Origin: Eledone cirrhosa
Lineage: Eukaryota
DNA length: 64,000 bases
NCBI GenBank assembly: GCA_964016885.1
Contig: OZ024740.1
Span: 43,648,001 to 43,712,000, forward strand
Reading direction: 5' to 3'
Position numbers and translations under genes: made by a program
Notes under the pieces: model-generated
Databases searched by the model: none
Seen by the model: only the letters and a program-made list of their open reading frames with translations
Told to the model about the DNA's origin: nothing
Part shown: one piece after another, positions 1-64,000 of the stretch
Position numbering within the stretch: position 1 is the stretch's first letter
Layout: the number at the start of each line of letters is the position of its first letter

Positions 1-2558
1 GAGTGGCGGAGGCGCGTCGTGGCAACAAAGCCACGATCCGGTCTTTGGTGGACCACCACGGGAGCATGCTACTCGATCCCGGGCAAATGTGTGAAGCTTT
101 TCAGCGATACTTCACTCAGCTGTTCGGGGGCAGCGGTGGGCCGGGTCGAGGGATGGTCTTTAGTGTCTACCTCGACGGACTGCCGTGGCTCTCGACCACT
201 GAGGCGGAGTGTTGCGAAAAGCCGATAACAGCCACTGAAGTAAGGGAGACAATGACTGGCTGCACAAGGGGTAAATCACCTGGTTTGGATAGTCTGCCCT
301 ATGAACTTTACGTACAGATGCCAGACTTGTTCGGAGGCCTCTTGGCGGACGTCTACTGCAACTGGCAACAGAACGGGAGAATTCCCAGTTCTGTGAGCCG
401 AGGAGCGGTGGCACTGCTGAGAAAGGATCCGAACAAGGGGGATAACATAGATAATTTCAGGCCCATAACTCTGTTAAACACAGAGTTCAAGATTTTCGCC
501 AAGGTGCTAGCAAAGAGGTTGGCGCTTTTCGTTGGTGGTCTGGTGGGAGAGGCGCAGACATGCGCCATTCCCAACAGATCCATCCACGACAACCTCCACC
601 TCATGCGTTACATCGTAGAGAGGGTAGCTAGGGAACCTGGCACGGGTGGGTCCTTGATCAATTTAGATCAGTCGAAAGCTTTCGATAGGGTTGACCATCG
701 TTACCTAGCGGCAGTGCTGAGGGCGGCTGGATCGCTGCCATGCACAGCGACATCTGCTCTGTGGTGAGAGTGAACGGTCACCTTTCGGAACCGTTCAACA
801 TCATGCGCTCGGTCCGCCAAGGATGTCCCCTCTCGTCCCTCTTGTACGTATTGACTCTCGAGCCATTACTGCACAAACTGGAGACGTTGAGGGGCGTCCC
901 GCGCGAACTAGGATGCGGAAGATCCGTGTCAGCATATGCGGACGATGTCACCGTAGTGGTGTCGAACGCCAAACACATCGAGGCGATCGGCACTACACTA
1001 AGAGAATACGAAGCGGTGACAGCAGCAATGATCAACCAGGAAAAGTCAGTGGCCCTGCAGCTCGGCACCTGGAGAGGCATGTCCATGCCGTCCAACAGCG
1101 TCATCGGACGCTGGACGGACGGACCGGTTAAATTGCTAGGAGTCTGGTACGGTCCGGACCTCCAGACGGACAAAAGTGGGACGAGGTGACGAGCAGGGTG
1201 GCTTCTCTCACCCAGAAATGGGCCGAGAGGAAGCTATCCCTGAAAGGTCGAGCGGAGGTGGCTAACGCGTACAACGCGTCTGTCATCTGCTACCGCCTGG
1301 CCGTCGTACCTTGTCCTAAGCCTCGCCTGACTGCGCTGGAGCGTTTCCTCTTTCGCTTTTTGTGGAAGGGACGCGCTCCGATGGTCAGGCGCTCCATCTG
1401 TTGTCAACACCCGCTACGTGGAGGGCTGGGCATGCCGTCGCTGATGATGCGCAGGCACGCGCTCAGGCTACGACATTTCCACCTCCTCCTGGACGGTGAT
1501 CAGGTGTGGTTGCCGTTTGCTAGACACGTATTTCCCCAGCTCGTTTCCTTGACGGAGCCGCAGTCCTGGGTCAAGCGAAGACCGACAGTGAGCGCCTGGA
1601 GACTGGAATGTCTTCAGGCGCTCACAGCCCTCGACCTATCGGGCAATGTGATCGGTGGAAACTCCACCTCGGCGTTCTATAGAGGATCAGTGGAGGGGAA
1701 GAGCGACGACGTACTTGGGGAAACTCTAGGCGTCGACGAAAATCAACTAGCCAATCTCTTCGGAAGAACTTTCGGGCCGGGGCCTATGGACAACTTCCAG
1801 AATTCTCTGGCCTGGCAGTGCTACCGAGGAGCCTTGCCAGTTCGGGATAAACTCTACAGGCATGGAGGTGCCGTCAGCCGGGCATGTCCGAGATGCGCGC
1901 AGGGCGACGAAACCGTCCTGCACGAACTCGTCCAGTGTCCGAAAATTGCTGACTTGTGGGTTTATGCTAACACCTGCTGTCGCGTTTAGGACGGATCCGG
2001 CTATCATCTGAGTCCATCGTGAGTATTGCCCCGCCCTCCTCCTTTAGCCGGGAAGGGCAGGCAGTTTTTATCTGTCTGGTGGCCATGGCGAAATAGATAG
2101 TATGGTGGACACGTTTGAAAGGGCTGAAGACGAGCACTTACCTCTTCGGTGATGCTCTGATTGACTTTTTCAAATTTCATTTGAAAAGGAAAATCAGAGT
2201 AGAGAGGGAAGTGCTCTCTTCCCAGCATTTTGTTGAAAGATGGGTGAGAGAAGCAAGAATGGCCCGAGTGAATGGGCCTACTCTGAGTATATATCTGTAA
2301 ATTAAAGGTGGAAAACTGGAGAGGGCACTTGCCTTGGTGGTCAGGGTCATTGTGACTTTTTACTGGGCTTTCTCCACAAATGTCCCTCCGAAGTCTCCCC
2401 CCTATTGGGGAATTTTTCATTGTTATTTTCATTGTTATTTTTGTTACATCCTCTGTTTTGGTTTTTTACACGCAGAAATGCCCATTTGTACCGTCCTGCA
2501 TTGTCCTGCACTGTCCTTAATGTCTACTTTATGTAAACCCTTGTGGTTAATAAAGAAA

Positions 2559-2560
<2 letters not shown>
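1..2560 (+). mobile_element. Tx1/L1-clade non-LTR retrotransposon, lineage B, 3' part (runs off window start), ORF2 disrupted
   Basis: ORF pieces 3-767, 740-1189, 1186-1989 and 2115-2300 carry RT motifs (KSPGLD, NFRPITLLN, LDQSKAFDRV, QGCPLS, AYADD) and the knuckle CPRC..H..C. Microhomology (GGCTGG) deletion near 730. 3' UTR ends AATAAAGAAATC, then (ATT)n. Confidence 0.95.

Positions 2561-2608
<48 letters not shown>
2561..2608 (+). repeat. (ATT)16 microsatellite, tail/target of the preceding element
   Basis: Perfect trinucleotide repeat directly after the element 3' end. Confidence 0.97.
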
Positions 2609-2879
2609 TTGCTTTAAATATTTCAATTAGAAGGAAAAACCAAGGAAAAAGAAGACGCACTGGCTTAATGGTATTAAACATCGATTGAAAAATAAATATA
2701 TAAGAATACAGTGAAAAATTGTAAAAAAATAATTTAAATGGTTTCCAGAAAATTTACATTTGTCTGCTCATGTGTGTGTGTGTTCTTGTTATTTTCTTAG
2801 CGTATAAACAAATATCCACACCAATTATATCATATATACTGCTTTACCTTTACCCAACAGAGGAGGGAAACATTTTTAT

Positions 2880-3190
2880 TGATATATATGTATTTGTAAA
2901 TACACACAGGGACACGCGAACAAACACACAGATACACGTAGAACTACACTCATACACACACAGACATACATGCATGCATACATGTATACATACATACATA
3001 CATACATACATACATGAATATACACATACATACATATACAAACTTACACACACAAACACACACACACATATATATATATATATATCTGTATGTATGTATA
3101 TATGTCTGTAAGTATGTTTGTAAGTATGTATGTATGCATATTATTGATGTATACAAACGTATATATCAGCATATATGTTTATATACACAT
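2880..3190. repeat. Compound (CA)/(CATA)/(TA)/(TATG) simple repeat region
   Basis: Visible low-complexity repeats; ORFs here are repeat translations. Confidence 0.9.
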
Positions 3191-3227
3191 TTCTATCTAT
3201 AGGAGAATTTATGTGAATGTATGCATG

Positions 3228-3332
3228 TCGTGAATATGCGCGGTTTAACATTTAGATTGTTCAACTCAGGAACATTAGGTCGTAGGTTCGATTCCCGCGT
3301 CGGGCGGCGCTTTATCTCACATTGCTTCAGTC
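3228..3332 (+). mobile_element. Degenerate tRNA-derived SINE relic
   Basis: B-box GGTTCGATTCC at ~3286; no convincing cloverleaf or A-box. Confidence 0.4.
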
Positions 3333-3358
3333 ATATAAACCTCAATATCTGTTTTTGT

Positions 3359-3417
<59 letters not shown>

Positions 3418-3418
<1 letters not shown>

Positions 3419-3608
3419 CGAAAGAAATGTGGTAAGGAACCAGATGGACCATAACGCACCAAAGTACTCAATACTTAGGGTAATAGAGTGGGTAATAGGA
3501 ACGAGTAGGACCCCGACGGCTGGGCTCAAGCCGTTTCGACGGCTAATTTTAGTCCAGAATTAGCCGTCGAAACGGCTTGAGCTCAGCCATCGGGGTCCTA
3601 CTCGTTCC

Positions 3609-3643
<35 letters not shown>

Positions 3644-4816
3644 AGGTTCAGGACCCCGACGGCAGAGCTCAAGCCATTTCGACGGCTATTTCTGGACTAA
3701 ATTAGATTTTTAGCGTGGTAATGATATCGCCGTACTTTTCAAGGGGTAATTCCATATATGGGCATGCGATAATCATGCAATTCTGAAGATCGTAGTTGTC
3801 AAAAGGGTTAGTCGAGGTTTCTTGTAAACACAGTTAAAACTTTCATAGGGGGTGGAGTGGCTGAACTTGCGAGTAGAACAATGAGGGAATGGGTGAAGCC
3901 GGTCAAGCGTTGAAAGTAAGTTCTATACAGCAAATTCTAAGGAGTATGGATGAAGTAGACTAGCTAGAAAGCAAGCGAAAATAGAATTCTACAGAAATCT
4001 GAAAATGGGAAATTATGAAATTAAAAAATTAAAAATAAAAATAAAACTAGAAACTAGATACTAAAACAGCTGCTATATTCTTAGATGGTGTTGCGTTTTC
4101 AGCCAATGCTATATAGTCCGTTATGGTGCATCTGGTTCCTTACCACACTTCCTTCGTTTTATATATATATATACATCTCAGATAGGGTGTGGTAAAATAC
4201 CATATGCGCCATAAGCAACCAGAGTACTCGATACCGACGGCTGAGCTCCGGCCGTTTCGACTGCTAGATCCGAACTAATCCACCAATACTGGTGACATAG
4301 TTCGGATCTAGCTGTCGAAACGGCCGGAGCTTAGCCGTCGGGGTCCTGAATCTTGTCATATATATATATATATATATATATAGTTATAGAGGTGCGTATA
4401 TTTTAATTTATATTTTTAATTATTGTGTTCCTACCCTGCCTTCCATAGATTATAGATTCCTTACACTGGTGGTGGTTTTCCCTGTTTTATTGATGGCACA
4501 CTACCTCTCTCTACTTTCATACACAATCCTTAGAATTTGCCGTACAGATTTCACTTTCAACGCTTGACCGGCTCCACTCCCTCATTGTTCTACAGGCAAG
4601 TTCAGTCACCCCCACCTCCCACCCACTGCCATGATAGACTTATTTGTGTTTACAACAAATGTTGACCAATCCTCTTGACAACTACAATCTTCCCATATAA
4701 GGAAGTACCCCCTTGAAAAATTCGGCTATTTATTTACCAGACTAAAAATTCTAATTTAGTCCAGAAATAGCCGTCGAAACGGCTTGAGCTCTGCCGTCGG
4801 GGTCATACTCTTTCCT
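3418..4816. repeat. Cluster of four (TA)n-flanked modules of an unclassified palindromic repeat family
   Basis: Shared segment GGACCCCGACGGC..GAGCTCAAGCCGTTTCGACGGCTA in both orientations. 53-bp inverted arms at 3496-3548/3558-3610. A second palindrome at ~4235-4340. 3651-3960 is an inverted homologue of ~4510-4805. Confidence 0.8.
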
Positions 4817-5485
4817 ATATATATATATATATATGCGTGTGAGTGTGTGTATTTGCAATGACAAAATATTTTAGCATGAAATCTAAGGTAATATATAACC
4901 AAGTTGAAGCGACACGTAGCTGCATTTAAATAACAGGTTAATGCAGTCAGCAGGACTACGTTCTATAATATCAGTGATGGTATTCTATTTCATTGCATTG
5001 TTGTTCTATTGTAAATATATATAACCCCAAAGAGAAGGACAATACAACCAATCTCACCATAATAAAACTAAACCCTTTACAGGCTTGTGTAAAACGGACA
5101 CAATGAAAATATCAATAATACCTTCCCAAATTAATTTAGATTCTTTTGGCCATTTTTCCGACATAGCAATCACATCACCGATTTCACAAAAATATTTCCT
5201 ATACGCTAATGTTCGTAGATATGAAATCTAAATGTGTCTATAATATAAGCAATATATTATTGTTTACGCCATGTCAACCTTGATCAACTCAAAATTAGTT
5301 TAAAGATATTTTGGCTGAAATACTGTAGATCAAGCATAGCGAATTTACGATTGGATAAATAATATATATCTTTACTTGGACAAATCACATGCCCGATGTT
5401 ACAGACAGTAAATCGCCAAGCCCTTCGGCTTGACACGTGCTGTTGAAAGGGCAATAGCTCAGCTGTCGGCTCCCGACACTTTATT

Positions 5486-5698
5486 GTGGATTGGCAGTAT
5501 CGGTAGAGGGTAGAACACTATGCTTTGACGCATAGAGTTACACCCCTTGCCATTCTGAGTTCAAATCGCCAAATATTGCCATTCTGAGTTCAATCGCGCC
5601 AAGGTTAACTTTGCCTTTCATCATTACGGGGTTGATAAAATAAAGTACCAGTAATGTACTGGATAACTGCTGGCCTTGTACCAAAAGTAGAAACAATT
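5486..5698 (+). mobile_element. tRNA-derived SINE (older copy, internal B-box duplication)
   Basis: A-box TGGCAGTATCGG; TTGCCATTCTGAGTTCAA present twice; central GCCTTTCATC..GGGGTTGATAAAAT; tail GGCCTTGTACCAAAAGTAGAAACAATT; homologous to 46427-46611. Confidence 0.88.
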
Positions 5699-5893
5699 CT
5701 ATAACTATACTAAACTACACCAAGTATCGAGTACTCTGTTGATAAAGGGTCTAACCAGTTCCAAAATGATTCCATCCTGATTTATAATATACTAGTAGAG
5801 GTAGCCGGCGTTTCTCGGGCATTAAATAGCAGTCATGTGTATGCATGTATATGTATGTGTATATGTGTATATATGGATATATATATGTATATA

Positions 5894-5942
<49 letters not shown>

Positions 5943-5943
5943 C

Positions 5944-6720
5944 GGTATGTACAAGTTTCTTCTAAGTTTAAATTTACACCTAATTGTGTATGGTTGGCGA
6001 TATATTTAGTCAGTTTCCACATGCTGTTGAAATGTTGGGTAAATACTCTATTGGGGTCACCGAGAAGAGGCCGCTTTCGGTTATTTATCAAATATTTCTT
6101 AATAGGAACCTTTATTCTTATAGCCTGGTCTAATTGATTTTTTTATATGGTTAATTATGCTAATTGGGAGAGAAAATGGTATATATTTTATCTAATAATT
6201 CTAAGGACATGATTTATGATATATTGCTCTGATTATTTAATTTATTAATTCTTCATTGAGCCACAACGTGACCGGTTGCCACATATATATATATCTGTGA
6301 CTTTATGTATATGTAAATCTTTATATTTAATCATCTCCCGTTGGGTTGAGATACAATTGGGCGATATTGGGCTGCGCTTTCTAGCAACCAGCCTACCCGC
6401 CGTAAGCAACTAATCACATTCTTTCTAACTTGACCACTGCCACGTCACGATTCTTAGCCATTTTTTAATCTATTTTTGGCGAGATCGCTTTGGAAAAATT
6501 AACTGTTCAACTGAGTTTGTCTCCTGCTGAGTCTGTTACTCTAGGTTCATCCTTAACAGAAGTATATCTAAAAATACGGACGAAACCATGGTAGAGATGT
6601 AATTAAGGTATGTACACGTTTCTTCTAAGTTTAAATTTACACCTAATTGTGTATGGTTGACGATATATTTAGTCAGTTTCCACATGCTGTTGAAACTAAT
6701 AATTCTAAGGACATGATTTA

Positions 6721-6728
<8 letters not shown>
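5944..6728 (+). mobile_element. Penelope-like element (pLTR) relic with direct repeats
   Basis: 5944-6032 is repeated at 6607-6695, and 6192-6224 at 6696-6728. A minimal hammerhead motif lies just upstream of the second repeat. Flanked by (TA)n. Confidence 0.6.
6519..6598 (+). ncRNA. Type I minimal hammerhead ribozyme motif (A6>C core variant, probably inactive)
   Basis: Stem I GTCTC/GAGAT; core CTGCTGA (6524-6530); stem II GTCTGT/ACGGAC; GAAA (6582-6585); palindromic stem III ACCATGGT; cleavage triplet GTA (6591-6593). Confidence 0.72.
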
Positions 6729-6780
<52 letters not shown>

Positions 6781-7792
6781 ATATATTGTTATACTTTGGG
6801 AGGGTCATGTTGCCAATAAGAAACACACGCACCAGTAGCTTTCACTTCAATTTATTATAATAAATTTATAAATTTAGGAATTTATAAGTTTCCGGTTGGT
6901 TGGTTGGTTCCACAGCCAGATGATTGTTCATATATTGTCAAAGTTCTTTCGTCACACATTCTGTGACCTCTTCAGTGATTGGGGATTCTTTTCTTTGTTT
7001 TTGTGCCTCTCCTTTGTTCTGTTTTACGCCATCTTGTTTTTGTGTGTGTTGTGTGCTTAGTTTGCGCATGTGTTACATCCGGGTGTCTGTGTGTGTTTAT
7101 ATTTGTTTATTTGTTTATTTATTTGTTTATTTACATGTTACTGGTTGGTTGTTTGTTCTATGTGCGTGTGTGTTTTCATTTTGTCCTTAATTGTAAGTTG
7201 TCATGTTGCTGTTCCATTCATGTTTTCTATTTAATTTTGAACAAACAACCAACCCTCTCTCTCTCTCTCTCTCTCTTTTCTCATTTTCTCATACCCTCTC
7301 TCTCTTTCTCTCTCTATAGAATGGATAACAACCAAGAACGCGGAGATCTCTCTCTCTCTGCCTGTCTATATATATATATGTGTGTGTGAAAACCAGCTTT
7401 CGTCGCCATTCTCTCTCCCTCTATCTGAATATATTGTACCTCTTTCTGAATAACGGCCTATCGCTCTCTCTCTCTCTCTCTCTCTACCTCTCTCTATTTT
7501 GATGTATATGTATGTATATGTGTGTGCATGTGCGTAGTTTTCGTGCGACCAGCCAGCCAGCCAGCCAACGAATATTTATCTAGGGGCAGCATTAAACAAA
7601 TACTTGGAAATTTTAAGGGTGCAAAACCCTCAAGAGAGCATAACGCATGTTTGTTCTTAATTTGAAGAAAATCGGTTGCAAACTGTAGACGTTATGTGGG
7701 TACGGTCATACACACACAGGCATCGTCAGTTATATATATATATATATAAATTATCGCTCTACATGGCGGAATATAATAAATGTAATCTGAGT

Positions 7793-8345
7793 TTTTCGAA
7801 TATTAATAATAATATTCGATTCGTTTGCAATTATGCAAACAGTCTCTTTTTTAAAGCCATGTCAATAGAATGAGCACCTCATCCTTGCTCTTGAGTCGGA
7901 ATGTAAAGAGAACTGCAGAACTAATGTTTATGGGTGTCACCCTTCCTCAGTGCAGTTCACTGTTCTCTTGCCAACTGTCAAGGCTAGTGAAAATATATAT
8001 TTTCTAAAATATACAGTGACTGATCAGCCTGATTTGCATATTAGCAGGCTGTGGATCAGTCAGATCTGCATATTAGCAGATTCACTGATCAGTCAGATTT
8101 GCATATCAGCAGATGGCCAGTCAGTTTCCTGTATACGAGCGATTAAAGGCCGGTTTTGCCATATTCAAATAAAAAAAAAGTATCGCTCTACATGGCTGAA
8201 TACAATAAATCTTTTTGTTCTGCAGTTCTGTTTACATGCCAACTCAAGAGCAAGAATTAGTGGCTCATTCTATTGGAATGGCTTTAAAAAAGAGGCTGTT
8301 TGCATAATTGCAAACGAATCGAATATTATTATTAATATTCGAAAA
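7793..8345. mobile_element. MITE/foldback-like element with 68-bp inverted repeats
   Basis: 7793-7860 and 8278-8345 are reverse complements with one mismatch; internal ~31-bp tandem repeats at ~8018-8110; (TA)n nearby on both sides. Confidence 0.7.
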
Positions 8346-8742
8346 CTATATATATTCGAAAAATATTTATATATATATTAGATATTAATTTAACAATGAA
8401 AATAATAACAAAGTCAAGTTATTTTACCTATTCATATCATTATTTTACGATCGTTTAGGAGGGTTGATCCTATTGACATATTGACTGATCTATAGCAGTT
8501 ATATAACTATATACTATCAGACTTTATATATAGGTTCGGTCAGACCGTTGCCATCGGAAACAATGACAGAATAATTACGAAGAAAGGTACAGTTAAATAA
8601 TCCTTGCTATTCCAGCCTTCCATAACCTTAGAAAAAAAACTTTCCTTACAGTTTGCGGCTTCAACCATGCTGGTACAGACATACATCAGTCGGTAATTAA
8701 ACAGTGTTTAATATGCTGTATACATCATATAATTGAACATGA

Positions 8743-9068
8743 TTTTTTTTTTTTTTTTTTTTTTAGTATTGTAAACGTTAATTTTGACGTTAAATGTATA
8801 TAAACAACAGGAACAAAAATAGAAACTCATTACTTGCTAGTATTACAATCCAGCGTATAACATGGGCAATAGTTGAATACAATGAAAGTATCAGGTCATA
8901 AACCACAAGGATATGGTCCGAACGTGGAAAGGCTGAACTCCCACTCTCATCGCCTCCATCTCTCTCACCATCCCCATCTCTCTGTATGGTGAGCAAAAGG
9001 GGTTCCAAGTGCTGGCCTCTCCACAGCTCCGGCGGACAGAATGGAGAAGGCGTTTCCCTGGATTATCT
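8743..9068 (-). mobile_element. Possible 3' relic of an RLE-type non-LTR retrotransposon with poly(A) tail
   Basis: Minus strand 9060-9031 encodes QGNAFSILSA, resembling the C-terminal QRGNA motif of RLE elements; T22 at 8743-8764. Confidence 0.4.
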
Positions 9069-9129
9069 CTCTATAACATTATTGTAAACAATATCTGTAG
9101 TGAATGAAACATGTGTAAAAATAAATAAT

Positions 9130-9182
9130 TGTTTCTACTTTAGGCATAAGACCAGCAATTAACCAGTGCATTACTGGTACTT
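9130..9182 (-). mobile_element. 5'-truncated SINE with 18-bp TSD
   Basis: SINE 3' tail flanked by TGTGTAAAAATAAATAAT at 9112-9129 and 9183-9200. Confidence 0.9.
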
Positions 9183-9637
9183 TGTGTAAAAATAAATAAT
9201 GTATCAACTGTTGAAACTTGGTGATCTATTTTCTTTCTTAAGTATATATATGTGTATATAATTAGATAGTGAGTTACATGAATACACCGTTAACTGTAGA
9301 AGAAGATAGGTATTTATTTCACAAGATTTACATATATTTCATTAATATATGAAGGCCTTGCATCTAGAAAATGCTAATCCCGATATTATATTAGGAAAAT
9401 TCGGATTCAATTATGGTAAATTTCTCTTTACATATCAAATTATCAAAACAAAATAACGACTTCAAAGAAAATTGGAGTCCGAGCGGGAATGGCAGAAGGT
9501 AAGGTGTGTGTCTATGTGTAGATGTGAATGTGTGTGTGTGTGCGTGTAAATACACACACAGACAGACAATACTGATGATTTCCTTCGAATGAAACAATTC
9601 TAGTCCTGTAGAAGCCATGCCACCTCTCCCTCTCTCA

Positions 9638-9716
<79 letters not shown>

Positions 9717-10303
9717 TATATGTGTATAAATATTATATATATAGTTATTTGTTTATTTATACACATATAATATAATCGAATTTCTGTCAAGATGCAAAAT
9801 AATTTAGCATGATCTCATTCTTTTTTTTCTTTATAAAAAAATAAATCTTTATATTTAATATCAACTGTGTTATTCTCTTTGATCTTCGCTGAAATTCGTT
9901 TGATCAGCCTTTGAAAACCGTTTGTTTAAAATTCAGTTGAAAAACGAAACAAAAAAACAAAACACTTTTAATATTCTTCTTTTATCACTGACTGCGAAAT
10001 ATTTTAGTTCTTACACTTATATAATAATAATAATAATAATAATGATTTCATTTATTGGCCACAAGGGCCGACATATAGGGGACAACACAATAGACAGGGA
10101 CAGTGGGGGTTTACATAGAGATCGAGTAAGTATAAATAACAAAAAAACAAAAACAAAATAACAATAAAAATACAACAATGAAAGTTCCCCCAATAAGAGG
10201 GATCACCACCCAGGGTTGACTCAAGCACCCCACCAGTCCTGAGCCACCCGACGCTCCTAGGGCACCCGGGAAGGGCACCCCTCTCCTTCTCGAATTCACC
10301 AGC

Positions 10304-13300
10304 CTACAGGCGCATGATCAGAGTAGGCCCACTCACGCGGGCCATTCTCGCCACATTCACCCACCTTTCAGTAAATGTACTGGGGGGCAGCACTTCTCTC
10401 TCCACCCTCACCTTCCTTTCCAAGTGAAACTTGAAGAAGTTGATGAGGGATTGGCCGAAGAGAAAAGTGTCTGTCTTCAGTCCTTTCAACCTGGTCCACC
10501 ATGCAACCTCTTTCGCTACTGCCACCAGGCAGAGGAAAATTGCCTGCCCTTCCTGACCAAAAGAAGGCGGCGGGTCAATCTTCACTATGGACTCGGACGA
10601 TAGCCGTATCCGTTCTACACGCGACAATAGCTGTTCGACATAACCCCACAAGTCAGCAATGCACGGACACTGGACGAGTGCGTGCAGAACGGTTTCGTCG
10701 CTCTGCGCGCATCTCGGGCAGGTTCGTCTGACAGCACTTCCGTGCCTGTAGAGTTTATCCCGAACCGGCAGCGCCCCCCGGTAGCACTGCCAAGCGAGGG
10801 ATTTCTGGAAGTTATCCATCGTCCCCGGCTCGAAAGTCCTCCGGAACATACTGGTCAGTTCTACTTCGTTGACGCCCAGAGCCTCTCCTAGTACGTCATC
10901 GCACTTGCCCTCCACTAATCCTCTATAGAAATCTTGAGTGGAAGTTCCACTGACCGCATTGCCCACCTTGCAGAGTGCAGTGAGCGCCTGGCAACATTCC
11001 AGATGCCAGTCGCCCAGTCTCGGTCTCTTCTTGACCCAGGACTGCAGCTCAGTCAAAGAGATGAGCTGCGGAAAGGCCCGTCTAACAAACGGCGACCACA
11101 CCTGTTCACCGTTTAGGCAAAATATCTGGAGATGTCGCAGCCTCAGCGCATGTCTGCGCATCATTAGCCACGGCATGCCCAGCCCTCCACGAAGAGGGTG
11201 CTGGCAGCAGATGGACCGCCTCACCAACGGGACCCGTCCCCTCCACAAAAATTTGAAAAGGAGCCGTTCCAAATTGGCGAGGCGTGGACGGGGGCAAGGC
11301 ACGACGGTCAGGCGGTAGTAGATGACGGACGCGATGTACGCGTTCGCCACCTCCGCCCGCCCTTTCAGTGATAGCTTTCTCTCAGCCCATTTCTGGGTGA
11401 GGTTGGCTATCCTGCTCGTCACCTCGTCCCAATTCTTATCCACCTGGAGGTCTGGTCCGAACCAAACCCCGAGCAACTTTACCGGTCCGTCTGTCCAGCG
11501 CCCAACGACGCTGTTGGACGGCATGGACTTGCCTCTCCAGGTGCCGAGCTGCAAGCCCACCGACTTTTCCGGGTTAAGTTTTGCTCCCGTCAACCTTTCA
11601 TATTCCTCCAAATGGGTGCGGATCACCTCGATTTCCGAGGTGTCCGACACCATCACGGTGATGTCGTCCGCATAAGCGGACGCAGCCTTTCTACGTCCCG
11701 GTTCGAGCGGGATGCCCTGCAACAACTCCAGCTTCCGCAGTAGAGGCTCAAGAGTCAATACGTACAGAAGTGAGGAGAGAGGGCACCCTTGACGGACCGA
11801 TCGAGAGATCTGAAACGGTTCCGAGAGGTGGCCATTGACTTTGACCACCGAGCAGATACCGCTGTACATTGCAGCGATCCAGCTTCTGAAGACGGGGCCG
11901 AAGCCAGCCGCCTCGAGGACAGCCTCCAAGTACCGATGGTCGACCCTATCGAATGCTTTCGATTGATCTAAATTGATCAGAGCCCCACCGAAGCCAGGTT
12001 TGCACCCAACCCTCTCTATTATGTATCGCATGAGGTGGAGGTTGTCGTGTATGGACCTGGTCGGGATTGCGCAAGTTTGCGCCTCCCCAACCAAATCTTT
12101 GACGACAAGCGCCAACCTTTTCGCTAACACCTTGGCCAAAATCTTAAACTCTGTGTTGAGCAGGGTTATGGGCCTGAAATTATCTAGTGTGTCCCTCTTG
12201 TTCTCGTCTTTCCTTATCAGCGTCACTACGCCACGGCTCACAGAACTGGGAATGCTCCCGTTCTGCTGCCAGTTGCAGTAGAGCGCTTCGAGGAGATCGG
12301 AGAACAAGTCTGGCATATTTACGTAAAGCTCGTAGGGCAGACCATCCAAACCGGGTGACTTGCGACTCGAGCAGCCGACAAGGGCGTCCTGAATTTCGAC
12401 TGATGTTATCGGCTCTTCGCAGCGCTCAGCGTCGGCCGTCGAGAGGCGTGGCAAGCCGTCGAGGTAGGGACTGAAGTCCGCCGCCGTCTCCGACTCACCC
12501 ATCCTCCCGAACAATCGAACAAAGTGCTGGCGAAAGGCCTCACACATCTGCTTGGAATCGCTCAGTTCGTGTCCATCTCGATCCGTCAAAGACCGAATTG
12601 TGGTTTTATTTCCACGCTGCGTCTCTGCAAAGCGAGCCCATCGGGCAGCTTTGGTTCCCTCGTTCCTCAGAGCACGCGCCTTAGCTCTGACAATGCAACC
12701 TTCGTGTTTCGCATTGAAGAAATGGTCTAGTGCCATTCTCGCCGCTAGCACGTCTGTTGCAATGCCACTACAAATAGCCTCGTCTAACTTAGCTATCAGC
12801 CCCTCCTCCTTTCTATTTTTCTCTATTGCTACTTCTTTGCTAAATCCTATCGAGGTTGCTCTAATCTCTCTTTTGAGTGCCCCCCACCACCTGTTGTTGA
12901 CAACCCCCCCTGTCAACTTTTGCTTAACTAAGTTGTTGACCCGGTCCCTGTAAGCTTTACGTGCCGGAAACGACATGTTTAGCTTCCAGTAGCTAGGTCC
13001 TAACCTACGTGTCTTATCTAGGTCGACCATACAGATCACAAGCTTGTGATCTGAATAGGCAACCGTTTTAAAATGTGGACATCCTACACTATTTCTATCT
13101 CTTTTCCTAATGAAAATCCTATCTATGTACGATCTAGATGACCCTATGCGATTGGTCCAGGTCCATACTGGCGCATTAGGGAAATCTAGTCGGTACCTGT
13201 CAGACAGTTGAAACTGGCTGCTCAGGTACTTGAGGCTTTTGCACCCCCCGCTCCTATCAGATACTCCCACACAATCCCAGCGTGCTTCTAAGATGCCATT

Positions 13301-13723
13301 CCAATCCCCTATTAACAGTAAAGGGCGAGACGTAAGCAGAAAGTTTTCCAGGCGCCTAAAGAAGTCCGGCCGACCGGCCCCAGTAGGGGCGTAGACGGCC
13401 ACCAGTCTAAAGGCACCACCTTCGCTATTGCTCACGTCCAGGACCACCAACTTTCCGTCAGGATCCCGGAAGATTGACCTTACCTCGAGATCCAGACATT
13501 TCCTAAACAGCACAGCCACTCCACCTCCCATTCCCGGCCGACTAACAGATGCAAAGATCTGATAATCGTCGAAAATCGGCGCCAGTGCGCGTGTGTCGGA
13601 AATTCTGGTCTCGCTGATGGCAATTACATCCATTCCTAGTGACCTGAGGTCGTTGAGCAAGTGACCTTGCTTCCAGGGCGACCCCAGGCCACGAACATTT
13701 AAACTTCCTACTCTTATGGCCAT
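10304..13723 (-). CDS. ORF2p: APE endonuclease, reverse transcriptase and CCHC knuckle, 1139 aa, intact
   Basis: APE motifs SLNVRG, ISET, GDWN, IDRIF, SDH; RT motifs KSPGLDG, NFRPITLLN, LDQSKAFDRV, QGCPLS, AYADD; CPRCAQSDETVLHALVQC. Confidence 0.97.
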   Translation of the reverse strand: MAIRVGSLNVRGLGSPWKQGHLLNDLRSLGMDVIAISETRISDTRALAPIFDDYQIFASVSRPGMGGGVAVLFRKCLDLEVRSIFRDPDGKLVVLDVSNSEGGAFRLVAVYAPTGAGRPDFFRRLENFLLTSRPLLLIGDWNGILEARWDCVGVSDRSGGCKSLKYLSSQFQLSDRYRLDFPNAPVWTWTNRIGSSRSYIDRIFIRKRDRNSVGCPHFKTVAYSDHKLVICMVDLDKTRRLGPSYWKLNMSFPARKAYRDRVNNLVKQKLTGGVVNNRWWGALKREIRATSIGFSKEVAIEKNRKEEGLIAKLDEAICSGIATDVLAARMALDHFFNAKHEGCIVRAKARALRNEGTKAARWARFAETQRGNKTTIRSLTDRDGHELSDSKQMCEAFRQHFVRLFGRMGESETAADFSPYLDGLPRLSTADAERCEEPITSVEIQDALVGCSSRKSPGLDGLPYELYVNMPDLFSDLLEALYCNWQQNGSIPSSVSRGVVTLIRKDENKRDTLDNFRPITLLNTEFKILAKVLAKRLALVVKDLVGEAQTCAIPTRSIHDNLHLMRYIIERVGCKPGFGGALINLDQSKAFDRVDHRYLEAVLEAAGFGPVFRSWIAAMYSGICSVVKVNGHLSEPFQISRSVRQGCPLSSLLYVLTLEPLLRKLELLQGIPLEPGRRKAASAYADDITVMVSDTSEIEVIRTHLEEYERLTGAKLNPEKSVGLQLGTWRGKSMPSNSVVGRWTDGPVKLLGVWFGPDLQVDKNWDEVTSRIANLTQKWAERKLSLKGRAEVANAYIASVIYYRLTVVPCPRPRLANLERLLFKFLWRGRVPLVRRSICCQHPLRGGLGMPWLMMRRHALRLRHLQIFCLNGEQVWSPFVRRAFPQLISLTELQSWVKKRPRLGDWHLECCQALTALCKVGNAVSGTSTQDFYRGLVEGKCDDVLGEALGVNEVELTSMFRRTFEPGTMDNFQKSLAWQCYRGALPVRDKLYRHGSAVRRTCPRCAQSDETVLHALVQCPCIADLWGYVEQLLSRVERIRLSSESIVKIDPPPSFGQEGQAIFLCLVAVAKEVAWWTRLKGLKTDTFLFGQSLINFFKFHLERKVRVEREVLPPSTFTERWVNVARMARVSGPTLIMRL

Positions 13724-13752
13724 GCTGGCAGGATGAATGGGAGAGGAAAGGT

Positions 13753-15662
13753 TTACTTACCTTCCGGGGTCTTGTGAAGGTCGGGTGGTTCGACCTCCAT
13801 GGTTTGTGGGGTTTCTTTTGGGAACCCCTTTAATAGTCTTGACGTGGGTTTTACGTTCGGGGTTCCCACATCCCGAGGAAAGCTCTTTCGAATTTCTTTG
13901 TATGAAGCGAGCGACATTCGCATCAGAAGCAAATTATCTGGTACGCGAAATGTGCTCGCTTCAAATGTTTCCCCGTCTTTTTCGATGTTTGTGCTTCGTG
14001 CTACATGGGCCATCAATTCCTTGTTGGCCCTTCTGGCAAGCACGAAGTTTTTAATGTTTTGTTGCTCGGGTTTTATTTGTTCGTGTGATTGTGGTGGTGA
14101 TAGCTTTGTTAGTGTTGTTTCTATTGTGTCTGCGTTTGTTGTGGGTGGGGTGTCTGTAGTTTCTGATGTTTGTGTGTCTATTTGTTCTTGTGTCTGTTTA
14201 GCTTGTTTGCGTTTGGGGGATTTTGGTGGTTGTGTTGGTGATGCTGTGGGGAAAATGTTTGTGTGGGTGATGTGTGTATTTTTTTTTGTGGGGGTGTCTG
14301 TGCTTTGTGGATTTCTTTTTTTTTGTGTTTTGTTTTTTGTATTTTGGGGGACTTTGGTTTTCCCTCATCTTCACTGCTGGAGGATGAGGGGTCTGTGGCT
14401 GTGAGCGTGTTTGTGTCTGAGTGAGTGTTTATGTTCTTGTTCGTGTGTGTATTTTGGGGGGGAGGGGGAATGGGAGAGCTTTCCTCGTTTCCCCCCTGGG
14501 TGTGCAATTTTGGTGGTTCCATTGTTGACGGTGTTGCTGGTGGTCCTTGTCCCGGCGTCGCCAGCAGTGGAATCTTTCGACCCCTTGCGCTTTTCGGCAG
14601 TTGAGGGCAGAAGGCTCGCAAGTGTGTCGTTTCCCCACAAAGGAAACAATGCGGCCTTTTGCCCTCAGTCATTATATGCAACACCCTCCCGTTTTGGAGG
14701 CGGATGTGGTCCGGGATTGCTTTTACGTTTTCGGGTCTGATTTGGAGCAGTATCTCCAGATCAACCCCGGACCAGTCGTCCCTGGCAGTTCTCGTTGCCT
14801 CTACCGGGACTGTATCCGTTCCTTCCACGATTACGCAACCCAGGAGCCACCACATATCAAGTCCTGGTGGAATCCTGGGAATGCGCACACGTGCTATTCG
14901 TTTTCCCATGTGGGAGGGGTACATTATAACCTTGCTGGTTTTGCAAGGGGTCATTGAATGCTTCACAGCGAGGGCTTCAGACTTGAACAGCACCGAAACG
15001 GTGCCGTATTGCCTGCCCCTCTCTATGAAGTCTGTGTCCTCTCTGATGTATTTCAGTGCGGCTTCTATGTCAGCTTGGGCGATTATCGCTGCCCTCTTTG
15101 TCTCTACTGAGATGCATCTGAAATGCACCGTTCTTTTTTCCACTGCCTCAATGGCTTCTGCCGGGACAGTTAAGTTTGCCCAGGTCTGCTCTTGATTTAT
15201 GATTTTCCAGGCCTGGGCCAACTTTTCCTCTCTGTTGGTTAAGTCGATGCTGTAGCATGGTCTCCTTTTAGCCGCTGCCACAGCAGCGAAGGTGTTCTTG
15301 TTGGTGTTGTCACTGTTGTTGTTCTTGTTGGTGTTGCTGCTGCTATTGCTGTTGTTGTTCTCCCCTGTGTCGTGGTTACCCTCTGTGCTGTTGGCCTTGT
15401 TGGTGCTGTTGCTGTCGCTACTATTACTCTCTGTGCTGTTCGTTTTGTTGGTGCTCTCGCTATTACCACCTTCTGCGCTGTTCGGCTTGTTGGTGTTGGT
15501 GTTGTCGCTGTTACCACCTTCCGCGCCGCTCGGCCCGTTGGTGCTGGCACTGTCGCTGCTCACATTCGTGCTGGTGGCGCTCCTCGCCTCACCTCTCCTC
15601 TCAACGCTCAAGTCGCCGTTGCACGACAGCAGACCCGCCTCTAGGGGGCGTGGCTCCGCCAT
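13753..15662 (-). CDS. ORF1p (nucleic-acid binding, CCHC knuckle); 494 aa as read, ~636 aa if the A9 run at 14316-14324 is read -1
   Basis: N/S/T-rich N-terminus, TFAAVAAAK, knuckle CFLCGETTHLRAFC. The -1 frame from the A9 run is open to 13753 and aligns with A2 copies (KSPKRKQ...FVLARRANKELM). Confidence 0.85.
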
Positions 15663-15708
15663 GTTTTTTTGAGAAAAAAATTATTATTTTTTTTCAAAAT
15701 AAAGTTCA

Positions 15709-15736
15709 AATATTTGGGCCAAAAGGCCCAAATATT
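15709..15736 (-). promoter_or_regulatory. Conserved 5'-UTR hairpin (12-bp stem, 4-nt loop)
   Basis: AATATTTGGGCC-N4-GGCCCAAATATT; also at ~21732, 22738, 40531, 46306 and 56721. Confidence 0.75.
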
Positions 15737-15896
15737 ATGAGTTATTCCTTCACAGGATACAAATTAATGTCTTATAATGCTTCAGCGGTACAAAAAATAA
15801 ACAATTCTCTACAATTAATCCTCAAAAATTGCTTACTCACGGAGCTTCAAAAAACGTACATCCACTTTCGTCAATAATAATAATAATAATAATAAT

Positions 15897-16003
15897 TGTT
15901 TCTACTTTAGGCACAAGGCCAGCAAATTACCCAGTGCATTACTGGTACTTTATTTTATCGACCCCGTAAGGATGAAAGGCAAAGTCAACCTCGGCGGGAT
16001 TTG
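15897..16003 (-). mobile_element. 5'-truncated SINE in the (AAT)n spacer
   Basis: Matches the 3' part of 46427-46611; bounded by (AAT)8 and TAAT|G. Confidence 0.92.
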
Positions 16004-16007
16004 TAAT

Positions 16008-19000
16008 GATTTCATTTATTGGCCACAAGGGCCGATATATAGGGGACAATACAAAAGACTGGGACAGTGGGGTTTTACAGAACAATCGAGTAAACAATAT
16101 GAATAACAATAACAAAGTAACGATAAAATTACAACAAGAAAAAATTCCCCAATAGGGGGGATGACCACCCAGGTTTCGCTCAGGTACCCCACCGATACTG
16201 AACGACCCGACGCTTCGAGAGCACCCTGGAAGGGCACCCCTCTCCTCCTCAAATTTACCTACCTACAGCCGCATGACCAGAGTAGGCCCAATCACACGGG
16301 CCATTCTCGCCACATTCACCCACCTTTCAGCAAATGTACTGGGGGGCAGCACTTCTCGCTCCACCCTCATCTTCCTTTCCAAGTGAAACTTGAAATAGTC
16401 GATGGGGGTTGTTGGCCGAAGAGAAAAGTGTCTGTCTTCAGTCCTTTCAACCTCGTCCACCATACAACCTCTTTCGCTACTGCCACCAGACAGAGGAACA
16501 CATTGCTTGCCCTTCCTGACCAAAAGAAGGCGGCGGGTCGATCTTCACTATGGACTCGGCCGATAGCCGGATCCGTTCTACACGCGACGACAGCTGCTCA
16601 ACATAACTCCACAAGTCAGTAATGCACGGACACTGGACGAGTGCGTGCCGAATGTTTTCGTCGCTCTGCGAGCATCTCGGGCAGGTCCGTCTGACAGCAC
16701 TTCCGTGTCTGTAGAGTTTATCTCGAACCGGCAGTGCCCCCCCCCCCCCCCTGTTACACTGCCAAGCGAGTGATTTTTGGAAATTATCCATTGCCCCCCG
16801 GCTCGAAAGTCCTCCGGTACAGACTGGTTAGTTCGGACTTGTTGACTCTCAGAGCCTCTCCGAGTGCGTCGTCGCACTTGCCCACCACTAATCTTCTATA
16901 GAACTCGAGAGTGGAAGTTTCACTGACCGCATTGCCCGCCTGGTAGAGATGCCAGTCACCCAGTCTCGGTCTCTTCTTGACCCAGGACTGCAGCTCAGTC
17001 AAAGAAACGAGCTGCAGAAACGCCCGTCTGACAAACGGCGACCACACCTGTTCACCGTTTAGGCAGAATATCTGGAGATGCCGCAGCCTCAGAGCGTGCC
17101 TGCGCATCATTAGCCACAGCAAGCCCAGCCCTCCACATAGAGGGTGCTGGCAGAAAATGGACCGCCTCACCAGCGGAACCGGACCCCTCCACAAGAATTT
17201 GAAGAGGAGCCGCTCCAAGATGGCGAGGCGCGAACGGGGGCAAGGGACGACGGTCAGACGGTAGTAGGTGACGGACGCGATGTACGCGTTCGCCACCTCC
17301 GCCCGACCTTTCAGTGATAGCTTCATCCCAGCCCATTTCTGGGTGAGGCTGGCTACCCTGCCCGTCACCTCGTCCCAATTCTTATCCACCTGGAGGTCTG
17401 GCCTGAACCAAACCCCGAGCAACTTTACCAGTCCGTCCGTCCAGCACCTAACGACGCTGTTGCACGGCATGGACTTTCCTTTCCAGATGCCGCGTTGCAA
17501 GCCCACTGACTGTTCTGGGTTAAGTTTTGCTCCCGTCAGCCTTTCATATTCCTCCAATAAGTTACTGACCACCTCGATTTTCCGAGGTGTCCGACACCAT
17601 CATGGTGATTTCGTCCGCATAAGCCGACACAGCCTTTCCGCGTCCCGGTTCGAGTGGGATGCTCTGCAACAGCTCCAGCTTCCGTAGTAAAGGCTCGAGA
17701 GTCAATACGTACAGAAAGGAGGAGAGAGGGCACCGTAGCCGGACCGATCGGGAGACCTGAAACGGTTCCGAGAGGTGGCCATTAATTTTGACCATAGAGC
17801 AAGTGCCGCTGTGCATTGCAACGATCCAGCTTCTGAAGACGGGGCCGAAGCCAGCCGCCTTGAGGACAGCCTCCAGGTACCGATGGTCGACCCTATCGAA
17901 TGCTTTCGATTGATCTAAATTGATCAGATCCCCACCGAAGCCAGGTTTACACCCTACCCTCTCTATGATGTATCGCATTAGGTGGAGGTTGTCGTGTATG
18001 GACCTGGTTGGGACTGCGCAAGTTTGCGCCTCCCCAACCAAATCCCTGACGACAAGCGCCAACCACCTCGCTAACACCCTGGCCAAAATCTTAAACTCTG
18101 TGTTGAGCAGAGTTATGGGCCTGAAATTATCTAATGTGTCCCTCTTGTTCTCGTCTTTCCTCATCAGCGTCACTACGCCCCGGCTCACAGAACTGGGAAT
18201 ACTCCCGTTTTGCTGCCAGTTGCAGTAGAGGGCTTCGAGGAGATTGGAGAACAAGTCTGGCATATTTACGTAAAGCTCGTAGGGCAGACCATCCAAACCG
18301 GGTGACTTGCGCCTCATGCAGCCTACAGGGGCATCCTGAATCTCGGCTGAAGTAATTGGCCTTTTGAAGCGCCCAGCGTCAGCCGTCGAGAGTTGCGGCA
18401 AGCCACCGAGGTAGGGACTGAAGTCCGCCACCATCTCTGACCCGCCACTTCCCCCGAACAACCGAGCAAAATGTTGGCGACAGGCCTCACATATCTGCTT
18501 GGAATCGCTCAGCTCGTGTCCGTCTTGCTCCGTCAAAGACCTAATCGTGGTTTTATTACTACGCTGCGCCTCTGCCACGCGGGCCCATCGAACAGCTTTG
18601 GTTCCCTTGTTTCTCAGAGCACGCGCCTTAGCCCTGACTATGCAACCTTCGTGTTTCACATTGAAGAAATTGTCTAATGCCATTCTCGCCACTAGCACGT
18701 CAGTTGCAATGCCACTACCAATAGCCTCGTCTAACTTATCTACCAACTCCCCCTCCTTTCTATTTTTCTCTAACGCTACTTCTTTGCTAAACTCTATCGA
18801 CATTACTCTAATCTCTCTTTTGAGAGCCCCCCACCATCTATTGTTGACGATTCCCCCTGTCAACTTTTTCTTAACTAAATTGTTGACCTGGTCCCTGTAA
18901 GCCTTACGTGCCGGAAATGACATGTTTAGCTTCCAGTAACCAGGTCCTAACCTACGCGTCTCATCTAGGTCGACCATACAGATCACAAACTTGTGATCTG

Positions 19001-21893
19001 AATAGGCGACCGTTTCAAAACGTGGACAGCTTACACTATTTCTGTCTATTTTCCTAATGAATATCCTGTCTATATAAGATCTAGATGACCGTATGCGGTT
19101 AGCCCAGGTCCACACTGGCGCATTAGGGAAATCTAGTCGGTACCTGTCAGACAGTTGGAACTGGCTGATCAAGTTCTTGAGGCTTTTGCACCCCCCGCTC
19201 CTATCGGATACTCCTCCCACACAGTCCCAGAGTGCGTCTAAGATGCCGTTCCAGTCCCCCGCTTACAGTAAAGGGCGAGACGTACACAGAAAGGCTTCCA
19301 GGCGTCTAAAGAAGTCCAGCCGTCCTGCCCCAATTGGAGCATAGACGGCCACCAGTCTAACGGCACCACATTCGTTAATGTTCACGTCCAGGACCACCAA
19401 CTTTCCGTCCGGGTCCCGGAAGATCGACCTTACCTCGAGATCCAGGCCTTTCCTAAACAGCACTGCCACCCCTCCTCCCATTCCAGGCCGGCTAACAGAT
19501 GCAAAAATCTGAAAGTCGTCGAAAATGGGGGCTAGTGCGCGCGTGTCGGAAATCCTGGTCCCGCTGACGGCAATTACATCCATTTCTAGAGACCTGAGGT
19601 CGTTGAGCAGGTGACCCTGCTTCTAGGACGATCCCAGGCCTCGAACATTTAAACATCCTACTCTTAATACGGCCATGTTGGCAGGTTAAAAAGAGAGAGA
19701 GGAAGGTTTACTTACCCTCAAGGCTCTTGTGAAGGTCGGGTTGTTCGACCTCCATAGTTGGTGGTTGTTTCTTTTGGGAACCCCCTTAAAAGTCTTGAAG
19801 TGGGTTTTCCGTTCGAGGTTCCCACGTCCCGAGGAAAGCTGTCTCGTATTTCTTTGAATAAATCGATCGACATTCGCACCAGAACCAAATCTTCCGGCAC
19901 GCGAAATGTGCTCGATTTAAAAATTTCCCCCTCTTTTTGTATATTTTCACTTTGTGCAACGAGGGCCATCAGTTCCTTGTTGGCCCTCCTGACGAGCACG
20001 AAGTTTTGTATGTTTTGTTGGTGTGATTTTATTTGTTTGCGTGGCTGTGGTGGTGATGGTTTTGGTGGTGTTGTTTCGGTTGTGTCTGTGTTTGTTGTGA
20101 GTGCGGTGTCTGTGGTTTCAGATGTTTGTGTGTATATTTGTTCTTGCGTCTGTTTAGGTTGTTTGCGTTTGGGGGATTCTGGTGATGGTGATGGTGGTGT
20201 TGATGTCGGTGTTATTGGAGATATGTTTGCGTGGGTAGTGTCTCCGTTTTTTTTATTGTGGGTGATTTTGCGCTTTGTTGAGTTTTTTTTTTCTTTTTGT
20301 GTTTACTTTTTTGTATTTTGGGGGATTTTGGTTTTCCCTCATCTTCACTACTGGTAGATGAGGGGTCTGTGTATGTAGGTGTGTCTGTATGTATGTTTAT
20401 GGTGTGTGTATTTTGGGGGGAGGGGGAGTTTGACAGCTTTCCTCGTTTTCCCCCTGGGTGGTCAATGTTGGTGATGGTCTTTCTATTGGTGTTGTTGTTG
20501 GTGGTTTTGCCGGTGCTGGTGTTGGTTGTGGTCCTCGCCCCGGCGTCGGCAGCAGTGGAGCCTTTCGACCCCTTGCCTCTTTCAGCAGTTGAGGGCAGAA
20601 GGCTCGCAAATGGTTTTTTTCCCCACAAACAAAACACTGCGGCCTCTTGCCCTCGGTCATAATGTGAATGACCGTCTCATTCTGAAGGCGGATGTGGTCC
20701 GGGATTGTCTTCACATTCTCGGGCCTGATCTGGAGAAGGATCTCCAGGTCAACCCCGGACCAGTCCTCTCTGACCGTTCTGGTCACTTCTATAGGGACGG
20801 TATCCGTCCCCTCCACAATCACACATCCCAGAAGCCACCACATGTCAAGTCCTGGTGGGATTCTGGGAATACGGAGACGGGCTTTTTTTTTCCCATGTGG
20901 GAGGGGTACATTATGACCTTGCTGGTTTTGCAAGGAGTCATAGCGTGTTTTATAGCGAGGGCTTCTGACTTGAAAAACACAGAAATGGTGCCGTACTGTC
21001 TGCCCCTCTTTATGTATTCGGTGTCTTCTCTGATGCACCTCAGCGCGACTTCGACATCTGCTTGTGTGATTAAAGCTGCCCTTTTGGTTTGTGCTGAGAT
21101 GCATCTATACTGCACCGTTCTGCGCTCCACTGCCTCAATAGCTTCTACCGGGACAGTAAAGTTGGCCCAGGTTTGCTCTTGCTTGATGAGCTTCCATGCC
21201 TGGGCCAACATTTCATCTTTGTTTGAGAGGTCCATGTTGAAGCATGGCCTCTTTTTTGCTGCTGCCGCAGCGAAAGTGTCTTCTTGTTTTCGTTGGGGGT
21301 TTTGTTGTCGTTGTCATTGTTCTTGTTGGTGTTGTTGTTATCACTGTCGCTGTTATCATTGTTGTCTTTGTTGCCACCGCTCTTCTCGGTGCAGTTGGTA
21401 TTGTTGCTGTTGGTGTTGTCGCTATTTGTTTTCATGTTAGTGGTGTTGATATTGTTGTTACATTTGTTATTTTTTTTTTTTTGTTATCTGTATTTTCGTT
21501 GTCGCTGTTACTGTCATTTTTTTTCAAAATTAGAGTTCTCATTGGTATCATTGGTGTCTTTGTTTACCTATTTTGTGGTGGTGTTCGTGTTATCAATTTG
21601 TCTTAATTTCACTGTAGCGCTCCTCTCAACTTCTACGTCGTTGTCGCACGACAGCCGACATATCGCTGGGGGGCATGGCTCAGCCATGTTTTTTTATCTT
21701 CGTAAATTTTTTAACATGTAAAAAAAGTTCAAATATTTGGCCAAAAGGCCCAAATATTATACTTTCCCCTTCACAGGGCAAAGTCTAAGGACTTATATAC
21801 CTTACACAACAAGAAATATTTAACAACAAATAATTTTAACAGGCAAATAAAGCGACTTACTGGGAGCGGGCAAAAATGACGTCCGAACAGATC
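16008..21893 (-). mobile_element. Full-length Tx1-clade element, lineage A2 copy a, frameshifted
   Basis: ORF2 fragments within 16263-19676, ORF1 fragments within ~19710-21687, both UTRs, (AAT)n flanks. Confidence 0.95.
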
Positions 21894-21911
21894 AATAATA
21901 ATAATAATAAT

Positions 21912-22898
21912 GTTTCTTTATTGGCCAAAATGGCTAACATGAAGAAAAACATTACACACGTGGGTTTGGGCCGTGTAAAAAAGGTTATAAGAAGAAGATA
22001 GAAATATCAACAAAATTCAAACAAGAAAATTCCCCAATAGGGGGAAACCTCCGAGGTCACTCGTGGCAAAAACCACACAAAAGACGACGGCCAGCATGAC
22101 CACCAGGACAAGCGTCCTCTCTCACTTTTCCACTCCTCAGTCTACAGGAGCATACTCAGAGCGGGATCGTTCACTCGGACCAGACTCGCCACTTTCACCC
22201 ACCTTTCAACAAATTTATTTGAAGACAGCACTTGTCTCTCCACACTGATGTTCCTCTTCAAGTGAAATTTGAAAATTAGGGATTCGCCGAAGAGGAAAGT
22301 GTCCGTCTTCAATCCTTTCAACCTTGTCTATCATACAATCTCTTTCGCCATGGCCACCAGGCAGATGAAAACTGCCTGTCCTGCCCCCTCCCTCCTCCTT
22401 AAAGGAGGACGGTGGGGCTATCTGCACAAGGGACTCAGTCGAAAACCCCATCCGTTCTACACGTGACAGCAAATGTTCGACATAGTTCCACAAGTCAGCA
22501 ATGCTCGGACACTGTATCTGTATTTTTGTTGTCGCTGTTACTGTCATTTTTTTCAAAATTAGAGTTCTTATTGGTATCATTGGTGTCTTTGTTTACATTG
22601 TTTGTGGTGGTGTTCGTGTTATCAATTTGTCTTAATTTCGCTGTAGCGCTCCTCTCAACTTCTACGTCGTTGTAGCACGACAGCAGACATATCGCTTTTT
22701 TTCATCCATAAATGTTTTTAAATGTAAAAAAACTTCAAATATTTGGGCCAAAAGGCCCAAATATTATACTTTGCCCTTAACAGGGGAAAGTCTAAGGGCT
22801 TATATCCCTTACACAACAAGAAATATTTAACAACAAATAATTTTAACAGGCAAATAAAGCGACTTACTGGGAGCGAGCAAAATACGTCCGATTAGACC
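21912..22898 (-). mobile_element. ~1-kb chimeric unit: A2 5' end (22515-22898) fused to a C-like (D) 3' end (21912-22514)
   Basis: Abrupt switch from ORF2 C-terminal QCPSIADLW to A2 ORF1 N-terminal/5'-UTR sequence; ORF1 ATG region deleted; (AAT)n on both sides. Confidence 0.88.
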
Positions 22899-22929
<31 letters not shown>

Positions 22930-22937
22930 GTAATAAT

Positions 22938-25900
22938 GCTTTCTTTATTAACCACAATGGTTTACACAAAGTAGACATTAAGGACAGTACAGGACAATAC
23001 AGGACGGTACAATAGGGCATTTCTGCGTGTAAAAAAAAACAAGAAAAAGAGGATGTAATAATAGAACAATGAAAAAATTCCCCAATAGGGGGGAGACTTC
23101 CGAGGGACATTTGTGAAGAAAGCCCATTGAAAAGCCACAGTGACCCTGACCACCAGGACAGGTGCCCTCTACCAGTTTTCCACCTTTAATTTACAGACAC
23201 ATACTCAAAGTATTCACTCGGGCCATTCTTGCCTCTCTCACCCATCTTTCAACAAAATGTTGGGAAGAGAGCACTTCCCTCTCTACCCTGATTTTCCTTT
23301 TCAAATGAAATTTGAAAAAGTCAATCAGGGCAGCACCGAAGAGGTAAGTGCTCGTCTTCAGACTTTTAAACGTGTCCACCACACTATCTCTTTCGCCATG
23401 GCCACCAGACAGATAAAAACTGCCTGCCCTTCCCGGCTAAATGAAGAGGGCGGGGCAATCCTCACGATGGACTGAGCTGATAGCTGGATCCGTCCTACAC
23501 GCGACAGCTGGTGTTCGACATAAACCCACAAGTCAACAATGCTCGGACACTGGGCGAGTGCTCGAAGGACGGTTTCGTCGCCCTCCGCGCATCTCGGACA
23601 TGTCCGGCTGACGGCACCTCCATGCCTGTAGAGTTTATCCCGAACTGGCAGAGCTCCTCGGTAGCACTGCCAGGCCAGGGATTTCTGGAAGTTGTCCATA
23701 GGCCCCGGCCCGAAAGTTATTCCGAAAAGATTGGCTAGTTGATTTTCGTCGACGCCTAGAGTTTCCCCAAGTACGTCGTCGCTCTTCCCCTCCACTAATC
23801 CTTTATAGAACGCCAAGGTAGAGTTTCCACCGATCAAATTGCCCGATTGGTCGAGGGCTGTGAGCGCCTGAAGACATTCCAGTCTCCAAGCGCTCCCTCT
23901 CGGTCTTCGCTTGACCCACAACTGCAGCTCCGTCAAGGAGACGAGCTGGGGAAAAACGCGTCTAACAAACGGCGACCACACCTGATCACCGTCAAGGAAG
24001 AGGTGGAGATGTCGTAGCCTGAGCGCGTGTCTGCGCATCATCAGCCACGGCATTCCCAGCCCTCCAGGTAGCTTGTGTTTACAGCAGATGGACCGCCTGA
24101 CCATCGGAACGCGTGCCTTCCACAAAAAGCGAAAGAGCAAACGCTCCAGCGCAGTCAGGCAGGGAATAGGACAAGGTACGACGGTCAGGCGGTAGTAGAT
24201 GACGGACGCGATATACGCGTTAGCCACCTCTGCTCGACCTCTCAGGGATAGCTTCCTCCCGCCTTTTTCTGGGTGAGAGAAGCCACCCTGCTTGTCACCT
24301 CGTTCCAGTTTTTGTCCGTCTGGAGGTCCGGAACGAACCAGACCCCGAGCAATTTAACCGGTCCGTCCGTCCAGCGCCCGACGACGTTGTTGGACGGCAT
24401 GGACCTACCTCTCCAGGTGCCGAGCTGCAAGCCCACTGACTTTTCCTGGTTGATCATTGCTCCTGTCACCGCTTTGTATTCTCTTAGTGTAGTGCCTATC
24501 GTTCGACACCACTACAGTGACATCGTCTGCATATGCTGACACGGATCTTCCGCATCCTAGTTCGCGCGGGACCCCCCTCAACGTCTCCAGTGTGTGCAGT
24601 AATGGCTCGATAGTCAATACGTACAAGAGGGACGAGAGGGGACATCCTTGGCAGACCGAGCGCTTGATGTTGAATGGTTCCGAAAGGTGACCGTTCACTC
24701 TCACCACAGAGCAGATGTCGTTGTGCATGGCAGCGAACCAGCCTCTGCAGACGGGCCCAAAGGCAGCCCCCCCCCCCTCAGGACTGCCGCTAGGTAACGA
24801 TGGTCGACCCTATCGAAAGCTTTCGACTGATCTAAATTGATCAAGGACCCACCCGTGCAGTTTACCTAGCTACCCTCTCCACGATGTATCGCTTGAGGTG
24901 GAGGTTGTCGTGGATGGATCTGACGGGAATGGCGCCTGTCTGCGCCTCTCCCACCAGACCACCAACGACAAGCACCAACCTTTTTGCTAGCAACTTGGCC
25001 AAAATTTGAACTCTGAGTTTAGCAGCGTTATGGGCCTGAAATTACCTATGTTATACCCCTTGTTCGGATCCTTTCTCAGCAGCGCCACTTCTCCTCGGCT
25101 CACAGAGATAGGAATTCTCCCGTTCAGTTGCCATTTGCAGTAGACGTCCGCCAAGGGGCCTCCGAACAAGTCTGGTATCTGTACGTAAAGTTCATAGGGT
25201 AGACCATCCAAACCAGGCGATTTACCCCTTGTGCTGCCAGTCATTGCTTCCCGAACTTCAACGGCTGTTATCGGCTTTTCGCAACACTCCACCTCAGTTG
25301 CCGTAGACACTAAAGTCCATCCCTCGATCCGGCCCGCCACTGCCCCCGAACCACTGAGCGAAGTGTCGCTGAAAACTTCACACATTTTCCCGGGATCGAG
25401 TAGCATGCGTCCCTCGTGGTCCACCAAAAACCGGATCGTGGCTTTGTTGCCACGACGCGCCTCCGCCACTCGGGCCCATTGAACGGCTTTCGTCCCCTAG
25501 CTCTGACAACGCAGCCTTCGTTCTTTGCATTGAAGAATTGGTCAAGGTCCAATTTCGCCGCAAGTACGTCGGTCGCGATGCCTTTGCTAAGCGCCTCGTC
25601 TAATTTTCTAACAAGTTCTGCCTCTGCTCTATTTTTCTCTATTGCTAAAGCCTTATAAACCTAATGGACTCTATTCTAATCGCTCTTTTCAGAGCCAACC
25701 ACCACTTGTTGTTGACGATGGCCCCCGTCAACGCCCGCTTAACTAGTTCGCTAATCCGGTCTCTGTAGGCCTTGCGCGTTGGTAAGGACCCGTTTAGCTT
25801 CCAGTAGCCGGGTCCTCGTCTATGAAGTCTGTCTAAGTCAAGCACACAGATCACGAATTTGTGGTCCGTGTATCTGACTATCTTGAATTGTGGACAGCTT

Positions 25901-28900
25901 ATGCTAGACCTATCTATTTCCCTACAAAATACTCTATCTAGATATGATCTGGATGACCATATGCGGTTTGTCCAAGTCCACATTAGCACATTCGGGAAAT
26001 TCAATCGGTACCTGTCAGACAGTTCAAAACGCCTGAGCAGGTTGGTGAGGCACTTTCACCCTCCTCCCCTATCCGCTAATCCCACACAGTCACAGCGTGC
26101 ATCTAAGATCCCGTTCCAGTCGCCCACTAACATTAAAGAGCGGGACGTTCCAAGAAAGGTTTCCAGACGCCGGAAGAAATCAGGCCACCCTGCTCCTATC
26201 GGGAAATATACGGCCACTGGCCTGAAAGCTTGCCCGTCTCCGCTGGTCACGTCCAGCACCACCAACTTCCTCTGAGTCCAGGAAGATGGTCCGTATGGCG
26301 GGAACCAAACCTCTCCGAAAAAGCACAGCAACTCCTCCCCCCGATCCAGGACGGCTGGGAGATACGTACACATCGTAGCCGCCGACGAGCGGTGCGAAGG
26401 CCCGTGCTTCGGAGATTCTGGTCTCGCTGATGGCCACTACATCTATGATTAGTGACCTGAGGTCGTTGAGCAGGTGGCACTGCTTCAATGACGACCCCAA
26501 GCCACGCACATTTATGCTGCCTATTCTGAGTGAGGTCATGTTGAAATGGAGTGGAAAAGATGGGAAGCACCACTTACCTTACTTCTCGTAGAGGAAGGAT
26601 GGTTTTTCCATCCTTTTCAATGCTTGTCGGCTTGTCCGGAAGGATTTCCTTATAAATCCTCCTGGAGAGTGTTTGTCGGAAATCTCCGATGTCTTTGGAG
26701 AAGTTTTGTTTTATTGTCGTGTATGTTTTCTGTGTGATGCGAGTGATTTGTATGTGTGGAGGTGGTGTGAACTTTTGGGGAGTTGTGTAGTCTTTTTTGT
26801 GATGCTGGTGTTGTGGTGGTTGTAGTGTAATAATTGGTTGTTGTTCAAATTTACTTGTTTCTATTTTAGGCACAAGGCCAGCAAATACCCAGTACATTAC
26901 TGGTACTTTATTTTATCCACCCCGTAAGGATGAAAGGCAAAGTTAACCTCGGCCGGATTTGAACTCAGATCATAAAGGGACGTAACTTTATGCTTCAAAG
27001 CATGGTGTCCGACTCTCTACCGATTCTGCCAATCCACAAATTTAATTGTTTCTACTTTAGGCACAAGGCCAGCAATTACCCAGTGCATTACTGGTACTTT
27101 ATTTTATCGACCCCGTAAGGATGAAAGGCAAAGTCAACCTCGGCGGGATTTGAACTCAGATCGTAAAGGGACGTAACTATGCTGGAAAGCATGGCGTCCG
27201 ACCCTCTACCGATACTGCCAATCCACAAATTTAATGTTGTGTAGTGTGTATCGTTTTGGTTTTGTTATGTTTGCGTTTGTTGTGGGTTAGTTTCTATTTC
27301 GCTTTTTGGTGACTTTTGTGGTGTTGGTGATGGTGGTGTTGGGGTTAATGATGGTGATCGTGTTGGTGTTTGTGGTGATGGGATTGGTGATGCTGGTGAG
27401 GATGGTGGCATAGCTGTCCTAACTTTTTTGTTTGATAGTTTATTTGTTTCCCTCCGTATTTTGTTTTTGGAGGGGGAAGGAAGAGGATTTTTTTCTTTTT
27501 TGACTTCTTTTTCTTTTGTTCTTTTTTTCCTGATACAGTTTCCCACTCCCCGTCGTCACAATCTGTCTCCTCTTGCGATAGGTCAGGTAGTGGAAAATCC
27601 TCCACAGGCGTTGGTTTTGGTTGTGGCGTGGTGGATGGTGTAGGCGCTAGTGCTAGTTCTGGCGCGTTGGGTGGTGGTGGTGTTGGTTTTGCTACTGTTG
27701 CTGGGGTTGTTGCTGCTACAGTTGCTTCTGTTGTTGCTGCTACAGTTGTTGCTGCCATTTCTGCTGCTGGTTGTGTTGATGGTTGAGTCACTGGGGTGGG
27801 TAAGAGAAGTGGCCTAACAACTTTTTAGCCTGAGGGCAGAAAGCCCTTAGGTGGGTTCCTTCACCAGAAACGACACACCTAGGCCTTCTACTCTCGAAGA
27901 TTACGGTGAGGTGGCTGCCTTCAGTGAGGTCTATTACCTCTGGGATCTCCTCAATGCTTTTTTGGTCCGCTTGGATCAGGAGCTCCATCCCAGATCCGGA
28001 CCAGGTCTCCTGCTTTTCTTTTGCTATTTCTATTATTTTGGTGTTGGCCTCGATGCCGTCGAGGACGGCAGCCATTAGTCTGGTCATTTCGATAGCCGGT
28101 GGAAAGTGGGTCACCCTGATTTTTACGAGTCTCTGGCCACAATAGCTTGGGACGTGTGTGAAGTCGTCGCTTCTTAATGGGGCCATGGATTGCTCTCAGG
28201 CCTCCTGTGGTGTTTCAAAGAACACGTCCACGGTTACATATTTCTGCCCACGTCTGATGTGCCTTTTCGTTGCCCACACATGTCTCAAAGCTTTTTGGAT
28301 TTGGGACTCGGATGCCCGTTCCACTCGGCGCGATTTTATGTTAATCGTCCGATAAGACACGGTGCATAGGCGTCGATGGTCCATGTTATTAGGTGGCGGG
28401 GGGAGCTGACCCTGTACCCATTCTTTACCATTCTCTTGGCTTAATCTAATTCCTCCTGAGTTACCTGGATTGTTTTGTATTTTTTGGCTGCTTTGGCAAA
28501 CGACGCGGTGATGTTGTTATTTTCATTGTTGTTGTTGCTGTTGTTATTGTTATTTTGTTATTGTTATTTTTAGTTTCAGTTGTGGTGGTAGTGGCGTCAG
28601 TGGTGTTCGGTGTGGAAGAGTCGATTTTGGGTGAATCCATTTCGATCTCACGAGATATTAATTTATTTTTTTCTTTTGTTTCTGTTGTCGCTGTGGTGCT
28701 GGTGGGGGTGGTGGCTTCAATACCTGCAGTCATTGGCAAAGGCGGGAAATGAATGTCTGCATGAGACAAATTTAAATTATTGCTACTGCTTATATTTTTA
28801 GTGTTGGCAAACCTAGTAATATTTACAATGGTGGTGTTGGTGTGAGGTGTTAGTTTGTGAGGAAGGCTCTCAGCTGATTGGTTTAGCTGTGAGTCGTCCA

Positions 28901-29115
28901 TGATTTTTTCAAAGAAATTTTTTGTTTGATAATTATAAAAGTTTAAATTTTGGGCTCAAGACCCCAATCTTTTTGAGTGTCCTTTTCCGAAAGCAAATTT
29001 TGTGACATTATAAACAGTTAACAACAAAAATTTTCCATAGATGGGAATTTTAAACAAACGAAAACAACAGACCTTTGCGGAGCTCACGATATTTCGATTT
29101 CCTACGTAGGTCGTC
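22938..29115 (-). mobile_element. Full-length Tx1-clade element, lineage B copy a, degraded, with two SINE insertions
   Basis: ORF2 fragments within 23191-26539; ORF1 fragments within 26574-28901 (knuckle remnant CVVSGEGTHLRAFC); (AAT)n flanks. Confidence 0.94.
26856..27225 (-). mobile_element. Two tandem SINE copies (26856-27036, 27047-27225)
   Basis: Delimited by CAAATTTA(A/C)T at 26846, 27037 and 27226; the empty site is seen in the homologous element at ~63655. Confidence 0.93.
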
Positions 29116-29133
29116 AATAAAAATAATAATAAT

Positions 29134-32100
29134 CATTTCTTTATTGGCCACTAGGGCTGACATCAAGAAAAACGTTACAGACGGCACAGGACGGTACAGG
29201 ACTGTACGGTGTGGGTTTTGTGCGTGTAAAGATTTTTACTGTTTATACAAAAAAGGAAAATAAAAAGACATAGAAACATATATATATATATATAAACAAT
29301 AAAAATGAAAATTGAAACAATGAAAAATTCCCCAATAGGGGAGGGGGGGGGGGAACTCCGAGGGTTACTCGTGGCGAAAACCACACAAAAGATCACGGCC
29401 ACCCTGACCACCAGGGCAAGCGCCCTCTCTCAATTTTTCCATTTCTCAAACTACAGGCGTATATTCAGAGCGGTCCTGTTCACTCGGACCATCACTCGGA
29501 CCATTCTCGCTACATTCACCCACCTTTCAACAAACTTGCTAGAAGCAACACTTGCCTCTCCACCCTGATTTTCCTCTTCAAGTGAAACTTGAAAAAGTTA
29601 ATTAGGGATTCGCCGAACAGGAAAGTGTCTGTCTTTAACCCTTTCAACCTTATCCACCACACAATCTCTTTCGCGATGGCCACCAGGCAGATGAAAACCG
29701 CCTGCCCTTCCTCCTCGAAGGAAGATGGCGAGACCATCTGCACAATGGACTCAGTCGATAACCGCATCAGTCCTACACGCGACAGCAACTGTTCGACATA
29801 GCTTAACAAGTCAGCAATGCTCGGGCACTGAACGAGTACGTGCACGATGGTTTCGTCGCTCTGCGTGCATCTCAGACAGGCTCGGCTGACGGCACTTCCC
29901 TGCCTGTAGAGCTTATCTCGAACCGGCAACGCTCCCCGGTAGCACTGCCGGGCCAGAGATTTTTGGAAGTTATCCATAGGCCCTGAGCTGAAAGTTCTCC
30001 GGAAGAGAGCAAACAGCTGATCTTCTTCGACGCCCAGTATCTCTCCGAAAATGTCGTCGCTCTTCGCCTCCACTAGTCCTCTATAGAACGCCGAGGTGGA
30101 TGTTCCACCGATACTGGTGCCCAGCTGGCAGAGGGCAGTGAGCGCCTGGAGACATTCCAGTTTCCAAGCGCTATCCCTCGGTCTTTTCCTGACCCAGGAC
30201 TGCGGCTCCGTCAAGGAGACGAGCTGTGGGAAAACGTGCCTAGCGAACGACGACCACACCTGTTCACTGTCAAGGAAGCACCAGAGATGTCGCAGCCTCA
30301 GCGCATGTTTGCGCATCATCAGCCATGGCATGCCCAGTCCTCCACGCAACGGGTGTTGACAGCAGATGGATCGTCTGAGCATGGGAGCGCGTCCCTTCCA
30401 CAAAAAGCGGAAGAGGAGGCGCTCCATTTTGGTGAGAGTTGGGCCGGGGAAAGGGACGACGGTGAGTTGGTAGAAGATGACGGATACGATGTACGCGTTA
30501 GCCACCTGCCCCTCAACCTTTCAGGGACGGCTTCCTCTCGGCCCATTTCTGGGTGAGGGAGGCCACCTTGCTCGTCACCTCGTTCCAGTTTTTCTCCATC
30601 TGGAGGTCCGGTCCGAACCAGACCCCGAGCAATTTAACCGCTCCGTCCGTCCCTCGCCCCACGATGTTGTCGGACGTCATGGACTTGCCTCTCCAGGTGC
30701 CGAGCTGCAAGCCTACCGACTTTTCCTGGTTTATCTTTGATCCTGTCACCGCTTCGTATTCCTTGATAGCCGAGCATCTGGACATGTCTGGTGCTCGACA
30801 TCACCACGGGGACATCGTCGGCGTACACCGACTCGGATTTCCCGCATCGTAGTACGCGTGGGACACCCCTCATCGCCCCCAGTTTGTGCGGTAACGGTTC
30901 GAGAGCCAATACGTACAAGAGGGACGAGAGGAGACAACCCTGGCGGACCGCGCGCATGATGCTGAACAGCTGCGACAGGTGACCGTTCACCCTCACATCT
31001 GAGCAGATGTCGCTGTACATCGCAGCGATCCAACAACTGAAAACGGTCCCGAAACCGGCTGCCTTGAGGACCGCCGCAAGGTACCGATGGTCGACCCTAT
31101 CGAATGCTTTGGATTGATCCAAGTTGATCAGGACCCCACCCATACCAGGTTCCTTAACCACCCTCTCTATGATGTATAGCATGATGTGGAGGTTGTCGTG
31201 TATGGATCTGTCTGGAATGGCGCTAACCTCGTTGCTAAAACCTTGGCCAAAATCTTGAACTCTGCGTTAAGCAGGGTTATGGGCCTGAAATTATCGATAA
31301 CATCCCTCTTGTTCGGTACTTTTCCCAGCAGCGCCACCGCTCCCCGGCTCACAAAACTGGAAATGCTCCCGTTCTGCTGCCAGTTGCAGTAGACGTCTGC
31401 CAAGAGGTCACCGAACAAGTCTGGCATAAATGCATAAAGCTCGTAGGGCAGACCATCCAAACCTGGCGATTTACCCCTCGTGCAGTTAGCCATCGCTTCC
31501 CGTATTTCACTGGCTGTTATTGGATTTTCGCAACATGTGCTGCGGTAGTCGAGAGCCGAGGCAGTCTGTCAAGGTATGCACTGAAGTCCATGCCCCGATC
31601 CGGGCCGCCCGTTCTACCGAACATTTCAGCTAAGTGCTGCTGAAAAGCTTCCCACATCCGCTCGGGTTCGAGCATCATGTACCCGTTTTGGTCAGACAAT
31701 GACCGAATTGTGGCTTTGTTGCAACGTCACGCCTCTGCCACCCGGGCCCATTGGACGGCTTTTGTCCCCTCGTGTTTCAGAGTACGCGCTCTAGCTCTGA
31801 CAACGCAACCTTCGTGTTTTGCGTTGAAAAATTGGTCGAGTGCCAATCTCGCTGCAAGCACGTCGGTTGCGATGCCTGTCCTAAACGCCTCTTCTATCTT
31901 TCTGACTAGCTCTCCATCTACTCTATTTTCCTCTATCACTACTCCTTTGCTAAACCTAATCGACTCTACTTTAATTGCCCTTTTCTGGGCGAACCACCAC
32001 CTGTTGTTGACGACCGCTCCCGTCAGCGCCCGCTTAACTAATACCCTAATCCGGTCTCTGTAGGCTTTGCGCGCCGGGAAAGACGCGTTCAGCTTCCAGT

Positions 32101-34855
32101 AACCAGGCCCTTGTCTATGAAGTCTGTCTATGTCGATCTCACAGATCACAAATTTGTGGTCTGTGTAGTCGACTATTTTAAATTGTGGACAACTTATACT
32201 AGCCTTATCTAGTTCTCTGCAGAATACCCTATCGAGATACGATCTGGATGACCCGATGCGGTTTGTCCATGTCCACATTGGCACATTCGGGTGATCCAGT
32301 CGATACCTGTCAGACAATTCAAAACGTCTGAGCAGGTTGGTGAGGCTCTTGCACCCTCCTCCCCTATCCACTAGCCCCACACAATCCCAGCGTGCATCAA
32401 AGATACCGTTCCAGTCACCCACTAACACTAAAGAGCGGGATGTTCCAAGAAAGGTCTCTAGACGTCTGAAGAAATCTGGCCGTCCCACTTCTGTTGGGGC
32501 GCAGACGGCTACTAGCCTGAAAGCAATGCCTTCGCTGCCTGTCACGTCCAGCACCACCTACTACCTTCTGGGTCTAGGAAAATGGCCTGTATGGCGAGAT
32601 CCAAGCCTCTCCGCAAAAGGACGGCAACCCCTGCCCCCGATCATGGACGGCTGGGAGAAGCGTATACATCATAGCCGCCAAAGATCGATGCGAAGGCTTG
32701 TGCTTTGGAGATTATGGTCTCACTGATGGCCACCACATCTACGTTTAGTGACATGATGTCGTTGAGCAGGTGACCCTGCTTCCAAGAAGACCCCAGGCCA
32801 CGTGCATTTATACTGCCTATTCTGAGTACGGCCATGTTGGGTGAGGAACGGGGCAAGTGAGAAAGGGTCACTTACCTTGATCGTGTGGTGAAGGGACACT
32901 AGAACCATCCCTTTCGCTGGTCATGAGTGTTTCCAAGAGGATGTCAGTGTCTATCCTCTTGGTAACTGACCCTCTGAAGTCTCCAACTGCGTTGGGGAAT
33001 TTTTGTTTTAAAGGTTTGTACTGTTCTATTGAGATTTCGATGATGCTTATGTTTGTCTGGAGAGTTCTTGGTGTTGGTGGAGTGTAGTAGTTTTTTTCTG
33101 TAATGTCTGTGTGCTGCTTTATATATTGTATGAGTTCTTTTTTTGCCATGTTTATGGCTGGGTACTTTTTGGAGGGAGAGGTGATTTTGTTGCTGTTTTC
33201 TTCTTGTTGCTGTTTGGTGTGTGTGTTTTGTTTTCTTTGCGTTGTTGGTGTTTTTGGTGATGCTGGTGGTTGTGTGGTTGTTGTTGGCGGTGGTGCTTGT
33301 GGTGGTGATGGTGATTGTGGTGGTGTTGCTGCAAGTTTCCTTGCTGCCTTTACTCCTTTTTGTGTGCCTTCGCTTCTGGAGGGTGAATCTAAGGCTTTTT
33401 TTCTTTTTTCTTTTTTCTTTTTTCTTTTTTCTTTTTTCTTTTTTCTTTTTTCTTTTTTCTTTTTTGTGGCAGATCGTTTGCCACTTCACTCCCGCCACAA
33501 ACTCCATGTCGGATTCTATGGCGTCTGGGAGGGTTATGTGATCCACGGCTGTTGGTGGTGGTAGTGGAGCCCTCTTCGGCAATTTTGTTGCTGGTGTAGC
33601 CACTTCAAATGTAGCTATTGGTGTTGCCGCCACTGATGCTGCTGCTTTAGTTGTCCCTGGCCTTGGTATGGCTGCCACGGACGTTGCCCTCCTACTCACC
33701 GTGGAAGGGGCTTCTGCGTTTGTTGCCTGCCCTGCTCTTGGTAGCAACGGACCAGGTGTTGGAAGGAGAGGGGCCTTCTTCGCTGTTTTCTGCGGGCAAA
33801 AGGCCCTGAGGTGACCCTTCGACCCACAGAGATAAAATTTTGGCCGTCTTCCTTCTACGCTTAAGGGAGTTGGAGTCCTTCTTCGATGTCTATGATATCG
33901 GGGATAGCGTCGATACATTCCTGGTCAGTTTGTATAAGCATTTGCATGCCTATACCTGACCAGTTCTCTACATGCAGCATGGTCGTCCTGTCCTCAATTC
34001 CAGCAAGGACAGACGCGGCCAGCCAAGGTATGAGCACGTCGAGTGGGACCTGGGGCACTTTGACCCTCACAATTTTCTGCCCGCAGTAGGAGGGCACCAA
34101 GACTATCTCCTCACTCTTTAGGGTTTCCAAAGAGTGAGACTTCGCTTCCTGGGGGTGGCGAAAAGTACGTCTACTGTGGCGTAATTTCTGCCTCGGGTGA
34201 TGTGAGTTTTGCGTGCCCAGACGCACCCCAAGGCCTTTTGGATTTGAGCCTCCGTGGCTCTCTCCACCTGATGTGAGATTTTACTTACGGTCGGTAAGTC
34301 ACCGTCCGTAGCTGCTGGTCCTTGAAAAAATCGGGTGGAGGTTTCAGGGAGACTCTATTGGCGCTTCTTGTCACCGTGGCCCTTGCGACTGCCATCTCCT
34401 CCTCTGTGACTAACACTGTCTCGATATTTTGGGCGACACCTGCAAAAGAAGTGGTCCCTTTTTCAGCAGGGCCACTATTGCTGCCGCTACTGGTCTTACT
34501 GGTGGTGCTGAGATCGCTGTTACAGGTATCGATGTCATTGTTGATGTTTTCGTCGGTACAGTTTTTGGTGTTGTTGTTGTTGTTTTCGTTGATACTGTTG
34601 CTATTGTTACTGTTATTGTGGCTGTTGTTATTATTGTTGTTTTTGTTGATACTGTTCCTACTATTATTGTTGTTGTTGTGGCTGTTGTTATTGTCATTGT
34701 TATTGTCGTTCTCGACCTTACCGCTGTTATTTTTGTTATTGTCGTTCTCGACTTTACCGCTGTGATTTTTGTTGTTGCTGTTGTTATTGATGGTGTTGTT
34801 GTTGGTGTTGTTGTTGGTGTTATTGTTGGTGTTGTTTGTGTTAGAAATATTTGGG
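29134..34855 (-). mobile_element. Tx1-clade element, lineage C, 5'-truncated within the Asn-rich ORF1 N-terminus, degraded
   Basis: ORF2 fragments within ~29450-32835; ORF1 fragments with knuckle remnant FYLCGSKGHLRAFC; (AAT)n flanks. Confidence 0.93.
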
Positions 34856-35127
34856 TAATAATAATAATAATAATGATTTCATTTATTGGCCACAAGGGCC
34901 GACATATAGGGGACAACACAATAGACAGGGACAGTGGGGGTTTACATAGAGATCGAGTAAGTATAAATAACAAAAAAACAAAATAACAATAAAAATACAA
35001 CAATGAAAGTTCCCCAATAAGAGGGATCACCACCCAGGGTTGACTCAAGCACCCCACCAGTCCTGAGCCACCCGACGCTCCTAGGGCACCCGGGAAGGGC
35101 ACCCCTCTCCTTCTCGAATTCACCAGC

Positions 35128-38100
35128 CTACAGGCGCATGATCAGAGTAGGCCCACTCACGCGGGCCATTCTCGCCACATTCACCCACCTTTCAGTAAAT
35201 GTACTGGGGGGCAGCACTTCTCTCTCCACCCTCACCTTCCTTTCCAAGTGAAACTTGAAGAAGTTGATGAGGGATTGGCCGAAGAGAAAAGTGTCTGTCT
35301 TCAGTCCTTTCAACCTGGTCCACCATGCAACCTCTTTCGCTACTGCCACCAGGCAGAGGAAAATTGCCTGCCCTTCCTGACCAAAAGAAGGCGGCGGGTC
35401 AATCTTCACTATGGACTCGGACGATAGCCGGATCCGTTCTACACGCGACAATAGCTGTTCGACATAACCCCACAAGTCAGCAATGCACGGACACTGGACG
35501 AGTGCGTGCAGAACGGTTTCGTCGCTCTGCGCGCATCTCGGGCAGGTTCGTCTGACAGCACTTCCGTGCCTGTAGAGTTTATCCCGAACCGGCAGCGCCC
35601 CCCGGTAGCACTGCCAAGCGAGGGATTTCTGGAAGTTATCCATCGTCCCCGGCTCGAAAGTCCTCCGGAACATACTGGTCAGTTCTACTTCGTTGACGCC
35701 CAGAGCCTCTCCTAGTACGTCATCGCACTTGCCCTCCACTAATCCTCTATAGAAATCTTGAGTGGAAGTTCCACTGACCGCATTGCCCACCTTGCAGAGT
35801 GCAGTGAGCGCCTGGCAACATTCCAGATGCCAGTCGCCCAGTCTCGGTCTCTTCTTGACCCAGGACTGCAGCTCAGTCAAAGAGATGAGCTGCGGAAAGG
35901 CCCGTCTAACAAACGGCGACCACACCTGTTCACCGTTTAGGCAAAATATCTGGAGATGTCGCAGCCTCAGCGCATGTCTGCGCATCATTAGCCACGGCAT
36001 GCCCAGCCCTCCACGAAGAGGGTGCTGGCAGCAGATGGACCGCCTCACCAACGGGACCCGTCCCCTCCACAAAAATTTGAAAAGGAGCCGTTCCAAATTG
36101 GCGAGGCGTGGACGGGGGCAAGGCACGACGGTCAGGCGGTAGTAGATGACGGACGCGATGTACGCGTTCGCCACCTCCGCCCGCCCTTTCAGTGATAGCT
36201 TTCTCTCAGCCCATTTCTGGGTGAGGTTGGCTATCCTGCTCGTCACCTCGTCCCAATTCTTATCCACCTGGAGGTCTGGTCCGAACCAAACCCCGAGCAA
36301 CTTTACCGGTCCGTCTGTCCAGCGACCAACGACGCTGTTGGACGGCATGGACTTGCCTCTCCAGGTGCCGAGCTGCAAGCCCACCGACTTTTCCGGGTTA
36401 AGTTTTGCTCACGTCAACCTTTCATATTCCTCCAAATGGGTGCGGATCACCTCGATTTCCGAGGTGACCGACACCATCACGGTGATGTCGTCCGCATAAG
36501 CGGACGCAGCCTTTCTGCGTCCCGGTTCGAGCGGGATGCCCTGCAACAACTCCAGCTTCCGCAGTAGAGGCTCAAGAGTCAATACGTACAGAAGTGAGGA
36601 GAGAGGGCACCCTTGACGGACCGATCGAGAGATCTGAAACGGTTCCGAGAGGTGGCCATTAACTTTGACCACCGAGCGGATGCCGCTGTACATTGCAGCG
36701 ATCCAGCTTCTGAAGACGGGGCCGAAGCCAGCCGCCTCGAGGACAGCCTCCAAGTACCGATGGTCGACCCTATCGAATGCTTTCGATTGATCTAAATTGA
36801 TCAGAGCCCCACCGAAGCCAGGTTTGCACCCAACCCTCTCTATGATGTATCGCATGAGGTGGAGGTTGTCGTGTATGGACCTGGTCGGGATTGCGCAAGT
36901 TTGCGCCTCCCCAACCAAATCTTTGACGACAAGCGCCAACCTTTTCGCTAACACCTTGGCCAAAATCTTAAACTCTGTGTTGAGCAGGGTTATGGGCCTG
37001 AAATTATCTAGTGTGTCCCTCTTGTTCTCGTCTTTCCTTATCAGCGTCACTACGCCACGGCTCACAGAACTGGGAATGCTCCCGTTCTGCTGCCAGTTGC
37101 AGTAGAGCGCTTCGAGGAGATCGGAGAACAAGTCTGGCATATTTACGTAAAGCTCGTAGGGCAGACCATCCAAACCGGGTGACTTGCGACTCGAGCAGCC
37201 GACAAGGGCGTCCTGAATTTCGACTGATGTTATCGGCTCTTCGCAGCGCTCAGCGTCGGCCGTCGAGAGGCGTGGCAAGCCGTCGAGGTAGGGACTGAAG
37301 TCCGCCGCCGTCTCCGACTCACCCATCCTCCCGAACAATCGAGCAAAGTGCTGGCGAAAAGCCTCACACATCTGCTTGGAATCGCTCAGTTCGTGTCCAT
37401 CTCGATCCGTCAAAGACCGAATTGTGGTTTTATTTCCACGCTGCGTCTCTGCAAAGCGAGCCCATCGGGCAGCTTTGGTTCCCTCGTTCCTCAGAGCACG
37501 CGCCTTAGCTCTGACAATGCAACCTTCGTGTTTCGCATTGAAGAAATGGTCTAGTGCCATTCTCGCCGCTAGCACGTCTGTTGCAATGCCACTACAAATA
37601 GCCTCGTCTAACTTAGCTATCAGCCCCTCCTCCTTTCTATTTTTCTCTATTGCTACTTCTTTGCTAAATCCTATCGAGGTTGCTCTAATCTCTCTTTTGA
37701 GTGCCCCCCACCACCTGTTGTTGACAACCCCCCCTGTCAACTTTTGCTTAACTAAGTTGTTGACCCGGTCCCTGTAAGCTTTACGTGCCGGAAACGACAT
37801 GTTTAGCTTCCAGTAGCTAGGTCCTAACCTACGTGTCTTATCTAGGTCGACCATACAGATCACAAGCTTGTGATCTGAATAGGCAACCGTTTTAAAATGT
37901 GGACATCCTACACTATTTCTATCTCTTTTCCTAATGAAAATCCTATCTATGTACGATCTAGATGACCCTATGCGATTGGTCCAGGTCCATACTGGCGCAT
38001 TAGGGAAATCTAGTCGGTACCTGTCAGACAGTTGAAACTGGCTGATCAGGTACTTGAGGCTTTTGCACCCCCCGCTCCTATCAGATACTCCCACACAATC

Positions 38101-38547
38101 CCAGCGTGCTTCTAAGATGCCATTCCAATCCCCTATTAACAGTAAAGGGCGAGACGTAAGCAGAAAGTTTTCCAGGCGCCTAAAGAAGTCCGGCCGACCG
38201 GCCCCAGTAGGGGCGTAGACGGCCACCAGTCTAAAGGCACCACCTTCGCTATTGCTCACGTCCAGGACCACCAACTTTCCGTCAGGATCCCGGAAGATTG
38301 ACCTTACCTCGAGATCCAGACATTTCCTAAACAGCACAGCCACTCCACCTCCCATTCCCGGCCGACTAACAGATGCAAAGATCTGATAATCGTCGAAAAT
38401 CGGCGCCAGTGCGCGTGTGTCGGAAATTCTGGTCTCGCTGATGGCAATTACATCCATTCCTAGTGACCTGAGGTCGTTGAGCAAGTGACCTTGCTTCCAG
38501 GGCGACCCCAGGCCACGAACATTTAAACTTCCTACTCTTATGGCCAT
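35128..38547 (-). pseudogene. ORF2 with a single nonsense change (GGA>TGA at 36409-36411)
   Basis: 712-aa and 418-aa pieces in the same frame; comparison with the intact copy. Confidence 0.93.
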
Positions 38548-38576
38548 GCTGGCAGGATGAATGGGAGAGGAAAGGT

Positions 38577-40486
38577 TTACTTACCTTCCGGGGTCTTGTG
38601 AAGGTCGGGTGGTTCGACCTCCATGGTTTGTGGGGTTTCTTTTGGGAACCCCTTTAATAGTCTTGACGTGGGTTTTACGTTCGGGGTTCCCACATCCCGA
38701 GGAAAGCTCTTTCGAATTTCTTTGTATGAAGCGAGCGACATTCGCATCAGAAGCAAATTATCTGGTACGCGAAATGTGCTCGCTTCAAATGTTTCCCCGT
38801 CTTTTTCGATGTTTGTGCTTCGTGCTACATGGGCCATCAATTCCTTGTTGGCCCTTCTGGCAAGCACGAAGTTTTTAATGTTTTGTTGCTCGGGTTTTAT
38901 TTGTTCGTGTGATTGTGGTGGTGATAGCTTTGTTAGTGTTGTTTCTATTGTGTCTGCGTTTGTTGTGGGTGGGGTGTCTGTAGTTTCTGATGTTTGTGTG
39001 TCTATTTGTTCTTGTGTCTGTTTAGCTTGTTTGCGTTTGGGGGATTTTGGTGGTTGTGTTGGTGATGCTGTGGGGAAAATGTTTGTGTGGGTGATGTGTG
39101 TATTTTTTTTTGTGGGGGTGTCTGTGCTTTGTGGATTTCTTTTTTTTTGTGTTTTGTTTTTTGTATTTTGGGGGACTTTGGTTTTCCCTCATCTTCACTG
39201 CTGGAGGATGAGGGGTCTGTGGCTGTGAGCGTGTTTGTGTCTGAGTGAGTGTTTATGTTCTTGTTCGTGTGTGTATTTTGGGGGGGAGGGGGAATGGGAG
39301 AGCTTTCCTCGTTTCCCCCCTGGGTGTGCAATTTTGGTGGTTCCATTGTTGACGGTGTTGCTGGTGGTCCTTGTCCCGGCGTCGCCAGCAGTGGAATCTT
39401 TCGACCCCTTGCGCTTTTCGGCAGTTGAGGGCAGAAGGCTCGCAAGTGTGTCGTTTCCCCACAAAGGAAACAATGCGGCCTTTTGCCCTCAGTCATTATA
39501 TGCAACACCCTCCCGTTTTGGAGGCGGATGTGGTCCGGGATTGCTTTTACGTTTTCGGGTCTGATTTGGAGCAGTATCTCCAGATCAACCCCGGACCAGT
39601 CGTCCCTGGCAGTTCTCGTTGCCTCTACCGGGACTGTATCCGTTCCTTCCACGATTACGCAACCCAGGAGCCACCACATATCAAGTCCTGGTGGAATCCT
39701 GGGAATGCGCACACGTGCTATTCGTTTTCCCATGTGGGAGGGGTACATTATAACCTTGCTGGTTTTGCAAGGGGTCATTGAATGCTTCACAGCGAGGGCT
39801 TCAGACTTGAACAGCACCGAAACGGTGCCGTATTGCCTGCCCCTCTCTATGAAGTCTGTGTCCTCTCTGATGTATTTCAGTGCGGCTTCTATGTCAGCTT
39901 GGGCGATTATCGCTGCCCTCTTTGTCTCTACTGAGATGCATCTGAAATGCACCGTTCTTTTTTCCACTGCCTCAATGGCTTCTGCCGGGACAGTTAAGTT
40001 TGCCCAGGTCTGCTCTTGATTTATGATTTTCCAGGCCTGGGCCAACTTTTCCTCTCTGTTGGTTAAGTCGATGCTGTAGCATGGTCTCCTTTTAGCCGCT
40101 GCCACAGCAGCGAAGGTGTTCTTGTTGGTGTTGTCACTGTTGTTGTTCTTGTTGGTGTTGCTGCTGCTATTGCTGTTGTTGTTCTCCCCTGTGTCGTGGT
40201 TACCCTCTGTGTTGTTGGCCTTGTTGGTGCTGTTGCTGTCGCTACTATTACTCTCTGTGCTGTTCGTTTTGTTGGTGCTCTCGCTATTACCACCTTCTGC
40301 GCTGTTCGGCTTGTTGGTGTTGGTGTTGTCGCTGTTACCACCTTCCGCGCCGCTCGGCCCGTTGGTGCTGGCACTGTCGCTGCTCACATTCGTGCTGGTG
40401 GCGCTCCTCACCTCACCTCTCCTCTCAACGCTCAAGTCGCCGTTGCACGACAGCAGACCCGCCTCTAGGGGGCGTGGCTCCGCCAT
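38577..40486 (-). CDS. ORF1p of A1 copy b, same A9 frame break (39140-39148)
   Basis: Near-identical to 13753-15662. Confidence 0.85.
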
Positions 40487-40721
40487 GTTTTTTTGAGAAA
40501 AAATTTTTTTTTTTTTCAAAATAAAGTTCAAATATTTGGGCCAAAAGGCCCAAATATTATGAGTTATTCCTTCACAGGATACAAATTAATGTCTTATAAT
40601 GCTTCAGCGGTACAAAAAATAAACAATTCTCTACAATTAATCCTCAAAAATTGCTTACTCACGGAGCTTCAAAAAACGTACATCCACTTTCGTCAATAAT
40701 AATAATAATAATAATAATAAT

Positions 40722-43700
40722 GATTTCATTTATTGGCCACAAGGTCCGACATATAGGGGACAATACAAAAGACTGGGACAGTGGAGTTTTACAGAAAAAT
40801 CGAATAACAATATGAATAAACAAAGTAACAATAACAAAGTAATAAAAAAGTAACAAGAAAATTACAACAAGAAAAAATTCCCCAATAGGAGGGATGACCA
40901 CCTAGGGTTCGCTCAGGTACCCCACCAGTCCTGAACGACCCGACGCTTTGAGAGCACCCTGGAAGGGCACCCCTCTCCTCTTCAAATTTACCTACCTGCA
41001 GCCGCATGACCAGAGTAGGCCCACTCACACGGGCCATTCTCGCCACATTCACCCACCTTTCAGCAAATGTACTGGGGAGCAGCACTTCTCGCTCCACCCT
41101 CACCTTCCTTTCCAAGTGAAACTTGAAAAAGTTGATGAGGGATTGGCCGAAGAGAAAAGTGTCTGTCTTCAGTCCTTTCAACCTAGTCCACCATACAACC
41201 TCTTTCGCTACTGCCACCAGACAGAGGAAAATTGCCTGCCCTTCCTGGCCAAAAGAAGGCGGCGGGTCGATCTTCACTATGGACTCGGCCGATAGCCGGA
41301 TCCGTTCTATACGCGACAACAGCTGTTCAACATAACTCCACAAGTCAGTAATGCACGGATACTGGGCGAGTGCGTGCAAAACGGTTTCGTCGCTCTGCGC
41401 GCATCTCGGACAGGTACGTCTGACAGCACTTCCGTGCCTGTAGAGTTTATCTCGAGCCGGCAGTGACCTCCGGTAGCACTGCCAAGCGAGGGATTTTTGG
41501 AAATTATCCATCGTCCCCGGCTCGAAAGTCCTCCGGTACAGACTGGTTAGTTCGACTTCGTTGACACCCAGAGCCTCTCCGAGCGCGTCGTCGCACTTGC
41601 CCACCACTAATCCTCTATAGAACTCGAGAGTGGAAGTTCCACTGACCGCATTGCCCGCCTGGTAGAGGGCAGTGATTGCCTGGCAACATTCCAGATGCCA
41701 GTCACCCAGTCTCGGTCTCTTCTTGACCCAGGACTGCAACTCAGTCAAAGAAACGAGCTGCGGAAAGGCCCGTCTGACAAACGGCGACCACACCTGTTTA
41801 CCGTTTAGGCAGAATATCTGGAGATGCTGCAACCTCCGCGCGTGCCTGCGCGTCATTAGCCACGGCATGCCCAGCCCTCCACGTAGAGGGTGCTGGCAGC
41901 AGATGGACCGCCAAAACAGCGGAACCTGAGCCCTCCACAAGAATTTGAAGAGGAGCCGCTCCAAGATGGCGAGGCGCGAACGGGGGCAAGGGACGACGGT
42001 CAGACGGTAGTAGATGACGGACGCGATGTACGCGTTCGCCACATCCGCCCGACCTTTCAGTGATAGCTTCATCCCAGCCCATTTCTGGGTGAGACTGGCT
42101 ACCCTGCCCGTCACCTCGTCCCAATTCTTATCCACCTGGAGTTCTGGCCCGAACAAAACCCCTAGCAACATTCCCGGTCCGTCCTTCCAGCGCCTAACGA
42201 CGCTGTTGGACGGCATGGACTTGCCTCTGCAGGTGCTGCGTTGCAAGCCTACTGACTTTTCCGGGTTAAGTTTTGCTCCTGTCAACCTTTCATATTCCTC
42301 CAATAAGTTGCCGACCACCCCGATTTCTGAAGTGTCCGACACCATCACGGTGATATCGTTCGCATAAGCCGACACAGCCTTTCCGCATCCCGGTTCGAGC
42401 GGGATGCCCTACAACAGCTCCAGCTTCCGCAGTAAAGGCTCGAGAGTCAATACGTACAGAAGGGAGGAGAGAGGGCACCCTAGACGGACCGATCGGGAGT
42501 CCTGAAACGGTTCCGAGAGGTGGCCATTAATTTTGACCATCGAGCAGGTGCCGCTGTGCATCGCAGCGATCCAGCTTCTGAGGACAGCTTCCAGGTACCG
42601 ATGGTCGACCCTATCGAATGCTTTCGATGGATCTAAATTGATCAGAGCCCCACCGAAGCCAGGTTTACACCCTAACCTCTCTATGATGTATCGCATTAGG
42701 TGGAGGTTGTCGTGTATGGACCTGGTTGGGACTGCGCAAGTTTGCGCCTCCCCAACCAAATCCCTGACGACAAGCGCCAACTACATCGCTAACACCCTGG
42801 CCAAAATCTTAAACTCTGTGTTGAGCAGAGTTATGGGCCTGAAATTATCTAATGTGTCCCTCTTGTTCTCGTCTTTCCTCATCAGCGTCACTACGCCCCG
42901 GCTCACAGAACTGGGAATACTCCCGTTTTGCTGCCAGTTGCAGCAGAGGAGATTGGAGAACAAGTCTGGCATATTTACGTAAAGCTCGTAGGGCAGACCA
43001 TCCAAACCGGGTGACTTGCGCCTCATGCAGCCTACAAGGGCATCCTGAATCTCGGCTGAAGTAATTGGCCTTTTGAAGCGCCCAGCGTCAGCCGTCGAGG
43101 GTTGCGGCAAGCCATCGAGGTAGGGACTGAAGTCCGCCACCATCTCTGACCCGCCACTTCCCCCGAACAACCGAGCAAAATGTTGGCGAAAGGCCTCACA
43201 CATACTCTCGGAATCGCTCAGCTCGTGCCCGTCTCGGTCCGTGAAAGACCTAATCGTGGTTTTATTACCACGCTGCGCCTCTGCCACGCGGGTCCATCGA
43301 ACAGCTTTGGTTCCCTTGTTTCTCAGAGCACGCGCCTTAGCCCTGACTATGCAACCTTCGTGTTTCGCATTGAAGAAATTGTCTAATGCCATTCTCGCCG
43401 CTAGCACATCAGTTGCAATTCCACTACCAATTGCCTCGTCTAACTTATCTACCAACTCCCCCTCCTTTCTATTTTTCTCTAATGCTACTTCTTTGCTAAA
43501 CTCTATCGACATTACTCTAATCTCTCTTTTGAGAGCCCCCCACAATCTATTGTTAACGACTCCCCCTGCCAACCTTTTCTTAAGTAAATTGTTTACCTGG
43601 TCCCTGTAAGCCTTACATGCCGGAAATGACATGTTTATCTTCCAGTAACCAGGTTCTAACCTACGCGTCTTATCTAGGTCGACCATACAGATCACAAACT

Positions 43701-46669
43701 TGTGATCTGAATAGGCGACCGTTTCAAAACGTTGACAGCTTACACTATTTCTGTCTATTTTCCTAATGAATATCCTGTCTATATACTATCTAGATTACCC
43801 TATGCGGTTAGCCGAGGTCCACACTGGCGCATTAGGGAAATCTAGTCGATACCTGTCAGACAGTTGGAACTGGCTGATCAGGTTCTTGAGGCTTTTGCAC
43901 CCCCCCCCCCCCCGCTCCTATCGGATACTCCCACACAGACCCAGCGTGCGTCTAAGATGCCGTTCCAATCCCCCGCTAACAGTAAAGGGCGAGACGTACC
44001 CAGAAAGGCTTCCAGGCGTCTAAAGAAGTCCGGCCGTCCTGCCCCAGTAGGAGCATAGACGGCCACCAGTCTAACGGCACCACCTTCATTATTGTTCACG
44101 TCCCGGAAGATCGACCTTACGTCGAGACCCAGGCCTTTCCTAAACAGCACTGTCAGCCATTTTCATATGTCACATCCATTTCTATAGACCTGAGGTCGTT
44201 GAGCAGATGACCCTGCTTCCAGGACGATCCCAGGCCTCGAACATTTAAACATCCTACTCTTAATACGGCCATGTTGGCAGGTTAAACAGAGAGAGAGGAA
44301 GGTTTACTTACCTTCCGGGCTCTTGTGAAGGTCGGGTTTTTCGACTTCCATAGTTAGTGGTTGTTTCTTTTGGGAACCCCTTTAAAAGTCTTGAAGTTCG
44401 AGGTTCCCACGTCCCGAGGAAAGCTGTCTCGTATTTCTTTGAATATGTCGAGCGACATTCGCACCAGGACCAAATCTTCCGGCACGCGAAATGTGCTCGA
44501 TTTAAAAATTTCCCCCTCTTTTTGTATATTTTCACTTCGTGCTACGAGGGCCATCAGTTCCTTGTTGGCCCTCCTGACGAGCATGAAGTTTTGTATGTTT
44601 TGTTGGTGTGATTTTATTTGTTTGCGTGGCTGTGGTAGTGACGGTTTTGGTGGTGTTGTTTCGGTTGTGTCTGTGTTTGTTGTGAGTATGGTGTCTGTGG
44701 TTTCAGATGTTTGTGTGTATTTGTTCTTGCGTCTGCTTCGGTTGTTTGCGTTTGGGGGACTCAGGGGATGGTGATGGTGGTGTTGATGTTGGTGTTATTG
44801 GAGAGATGTTTGCGTGGGTGGTGTCTACGTTTTTTATTGTGGGTGCATTTGTGCTTTGTTGAGTTTTTTTTTTCTTTTTGTGTTTCCTTTTTTGGATTTT
44901 GGTGGATTTTGGATTTCCCTCATCTTCACTACTGGTAGATGAGGGGTCTGTGTCTGTAAGTGTGTCTGTATGTATGTTTAAGGTTTTATTGGTGTGTGTA
45001 TTTTGGGGGGAGGGGGAATTTGACAGCTTTCCTCGTTTTCCCCCTGGGTGGTCAATGTTGGTGGTGGTCTTTCTATTGGTGTTGTTGTTGGTGGTTTTGC
45101 CGGTGCAGGTGTTGGTTGTGATTCTCGCCCCGGCGTCGGCAGCAGTGGAGCCTTTCGACCTCTTGCCTCTTTCAGCAGTTGAGGGCAGAAGGCTCGCAAA
45201 TGGGTTTTTACCCCACAAACAAAACACTGCGGCCTTTTGCTTTCGGTCATAATGTGAATGACAGTCCCATTCTGAAGTCGGATGTGGTCTGGGATTGTCT
45301 TCACATTCTCGGGCCTGATCTGGAGAAGGATCTCCAGGTCAACCCCGAACCAGTCCTCTCTGGCCGTTCTGGTCACTTCTATAGGGACTGTATCCGTCCC
45401 CTCCACAATCACACATCCCAGAAGCCACCACATGTCAAGTCCTGATGGGATTCTGGGAATGCGGAGACGGGCCGTTCTTTTTCCCATGTGGGAGGGGTAC
45501 ATTATGACCTTGCTGGTTTTGCAAGGAGTCATGGCGTGTTTCATCGCGAGCGCTTCTGACTTGATCAACACCGAAATGGTGCCGTACTGTCTGCCTCTCT
45601 CTATGTACTGGGTGTCTTCTCTGATGCACCTCAGCGCGACTTCGACATCTTCTTGTGGGATTAAAGCTGCCCTTTTGGTTTGTGCTGAGATGCATCTATA
45701 ATGCACCGTTTTGCGCTCCACTGCCTCAATAGCTTCTACCGGGACAGTTAAGTTGGCCCAAGTTTGCTCTTGCTTGATGAGCTTCCATGCCTCGGCCAAC
45801 TTTTCATCTTTGTTTGAGAGGTCCATGTTGAAGCATGGCCTCTTTTTTGCTGCTGCCGCAGCGAAAGTAGTCTTGTTTTCGTTGGGGGTGTTGTTGATGT
45901 TGTTCTTGTCGGTGTTGTTGTTATCACTGTCACTGTTATCATTGTTGTCTTTGCTGCCACCGTTGTTCTGGGTGCAGTTGGTATTGTTGCTGTTGGTGTT
46001 GTCGCTATTTGTTTTCATGTTAGTGGTGTTGATATTGTTGTTGTAATTGTTATTTTTTTTTTGTTATCTGTATTTTCGTTGTCGCTGTTACTGTCATTTT
46101 TTTTCAAATTAGAGTTCTTATTGGTATCATTGGTGTCTTTGTTTACCTTGTTTGTGGTGGTGTTTGTGTTATCAATGTGTGTTAATTTTGCTGTAGCGCT
46201 CCTCTCAACTTCTACGTCGTTGTCGCACGACAGCCGACATATCGCGTGGCGTGGCTCAGACATGTTTTTTTCTTCGTAAATTTTTTAACATGTAAAAAAA
46301 GTACAAATATTTGGGCCAAAAGGCCCAAATATTATACTTTCCCCTTCACGGGTCAAAGTCTAAGGGATATAAGCCCTTACACAACAAGAAATATTTAACA
46401 ACAAATAATTTAAACAGGCAAATAATTGTTTCTACTTTAGGCACAAGGCCAGCAATTATTCAGTGCATTACTGGTACTTTATTTTATCGACCCCGTAAGG
46501 ATGAAAGGCAAAGTCAACCTCGGCGGGATTTGAACTCAGATCGTAAAGGGACGTAACTATGCTGGAAAGCATGGCGTCCGACCCTCTACCGATACTGCCA
46601 ATCCACCGCCCTTTAAACAGGCAAATAATGCGACTTACTGTGAGCGAGTAAAATACGTCCGCTTAGACC
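40722..46669 (-). mobile_element. Full-length Tx1-clade element, lineage A2 copy b, degraded, SINE in 5' UTR
   Basis: ORF2 fragments within ~40995-44272 with small deletions; ORF1 fragments within ~44305-46263; (AAT)n flanks. Confidence 0.95.
46427..46611 (-). mobile_element. Full-length tRNA-derived SINE with 18-bp TSD
   Basis: A-box TGGCAGTATCGG; B-box GTTCAAATCC; central GCCTTTCATCCTTACGGGGTCGATAAAAT (MetaSINE-domain-like, from memory); TSD TTTAAACAGGCAAATAAT at 46409-46426 and 46612-46629. Confidence 0.93.
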
Positions 46670-46929
46670 AATAATAATAATAATAATTCCCCCATTACCT
46701 TCTGTTAACTTAAGAAAGGGGAAGGTGGCGGTATCACTAGACAAGGGAGAGGCTAGCAAAAGATATAAATAGATTGACTTAGTGACCCGGCCACCAGCCA
46801 AACGTCAACAACTATGGCACTGCTGGCTCCCCCCTTCCTCACCAACAATAGAAAAAGCCCCAGCACCACCACCGACATAGCCAACAACAATAACAGGCAA
46901 CTTCAGCAAAAAGTATATTATATTATTAA

Positions 46930-49900
46930 TAATTTCATTATTAAGCCACGCAATGCTCACATTAAGGAACCACTCATGATAATAACAATTTAAAAAAACA
47001 ACAAAAAAGAAAATCCCGTGACCAAGAAATACCGGGATGGCGGGGGCGGGGAATAGCCGTGTCTTTATGGGAGGACGACCCCTCTAGTCTTGTTGACACT
47101 CGTCCTAGAAGTGGTAACACGAAATGATTACCCCTTGGCGGATAAGGATAAAACGCGACAAAATAAAGTAAATGTCTAATGATAAAATCTCATACCGGAT
47201 CGGCCGTCACCCGGCTCAAAAAGGGCCGCGTCCCTCAGAGAGGAACCAGACTGGGGTCGAAAAATCAGCTAATGGTTCAAACCTTCCCATCACTTCGGAT
47301 CTGGAGACCTCCCATAACCGGAATACTCCTACTGTTGGCCCTCCATGCTCACCACCAAGAAATCCAGAGAAAAAGAGAGAAAAATGGTCAAGGGAAGATA
47401 ATAAAGAAGTCCTTGAGGGTTTCTACACTGCCATGTACTACCCATTAAATACATCGAATACAGAGCAGACATATATCAACTGGAAAAAGAAACATCCCGA
47501 AAACAGAGGCTATATTGATAGTAACAAACTAGCCAATATACGAAGAAATATTGTAAAAAGAGAATTATTAACTGATATAGAAATTGATCAGATCAAGCTA
47601 TTAGCACAAAGTCAGCGAAGGGAAAATGAAACATGTGTCAGTGAAAACGAGGTAAATTGTAACACTTCGAATCCCAGGGTTGGGGCGGAATCACTGACAA
47701 CAGAACAAATTAGAAAGGATCGAAAAAGTGGAGGGAGTGCATGCTCAAGATAAAACTCAAAATGAAAACAATGAGATCGTAAATGATAAAGAAATGAATG
47801 AGAATGAACTTGCCCACTTGAAGGATGAAATTATGATCGAATGGATGAAAATGAAAGAATCTGACATGGGGGAACGAGACACCTTCCCTAAGATCCAGAA
47901 CTCCACACAGAACCAAAAGATAATACACAAGACTAACATAATTCTCAAAAACATTATCATCACAAACAAACTAAACATTATTGATTTAAATCATCTCTAT
48001 TATGCATCGGCTAAAGTCACCACTCACTTATGTGGAGTGAAGATGAAAAAACAAAGGAATTCCCACAAAAAATCTACTTGGCAAGAGAACATCAATCGCC
48101 AAATAAACCTTCTCCGATCTTACATAGAAATTTTAACAAACTAAAAAGTAGGTGAACATGTTAAACAAACTAAACTTAGAAAATTGAAAAGAAAGTACAG
48201 TATAAAATCAACAAGTGACATAGACATGCTGATAGAAATAATCAAGCAAAAAGTGTCGGCCAAAGCTGCTCGTATAAGGCGCTTTGAAAAACGATCTAGA
48301 TTCTATAAGGACAATAATATGTTCAAAAACAACCAAAGAAACTTCTACAGAAAAATTGGTAAGTTAACAATAACTGCTAAATCAATACCACCCAAGGAGG
48401 AAGTGCAAGAATTCTGGGAAAAGATCTGGGCCGAAGAAAAAGTTCATAATATACATGCCCCATGGATAGACAGACAAATGAAAGATACAGCTCACCTTGA
48501 GGAACAAATATGGAAAAATATAACAGTTGAACAGTTGCGTTTGGCTCTAAGAAAAACCAGCAAATGGAAATCCCCAGGAAAAGACAAAATACAAAATGTT
48601 TGGATAAATGCCTTCACAGAGTATCATGAGCTGTTAGCCCAACTTTACAATGAAATAGTTAAGGAGCCAGAAAAGATACCATCATGGCTAGTTAACGGCA
48701 TTACATTACTGCTTCCAAAGAATGATGAGACAAACAATCCCAAAAATTACAGACCGGTAACTTGCTTGACCACAATGTATAAAATTTTAACATCAGTCCT
48801 AACTGAATATACATATGACCACCTGATAACACATGACCTATTTCCCATTGAGCAGAAAGGGTGTAAACGAGGCTCATATGGCTCTAAGGATCAGCTTTTG
48901 GTTAACAAAATGATACTGGAAGATTGTCATAATAGACACAAAAATCTATCAATTGCTTGGATAGATTATAAAAAAGCATTCGATAGTTTGCCACACAGTT
49001 GGATTGAAAAATGTTTAGTGATTTTCAAAATATCTCCCGTTGTCAGGAGGTTTTTATCATTCAGCATGAATACATGGAAAACGACACTCCTTTTGAATAG
49101 TGAAACAAAATCACTGGAAGCTGGAGAAGTTAATATTAATTGTGGAATTTTTCAGGGTGACTCTTTATCACCGCTTTTATTCTGCATCGCACTTATACCA
49201 TTAAGTAAAATGTTCAATGAAACAAAACATAGATATAAAGTGTATGACAAAACCATTAATCACTTGTTCTACATGGATGACCTGAAACTATTTGCAAAAA
49301 ATGATGAACAATTGCAAGGGCTATTATCCACTGTGGAGCAGTTCAGTGATGACATTAAAATGGTGTTTGGACTAGATAAATGCGCCAAAGCAACGTTCAC
49401 CAGAGGAAAGCTGCTGAAGAGTTCAGACATTAATCTTGATCGGGGGAACGTGATAAGAGAACTTGATCAAGAAAAAACTTACAAATATCTAGGTGTTTGT
49501 GAAGGAGACGGAATCAAGCACTCGACAATCAGAGAAAGGATAACGAAGGAATGTTACCGCAGAGTAAGAGCAATCTTAAGAACGGAATTGAATGCAAGGA
49601 ATAGGATCGATGCCAAAAACACGCTTGCCATACCAGTAGTAACCTACAGTTACAATGCAATCAACTGGTCAAGCACAGAGATCCGTAGGCTCGATACAAA
49701 AATTCGAAAATTCTTAACCATGCACAGAATGCATCACCCTAAGGCAGATACAGATAGAATATATCTCCCTAGGAAAGGAGGAGGACGTGGGTTAATCCAG
49801 TTAGACATTGCGTTGAAAACTGCAACAATTGGATTATCTACATATCTAAGGGAATCACATGATTGGATGATCAAACTCGTTTTGAAACACGAAAGCATCA

Positions 49901-50961
49901 AAAGATCATACTCCATTACAAAAGATGCACAAAGATACAGTAATGGACTACAAATTTCAGAAGTCCCATTTACTGCTGAAATGGAAAACACAGAAAAAGC
50001 AAAGCAGGTAAAAGTAACTGCAAAGAAAGAACTGCTACAGAAACTGGCTAAGAAATGGCAAGAAAAGCCTCTGTATGGAAAATACCCAGAACGAGCTAAC
50101 AATCCTGATGTTGACAAAACTTTAACTCATCAGTGCTTGGCATCCTCTGGACTGAAATCGGAGACTGAAGGACTGATTATATCAGCACAAGATCAGTGTC
50201 TGCCAACAAAAAATTACCAAGCCAACATAATAAAAAATGGATGCAGCCCATTATGCCGTGTATGCAAAAAACAACCAGAGACCATTGACCATATAATTTC
50301 AATGTGCAGTCCTATAGCTCCAACCGAATACCTAAACAGGCATGACAGAGCTGCACAATACATACATTGGATAATGTGTAAGCATTTTGACCTGCCCCAT
50401 CAAAAGTATTGGTGGGAGCATCAACCACCTCCCATACTTGAAAAAGATCACATCTCAATCTTGTGGAACTTAAGCATCCAAACAGACCGAAAAATAGATG
50501 CAAATAGACCTGATATAATATTGAAGGACTTTAAAAAGAGGGTATGCCTGCTAATTGATATGTCCGTTCCAATAGACAAGAATGTATCTATAAAAACATT
50601 TGAAAAATTGAGCAAGTATAAGGACTTGGAGATAGAAATTGAAAAAATGTGGAAATTGAGAACTAAAACAATACCAGTGGTTGTAGGCGCTCTAGGAATG
50701 ATACCTAAGGGGTCTAATGATTACTTATCGCAAATCCCAGGAAACCCGCGTATAGGAGAAATACAAAAGATAGTACTAATGGGAACTCCCCATATACTAA
50801 GGAAGATTCTGTCAGTATATCACAAGTCTAAACACCTAAAGATGCATGTGTGAGTATGTATGTCCTTTCTTGAACGTTGGCAGACCTTGTTGTCTCTTGA
50901 GGTCACTGGTTGTGACTTGGTGATAACATTGTATGAACATAAAGCAAGATAAATGCAGCTG
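46930..50961 (+). mobile_element. R4/Dong-like RLE non-LTR retrotransposon, near full-length (5' boundary uncertain, between 46688 and ~47010)
   Basis: Single long ORF architecture, short 3' UTR, (TAA)n tail at 50962-50980. Confidence 0.9.
47172..50853 (+). pseudogene. RT plus restriction-like endonuclease ORF; one frameshift (~47730-47750) and one stop (48142-48144); 889 aa remain open
   Basis: KSPGKD, NYRPVTCL, IDYKKAFDS, GIFQGDSLSP, FYMDDLK; CRVCKKQPETIDHIISMC; RHD, RPDI, LIDMSVP, KLSKY. Confidence 0.93.
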
Positions 50962-50980
50962 TAATAATAATAATAATAAT

Positions 50981-53900
50981 GATTTCATTTATTGGCCACA
51001 AGGTCCGACATATAGGGGACAGTGGGGTTTTACAGAAAAATCGAGTAAACAAAATGAATAAACAAAGTAACAATAACAAAGTAACAATAAATTAACAATA
51101 AAATTACAACAAGAAAAAATTCCACAATAGGGGGGATGACCACCTAGGGTTTGCTCAGGTACCCCACCAGTCCTGAACGACCCGACGCTTCGAGAGCACC
51201 CTGGAAGGGCACCCCTTTCCTCTTCAAATTTACCTACCTACAGCTGCATGACCAGAGTAGGCCCACTCAAACGGGCCATTCTCGCCACATTCATCCACCT
51301 TTCAGCAAATGTACTGGGGGGCAACACTTCTCTCTCCACCCTCATCTTCCTTTCCAAGTGAAACTTGAAAAAGTTGATGAGGGATTGGCCGAAGAGAAAA
51401 GTGTCTGTCTTCAGTCCTTTCAACGTCGTCCACCATGCAACCTCTTTCGCTACTGCCACCAGACAGAGGAAAATTGCCTGCCCTTCCTGGCCAAAAGAAG
51501 GCGGCGGGTCGATCTTCACTATGGACTCGGCCGATAGCCGGATCTGTTCTATACGCGACAACAGCTGTTCAACATAACTCCACAAGTCAGTAATGCACGG
51601 ACACTGGACGAATGCGTACAGAACGGTTTCGTCGCTCTGTGCGCATCTCGGACAGGTAAGTCTGACAGCACTTCCGTGTCTGTAGAGTTTATCTCGAACC
51701 GGCAGTGCCCCCCCCCCCCCTGTAGCATTGCCAAGCGAGGGATTTTTGGAAATTATCCACCGTCTCCGGCTCGAAAGTCTTCCGGTACAGACTGATTAGT
51801 TCGACTTCGTTGACTCCCAGAGCCTCTCCGAGTGCGTCGTCGCACTTGCCCACCCCTAATCCTCTATAGAACTCGAGAGTGGAAGTTCCACTGACCGCTT
51901 TGCCAGCCTGGTAGAGGGCAGTGATTGCCTGGAAACATTCCAGATGCCAGTCACCCAGTCTCGGTCTCTTCTTGACCCAGGACTGCAACTCAGTCAAAGA
52001 AACGAGTTGCGGAAAGGCCCGTCTGACAAACGGCGACCACACCTGTTCACCATTTAGGCAGAATATCTGGAGATGCCGCAGCCTCAGCGCGTGCCTGCGC
52101 ATCATTAGCCACGGCCTGCCCAGCCCTCCACGTAGAGGGTGCTGGCAGCAGATGGACCACCTCACCAGCGGAACCTGACCCCTCCACAAGAATTTGAAGA
52201 GGAGCCGCTCCAAGATGGCGAGGCGCGAACGGGGCAAGGGACGACAGTCAGACGGTAGTATGACGGACGCGATGTACGCGTTCGCCACATCCGCCCGACC
52301 TTTCAGTGATAGCTTCATCCCAGCCCATTTCTGGGTGAGACTGGCTACCCTGCCCGTCACCTTGTCCAAATTCTTATCCACCTGGAGGTCTGGCCCGAAC
52401 CAAACCCCTAGGAACTTTACCGGTCCGTCCGTCCAGCGCCTAACGACGCTGTTGGACGGCAAGGACTTGCCTCTCCAGGTGCCGAGTTGCAAGCCTACTG
52501 ACTTTTCCGGGTTAAGTTTTGCTCCCGTCAACCTTTCATATTCCTCCAATATGTTGCCGACCACCCCGATTTCTGAGGTGTCCGACACCATCACGGTGAT
52601 GTAGTCCGCATAAGCCGACACAGTCTTTCCGCGCCCCGGTTAGAGCGGGATGCCCTGCAACCGCTCCAGCTTCCGCAGTAAAGGCTCGAGAGTCAATACG
52701 TACAGAAGCGAGAAGAGAGGGCACTGAAACGGTTCCGAGAGGTGGCCATTAATTTTGACCATCGAGCAGGTGCCGCTATGCATCGCAGCGATCCAGCTTC
52801 TGTAGACGGGGCCGAAGCCAGCAGCCTTGAGGAGAGCCTCCAGGTACCGATGGTCGACACTATCGAATGCTTTCGATTGATCTAAATTGATCAGAGCCCC
52901 ACCGAAGCCAGGTTTACACCCTACCCTCTCTATGATGTATCGCATTAGGTGTAGGTTGTCGTGTATGGACCTGGTTGGGTTGCGCAAGTTTGCGCCTCCC
53001 CAACCAAATACCCGACGACAAGCGCCAACCTCTTCGCTAAGCCCTGGCCAAAATCTTAAACTCTGTGTTGAGCAGAGTTATGGGCCTGAAATTATCTAAT
53101 GTGTCCCTCTTGTTCTCGTCTTTCCTTATCAGTGTCATTACGCCCCGGCTCACAGAACTGGTAATACTCCCGTTTTGCTGCCAGTTGCAGTAGAGGGCTT
53201 CGAGGAGATTGGAGAACAAGTCTGGCATATTTACGTAAAGCTCGTAGGGCAGACCATCCAAACCGGGTGACTTGCGCCTCATGCAGCCTACAAGCGCATC
53301 CTGAATCTCGACTGAAGTAATTGGCCTTTCGCAGCGCCGTCCAGCGTCAGTCGTCAAGAGTTGCGGCAAGCCATCAAGGTAGGGACTGAAGTCCGCCACC
53401 ATCTCTGACCCGCCACTTCCCCCGAACAACCGAGTAATTGTAGGCGAAAGGCCTCACACGTCCTCTTGGAATCGTTGAGCTCGTGCCCGTCTCGGTCCGT
53501 CAAAGACCGAATCGTGGTTTTATTACCACGCTGCGCCTCTGCCACGCGGGCCCATCGGACAGCTTTGGTTCCCTCGTTTCTCAGAGCACGCGCCTTAGCT
53601 CTGACAATGCAACCTTCGTGTTTCGCATTGAAGAAATAGTCTAATGCCATTCTCGCTGCTAGCACGTCAGTTGCAATGCCACTACCAATAGCTTCGTCTA
53701 ACTTATCTACCAACTCTCCCTCCTATCTATTTTTCTCTAATGCTACTTCTTTGCTAAACTCTATCGACATTACTCTAATCTCTCTTTTGAGAGCCCGCCA
53801 CCATCTATTGTTGACGACTCCTCCTGTCAACTTTTTCTTAACTAAATTGTTGACCTGGTTCCTGTAAGCCTTACGTGCCGTAAATGACATGTTTAGCTTC

Positions 53901-56881
53901 CAGTAACCAGGTACTAACCTACGCGTCTTATCTAGGTCGACCATACAGATCACAAACTTGTGATCTGAATAGGCGACCGTTTCAAAACGTGGACAGCTTA
54001 CACTATTTCTGTCTATTTTCCTAATGAATATCCTGTCTATATACGATCTAGATGACCCTATGCGGTTAGCCCAGGGCCACACTGGCGCATTAGGGAAATC
54101 TAGTCGGTTCCTCTCAGACAGTTGGAACTGGCTGATCAGGTTCTTGAGGCTTTTGCACCCCCCGCTCCTATCGGATACTCCCACACAGTCCCAGCGTGCG
54201 TCTAAGATGCCGTTCCAGTCCCCTGCTAACAGTAAAGGGCGAGACGTACCCAGAAAGTCTTCCAGGCGTCTAAAGAGGTCCGACCAACCTGCCCCAGTAG
54301 GAGCATAGGCGGCCACCAGTCTAAAGGCACCACCTTTATTATTATTAAAGGCACATCATTATTGTTCACGTCCAGAACCACCAACTTCCCGTCCGGGTCC
54401 CGGAAGATCAACCTTACCTCGAGGTCCAGGCCTTTCCTAAACAGCACTGCCACCCCTCCTCCCATTCCCGGCCGGCTAACAGATGCAAAGATCTGATAGT
54501 CGTCGAAAATGGGGGCTAGTGCGCGCGTGTCGGAAATCCTGGTCTCGCTGACTGCAATTACATCCATTTCTATAGACCCGAGGTCGTTGAGCAGGTGACC
54601 CTACTTCCAGGACGATCCCCGGCCTCGAACATTTAAACATCCTACTCTTAATACGGCCATGTTGGCAGGTTAAACAGAGAGAGAGGAAGGTTTCCTTACC
54701 TTCTGGGCTCTTGTGAAGGTCGGGTTGTTCGACCTCCATAGTTAGTGGTTGTTTCTTTTGGGAACCCCCTTAAAAGTCTTGAAGTGGGTTTTACGTTCGG
54801 GATTCCCACGTACCAAGGAAAGCTGTCTCGTATTTCTTTGAATATGTCGAGCGACATTCGCACCAGAACCAAATCTTCCGGCACGCGAAATGTGCTCGAT
54901 TTAAAAATTTCCCCCTCTTTTTGTATATTTTCACTTTGTGCAACGAGGGCCATCAGTTCCTTGTTGGCCCTCCTGACGAGCACGAAGTTTTGTATGTTTT
55001 GTTGGTGTGATTTTATTTGTTTGCGTGGCTGTGGTGGTGATGGTTTTGGTGGTGTTGTTTCGGTTGTGTCTGTGTTTGTTGTGAGTGCGGTGTCTGTGGT
55101 TTCAGATGTTTGTGTGTATATTTGTTCTTGCGTCTGTTTCGGTTGTTTGCGCCTGGGGGATTCTGGTGATGGTGATGGTGGTGTTGATGTTGGTGTTATT
55201 GGAGAGATGTTTGCGTAGGTGGTGTCTGCGTTTTTTTATTGTGGGTGATTTTGAGCTTTGTTGATTTTCTTTTTTCTTTTTGTGTTTCCTTTTTTGGATT
55301 TTGGTGGATTTTGGATTTCGCTCATCTTCACTACTGGTAGATGAGGGGTCTGTGTCTGTAAGTGTGTCTGTATGTATGTTTAAGGTTTTATTGGTGTGTG
55401 CATTTTTGGGGGGATGGGCAATTTGACAGCTTTCCTTGATTCTTCCCTGGGTGGTCAATGTTGGTGGTGGTCTTTCTATTGGTGTTGTTGTTGGTGGTTT
55501 TGCCGGTGCTGGTGTTGGTAGTGATCCTCGCCCCGGCGTCGGCTGCAGTGGAGCCTTTCGACCTCTTGCCTCTTTCAGCAGTTGAGGGCAGAAGACTCGC
55601 AAATGGGTTTTTTCCCCACAAACAAAACACTGCGGCCTTTTGCTTTCGGTCATAATGTGAATGACAGTCCCATTCTGAAGTCGGATGTGGTCTGGGATTG
55701 TCTTCACATTCTCGGGCCTGATCTGGAGAAGGATCTCCAGGTCAACCCCGGACCAGTCCTCTCTGGATGTTCTGGTCACTTCTATAGGGACTGTATCCGT
55801 CCCCTCCACAATCACACATCCCAGAAGCCACCACATGTCAAGTCCTGGTGAGATTCTGGGAATGCGGAGACGGGCCGTTCTTTTTCCCATGTGGGAGGGG
55901 TACATTATGACCTTGCTGGTTTTGCAAGGAGTCATGGCGTGTTTCATCGCGAGGGCTTCTGACTTGAACCATATCGAAATGGTGCCGTACTGTCTGCCCT
56001 TCTCTATGTACTGGGTGTCTTCTCTGATGCACCTCAGCGTGACTTCGAAATCTTCTTGTTGGATTAACGCTGCCCTTTTGGTTTATGCTGAGATGCATCT
56101 ATAATGCACCGTTTGGCGCTCCACTGCCTCAATAGCTTCTACCGGGACAGTTAAGTTGGCCCAATTTTGCACTTGCTTGATGAGCATCCATGCTTGGGCC
56201 AACTTTTCATCTTTGTTTGAGAGGTCCATGTTGAAGCATGGCCTCTTTTTTGCTGCTGCCGCAGCGAAAGTGGTCTTGATTTCGTTGGGGGTGTTGTTGA
56301 CATTGTTCTTGTTGGTGTTGTTGTTAGCACTGTCATTTGGTGTTAGCACTGTCATTGTTGTCTTTGCTGCCACCGTTGTTCTCGGTGCAGTTGGTATTGT
56401 TGCTGTTGGTGTTGTCGCTATTTGTTTTCATGTTAGTGGTGTTAATATTGTTGTTGTATTTGTTATTTTTTTTTATCTGTATTTTCGTTGTCGCTGTTAC
56501 TGTCATTTTTTTTCAAATTAGAGTTCTTATTGGTATCATTGGTGTCTTTGTTTACCTTGTTTGTGGTGGTGTTTGTGTTATCAATGTGTGTTAATTTTGC
56601 TGTAGTGCTCCTCTCAACTTCTACGTCGTTGTCGCACGAGAGCCGACATATCGCTGGGGGGCGTGGCTCAGCCATTTTCTTTTTCTTCGTAAATTTTTTA
56701 ACATGTAAAAAAAAAGTTCAAATATTTGGGCCAAAAGGCCCAAATATTATACTTTCCCCTTCACGGGGCAAAGTCTAAGGGCTTATATCCCTCACACAAC
56801 AAGAAATATTTAACAACAAATAATTTAAACAGGCAAATAAAGCGACTTACTGTGAGCGAGCAAAATACGTCCGCTTAGACC
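50981..56881 (-). mobile_element. Full-length Tx1-clade element, lineage A2 copy c, degraded
   Basis: ORF2 fragments within 51238-54660; ORF1 fragments within ~54696-56675; (AAT)n flanks. Confidence 0.95.
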
Positions 56882-56901
56882 AATAATAATAATAATAGAT
56901 A

Positions 56902-57410
56902 GATTTCTTTATTTACCATAAAGGCATAAAAAGAAGGGACAAATACAAAGGGGGGGTTTACATATAATCGAGTAAAAAGGGTGTAACATGAAAATAATCG
57001 AAAATAACCTCAAAAGGGAGGGGACGTGATGGGGGTTGCACACACCCCCGAAAAAGTGTGCAATCCTTTGCCCGGGGAGCACATGGAGAAGGTGCTCCCC
57101 TCTCCTTTACTTCTTTACCTACAGGATGGTATACAGAGAAGGCCCATTTACACGAGCCATTCTCGCCACTATCACCCACCTTTCATAAAACTGCCTGTGG
57201 CCAAGCACCTCTCTCTCCATTCTTATCCTTCTTCCGAAGTGATATCGGAAGAAGTAGACCAGACTATGGCCAGAGAGGAAGTTGCCTGACCTCAGACCTT
57301 TCAATCGTGTCCACCAAACAACCTCTTTCAACATGGCTATTACGCACAGAAAAACCGCCTTTGCTTCCTTTGTGAAGAGGGGAGGCGGTTTGATTGTCAT
57401 CACGGACTCG
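56902..57410 (-). mobile_element. 3' fragment of a divergent Tx1 lineage (E)
   Basis: ORF2 C-terminus PPPLFTKEAKAVFLC..WWTRLKGL..ARMARVNGPSL; 3' UTR ending AATAAAGAAATC. Confidence 0.9.
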
Positions 57411-57873
57411 AAAACGATGATAGAAAACGATCAGCTGAAGGTACTGTGGGATTTTAGGATACAGACGGACAAGAAACTGGAACACAATAGACCTGACCTG
57501 GTGGTTTGGGACAAAGAAAAAAGATCGTGCCTGATTGTGGATGTGACCTGCCCATTCGACACGAGAATGCAAGAGGGGGGAGGGAGAAAATTAACCGATA
57601 CCAGGAATTAAAGTGGGAGGTAAAAAGGATTTGGAACTGCCATGAAATCAAAGTGGTCCCGATTGTCATAGGCGCACTAGGTACTATCTCAAAATGTTTC
57701 CAGGGATGGTGAAAGAAAATTGGCCTCGCCCCGCTTTTTTGAACACTTCAAAAGGAATGCTTGCTGGGAACAGCAAGAACCCTCCGATACGTCCTGAATA
57801 TCTGAGCCTGCAGGTAGTGGCTTCATTTCAACAAACTTTCCAGTTAAATAACATCAATGACTGAGACTCAAAG
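57411..57873 (+). mobile_element. 3' fragment of a second R4/Dong-like family
   Basis: LWDFRIQTDKKLEHNRPDLVV..LIVDV; 3' UTR matches ~59570-59647; (AAT)n tail. Confidence 0.9.
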
Positions 57874-57903
57874 AACAATAATAATAATAAAATTAATAAT
57901 AAT

Positions 57904-59646
57904 AGACCATTATATTGCGAAAAGTGAGAGCAGGAAATTTGTTGAGCAAAAGTATGAAGTCCTGGAAAACAGAGTTAACATCAGCTGGAGAATCCTTGGG
58001 AGGCGTGAAGATCAAGAGAGTTATCTTCCAGGGACATAGTCTTCCCCTCTGTTGTTTGTCCTTGTCCTGTTGCCCCTGACCATTATACTGCAAAAAGTGA
58101 GAGCAGGATACAAGTTGGGAAAAGGAAAGCTTACCATCAACCACCTCCTCTTCATGGACGATCTTAAGCTCTTCGGGAAGAGTGAGAAGGAGTTGGATGT
58201 ACTTGTTGACACTGTCCGTATTTTCAGCAATGATATATGTATGCAATTTGGTATTAGTAAGTGTGGAGTCCTAGTGATGAAGAGGGATAAATTGAGCAGA
58301 AGCAACGGAATCTAGGTACCAACAGGTGAGATGATAAAGGAAATTGACACTGAAGAAGGATATAAATATTTAGGTGTTCTGGAGGCAGATGACATCAAGA
58401 ACAAAAAAATGAAGGAATTGATAACATCTGAGTACATTAGGAGAGTAAGGAGCGTATTAAAACCACATCTAAATAGTAGGAATGTCACGAGTGCAGTGAA
58501 TTCCCGAGCTTTGTCTATTATTAGGTACAGTGTGGGAATTCTGAAATGGAATGTTGATGAACAAAAAGAAATGGATAGGAAGACTAGGAAACTATTGACT
58601 ATCTACAACATGTTCCACAAGAGGAGTGATGTCGATAGACTCTACTTAAGGAGATCTGAAGGTGGAAGAGGTCTTATCAGCATAGAGGACTGTGTTCAGA
58701 TGGAGAAAAACAACCTGCACAATTACGTGAGTGACAGTAGGGAGCCAATGCTCAAAATTGTACTGAAGGAGGGGACAATATACCAGGGGATGTCCAAGCA
58801 GGAAATAACAACAAAGAGGAAGAGCAACCTTCATGAAAAATCCCGTCATAGTACCTTCTTTAAGAAAACTGAATTTAGAGATCCACAGACATGGAACTGG
58901 TTAAAATGAGGAGACCTTAAAAAGGCTACAGAAGGAATGCTAATGGTTGCGCAAGAGCAGACCCTCAGAACGAAGTGGGTGAAACACCATATTTACAAGG
59001 AGGAGGCTAGCCCACTGTGTAGGATCTGTGGAGAGAGAGAGGAGACTGTGGCTCACATTGTATCCGAGTGTAAACACCTAGCCCAGACTCATTATAAAGG
59101 CTGGAGACATGATGTGATGGGCAGGGTGATCCACTGGCACCTATGCAAAGTAAACAATTTACCATATTCTGAGAAGTGGTATGAGCATAAGCCAGAGTGA
59201 GTGATAGAAAACGATCATATTTTAGGATACAGACGGACAAGAAACTGGAACACAATAGACCTGACCTGGTGGTTTTGGACAATGAAAAAAGATCGTGCCT
59301 GATTGTAGATGTGGCCTGCCCATTTGACACGAGAGTGAAAGAAAAGGAGAGGGAGAAAATTAACCGATACCAGGACCTAAAGTGGGAGGTAAAAAGGATT
59401 TGGAACTGCCATAAAGTCAAGGTCGTCCCGATTGTCATAGGCGCGCTAGGTACTATCTCAAAGAGTTTCCAAGGATGTTTAAAGAAGATTAGTCCAGCCC
59501 CGCTTTTTGGAACACTTCAAAAGGCATGCTTGCTGGCAACAGCATGAGCCCCCGATACGTCCTGTATATCTGAGGCTGCAGGTAGTGGCTTGATATTCAT
59601 TTCAACAAACTTTCCAGTTAAATAACATCAATGACTGAGACTCAAA

Positions 59647-59647
<1 letters not shown>
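57904..59647 (+). mobile_element. 5'-truncated copy of the second R4/Dong-like family
   Basis: LFMDDLKLF, YKYLG, GGRGL, CRICGEREETVAHIVSEC, RHD, RPDL; multiple stops; followed by (AAT)13 at 59648-59686. Confidence 0.93.
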
Positions 59648-59686
<39 letters not shown>

Positions 59687-59687
<1 letters not shown>

Positions 59688-62600
59688 TTTTCTTTATTAA
59701 CCACAAGGGTTCACATAAAGTAGACATTAAGGACAGTACAGGATAATACAGGACGGTACAAATGGGCATTTCTGCGTGTAAAAAAACAGAGGTTGAAATA
59801 AAATAACAAAGAAAAATTCCCCAATAGAGGGGAGACTTCCAAGGGACATTTGTGGAGAAAGCCCATTAAAAGACCACAGTGGCCCTGACCACCAGGGCAA
59901 GTGCCCTCTCCCAGTTGTCCACCTTTAATTTACAGACACATACTCAGAGAAGGCCCATTCATTCGGGCCATACTTGCTTCTCTCACCCATCTTTCAACAA
60001 AATGCTGGGAAGAGAGCACTTCCCTCTCTACCCTGATTTTCCTTTTCAAATTAAATTTGAAAAAGTTAATCAGGGCATCACCGAAGAGGTAAGTGCTCGT
60101 CTTCAGCCCTTTCAAACGTGTCCACCATACTATCTCTTTCGCCATGGCCACCAGACAGATAAAAACTGCCTGCCCTTCCAGGCTAAATGAAGGGGGCGGG
60201 GAAATCCTCACGATGGACTCAGCTGATAGCTGGATCCGACCTACGCGTGACAGCAGGTGTTCGACATAAACCCACAAGTCAGCAATGCTCGGACACTGGA
60301 CGAGTGCGTGCAGGACGGTTTCGTCGCCCTGCGCGCATCACGGACATGCCCGGCTGACGGCACCTCCATGCCTGTAGAGTTTATCCCGAACTAGCAAAGC
60401 TCCTCGGTAGCACTGCCAGGCCAGGGATTTCTGGAAGTTGTCCATAGGCCCCGGCCCGAAAGTCCTTCCGAAGAGATTGGCTAGTTGATTTTCGTCGACG
60501 CCTAGAGTTTCTCCAAGTACGTCGTCGCTCTTCCCCTCCACTAATCCCCTATAGAACGCCAAGGTGGAGTTTCCACCGATCACATTGCCCGATTGGTCGA
60601 GGGCTGTGAGCGGCTGAAGACATTCCAGTCTCCAAGCGCTCCCTCTCGGTCTTCGCTTGACCCAGGACTGCAGCTCCGTCAATGAGACGAGCTGGGGAAA
60701 AACGTGTCTTGCAAACGGCGACCACACCTGATCACCGTCGAGGAAGAGGTGGAGATGTCGTAGCCTGAGCGCGTGTCTGCGCATCATCAGCCACGGCATT
60801 CCCAGCCCTCCAGGTAGCTTGTGTTGACAGCAGATGGACCGCCTGACCATCGGAGCGCGTCCCTTCCACAAGAAGCGAAAGAGCAAACGCTCCAGCGCAG
60901 TCAGGCGGGGCTTAGGACAAGGTACGACGGTCAGGCGGTAGTAGATGACGGATGCGATGTACGCATTCGCCACCTCCGCTCGACCTTTCAGGGATAGCTT
61001 CCTCTCGGCCCATTTCTGGGTGAGAGAAGCCACCCTGCTCGTCACCTCGTCCCAGTTTTTGTCCGTCTGGAGGTCTGGACCGAACCAGACCCCTAGCAAT
61101 GTAACCGGTCCGTCCGTCCAGCGCCCGACGACGCTGTTGGACGGCATGGACCTGCCTCTCCAGGTGCCGAGCTGCAGGCCCACTGACTTTTCCTGGTTGA
61201 TCATTGCTCGTCACCGCTTCGTATTCTCTTAGTGTAGTGCCGATCGCCTCGATGTGTTTGGCGTTCGACACCACTACGGTGACATCATCGGCATATGCTG
61301 ACACGGATCTTCCGCATCCTAGTTTGCGCGGGACCCCCCTCAACGTCTCCAGTTTGTGCAGTAATGTCTCGAGAGTCAATACGTACAATAGGGACGAGAG
61401 GGGACATCCTTGGCGGACCGAGCGCATGATGTTGAACGGTTCCGAAAGGTGACCGTTCACTCTCACTACAGAGCAGATGTCGCTGTGCATGGCAGCGATC
61501 CAGCCTCTGAAGACGGGCCCAAAGCCAGCCGCCCTCAGGACTGCCGCTAGGTAACGATGGTCGACCCTATCGAAGGCTTTCGACTGATCTAAATTGATCA
61601 AAGACCCACCCGTGCAAGGTTCCCTAGCTACCCTCTCTACGATGTATCGCATGAGGTGGAGGTTGTCGTGGATGGATCTGTCGAGAATGGCGCATGTCTG
61701 TGCCTCTCCCACCAGACCACCAACGACAAGCGCCAACCTCTTTGCTAGCACCTTGGCCAAAATCTTGAACTCTGTGTTTAACAGTGTTATGGGCCTAAAA
61801 TTATCTATGTTATCCCCCTTGTTCGGATCCTTTCTCAGCAGCGCCACCGCTCCTCGGCTCACAGAGCTGGGAATTCTCCCGTTCTGTTGCCAGTTGCAGT
61901 AGACGTCCGCCAAGAGGCCTCCGAACAAGTTTGGCATTTGTACATAAAGTTCATAGGGCAGACCATCCAAACAAGGCGATTTACCCCTTGTGCAACTAGT
62001 CATTGCATCCCGTACTTCAGCGGTTGTTATCGGCTTTTCGCAACACTCCGCCTCAGTGGGCGAAAGCCGCGGCAGTCCGTCGAGATAGACACTAAAGTCC
62101 ATCCCTCGATCCGGTCCGCCACTGCCCCCGAACAGTTGAGCGAAGTGTCGCTGAAAAGCTTCACACATTTGCCCGGGATCGAGTAGCATGCGCCCGTCGT
62201 GGTCCACCAAAGACCGGATCGTGGCTTTGTTGCCACGACGCGCTTCCGCCACTCGGGCCCATTGAACGGCTTTCGTCCCCTCGTGTCTGAGAGCACGCAC
62301 CCTAGCTCTGACAACGCAGCCTTCGTGCTTTGCATTGAAGAATTGGTCAAGGGCCAATTTCGCCGCAAGTACGTCGGTCGCGATGCCTTTGCTAAGCACC
62401 TCATCTAATTTTCTAACTAATTCTCCCTCTGCTCTATTTTTCTCTATTGCTAAAGTCTTACTAAACCTAATGGACTCTATTCTAATTGCTCTTTTCAGAG
62501 CAAACCACCACTTGTTGTTGACGATGGCCCCCGTCAACGCCCGCTTAACTAGTTCGCTAATCCGGTCTCTGTAGGCCTTGCGCGCTGGTAAGGACGCGTT

Positions 62601-64000
62601 TAGCTTCCAGTAGCCGGGTCCTCGTCTATGAAGCCTATCTAAGTCAAGCACACAGATCACGAATTTGTGGTCCGTGTAGCTGGCTATCTTGAATTGTGGA
62701 CAGCCTATGCTAGACCTATCTATTTCCCTACAAAATACTCTATCTAGATATGATCTGGATGACCATATGCGATTTGTCCAAGTCCACATTGGTACATTCG
62801 GGAAATCCATTTGGTACCTGTCAGACAGTTCAAAACGTCTGAGCAGGTTGGTGAGACTCTTGCACCCTCCTTCCCTATCCACTAATCCCACACAATATCA
62901 GCGTGCATCTAAGATCCCGTTCCAGTCGCCCACTAACACTAAAGAGCGGGACGTTCCAAGAAAGGTCTCCAGACGCCGGAAGAAATCAGGCCGCCCTGCT
63001 CCTGTCGGGGCATAGACGGCCACTAACCTGAAAGCTTGCCCGTCTCCGCTGGTCACGTCCAGCACCACCAACTTACCTTCTGGGTCCAGGAAGATGGCCC
63101 GTATGGCAAGATCCAAACCTCTCCGAAAAAGCACAGCAACTCCTCCCCCCGATCCCGGACGGCTGGGAGATGCGTACACATCGTAGCCGCCGAAGATCGG
63201 TGCGAAAGCCTGTGCTTCGGAGATTCTGGTCTCGCTGATGGCCACTACATCTATGTTTAGTGACCTGAGGTCGTTGAGCAGGTGGCCCTGCTTCCATGAC
63301 GACCCCAAGCCACGCGCATTTATGCTGCCTATTCTGAGTGAGGTCATGTTGAAAAGTAGTGGAAAAGATGGGAAAGACCACTTACCTTACTTCTCGTAGG
63401 GGAAGGACGGTTTTTCCATCCTTTTCACTGCTTGTGGCCTCCTCAGGAAGGATGTCCTTATAAATCCTCCTGGAGAGTGCTTGTCGGAAGTCTCCGATGT
63501 CTTAGGGGAATTTTTGTTTTAGTGTCATGTACGTTTTTTGTGTGATGCGAGTGATTTGTATGTGTGGAGGTGGTGTGAATTTTGGGGTTGTTGTGTAGTT
63601 TCTTTCTGTGATGCTGGTGTTGTGTTGGATGTAGTGTAATAATTGCTTGTTGTTCAAATTTAATGCTGTGTAGTGTGTATCGTTTTGGTTGTTTTGTTTT
63701 GTTTGCGTTTGTTGTGGGTTTGTTTCTGTTTCGCATTTTGGTGACTTTTGTGGTGTAGGTGATGGTGGTGTTGGAGTTAATGATGGTGATGGTGTTGGTG
63801 TTTGGGTTGATGGGGTTGGTGATGCTGGTGTGGATGGTGGCATATCTGTCCTAACTTTTTTGTTTCTTAGTTTATTTGTTTCCCTCTGTATTTTGTTTTT
63901 GGAGGGGGAAGGAAGAGAATTTTTTCTTTTTTGGTTTCTTTTTTTTTTCCGGATATCGTTTCCCAGTCCTCGTCGTCACAATCTGTCTCCAGTTGTGATA
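59687..64000 (-). mobile_element. Tx1-clade element, lineage B copy b (continues beyond window); ORF2 at 59930-63347 with two stops and one frameshift
   Basis: APE/RT/CCHC motifs in ORFs 62898-63347, 60912-62891, 60338-61204 and 59930-60277; ORF1 C-terminal part from ~63383. Confidence 0.95.

Follow-up and report, generated by a model that had tools for sequence, protein, structure and literature searches.

The window analysed here is a stretch of 64,000 nucleotides from Eledone cirrhosa. Between positions 10021 and 64000 we observed ten L1-group (Tx1-like) LINE units that belong to six lineages and follow one another head to tail, all on the minus strand. Mapping and pairwise identity, which sorted the ten units into six groups, confirmed in this respect the original prediction of ten minus-strand units from about six lineages. 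LINE units make up 86% of this span of ~54 kb, plus-strand R4/Dong-like sequence contributes 6485 bp (12%) and a SINE 680 bp. The array is thus mixed rather than purely Tx1, and the prediction of a Tx1 chain held for the ten LINE units while it had overlooked three plus-strand R4/Dong-like pieces and the SINE. The features are as follows.

1..2608, plus strand: lineage C LINE copy whose 5' end lies beyond the window edge; 92.5% identity to unit 9, 88.9% to unit 3
2561-2608, plus strand: (ATT)16 tail of this copy, then unique DNA
5484..5698, plus strand: older SINE copy (75%), a single ATT after it, no clear duplication beyond 3 bp
9126..9183, minus strand: SINE outside the array, truncated at its 5' end, within non-repeat DNA and with a 17-18-bp duplication that begins C|ATTATT
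10023..10043, minus strand: (ATT)7 at the array 3' end, unique flank beyond
10044..15872, minus strand: unit 1, lineage A, full length, ORF1 and ORF2 both intact
10304..13723, minus strand: unit 1 ORF2, 1139 aa, with APE endonuclease, RT (YADD at 684) and C-terminal CCHC; Pfam
14178..15662, minus strand: unit 1 ORF1, 494 aa, low-complexity ends, CCHC knuckle in the central domain
15873-15896: (ATT)8 between unit 1 and the next SINE
15897..16003, minus strand: SINE truncated on its 5' side, located where unit 2 ends in C|ATT and adjoining the (ATT)8
16007..21893, minus strand: unit 2, a full-length lineage B copy with broken ORFs
21912..22898, minus strand: chimeric unit; its 5' end (384 bp, 22515-22898) is of lineage B, its 3' end (603 bp) of a different lineage, with no ATT at the join
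22938..29115, minus strand: unit 3, lineage C, broken, containing two tandem SINEs
26852-27235: tandem SINE pair in unit 3, a 9-bp duplication starting ATT between and around them; the corresponding site in unit 9, near 63655, is empty
29134..34856, minus strand: unit 4, lineage D, broken, 5'-truncated within ORF1
34875..40694, minus strand: unit 5, the lineage A twin of unit 1; ORF2 interrupted by a single stop at codon 713
40722..46669, minus strand: unit 6, lineage B, whose 5' UTR holds a full SINE
46423-46611: this full SINE, between the copies of an 18-bp duplication that begins ATTATT
46688..50962, plus strand: full-length R4/Dong-like element, exactly (AAT)6 on each side, open frame 48145-50853
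50981..56881, minus strand: unit 7, another full-length lineage B copy with broken ORFs
56897..57409, minus strand: unit 8, the 3' part of an element from a sixth lineage; at the truncated 5' side it meets a Dong-like fragment without ATT
57410..57876, plus strand: 5'-truncated R4/Dong-like fragment of a second family, (AAT)n end
57905..59647, plus strand: 5'-truncated R4/Dong-like copy of the second family, 90% to 57410..57876, its (AAT)13 end in common with the unit 9 3' end
59687..64000, minus strand: unit 9, lineage C, continuing past the window edge

As predicted, most neighbouring LINE units (6 of 9 pairs) are joined by an (AAT)n/(ATT)n run alone, and the other three intervals contain a SINE fragment, the full-length plus-strand element, or two plus-strand fragments. 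The linkers are 15-39 bp long, which matches the size of the target duplications. Of the 14 ATT/AAT runs with at least four units in the window, 13 lie at the end of an element, so that the association between repeat and elements is not a matter of chance. Pairwise identities between units range from 68 to 99.6%, forming a six-lineage mosaic with no duplicated block, and the near-identical twins of lineage A, units 1 and 5 (15 substitutions, 9 indel bases), have different neighbours on both sides. Repeated insertion rather than duplication is therefore the likely builder of the chain. Two other readings of the layout were rejected: a tandem block duplication of units 1-2 to units 5-6, because near-identity ends at the unit 1/5 boundaries, and a nested insertion at 21912-22898, because the host element does not resume on the far side of the chimeric unit.

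Could the elements simply have piled up passively where genes are absent and recombination is low, or could the chain be an artefact of assembly? The window contains no recognisable host gene, and no read-built contig spans the stretch; read mapping covered positions 9900-16200 in 4 of the 24 listed runs, with repeats masked and the SINE fragment swamping loose ends. In run X23, 7060 reads show (AAT)n past the LINE 3' end. We consider both explanations very improbable, since all ten units share their orientation and ATT ends, the units differ by 7-30% with one pair only, in different surroundings, at 24 differences, and the window sequence is free of N.

By sequence, the units are L1-group non-LTR retrotransposons. 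Unit 1 has two ORFs, and its ORF2, predicted to be open at 10304-13723, indeed encodes 1139 aa with APE, RT and zf-RVT domains in Pfam and a C-terminal CCHC. Among solved structures, this protein matches LINE-1 ORF2p best (E 2e-56, residues 4-853) and R2 only at 3e-22, which places the RT nearer to LINE-1 than to R2-type enzymes. In a structure search with the endonuclease alone, the top matches were spurious repeat proteins. ORF1 has no Pfam match of its own; it falls in CCHC clusters of the Atlas (0.92) and resembles the ORF1 of a sister lineage (28% identity, E 1e-15). Elements of the Tx1 clade feature an ORF1 with a CCHC knuckle and a short ORF2, and both features of unit 1 fit this description. 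In the RT trees, a Keno-like element located inside a U2 gene (L008) served as a proxy for the named Tx1 references; grouping with it received 90/97 in a 58-row tree and was unresolved in a 29-row tree lacking the long branches. A search of viral contigs by protein and by two DNA motifs found no relative.

The junctions of the units bear out the predicted pattern. Seven of seven full-length 5' ends read ATT|G (counting unit 3, for which there is no second copy to confirm full length), and 8 of 10 array 3' junctions read C|ATT, the others having one G and one T. The tails had been described as (ATT)n rather than poly(A) despite an AATAAA, and we found AATAAA upstream of all ten array 3' ends and poly(A) after none; the separate plus-strand copy at 1-2560 ends in (ATT)16, as stated. 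The LINE 3' end reads …GAAATC followed by ATT repeats, and the seven 3' ends folded form no hairpin better than shuffles (z above -2). Tails of at least four ATT units follow 9 of the 10 array units, unit 2 having one ATT and then a SINE. With the copy at 1-2608 included, ATT follows 11/11 LINE 3' ends in the window, with at least four units in 10 of them. Upstream, 8 of 10 visible 5' ends directly follow an ATT run, both exceptions being truncated ends. Each 5' ATT run doubles as the tail of the element upstream, so that these runs are not independent evidence for targeting; no solo LINE, full-length or truncated, with both flanks visible is present in the window. Microsatellite specificity has been defined by a repeat flanking >20% of copies (PMC4494074, available text); the repeat stands here at 11/11 3' ends and 8/10 visible 5' ends, counted on copies of one locus in which tail and target are indistinguishable.

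Do the units choose ATT runs over other sites? No LINE is nested in the body of another LINE, although these bodies hold 38 CATTA sites. Leaving the two ATT-less truncated 5' ends out of the count, 8 of 8 landings lie at tails, which has a p of about 4e-6 if the 38 internal CATTA sites are equal to the 10 tails, 5e-4 if each tail unit is a site against 113 internal ATTA, and a weaker 0.006 with ATTATT as the motif. The difference in site choice between LINEs and SINEs within the array reaches p 0.055 only, and the frequency of CATTATT in the window is uninformative (16 occurrences where 9.3 are expected, a count attained in 5 of 100 shuffles). A strong preference for ATT runs is supported within the locus 10021-64000, while an endonuclease strictly specific for (ATT)n, as those of Kibi and Koshi are for their repeats, is unproven. 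The original prediction of a radiated, microsatellite-targeted family accordingly stands for the radiation, the ATT tails, the young lineage with intact ORF2 and the local ATT preference; its endonuclease part is weakened by the 5' runs that are upstream tails and by the C|ATTA sites of the SINE.

Three SINE sites carry target duplications of 9, 17/18 and 18 bp, all beginning with ATTA after C and all in non-repeat DNA, where the flank frequency of CATT is 0.004-0.005; the SINE thus has the C|ATT insertion signature in common with the LINE. At these three sites no ATT tail extends beyond the duplication. Compared with the terminal 40 nt in each of four LINE units, the last 30 nt of the SINE rank in the top 0.5-1.8% of windows, against 28% and 71% for the Dong ends; the match is modest, being the best-scoring window in none of the four units. 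tRNA and Rfam scans of the whole window found nothing, the SINE head included, and plasmids gave no match to the SINE. With its similar 3' end, the SINE likely borrows the ORF2 of the units.

The plus-strand pieces end in the same linkers as the LINEs, 3/3 in the repeat. The element at 46688..50962 has a single ORF with RT, CCHC and restriction-like endonuclease motifs, which matches R2 proteins over residues 126-837 and has no L1 match. Dong elements of the R4 clade target TAA repeats (PMC3812793, available text), and the full-length copy here lies between (AAT)6 runs. We infer the Dong label from such features rather than from named Dong sequences; of the 120 homologues listed, 2 have an informative source name, and neither is a Dong label.

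Based on these observations, we propose, with a probability of roughly 55%, that the locus is a mixed insertion hotspot that grew one insertion at a time through a short nick motif and pairing of an (AUU)n tail. The predicted nick site of the LINE endonuclease is a short motif, AAT|G on the bottom and C|ATT on the top strand, and the LINE RNA would carry a terminal (AUU)n able to pair with the AAT end that the nick releases. The element's own 3' end (…GAAATC plus ATT repeats) would rebuild the best version of the nick site, and the target duplication would put ATT on both sides. On this proposal a new copy would land at the tail and not in the body, because the 3' end recreates the site and the duplication leaves ATT on both sides, such that the target renews itself. 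The short-tailed SINE would also enter single C|ATTA sites, and the R4/Dong-like elements, with their different, restriction-like nuclease, would enter the same runs on the opposite strand. While anatomy, junctions, duplications and mosaic identities are observed directly, we infer from them where the nick falls, what tail the RNA has, how priming works, in which order events took place and that the SINE is a partner. The (AAT)n reads of run X23 and an endonuclease loop conserved across lineages A-D also speak for the proposal, and there is precedent for tandems formed by double insertion (PMC5932611, available text) and, in RTE elements, for a duplication start that matches the 3' repeat (PMC13295347).

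A stricter form of microsatellite specificity, in which the endonuclease recognises long (AAT)n, the ATT after the 3' end is target DNA and the SINE moved by other means or as a looser passenger, would account for the ATT after every LINE 3' end and for the un-nested bodies. Because the SINE left no ATT beyond its duplication at non-repeat sites, the (ATT)n of the LINE could indeed be target and not a templated tail. In addition, the linkers are common to the R4/Dong-like elements, named after elements that insert into TAA repeats (PMC3812793), and the endonuclease loop that aligns with the L1 specificity hairpin, whose role is described in the available text of PMC1950540, is conserved across lineages A-D and different in the ATT-less sister lineage. 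We nevertheless regard strict recognition as rather doubtful: the 5' runs all double as upstream tails, the three SINE duplications in non-repeat DNA begin C|ATTA, two of the truncated 5' ends have no ATT before them, and nicking specificity is reported to be insufficient by itself to account for where L1 integrates (PMC1950540).

Does array formation depend on ATT at all? The closest relatives found, 41% identical and grouped with the units at 100/100 in the RT trees, also form head-to-tail arrays, with a period of 6.4-6.8 kb. Their linkers are non-repeat, with (ATT)3 at 0/46 junctions, and the linker persists at 3/3 array 3' ends examined. Array formation thus does not need ATT, and another array-forming property may be at work. 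Array building could even be an older trait of the whole lineage, by double insertion at any site used once before, or by read-through copying of neighbouring units, followed by unequal exchange and deletion, with ATT merely the tail of the present branch and without a part in targeting; the chimeric unit and the join of unit 8 with the Dong-like fragment resemble deletions within the array. This appears unlikely to us, as the sister arrays are homogeneous (ORF2 99.85-100% identical within contigs, 19 pairs) in contrast to the six-lineage mosaic without duplicated block found here, and as SINE duplications in pre-existing DNA begin with ATT. A broader reading, which we put forward tentatively and consider less probable than the mixed hotspot itself, is that of an undescribed invertebrate L1-group lineage with head-to-tail self-chains as its hallmark: one branch would form tail-less homogeneous arrays, while in this host poly(A) would have given way to an ATT tail doubling as the target, so that docking sites renew themselves and are co-opted by a partner SINE and, from the opposite strand, by an unrelated restriction-like retrotransposon.

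Kibi targets (TC)n and Koshi (TTC)n, and L1 and Alu follow a logic of short nick motif, tail-primer pairing and SINE passenger. Compared with human LINE-1/Alu, which use poly(A), the present system has ATT repeats, a CCHC knuckle in ORF1 and strong clustering at tails. Kibi, Koshi and the crocodilian (TTCC)n/(TTTC)n families are likewise APE-type Tx1-like LINEs tied to a microsatellite; compared by description, their targets are pyrimidine repeats, and ATT is not named in the available text (PMC4494074, PMC3812793). Dong shares the TAA/ATT repeat (PMC3812793) and has another nuclease type; here, Dong-like elements occupy three linkers on the opposite strand, as passengers among Tx1-like units. 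R1 arrays and double-insertion tandems of Drosophila are also head-to-tail LINEs with duplicated target between them, of one family and with later unequal exchange in the available text (PMC5932611), whereas six lineages and two other element types meet here. Keno and Utopia, an APE and a restriction-like element, converge on U2 snRNA (PMC4640811, available text); here the shared repeat target is supplied by the elements themselves and the two types lie on opposite strands. In Octopus vulgaris, L1-Tx1 (13 families, of 80 L1-Tx1 in all) and Dong-R4 (5) are annotated as recently active; the available text gives no target sites, tails or arrays for them, and the window elements may already be within that repeat library (PMC13282606).

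In summary, microsatellite-targeting Tx1 elements and insertion-built tandems are already known, and the finding leaves these kinds of system unchanged; our literature search found no ATT-targeting APE-type LINE, and ATT is likely to be a previously undescribed target of a type of element that is in other respects well known. If true, ATT would join the short list of APE-type LINE microsatellite targets, and the locus would be the second case, after Keno/Utopia, of two nuclease types meeting at one site. Endonuclease recognition and tail-primer pairing are separable by experiment here, thanks to a young copy that is intact, a passenger SINE whose duplications can be read and an ATT-less sister lineage, the source of such specificity having been left open in the L1 literature. 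The proposal would also offer a mechanism for transposon hotspots in repeat-rich invertebrate genomes. Should the self-chain reading be true, tail-target co-evolution could be tested directly with the intact ORF2.

Using self-comparison and junction inspection, we found ten LINE units, all on the minus strand, from 10044 to the window end, and one extra copy apart from them on the plus strand (1-2560). The array is real and mixed, and was likely built by insertion. LINE units make up 46,527 bp (86%) of 10021-64000, in keeping with the Tx1 array of the original prediction, which overlooked plus-strand elements of another type (6,485 bp, 12%) and a SINE (680 bp). Pairwise identity, 68-85% between lineages, gives the following groups:

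Lineage A, minus strand: units 1 (10044-15872) and 5 (34875-40694), 99.6% identical
Lineage B, minus strand: units 2 (16007-21893), 6 (40722-46669) and 7 (50981-56881) together with the 5' portion of a chimera (21912-22898), 87-93% identical
Lineage C: units 3 (22938-29115) and 9 (59687-64000), minus strand, and the plus-strand copy 1-2560, 89-93% identical
Lineage D, minus strand: unit 4 (29134-34856), whose ORF1 region includes a perfect (TTTTTTC)10 stretch and an extended low-complexity tract rich in GTT (33397-33465 and 34561-34836)
Two more lineages: represented by 3' fragments only
46688-50962, plus strand: full-length element of the other type
57410-57876, plus strand: truncated copy from a second family of that type
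57905-59647, plus strand: truncated copy from the second family of that type

The architecture first read from the sequence, namely ten minus-strand units with (AAT)n joins, ATT|G and C|ATT junctions and no poly(A), holds. Indeed, (AAT)n is the sole join in 6 of 9 neighbour pairs, ATT|G marks the 5' junction of all seven full-length units, C|ATT occurs at 8 of 10 3' junctions, and AATAAA lies ahead of all ten 3' ends without poly(A). In the window, 13 of 14 ATT/AAT runs of at least four units are at element ends. (AAT)n continued past the LINE 3' end in 7060 reads of sequencing run X23, a comparison with repeats masked that covers the 3' side of the LINE. We regard a passive pile-up or an artefact as highly improbable. 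The array is a mosaic in which the twin units 1 and 5 have unlike neighbours on either side and their near-identity stops at their boundaries; block duplication fails to account for it. No LINE is nested within the body of another in the array. Tandems via double insertion are described as a general phenomenon in the available part of PMC5932611.

An ATT run precedes 8 of 10 visible LINE 5' ends. All eight are at tails, with p ~4e-6 against 38 internal CATTA sites, p = 5e-4 against 113 ATTA when every tail unit is taken as a site, and p = 0.006 against 9 ATTATT, values that leave out the truncated ends 22514/22515 and 57409/57410. Thus, ATT runs are preferred LINE sites at this locus, and the cause of the preference we infer. 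The two truncated ends lack ATT, adjoin other elements and look like deletions, because the host element stops there and is absent beyond. At 22514/22515 a lineage-B 5' end meets the 3' end of another lineage without microhomology or ATT, a junction that may stem from a deletion or a template switch. Since every 5' ATT run doubles as the tail of the upstream element, tail and target are indistinguishable within the window. Of the (ATT)n-specific family originally predicted, the local preference is borne out. Strict specificity of the LINE for the ATT microsatellite seems less likely to us than a preference for a short motif; the two ATT-less ends count against it, provided that they are true insertion ends.

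The SINE (~190 bp; six copies in the window, four of them in the array) is the only element with unambiguous target duplications in the window. Those in non-repeat DNA start with ATTA and have C before:

9126: 17-18 bp
46423: 18 bp
26852-27235 (tandem pair): 9 bp, identified by eye from comparison with unit 9, where the site is empty

In a fourth case the SINE sits at the C|ATT end of unit 2, and a fifth site, of an older copy, shows only ATT, after T; CATT occurs in the flank at 0.004-0.005 per base. The site in unit 6 (46624-46630) reads ATTATT and the paralogous units TTTATT, as if a point change had made the SINE target. The last 30 nt of the SINE matched the last 40 nt of the LINE within the top 0.5-1.8% of windows in 4/4 units, was the best-scoring window in 0/4, and showed no likeness to Dong-like ends (28% and 71%).

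We favour, with a probability of about 55%, a model in which a short C|ATT motif and pairing by the AUU tail make ATT runs the preferred site. If the SINE uses the LINE ORF2, a short C|ATTA motif would be the core target, at which the AAT end freed on the bottom strand could pair with an AUU tail. Against this count the absence of an ATT tail of its own at the three non-repeat SINE duplications and, in folding of 3' ends, the absence of any 3' hairpin outscoring shuffles. For RTE elements, duplication starts follow the 3' repeat (PMC13295347, available part).

The plus-strand elements of the other type end in the ATT/AAT repeat as well: the full-length one is bordered by exactly (AAT)6 at each side, and both truncated copies, which form a second family, end in (AAT)n. 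We call these elements R4/Dong-like by target, because Dong elements reportedly target TAA repeats (PMC3812793, in part). The one long frame of the full-length element matches, among solved structures, only R2-type proteins (residues 126-837). Judged from its sequence, this element is probably inactive, because the frame is broken upstream of 48145 (47172-48144; stop at 48142, frame change near 47750). Keno and Utopia likewise both converge on one site (PMC4640811, in part).

Both frames of unit 1 are intact: ORF1 (494 aa, CCHC knuckle) and ORF2 (1139 aa; APE, RT, zf-RVT), the latter with the catalytic residues expected from alignment to LINE-1. Between units 1 and 5 there are 15 substitutions and 9 indel bases, and unit 5 has one stop; the divergence corresponds to ~0.36 My if the host is an octopus and the octopus rate given in PMC13282606 (in part) applies. 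In sequencing run X16, contigs identical to unit 1 or with up to 2 differences reached a depth of 1856-2153, against 5.6-15 for other listed contigs, which suggests many near-identical copies, depth being no copy number. At 12519 and 13221, unit 1 has alleles of its own, whereas unit 5 and the bulk of the read-contig depth share the other base, so intactness does not mean activity.

The window LINEs belong to the L1 group, and their placement in the Tx1 clade, via a Keno-like proxy, is likely but unproven. This proxy, an element that splits a U2 snRNA gene into a 5' and a 3' part (108-134 and 5853-5977 of locus L008), grouped with the window family at 90/97 in an RT tree of 58 rows, but was unresolved in one of 29 rows, pruned of long branches and redundant entries. 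Locus L122 (3036-3199, 9961-10137) holds a distant Tx1-like element whose end, AATAAA plus a short poly(A), immediately precedes the 3' portion of a U1 snRNA gene; an intact U1 lies upstream, and the element possibly represents a U1-targeting family. The start of L006, another homologous locus, lies by eye near a U1-like 5' fragment without Rfam match. Tx1 targets named in the available text of PMC4494074 are TC, TTC, TTCC/TTTC, U2, U5, 5S, satellites and transposons; its figure and supplements may add more. No Tx1 that targets ATT came up in the literature searched, a result that speaks for those papers and not for print as a whole, Repbase, Dfam and the primary papers of 1993 and 2004 lying beyond it. 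In an O. vulgaris annotation, families of L1-Tx1 and of Dong-R4 are reported as active, and its available text gives no analysis of targets (PMC13282606); the available parts of PMC9115989, PMC3747384, PMC4758252 and PMC4824008 hold nothing on this family.

The flank (2609-10020) is ~35% GC and rich in (TA)n, (CT)n and (ACAT)n, with no LINE in those repeats. Its inverted-repeat pairs 3620-3959/4510-4834 (76% over 354 bp) and 7793-7924/8214-8345 (92% over 132 bp) are possibly non-autonomous DNA transposons.

Is array formation common among relatives? We found 135 homologues; in the list of 120, one was 78% identical, 41 stood at 37-45% and the remainder at no more than ~31%. A genome scan gave 47 loci, of which an assembled bacterial bin (G001; L081-L121, L124, L125, L128-L136), with 89 matches to a LINE ORF2, mostly intact, contributed 43; these are likely contaminating animal host DNA, because their flanks are AT-rich and microsatellite-rich. 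In both trees these elements, 41% identical, come out at 100/100 as the sister lineage of the window family; they form tail-less head-to-tail arrays with a period of 6.4-6.8 kb. (ATT)3 occurs in 0/46 of their junctions, which carry AATAAA and then an array-specific linker of ~15-19 bp, kept at 3/3 array 3' ends before unique DNA and found, exact or partial, at three array 5' starts. That arraying is a lineage-wide trait independent of ATT would suit these junctions; we consider it unlikely. Within contigs the sister arrays are 99.85-100% identical (19 pairs) and between contigs 93-100% (152 pairs), from 19 of 43 loci. Sister elements and the SINE have in common, close to the 3' end, a GGCCT(T/C)GTGCC-like motif, of which the window LINEs carry a looser form. 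The stretch aligned to the L1 hairpin loop is kept across lineages A-D; that of the sister lineage is different and two residues longer. Loop grafts alter L1 nicking, integration sites not being fully set thereby (PMC1950540, available part). The satellite-like LINE arrays of this bin merit study in themselves.

Follow-up and report, generated by a model that had tools for sequence, protein, structure and literature searches.

The window, the whole 64-kb stretch of DNA analyzed here, holds a nest of retroelements composed of six LINE families (69 to 87% pairwise identity among array neighbors), a SINE, and a second LINE clade. It is one window, and the numbers are small throughout. The first Tx1-like copy, C0, is a family C element on the + strand (1-2608) whose 5′ end lies outside the window and whose (ATT)16 tail occupies 2561-2608. 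The other Tx1-like copies lie on the − strand. A1a is a full-length element (10044-15872) with an intact ORF2 (10304-13756), and its 3′ run of 21 to 23 bp (10021-10043, read on the + strand) lies against a unique left flank. It is followed by A2a, a degraded full-length LINE with 87% identity to A1 (16008-21893); the 3′ portion of a family B element (21912-22514), which meets the 5′ portion of an A2 copy (22515-22898) with no run in between; C1, a degraded full-length member of family C (22938-29115); D, degraded and likely 5′ truncated in ORF1 (29134-34855); A1b, full length with one stop in ORF2 (34875-40694); and A2b, degraded and full length (40722-46669). Beyond a near full-length R2/R4-Dong-type element on the + strand (46688-50961) lie A2c, another degraded full-length LINE (50981-56881), a 3′ piece of family E (56902-57400) that abuts a Dong-type fragment without a run, and C2, a family C LINE running off the window (59687-64000). 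The two junctions without any run, 22514/22515 and 57400/57401, were absent from the sequence-only reading of this locus.

Junction sequences, duplications, orientations, and relative ages can all be read directly from the window. All 13 runs of at least four AAT/ATT units abut a retroelement end; the Tx1-like 3′ ends are all on the ATT strand and the Dong-type ends all on the AAT strand. Adjacent array copies are independent insertions, as judged from the divergence between families and from a SINE dimer whose members are of unequal age, and there is no sign of amplification of a unit. Rfam and ARAGORN searches of the window, the SINE head included, returned no match. When four read runs were compared with 9765-16300, no clean joint expected from removal of A1a, and thus no empty allele, was present among the 15 entries listed of 1177, entries at repeats being skipped.

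Identity of the LINE copies

Pfam analysis of the A1a ORF2 (10304-13756) identified an APE endonuclease (Exo_endo_phos), RVT_1, and zf-RVT, and the open frames upstream of it (13753-15680) gave no Pfam match. The architecture, an ORF1 followed by an ORF2 with an N-terminal APE endonuclease, a reverse transcriptase, and a C-terminal zinc-binding domain, is that of the Tx1/L1 group, and the retroelement matches of the endonuclease in the PDB are L1 endonuclease structures, again an L1-type layout. The putative endonuclease specificity loop is nearly identical in 8 aligned copies. Homologue searches with the LINE ORF2 returned no named Tx1 reference. A metagenome scan with the ORF2 alignment gave 361 loci, the best 80 of which have 25 to 45% identity; among 12 related loci examined in this identity range, U2 snRNA sequence occurs in 5 and 5S rRNA sequence in 1. 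Beyond the snRNA and rRNA sequence at these related loci, the clade label Tx1 is our assumption. U2 is the target of the Tx1 family Keno (PMC4494074). A long AAT/ATT tail was found in none of the best 80 of the 361 loci (L029 has (ATT)4 and L047 has (ATA)4), and these loci therefore provide no test of the target.

Within the window, the claim that most Tx1 3′ ends read (AAT)n followed by G is correct: 10 of 11 begin with G on the AAT strand, and D begins with C. The base after this G varies among the LINEs, and the G does not count independently for each copy because it is inherited. In all 10 copies for which the distance was measured, an AATAAA motif lies 5 to 7 nt upstream of the 3′ end, and the 11 ends inspected all lack a following poly(A). 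All 11 3′ ends and all 7 intact 5′ ends touch (AAT)n in this one selected window; the threshold given in the text of PMC4494074 for a microsatellite-specific Tx1 family is that >20% of copies are flanked by one microsatellite. In read run X23, the consensus of 6416 reads has (AAT)n ahead of A-type 3′ ends, which shows the tail and not the target.

A1a and A1b differ by 16 substitutions and 9 gap columns over 5829 columns, and a segmental duplication was rejected for this pair, as both flanks differ. In read run X16, pieces with 0 to 2 differences from A1a reach a depth of ~1860 to 2150, compared with 10.4 for the unique flank; the difference is a hint that young copies are numerous, although depth gives no copy number.

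The element at 46688-50961 encodes reverse transcriptase, CCHC, and restriction-like endonuclease regions. Its 902-amino-acid open frame (48145-50853) translates with RT, CCHC, and PD..D motifs, in the PDB it matches R2 proteins exclusively, as far as residue 837, and its homologues are unnamed or uncharacterized. It has a single open reading frame and (AAT)n on both sides, the combination of one ORF with a (TAA)n tail and target that marks R4/Dong elements. Two 5′-truncated fragments (57401-57876 and 57904-59647), also on the + strand, bring the Dong-type pieces in the nest to three, all on the strand opposite to the neighboring Tx1-like copies. We presume that these + strand elements can be called Dong. 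The label fits because Dong, of the R4 clade, targets (TAA)n (PMC3812793).

Spacers between the elements

Seven spacers, read on the + strand, separate Tx1-like elements arranged head to tail or a Tx1-like element from a SINE: (AAT)8 of 24 bp between the A1a 5′ end and a SINE 3′ end (15873-15896); (AAT)6 of 18 bp between the 5′ end of A2a and the 3′ end of B (21894-21911); 39 bp with one unit interrupted between the A2 5′ piece and the 3′ end of C1 (22899-22937); 18 bp starting with AATAAA and followed by C between the 5′ end of C1 and the 3′ end of D (29116-29133); T(AAT)6 of 19 bp between the 5′ end of D and the 3′ end of A1b (34856-34874); (AAT)9 of 27 bp between the 5′ end of A1b and the 3′ end of A2b (40695-40721); and (AAT)5AGATA of 15 + 5 = 20 bp between the 5′ end of A2c and the 3′ end of E (56882-56901). 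Three further + strand spacers border the + strand R2/Dong-type elements: (AAT)6 of 18 bp, followed by T, from the 5′ end of A2b to the 5′ end of the Dong-type element (46670-46687), and two tail-to-tail junctions, T(AAT)6 of 19 bp between that element and A2c (50962-50980) and (AAT)13 of 39 bp between a Dong-type fragment and C2 (59648-59686). The sequence-only reading had given all ten lengths correctly but had listed them together, although only seven are head-to-tail Tx1 cases. It had not listed a 4-bp TAAT spacer (16004-16007) or an interrupted + strand run of 27 bp between the two Dong-type fragments (57877-57903).

The seven head-to-tail lengths (18, 18, 19, 20, 24, 27, and 39 bp) retain the proposed mode of 18 to 19 bp as a floor and a mode near 18, with none below 18 bp and 4 of 7 at 18 to 20 bp, but 24, 27, and 39 bp exceed it. 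A modal class as large as 4 of 7 occurred in 1.3 to 4.7% of flat nulls, with 19 and 20 generously counted as six units. All seven intact LINE 5′ ends are in phase with the run. The proposal that the spacers are target-site duplications (TSDs) thus holds as a floor, at the four junctions of 18 to 20 bp, and not for the three longer ones. The LINE duplication of 18 bp is itself carried over from the SINE, because no LINE duplication is measurable in unique sequence.

SINE insertions and their duplications

A clear 18-bp duplication flanks two of the six SINE copies. The 5′-truncated copy at 9130-9182 (9112-9200 with its flanks, − strand) lies between exact repeats (9112-9129 and 9183-9200) followed by G and has no added tail; the copy at 46427-46611 (46409-46629 with its flanks, − strand) likewise lies between exact 18-bp repeats (46409-46426 and 46612-46629) followed by G. 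Both had been described as insertions into unique DNA with duplications ending in AATAAT|G; the duplications are indeed exact, but the site at 46409 is in the A2b 5′ UTR. Among four A2 5′ UTRs, only this one, which reads AATAATG, carries a SINE, and the three that read AATAAAG are empty. The remaining four copies, with duplications of 10, 9 to 21, 4, and ≤3 bp, had gone unlisted.

A SINE dimer is located inside C1 (26846-27235, − strand), with a 10-bp duplication that has one mismatch in its first copy. The younger SINE (27047-27226, − strand) sits exactly at the regenerated TAAT|G site of the older one (26856-27037, − strand), which supports the claim that an insertion recreates the preferred site. 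It differs at 2 of 180 positions from the 46427 copy and at 12 of 180 from its neighbor, and a tandem duplication was rejected because the copies differ in age. The junction contains one TSD of the family's length, as in a double insertion, and an empty counterpart of the site is found in C2 near 63655-63665. The choice of G in the dimer is confounded, because the alternative TAAT|T site had mutated. Another young 5′-truncated SINE, identical to the 27047 copy over 106 positions, lies together with the 4-bp TAAT at 15897-16007 (− strand), directly before the G of A2a. An older + strand SINE (5484-5695; 23 to 25 differences from the other long copies) has a duplication of ≤3 bp (AAT) followed by A and is a possible counter-case to a G after the nick.

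The base after the duplication is G in 5 of 6 copies, compared with a background of 126 of 430 sites with G after TAAT. The excess has a P of 0.025 for the three clear first hits outside runs (3/3), 0.079 when the ambiguous old copy is scored as a miss (3/4), and 0.010 for 5/6 copies, not all of which are independent. Four flanked copies show no repeat added beyond the duplicated site. SINE 3′-end patterns had no match in viral, metagenome, or prokaryote genome contigs.

The SINE and LINE 3′ ends match over ~30 nt and have a 4-bp hairpin in common. Its pairing reaches 84.4%, compared with 67.2 ± 3.9% in shuffles (attained in 0 of 500), and both sides have changed in 3 of 4 pairs; the hairpin was picked by eye from the same related sequences, and it comprises only these four pairs. 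In lowest-energy folds, it forms in all five LINE ends (3 to 4 bp), and the SINE end folds differently. The alignment and the covariation favor a common 3′ end, and the LINE probably mobilizes the SINE.

Young A1 copies

Both young A1 copies had been cited as fitting the duplication model. They are instead its weakest cases, with 5′ runs of 24 and 27 bp. Nor do both lie next to an A2 3′ end: the 5′ neighbor of A1a is a SINE fragment. A2 accounts for 3 of 8 non-A1 Tx1 3′ ends inside the array, and in a head-to-tail array any element would be expected to adjoin a 3′ end. The 5′ run of A1b (27 bp) is longer than its 3′ run (19 bp), an asymmetry that a nick at the G cannot produce because a TSD made up of repeats alone can be no longer than the run to the left of the nick. 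A plain TSD of 24 to 27 bp was rejected, since the D bases expected within a TSD of that length are missing from the 5′ side of A1b. To accommodate the young A1 copies, the duplication model requires a further step.

Discussion

From the junction sequences, we infer the nick position, the G bias, the distance of the second cut, and the priming of a self-renewing target. The Tx1-like endonuclease would nick the AAT strand immediately after TAAT, preferably where G comes next, and the nicked end would pair with AUU repeats beside the RNA 3′ end; because of this priming on AUU repeats, little or no tail would be added and no poly(A) copied. A second cut ~18 bp away would duplicate the site and leave a fresh target at each insertion, so that a spacer would consist of the duplication, with its floor of ~18 bp, and additional repeats. 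In the A1 copies, this surplus (+6 and +9 bp) would probably be due to a nick placed two or three units within the run or, alternatively, to AUU leader bases of a donor transcribed from its own spacer. The R2/Dong-type elements exploit the same runs from the other strand and explain the three spacers that they border. We give a probability of roughly 55% to this reading, in which a TAAT|G-biased nick and a duplication of ~18 bp regenerate the target. The originally proposed nick on the AAT strand, AUU priming with no added tail, and duplication of ~18 bp fit the SINE insertions, but not the LINE spacers of 24, 27, and 39 bp.

A possible though distinctly less probable explanation is microsatellite targeting in the manner of Kibi, Koshi, or Dong, in which cleavage follows any TAAT that precedes a purine, for the most part within the run, G has no special role, and arrays grow since each tail adds microsatellite. 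The element ends at all 13 runs agree with this explanation, as does the cleavage before a purine by the L1 and R1Bm endonucleases in the text of PMC2912911 and PMC1919474, and both A1 copies can be accounted for by an 18-bp duplication in a 28- to 29-bp run with the nick two or three units short of its end. However, the three clear first SINE hits outside runs all lack a following A, the SINE at 15897 lies at a run end, and nicks within runs would spread spacer lengths upward from 18 bp, whereas 4 of 7 remain at the floor.

We regard as unlikely the strict version of the model, with every nick at AATAAT|G, every spacer an 18-bp TSD, and any greater length due to later slippage or assembly errors. 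The four spacers at the mode, the 19-bp 3′ run of A1b, which is the duplication expected of D, and the placement of the SINE at 15897 right where a run stops and G follows speak in its favor. Against it, the youngest LINEs carry 24 and 27 bp while four older, decayed junctions have stayed at 18 to 20 bp, so that slippage would have been fastest where time was shortest; SINE duplications of 10 and 4 bp exist; and one 18-bp spacer is followed by C and another by T. Least credible, and disfavored here, is a passive nest in which AAT-tailed elements accumulate in a gene-poor region and the junctions arise from tail recombination or assembly collapse: the two junctions without a run resemble deletions and no other annotated content was found in the region, but unequal exchange cannot build an array of six families 69 to 87% identical, the strands of the Tx1-like and Dong-type ends are fully segregated, and exact duplications flank SINEs.

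Growth at a regenerated target has precedents. In crocodilians, SINEU-3 is mobilized by the Tx1 LINE Tx1-Mar, and its tandem copies sandwich a 16-bp TSD, which the author interprets as one insertion after another into a single site (PMC4494074). The SINE dimer resembles this arrangement in its tandem copies around a TSD and its likely Tx1 partner, but Tx1-Mar targets a Mariner transposon and not a microsatellite (PMC4494074), and the SINEU elements have snRNA heads and a poly(A) tail, whereas the elements in this window have an (ATT)n tail, with the G that follows the run supplied by the LINE 3′ end. In Drosophila, the R1 array contains 33-nt rDNA duplications, and dimers of R1, the P element, and jockey hold the duplicated target at their tandem junctions, their arrays starting by repeated insertion at the same site (bioRxiv 10.1101/158386); those are same-family dimers later expanded by unequal exchange, in contrast to the mixed families here. 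Kibi at (TC)n, Koshi at (TTC)n, and crocodilian families at (TTCC)n/(TTTC)n (PMC4494074 and PMC3812793) are likewise Tx1-clade APE-type LINEs in microsatellites and differ in the repeat unit. Dong shares the microsatellite itself but uses a restriction-like endonuclease and is oriented opposite to the Tx1-like copies here; in Octopus vulgaris, Dong-R4 and L1-Tx1 are described as recently active (PMC13282606). Stringent LINE/SINE pairs, in the text of PMC3747384, also share their 3′ end, whose short stem carries compensatory changes, although here the match is ~30 nt and its function putative.

The text of PMC4494074 and PMC3812793 names no (AAT)n/(ATT)n Tx1 family. Our literature search found no AAT/ATT-targeting Tx1 with a partner SINE, which Repbase, the original Kibi and Koshi reports, or the supplements of PMC4494074 may describe, and no partner LINE for the octopus SINE, which the original octopus SINE papers may describe.

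Telomeric HeT-A passes 5′ repeat tags to its daughter copies. A more speculative joint reading, which we consider improbable as a whole, is that an undescribed cephalopod Tx1 lineage writes AAT|G into its own 3′ end, takes the AUU repeats that pair with the primer from the spacer below it, and initiates transcription within the one above, thereby passing 5′ repeat tags to its daughters; it would recognize its RNA by the 3′ stem-loop, drive an abundant octopod SINE, and share the (AAT)n niche with an unrelated Dong-type element that renews the target from the other strand.

For R1 and SINEU-3, double insertion at a regenerated site is already in the literature, and what would be new here is the case and not the mechanism. 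If the preferred reading, a target renewed by each insertion, is true, (AAT)n would join the targets of the microsatellite-specific Tx1 families, and a very abundant octopod SINE would gain a likely partner LINE. The origin of LINE nests of tens of kilobases and of many (AAT)n loci in large genomes of this kind would be explained as well. The nick preference and the duplication length are directly testable because the A1a ORF2 is intact, and the gain would be a new case and a clean test system for arrays that grow at a duplicated target.

Composition of the retroelement nest

A nest of non-LTR retroelements with AAT spacers occupies the window from position 10021 to its right edge and is a real feature of the sequence. 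Self-comparison of the window resolved six Tx1-like LINE families (A1, A2, B, C, D, and E) with 69-87% identity between families. ORF2 of the A1a copy (10044-15872, minus strand) is intact, encodes 1150 aa, and has APE endonuclease, RT, and zf-RVT domains. Among named proteins its nearest relative comes from Argonauta hians (67-69%), which makes an octopod host probable. Across 5829 columns, the two A1 copies (A1a and A1b) differ at 16 by substitution and at 9 by gaps; A2 has three full copies at 94-95% plus one 5' piece, and family C has three copies. Part of the endonuclease region is absent from A2b relative to the other A copies (44150-44172), and D carries an expanded (TTTTTTC)10 within its ORF1 region (33396-33465).

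Three plus-strand pieces belong to a different clade, with RT, CCHC, and restriction-like endonuclease domains and PDB matches to R2 proteins only. We take these to be Dong-type, in keeping with the published target of Dong. That target is reported as (TAA)n in passages of PMC3812793. The elements at 46688-50961 and 57401-59647, opposite in strand to the Tx1-like LINEs, use the same (AAT)n runs; the longer is almost complete and shows few lesions upstream of 48145. A profile search of the window found six SINE copies, all of one SINE, which may be related to octopus OR2. OR2 itself is cited as a CORE SINE in part of PMC4758252. The copies at 5484, 27037, and 27226 all start 5 nt short of where the longest copy has its 5' end (46611); this point may mark either the start of a subfamily or a hot spot of truncation. 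Two MITE-like inverted-repeat elements lie in the left flank, one with 132-bp arms at 92% (7793-8345) and one with several nested arms (~3399-4834).

Spacers and junctions

All junction, spacer, and duplication counts derive from this one 64-kb window. The sequence-only reading proposed that the endonuclease nicks AATAAT|G, that second-strand cleavage about 18 bp away makes the spacers target site duplications (TSDs), and that each insertion recreates the site. Its ten spacer lengths were all borne out, and all 13 runs of at least four AAT/ATT units abut an element end. The ten do not, however, form a single class: junction types are mixed, and three adjoin Dong-type elements (46670, 18 bp; 50962, 19 bp; 59648, 39 bp), two of them tail to tail. 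The runs at 46670 and 50962 are most likely the two parts of one older A2b/A2c spacer into which the less decayed Dong-type element inserted. That list did not include the TAAT at 16004 (4 bp) or the run at 57877 (27 bp), nor two junctions that lack an AAT run altogether (22514/22515, B to the A2 5' piece; 57400/57401, E to a Dong-type fragment) and may represent deletions or template switches.

The head-to-tail spacers, in which a LINE 5' end faces the next element's 3' end, measure 18, 18, 19, 20, 24, 27, and 39 bp (n = 7). A class of four of seven, with 19 and 20 counted as six units, occurs in 1.3-4.7% of flat nulls; the 18-bp minimum is the more solid feature. Equating spacer with TSD holds as a floor but not as a rule, given the spacers of 24, 27, and 39 bp. 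L1-type duplications peak at 14-16 bp (PMC2912911), which makes a length of 18 bp unremarkable as a type.

SINE insertions

The main evidence for the mechanism comes from the SINE insertions. Two copies lie between exact 18-bp duplications with G as the next base (9112-9129/9183-9200 and 46409-46426/46612-46629), as first read, although the second lies in the A2b 5' UTR and not in unique sequence. The matching place in the other three A2 UTRs is empty and reads AATAAAG; in the A2b UTR, which was hit, the second repeat reads AATAATG, and the T therefore likely predates the insertion. The duplication around a SINE dimer in C1 is 10 bp long and ends in TTTAAT; at the corresponding empty site in C2 the next base is G. 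Between the two SINEs of the dimer 12/180 sites differ, whereas the second SINE and the 46427 copy differ at only 2/180, so the second one inserted later, into the regenerated site. The duplication of this second SINE is 9-21 bp, and its choice of G over T is not clean because the site that it could have used instead, on the opposite side, has mutated. The fragment at 15897 abuts the G of A2a directly with its TAAT end, and the old copy at 5484 has a repeat of at most 3 bp, then A.

Overall, the next base is G in five of six copies and a clear 18-bp duplication is present in two of six, against a background of G after TAAT at 126/430 sites in the window. Tested against this background, the excess of G has P = 0.025 for the independent clear cases (3/3), 0.079 for 3/4, and 0.010 for 5/6. 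Four flanked copies gained zero repeats in addition to the duplicated site, as would be expected if AUU repeats beside the RNA body serve for priming.

A shared 3' end

Over their last 30 nt the SINE and the LINEs can be aligned; a GAAA close to the end is invariant, and the (ATT)n polarity is identical. A hairpin with a 4-bp stem and a 5-nt loop, mostly CUUGU, lies at 10044-10075 and at the corresponding 3' end of every LINE copy and SINE. Picked by eye from the same related sequences used for the statistics, it has 84.4% of cells paired versus 67.2 ± 3.9 when shuffled (0/500 reach this value). Double-sided changes affect three of four pairs, every slid control is lower, and the compensatory changes fall between families A, C, and E and the SINE. 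The lowest-energy fold contains the hairpin in 5/5 LINE ends (3-4 pairs) and lacks it in the SINE end. The shared hairpin with its compensatory changes suggests a stringent LINE/SINE pair, and the SINE evidence likely applies to the LINE enzyme.

Because AATAAA lies 5-7 nt before the LINE end in all 10 measured copies and poly(A) was found at none of the 11 printed LINE ends, LINE RNA would likely read into the repeat before polyadenylation and then be primed inside it. G comes first on the AAT strand at 10/11 LINE 3' ends, in five of six families, with A, T, or C next. This is consistent with an element that recreates its preferred site; by itself it is weak, since copies inherit this base and an A in its place would often be counted into the run.

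Young A1 copies

The junctions of A1a and A1b have the clearest insertion order. A nick at the run end means that the 5' run copies bases left of the nick and therefore cannot exceed the 3' run. The 3' and 5' runs are 19 and 27 bp in A1b and 21-23 and 24 bp in A1a. The sequence-only reading took both young copies to fit the model; with 5' runs of 24 and 27 bp, neither of them 18, they fit it least well. Their place next to an A2 3' end lends it little support, because any head-to-tail array places a 5' end beside a 3' end.

Two modifications would reconcile these copies with the model, and the window does not favour either. The nick may fall two or three units inside the run, in which case the run before insertion was 28-29 bp long for each copy, or the additional 5' repeats may be copied from a transcript begun in the donor's spacer. 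Passages of PMC2912911 ascribe extra 5' nucleotides of full-length L1 to upstream initiation. Slippage is a possible source of the longer runs, but four older junctions still measure 18-20 bp. The SINE adjoining A1a is equally young (0/106 differences from the copy at 27047) and might have lengthened the A1a 5' run, but other SINEs gained no repeats. A distinct A1 specificity is not indicated, since the putative endonuclease specificity loop is nearly identical across A1, A2, C, and D (8 copies); part of PMC1919474 describes the role of the endonuclease hairpin in specificity. All seven intact LINE 5' ends (15872, 21893, 22898, 29115, 40694, 46669, and 56881) join the repeat in phase and begin with a sense-strand G that may have been copied from a cap; both truncated ends examined have one additional T.

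Public data and known systems

Reads and contigs from four public sequencing runs compared with 9765-16300 show that the family is very abundant, and in one run (X23) the consensus of 6416 reads ahead of A-type 3' ends is (AAT)n, with about nine units; neither an empty allele nor a duplication length was obtained from these four runs. No SINE copy was found in viral, metagenome, or prokaryote genome contigs. LINE relatives in the collection scan are distant only, among the best 80 of 361 metagenome loci, and several lie beside U2 snRNA or 5S rRNA sequence (L007:4675-4885; L010:1-123 and 5806-5947; L013:5815-5977; L017:5892-6010). U2-like sequence lies upstream of ORF2 in L001, L008, and L010.

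Literature searches, with Repbase, a 2004 paper, and the PMC4494074 supplements outside their scope, did not turn up an (AAT)n Tx1 family or the present LINE/SINE pair. The passages of PMC13282606 that list L1-Tx1 and Dong-R4 as recently active in Octopus vulgaris do not mention a target. The mechanism is already known in kind: R1, P, and jockey form tandems by double insertion that keep the duplicated target where the copies meet (bioRxiv 10.1101/158386), PMC3812793 discusses the re-cleavage of TSDs, and there are Tx1 families specific to the microsatellites TC, TTC, TTCC, and TTTC (PMC4494074, PMC3812793). The regenerating-target mechanism is thus right in part: the length of a TSD sets a floor for the spacers, a SINE has regenerated TAAT|G in one case, and LINEs likely regenerate it as well.
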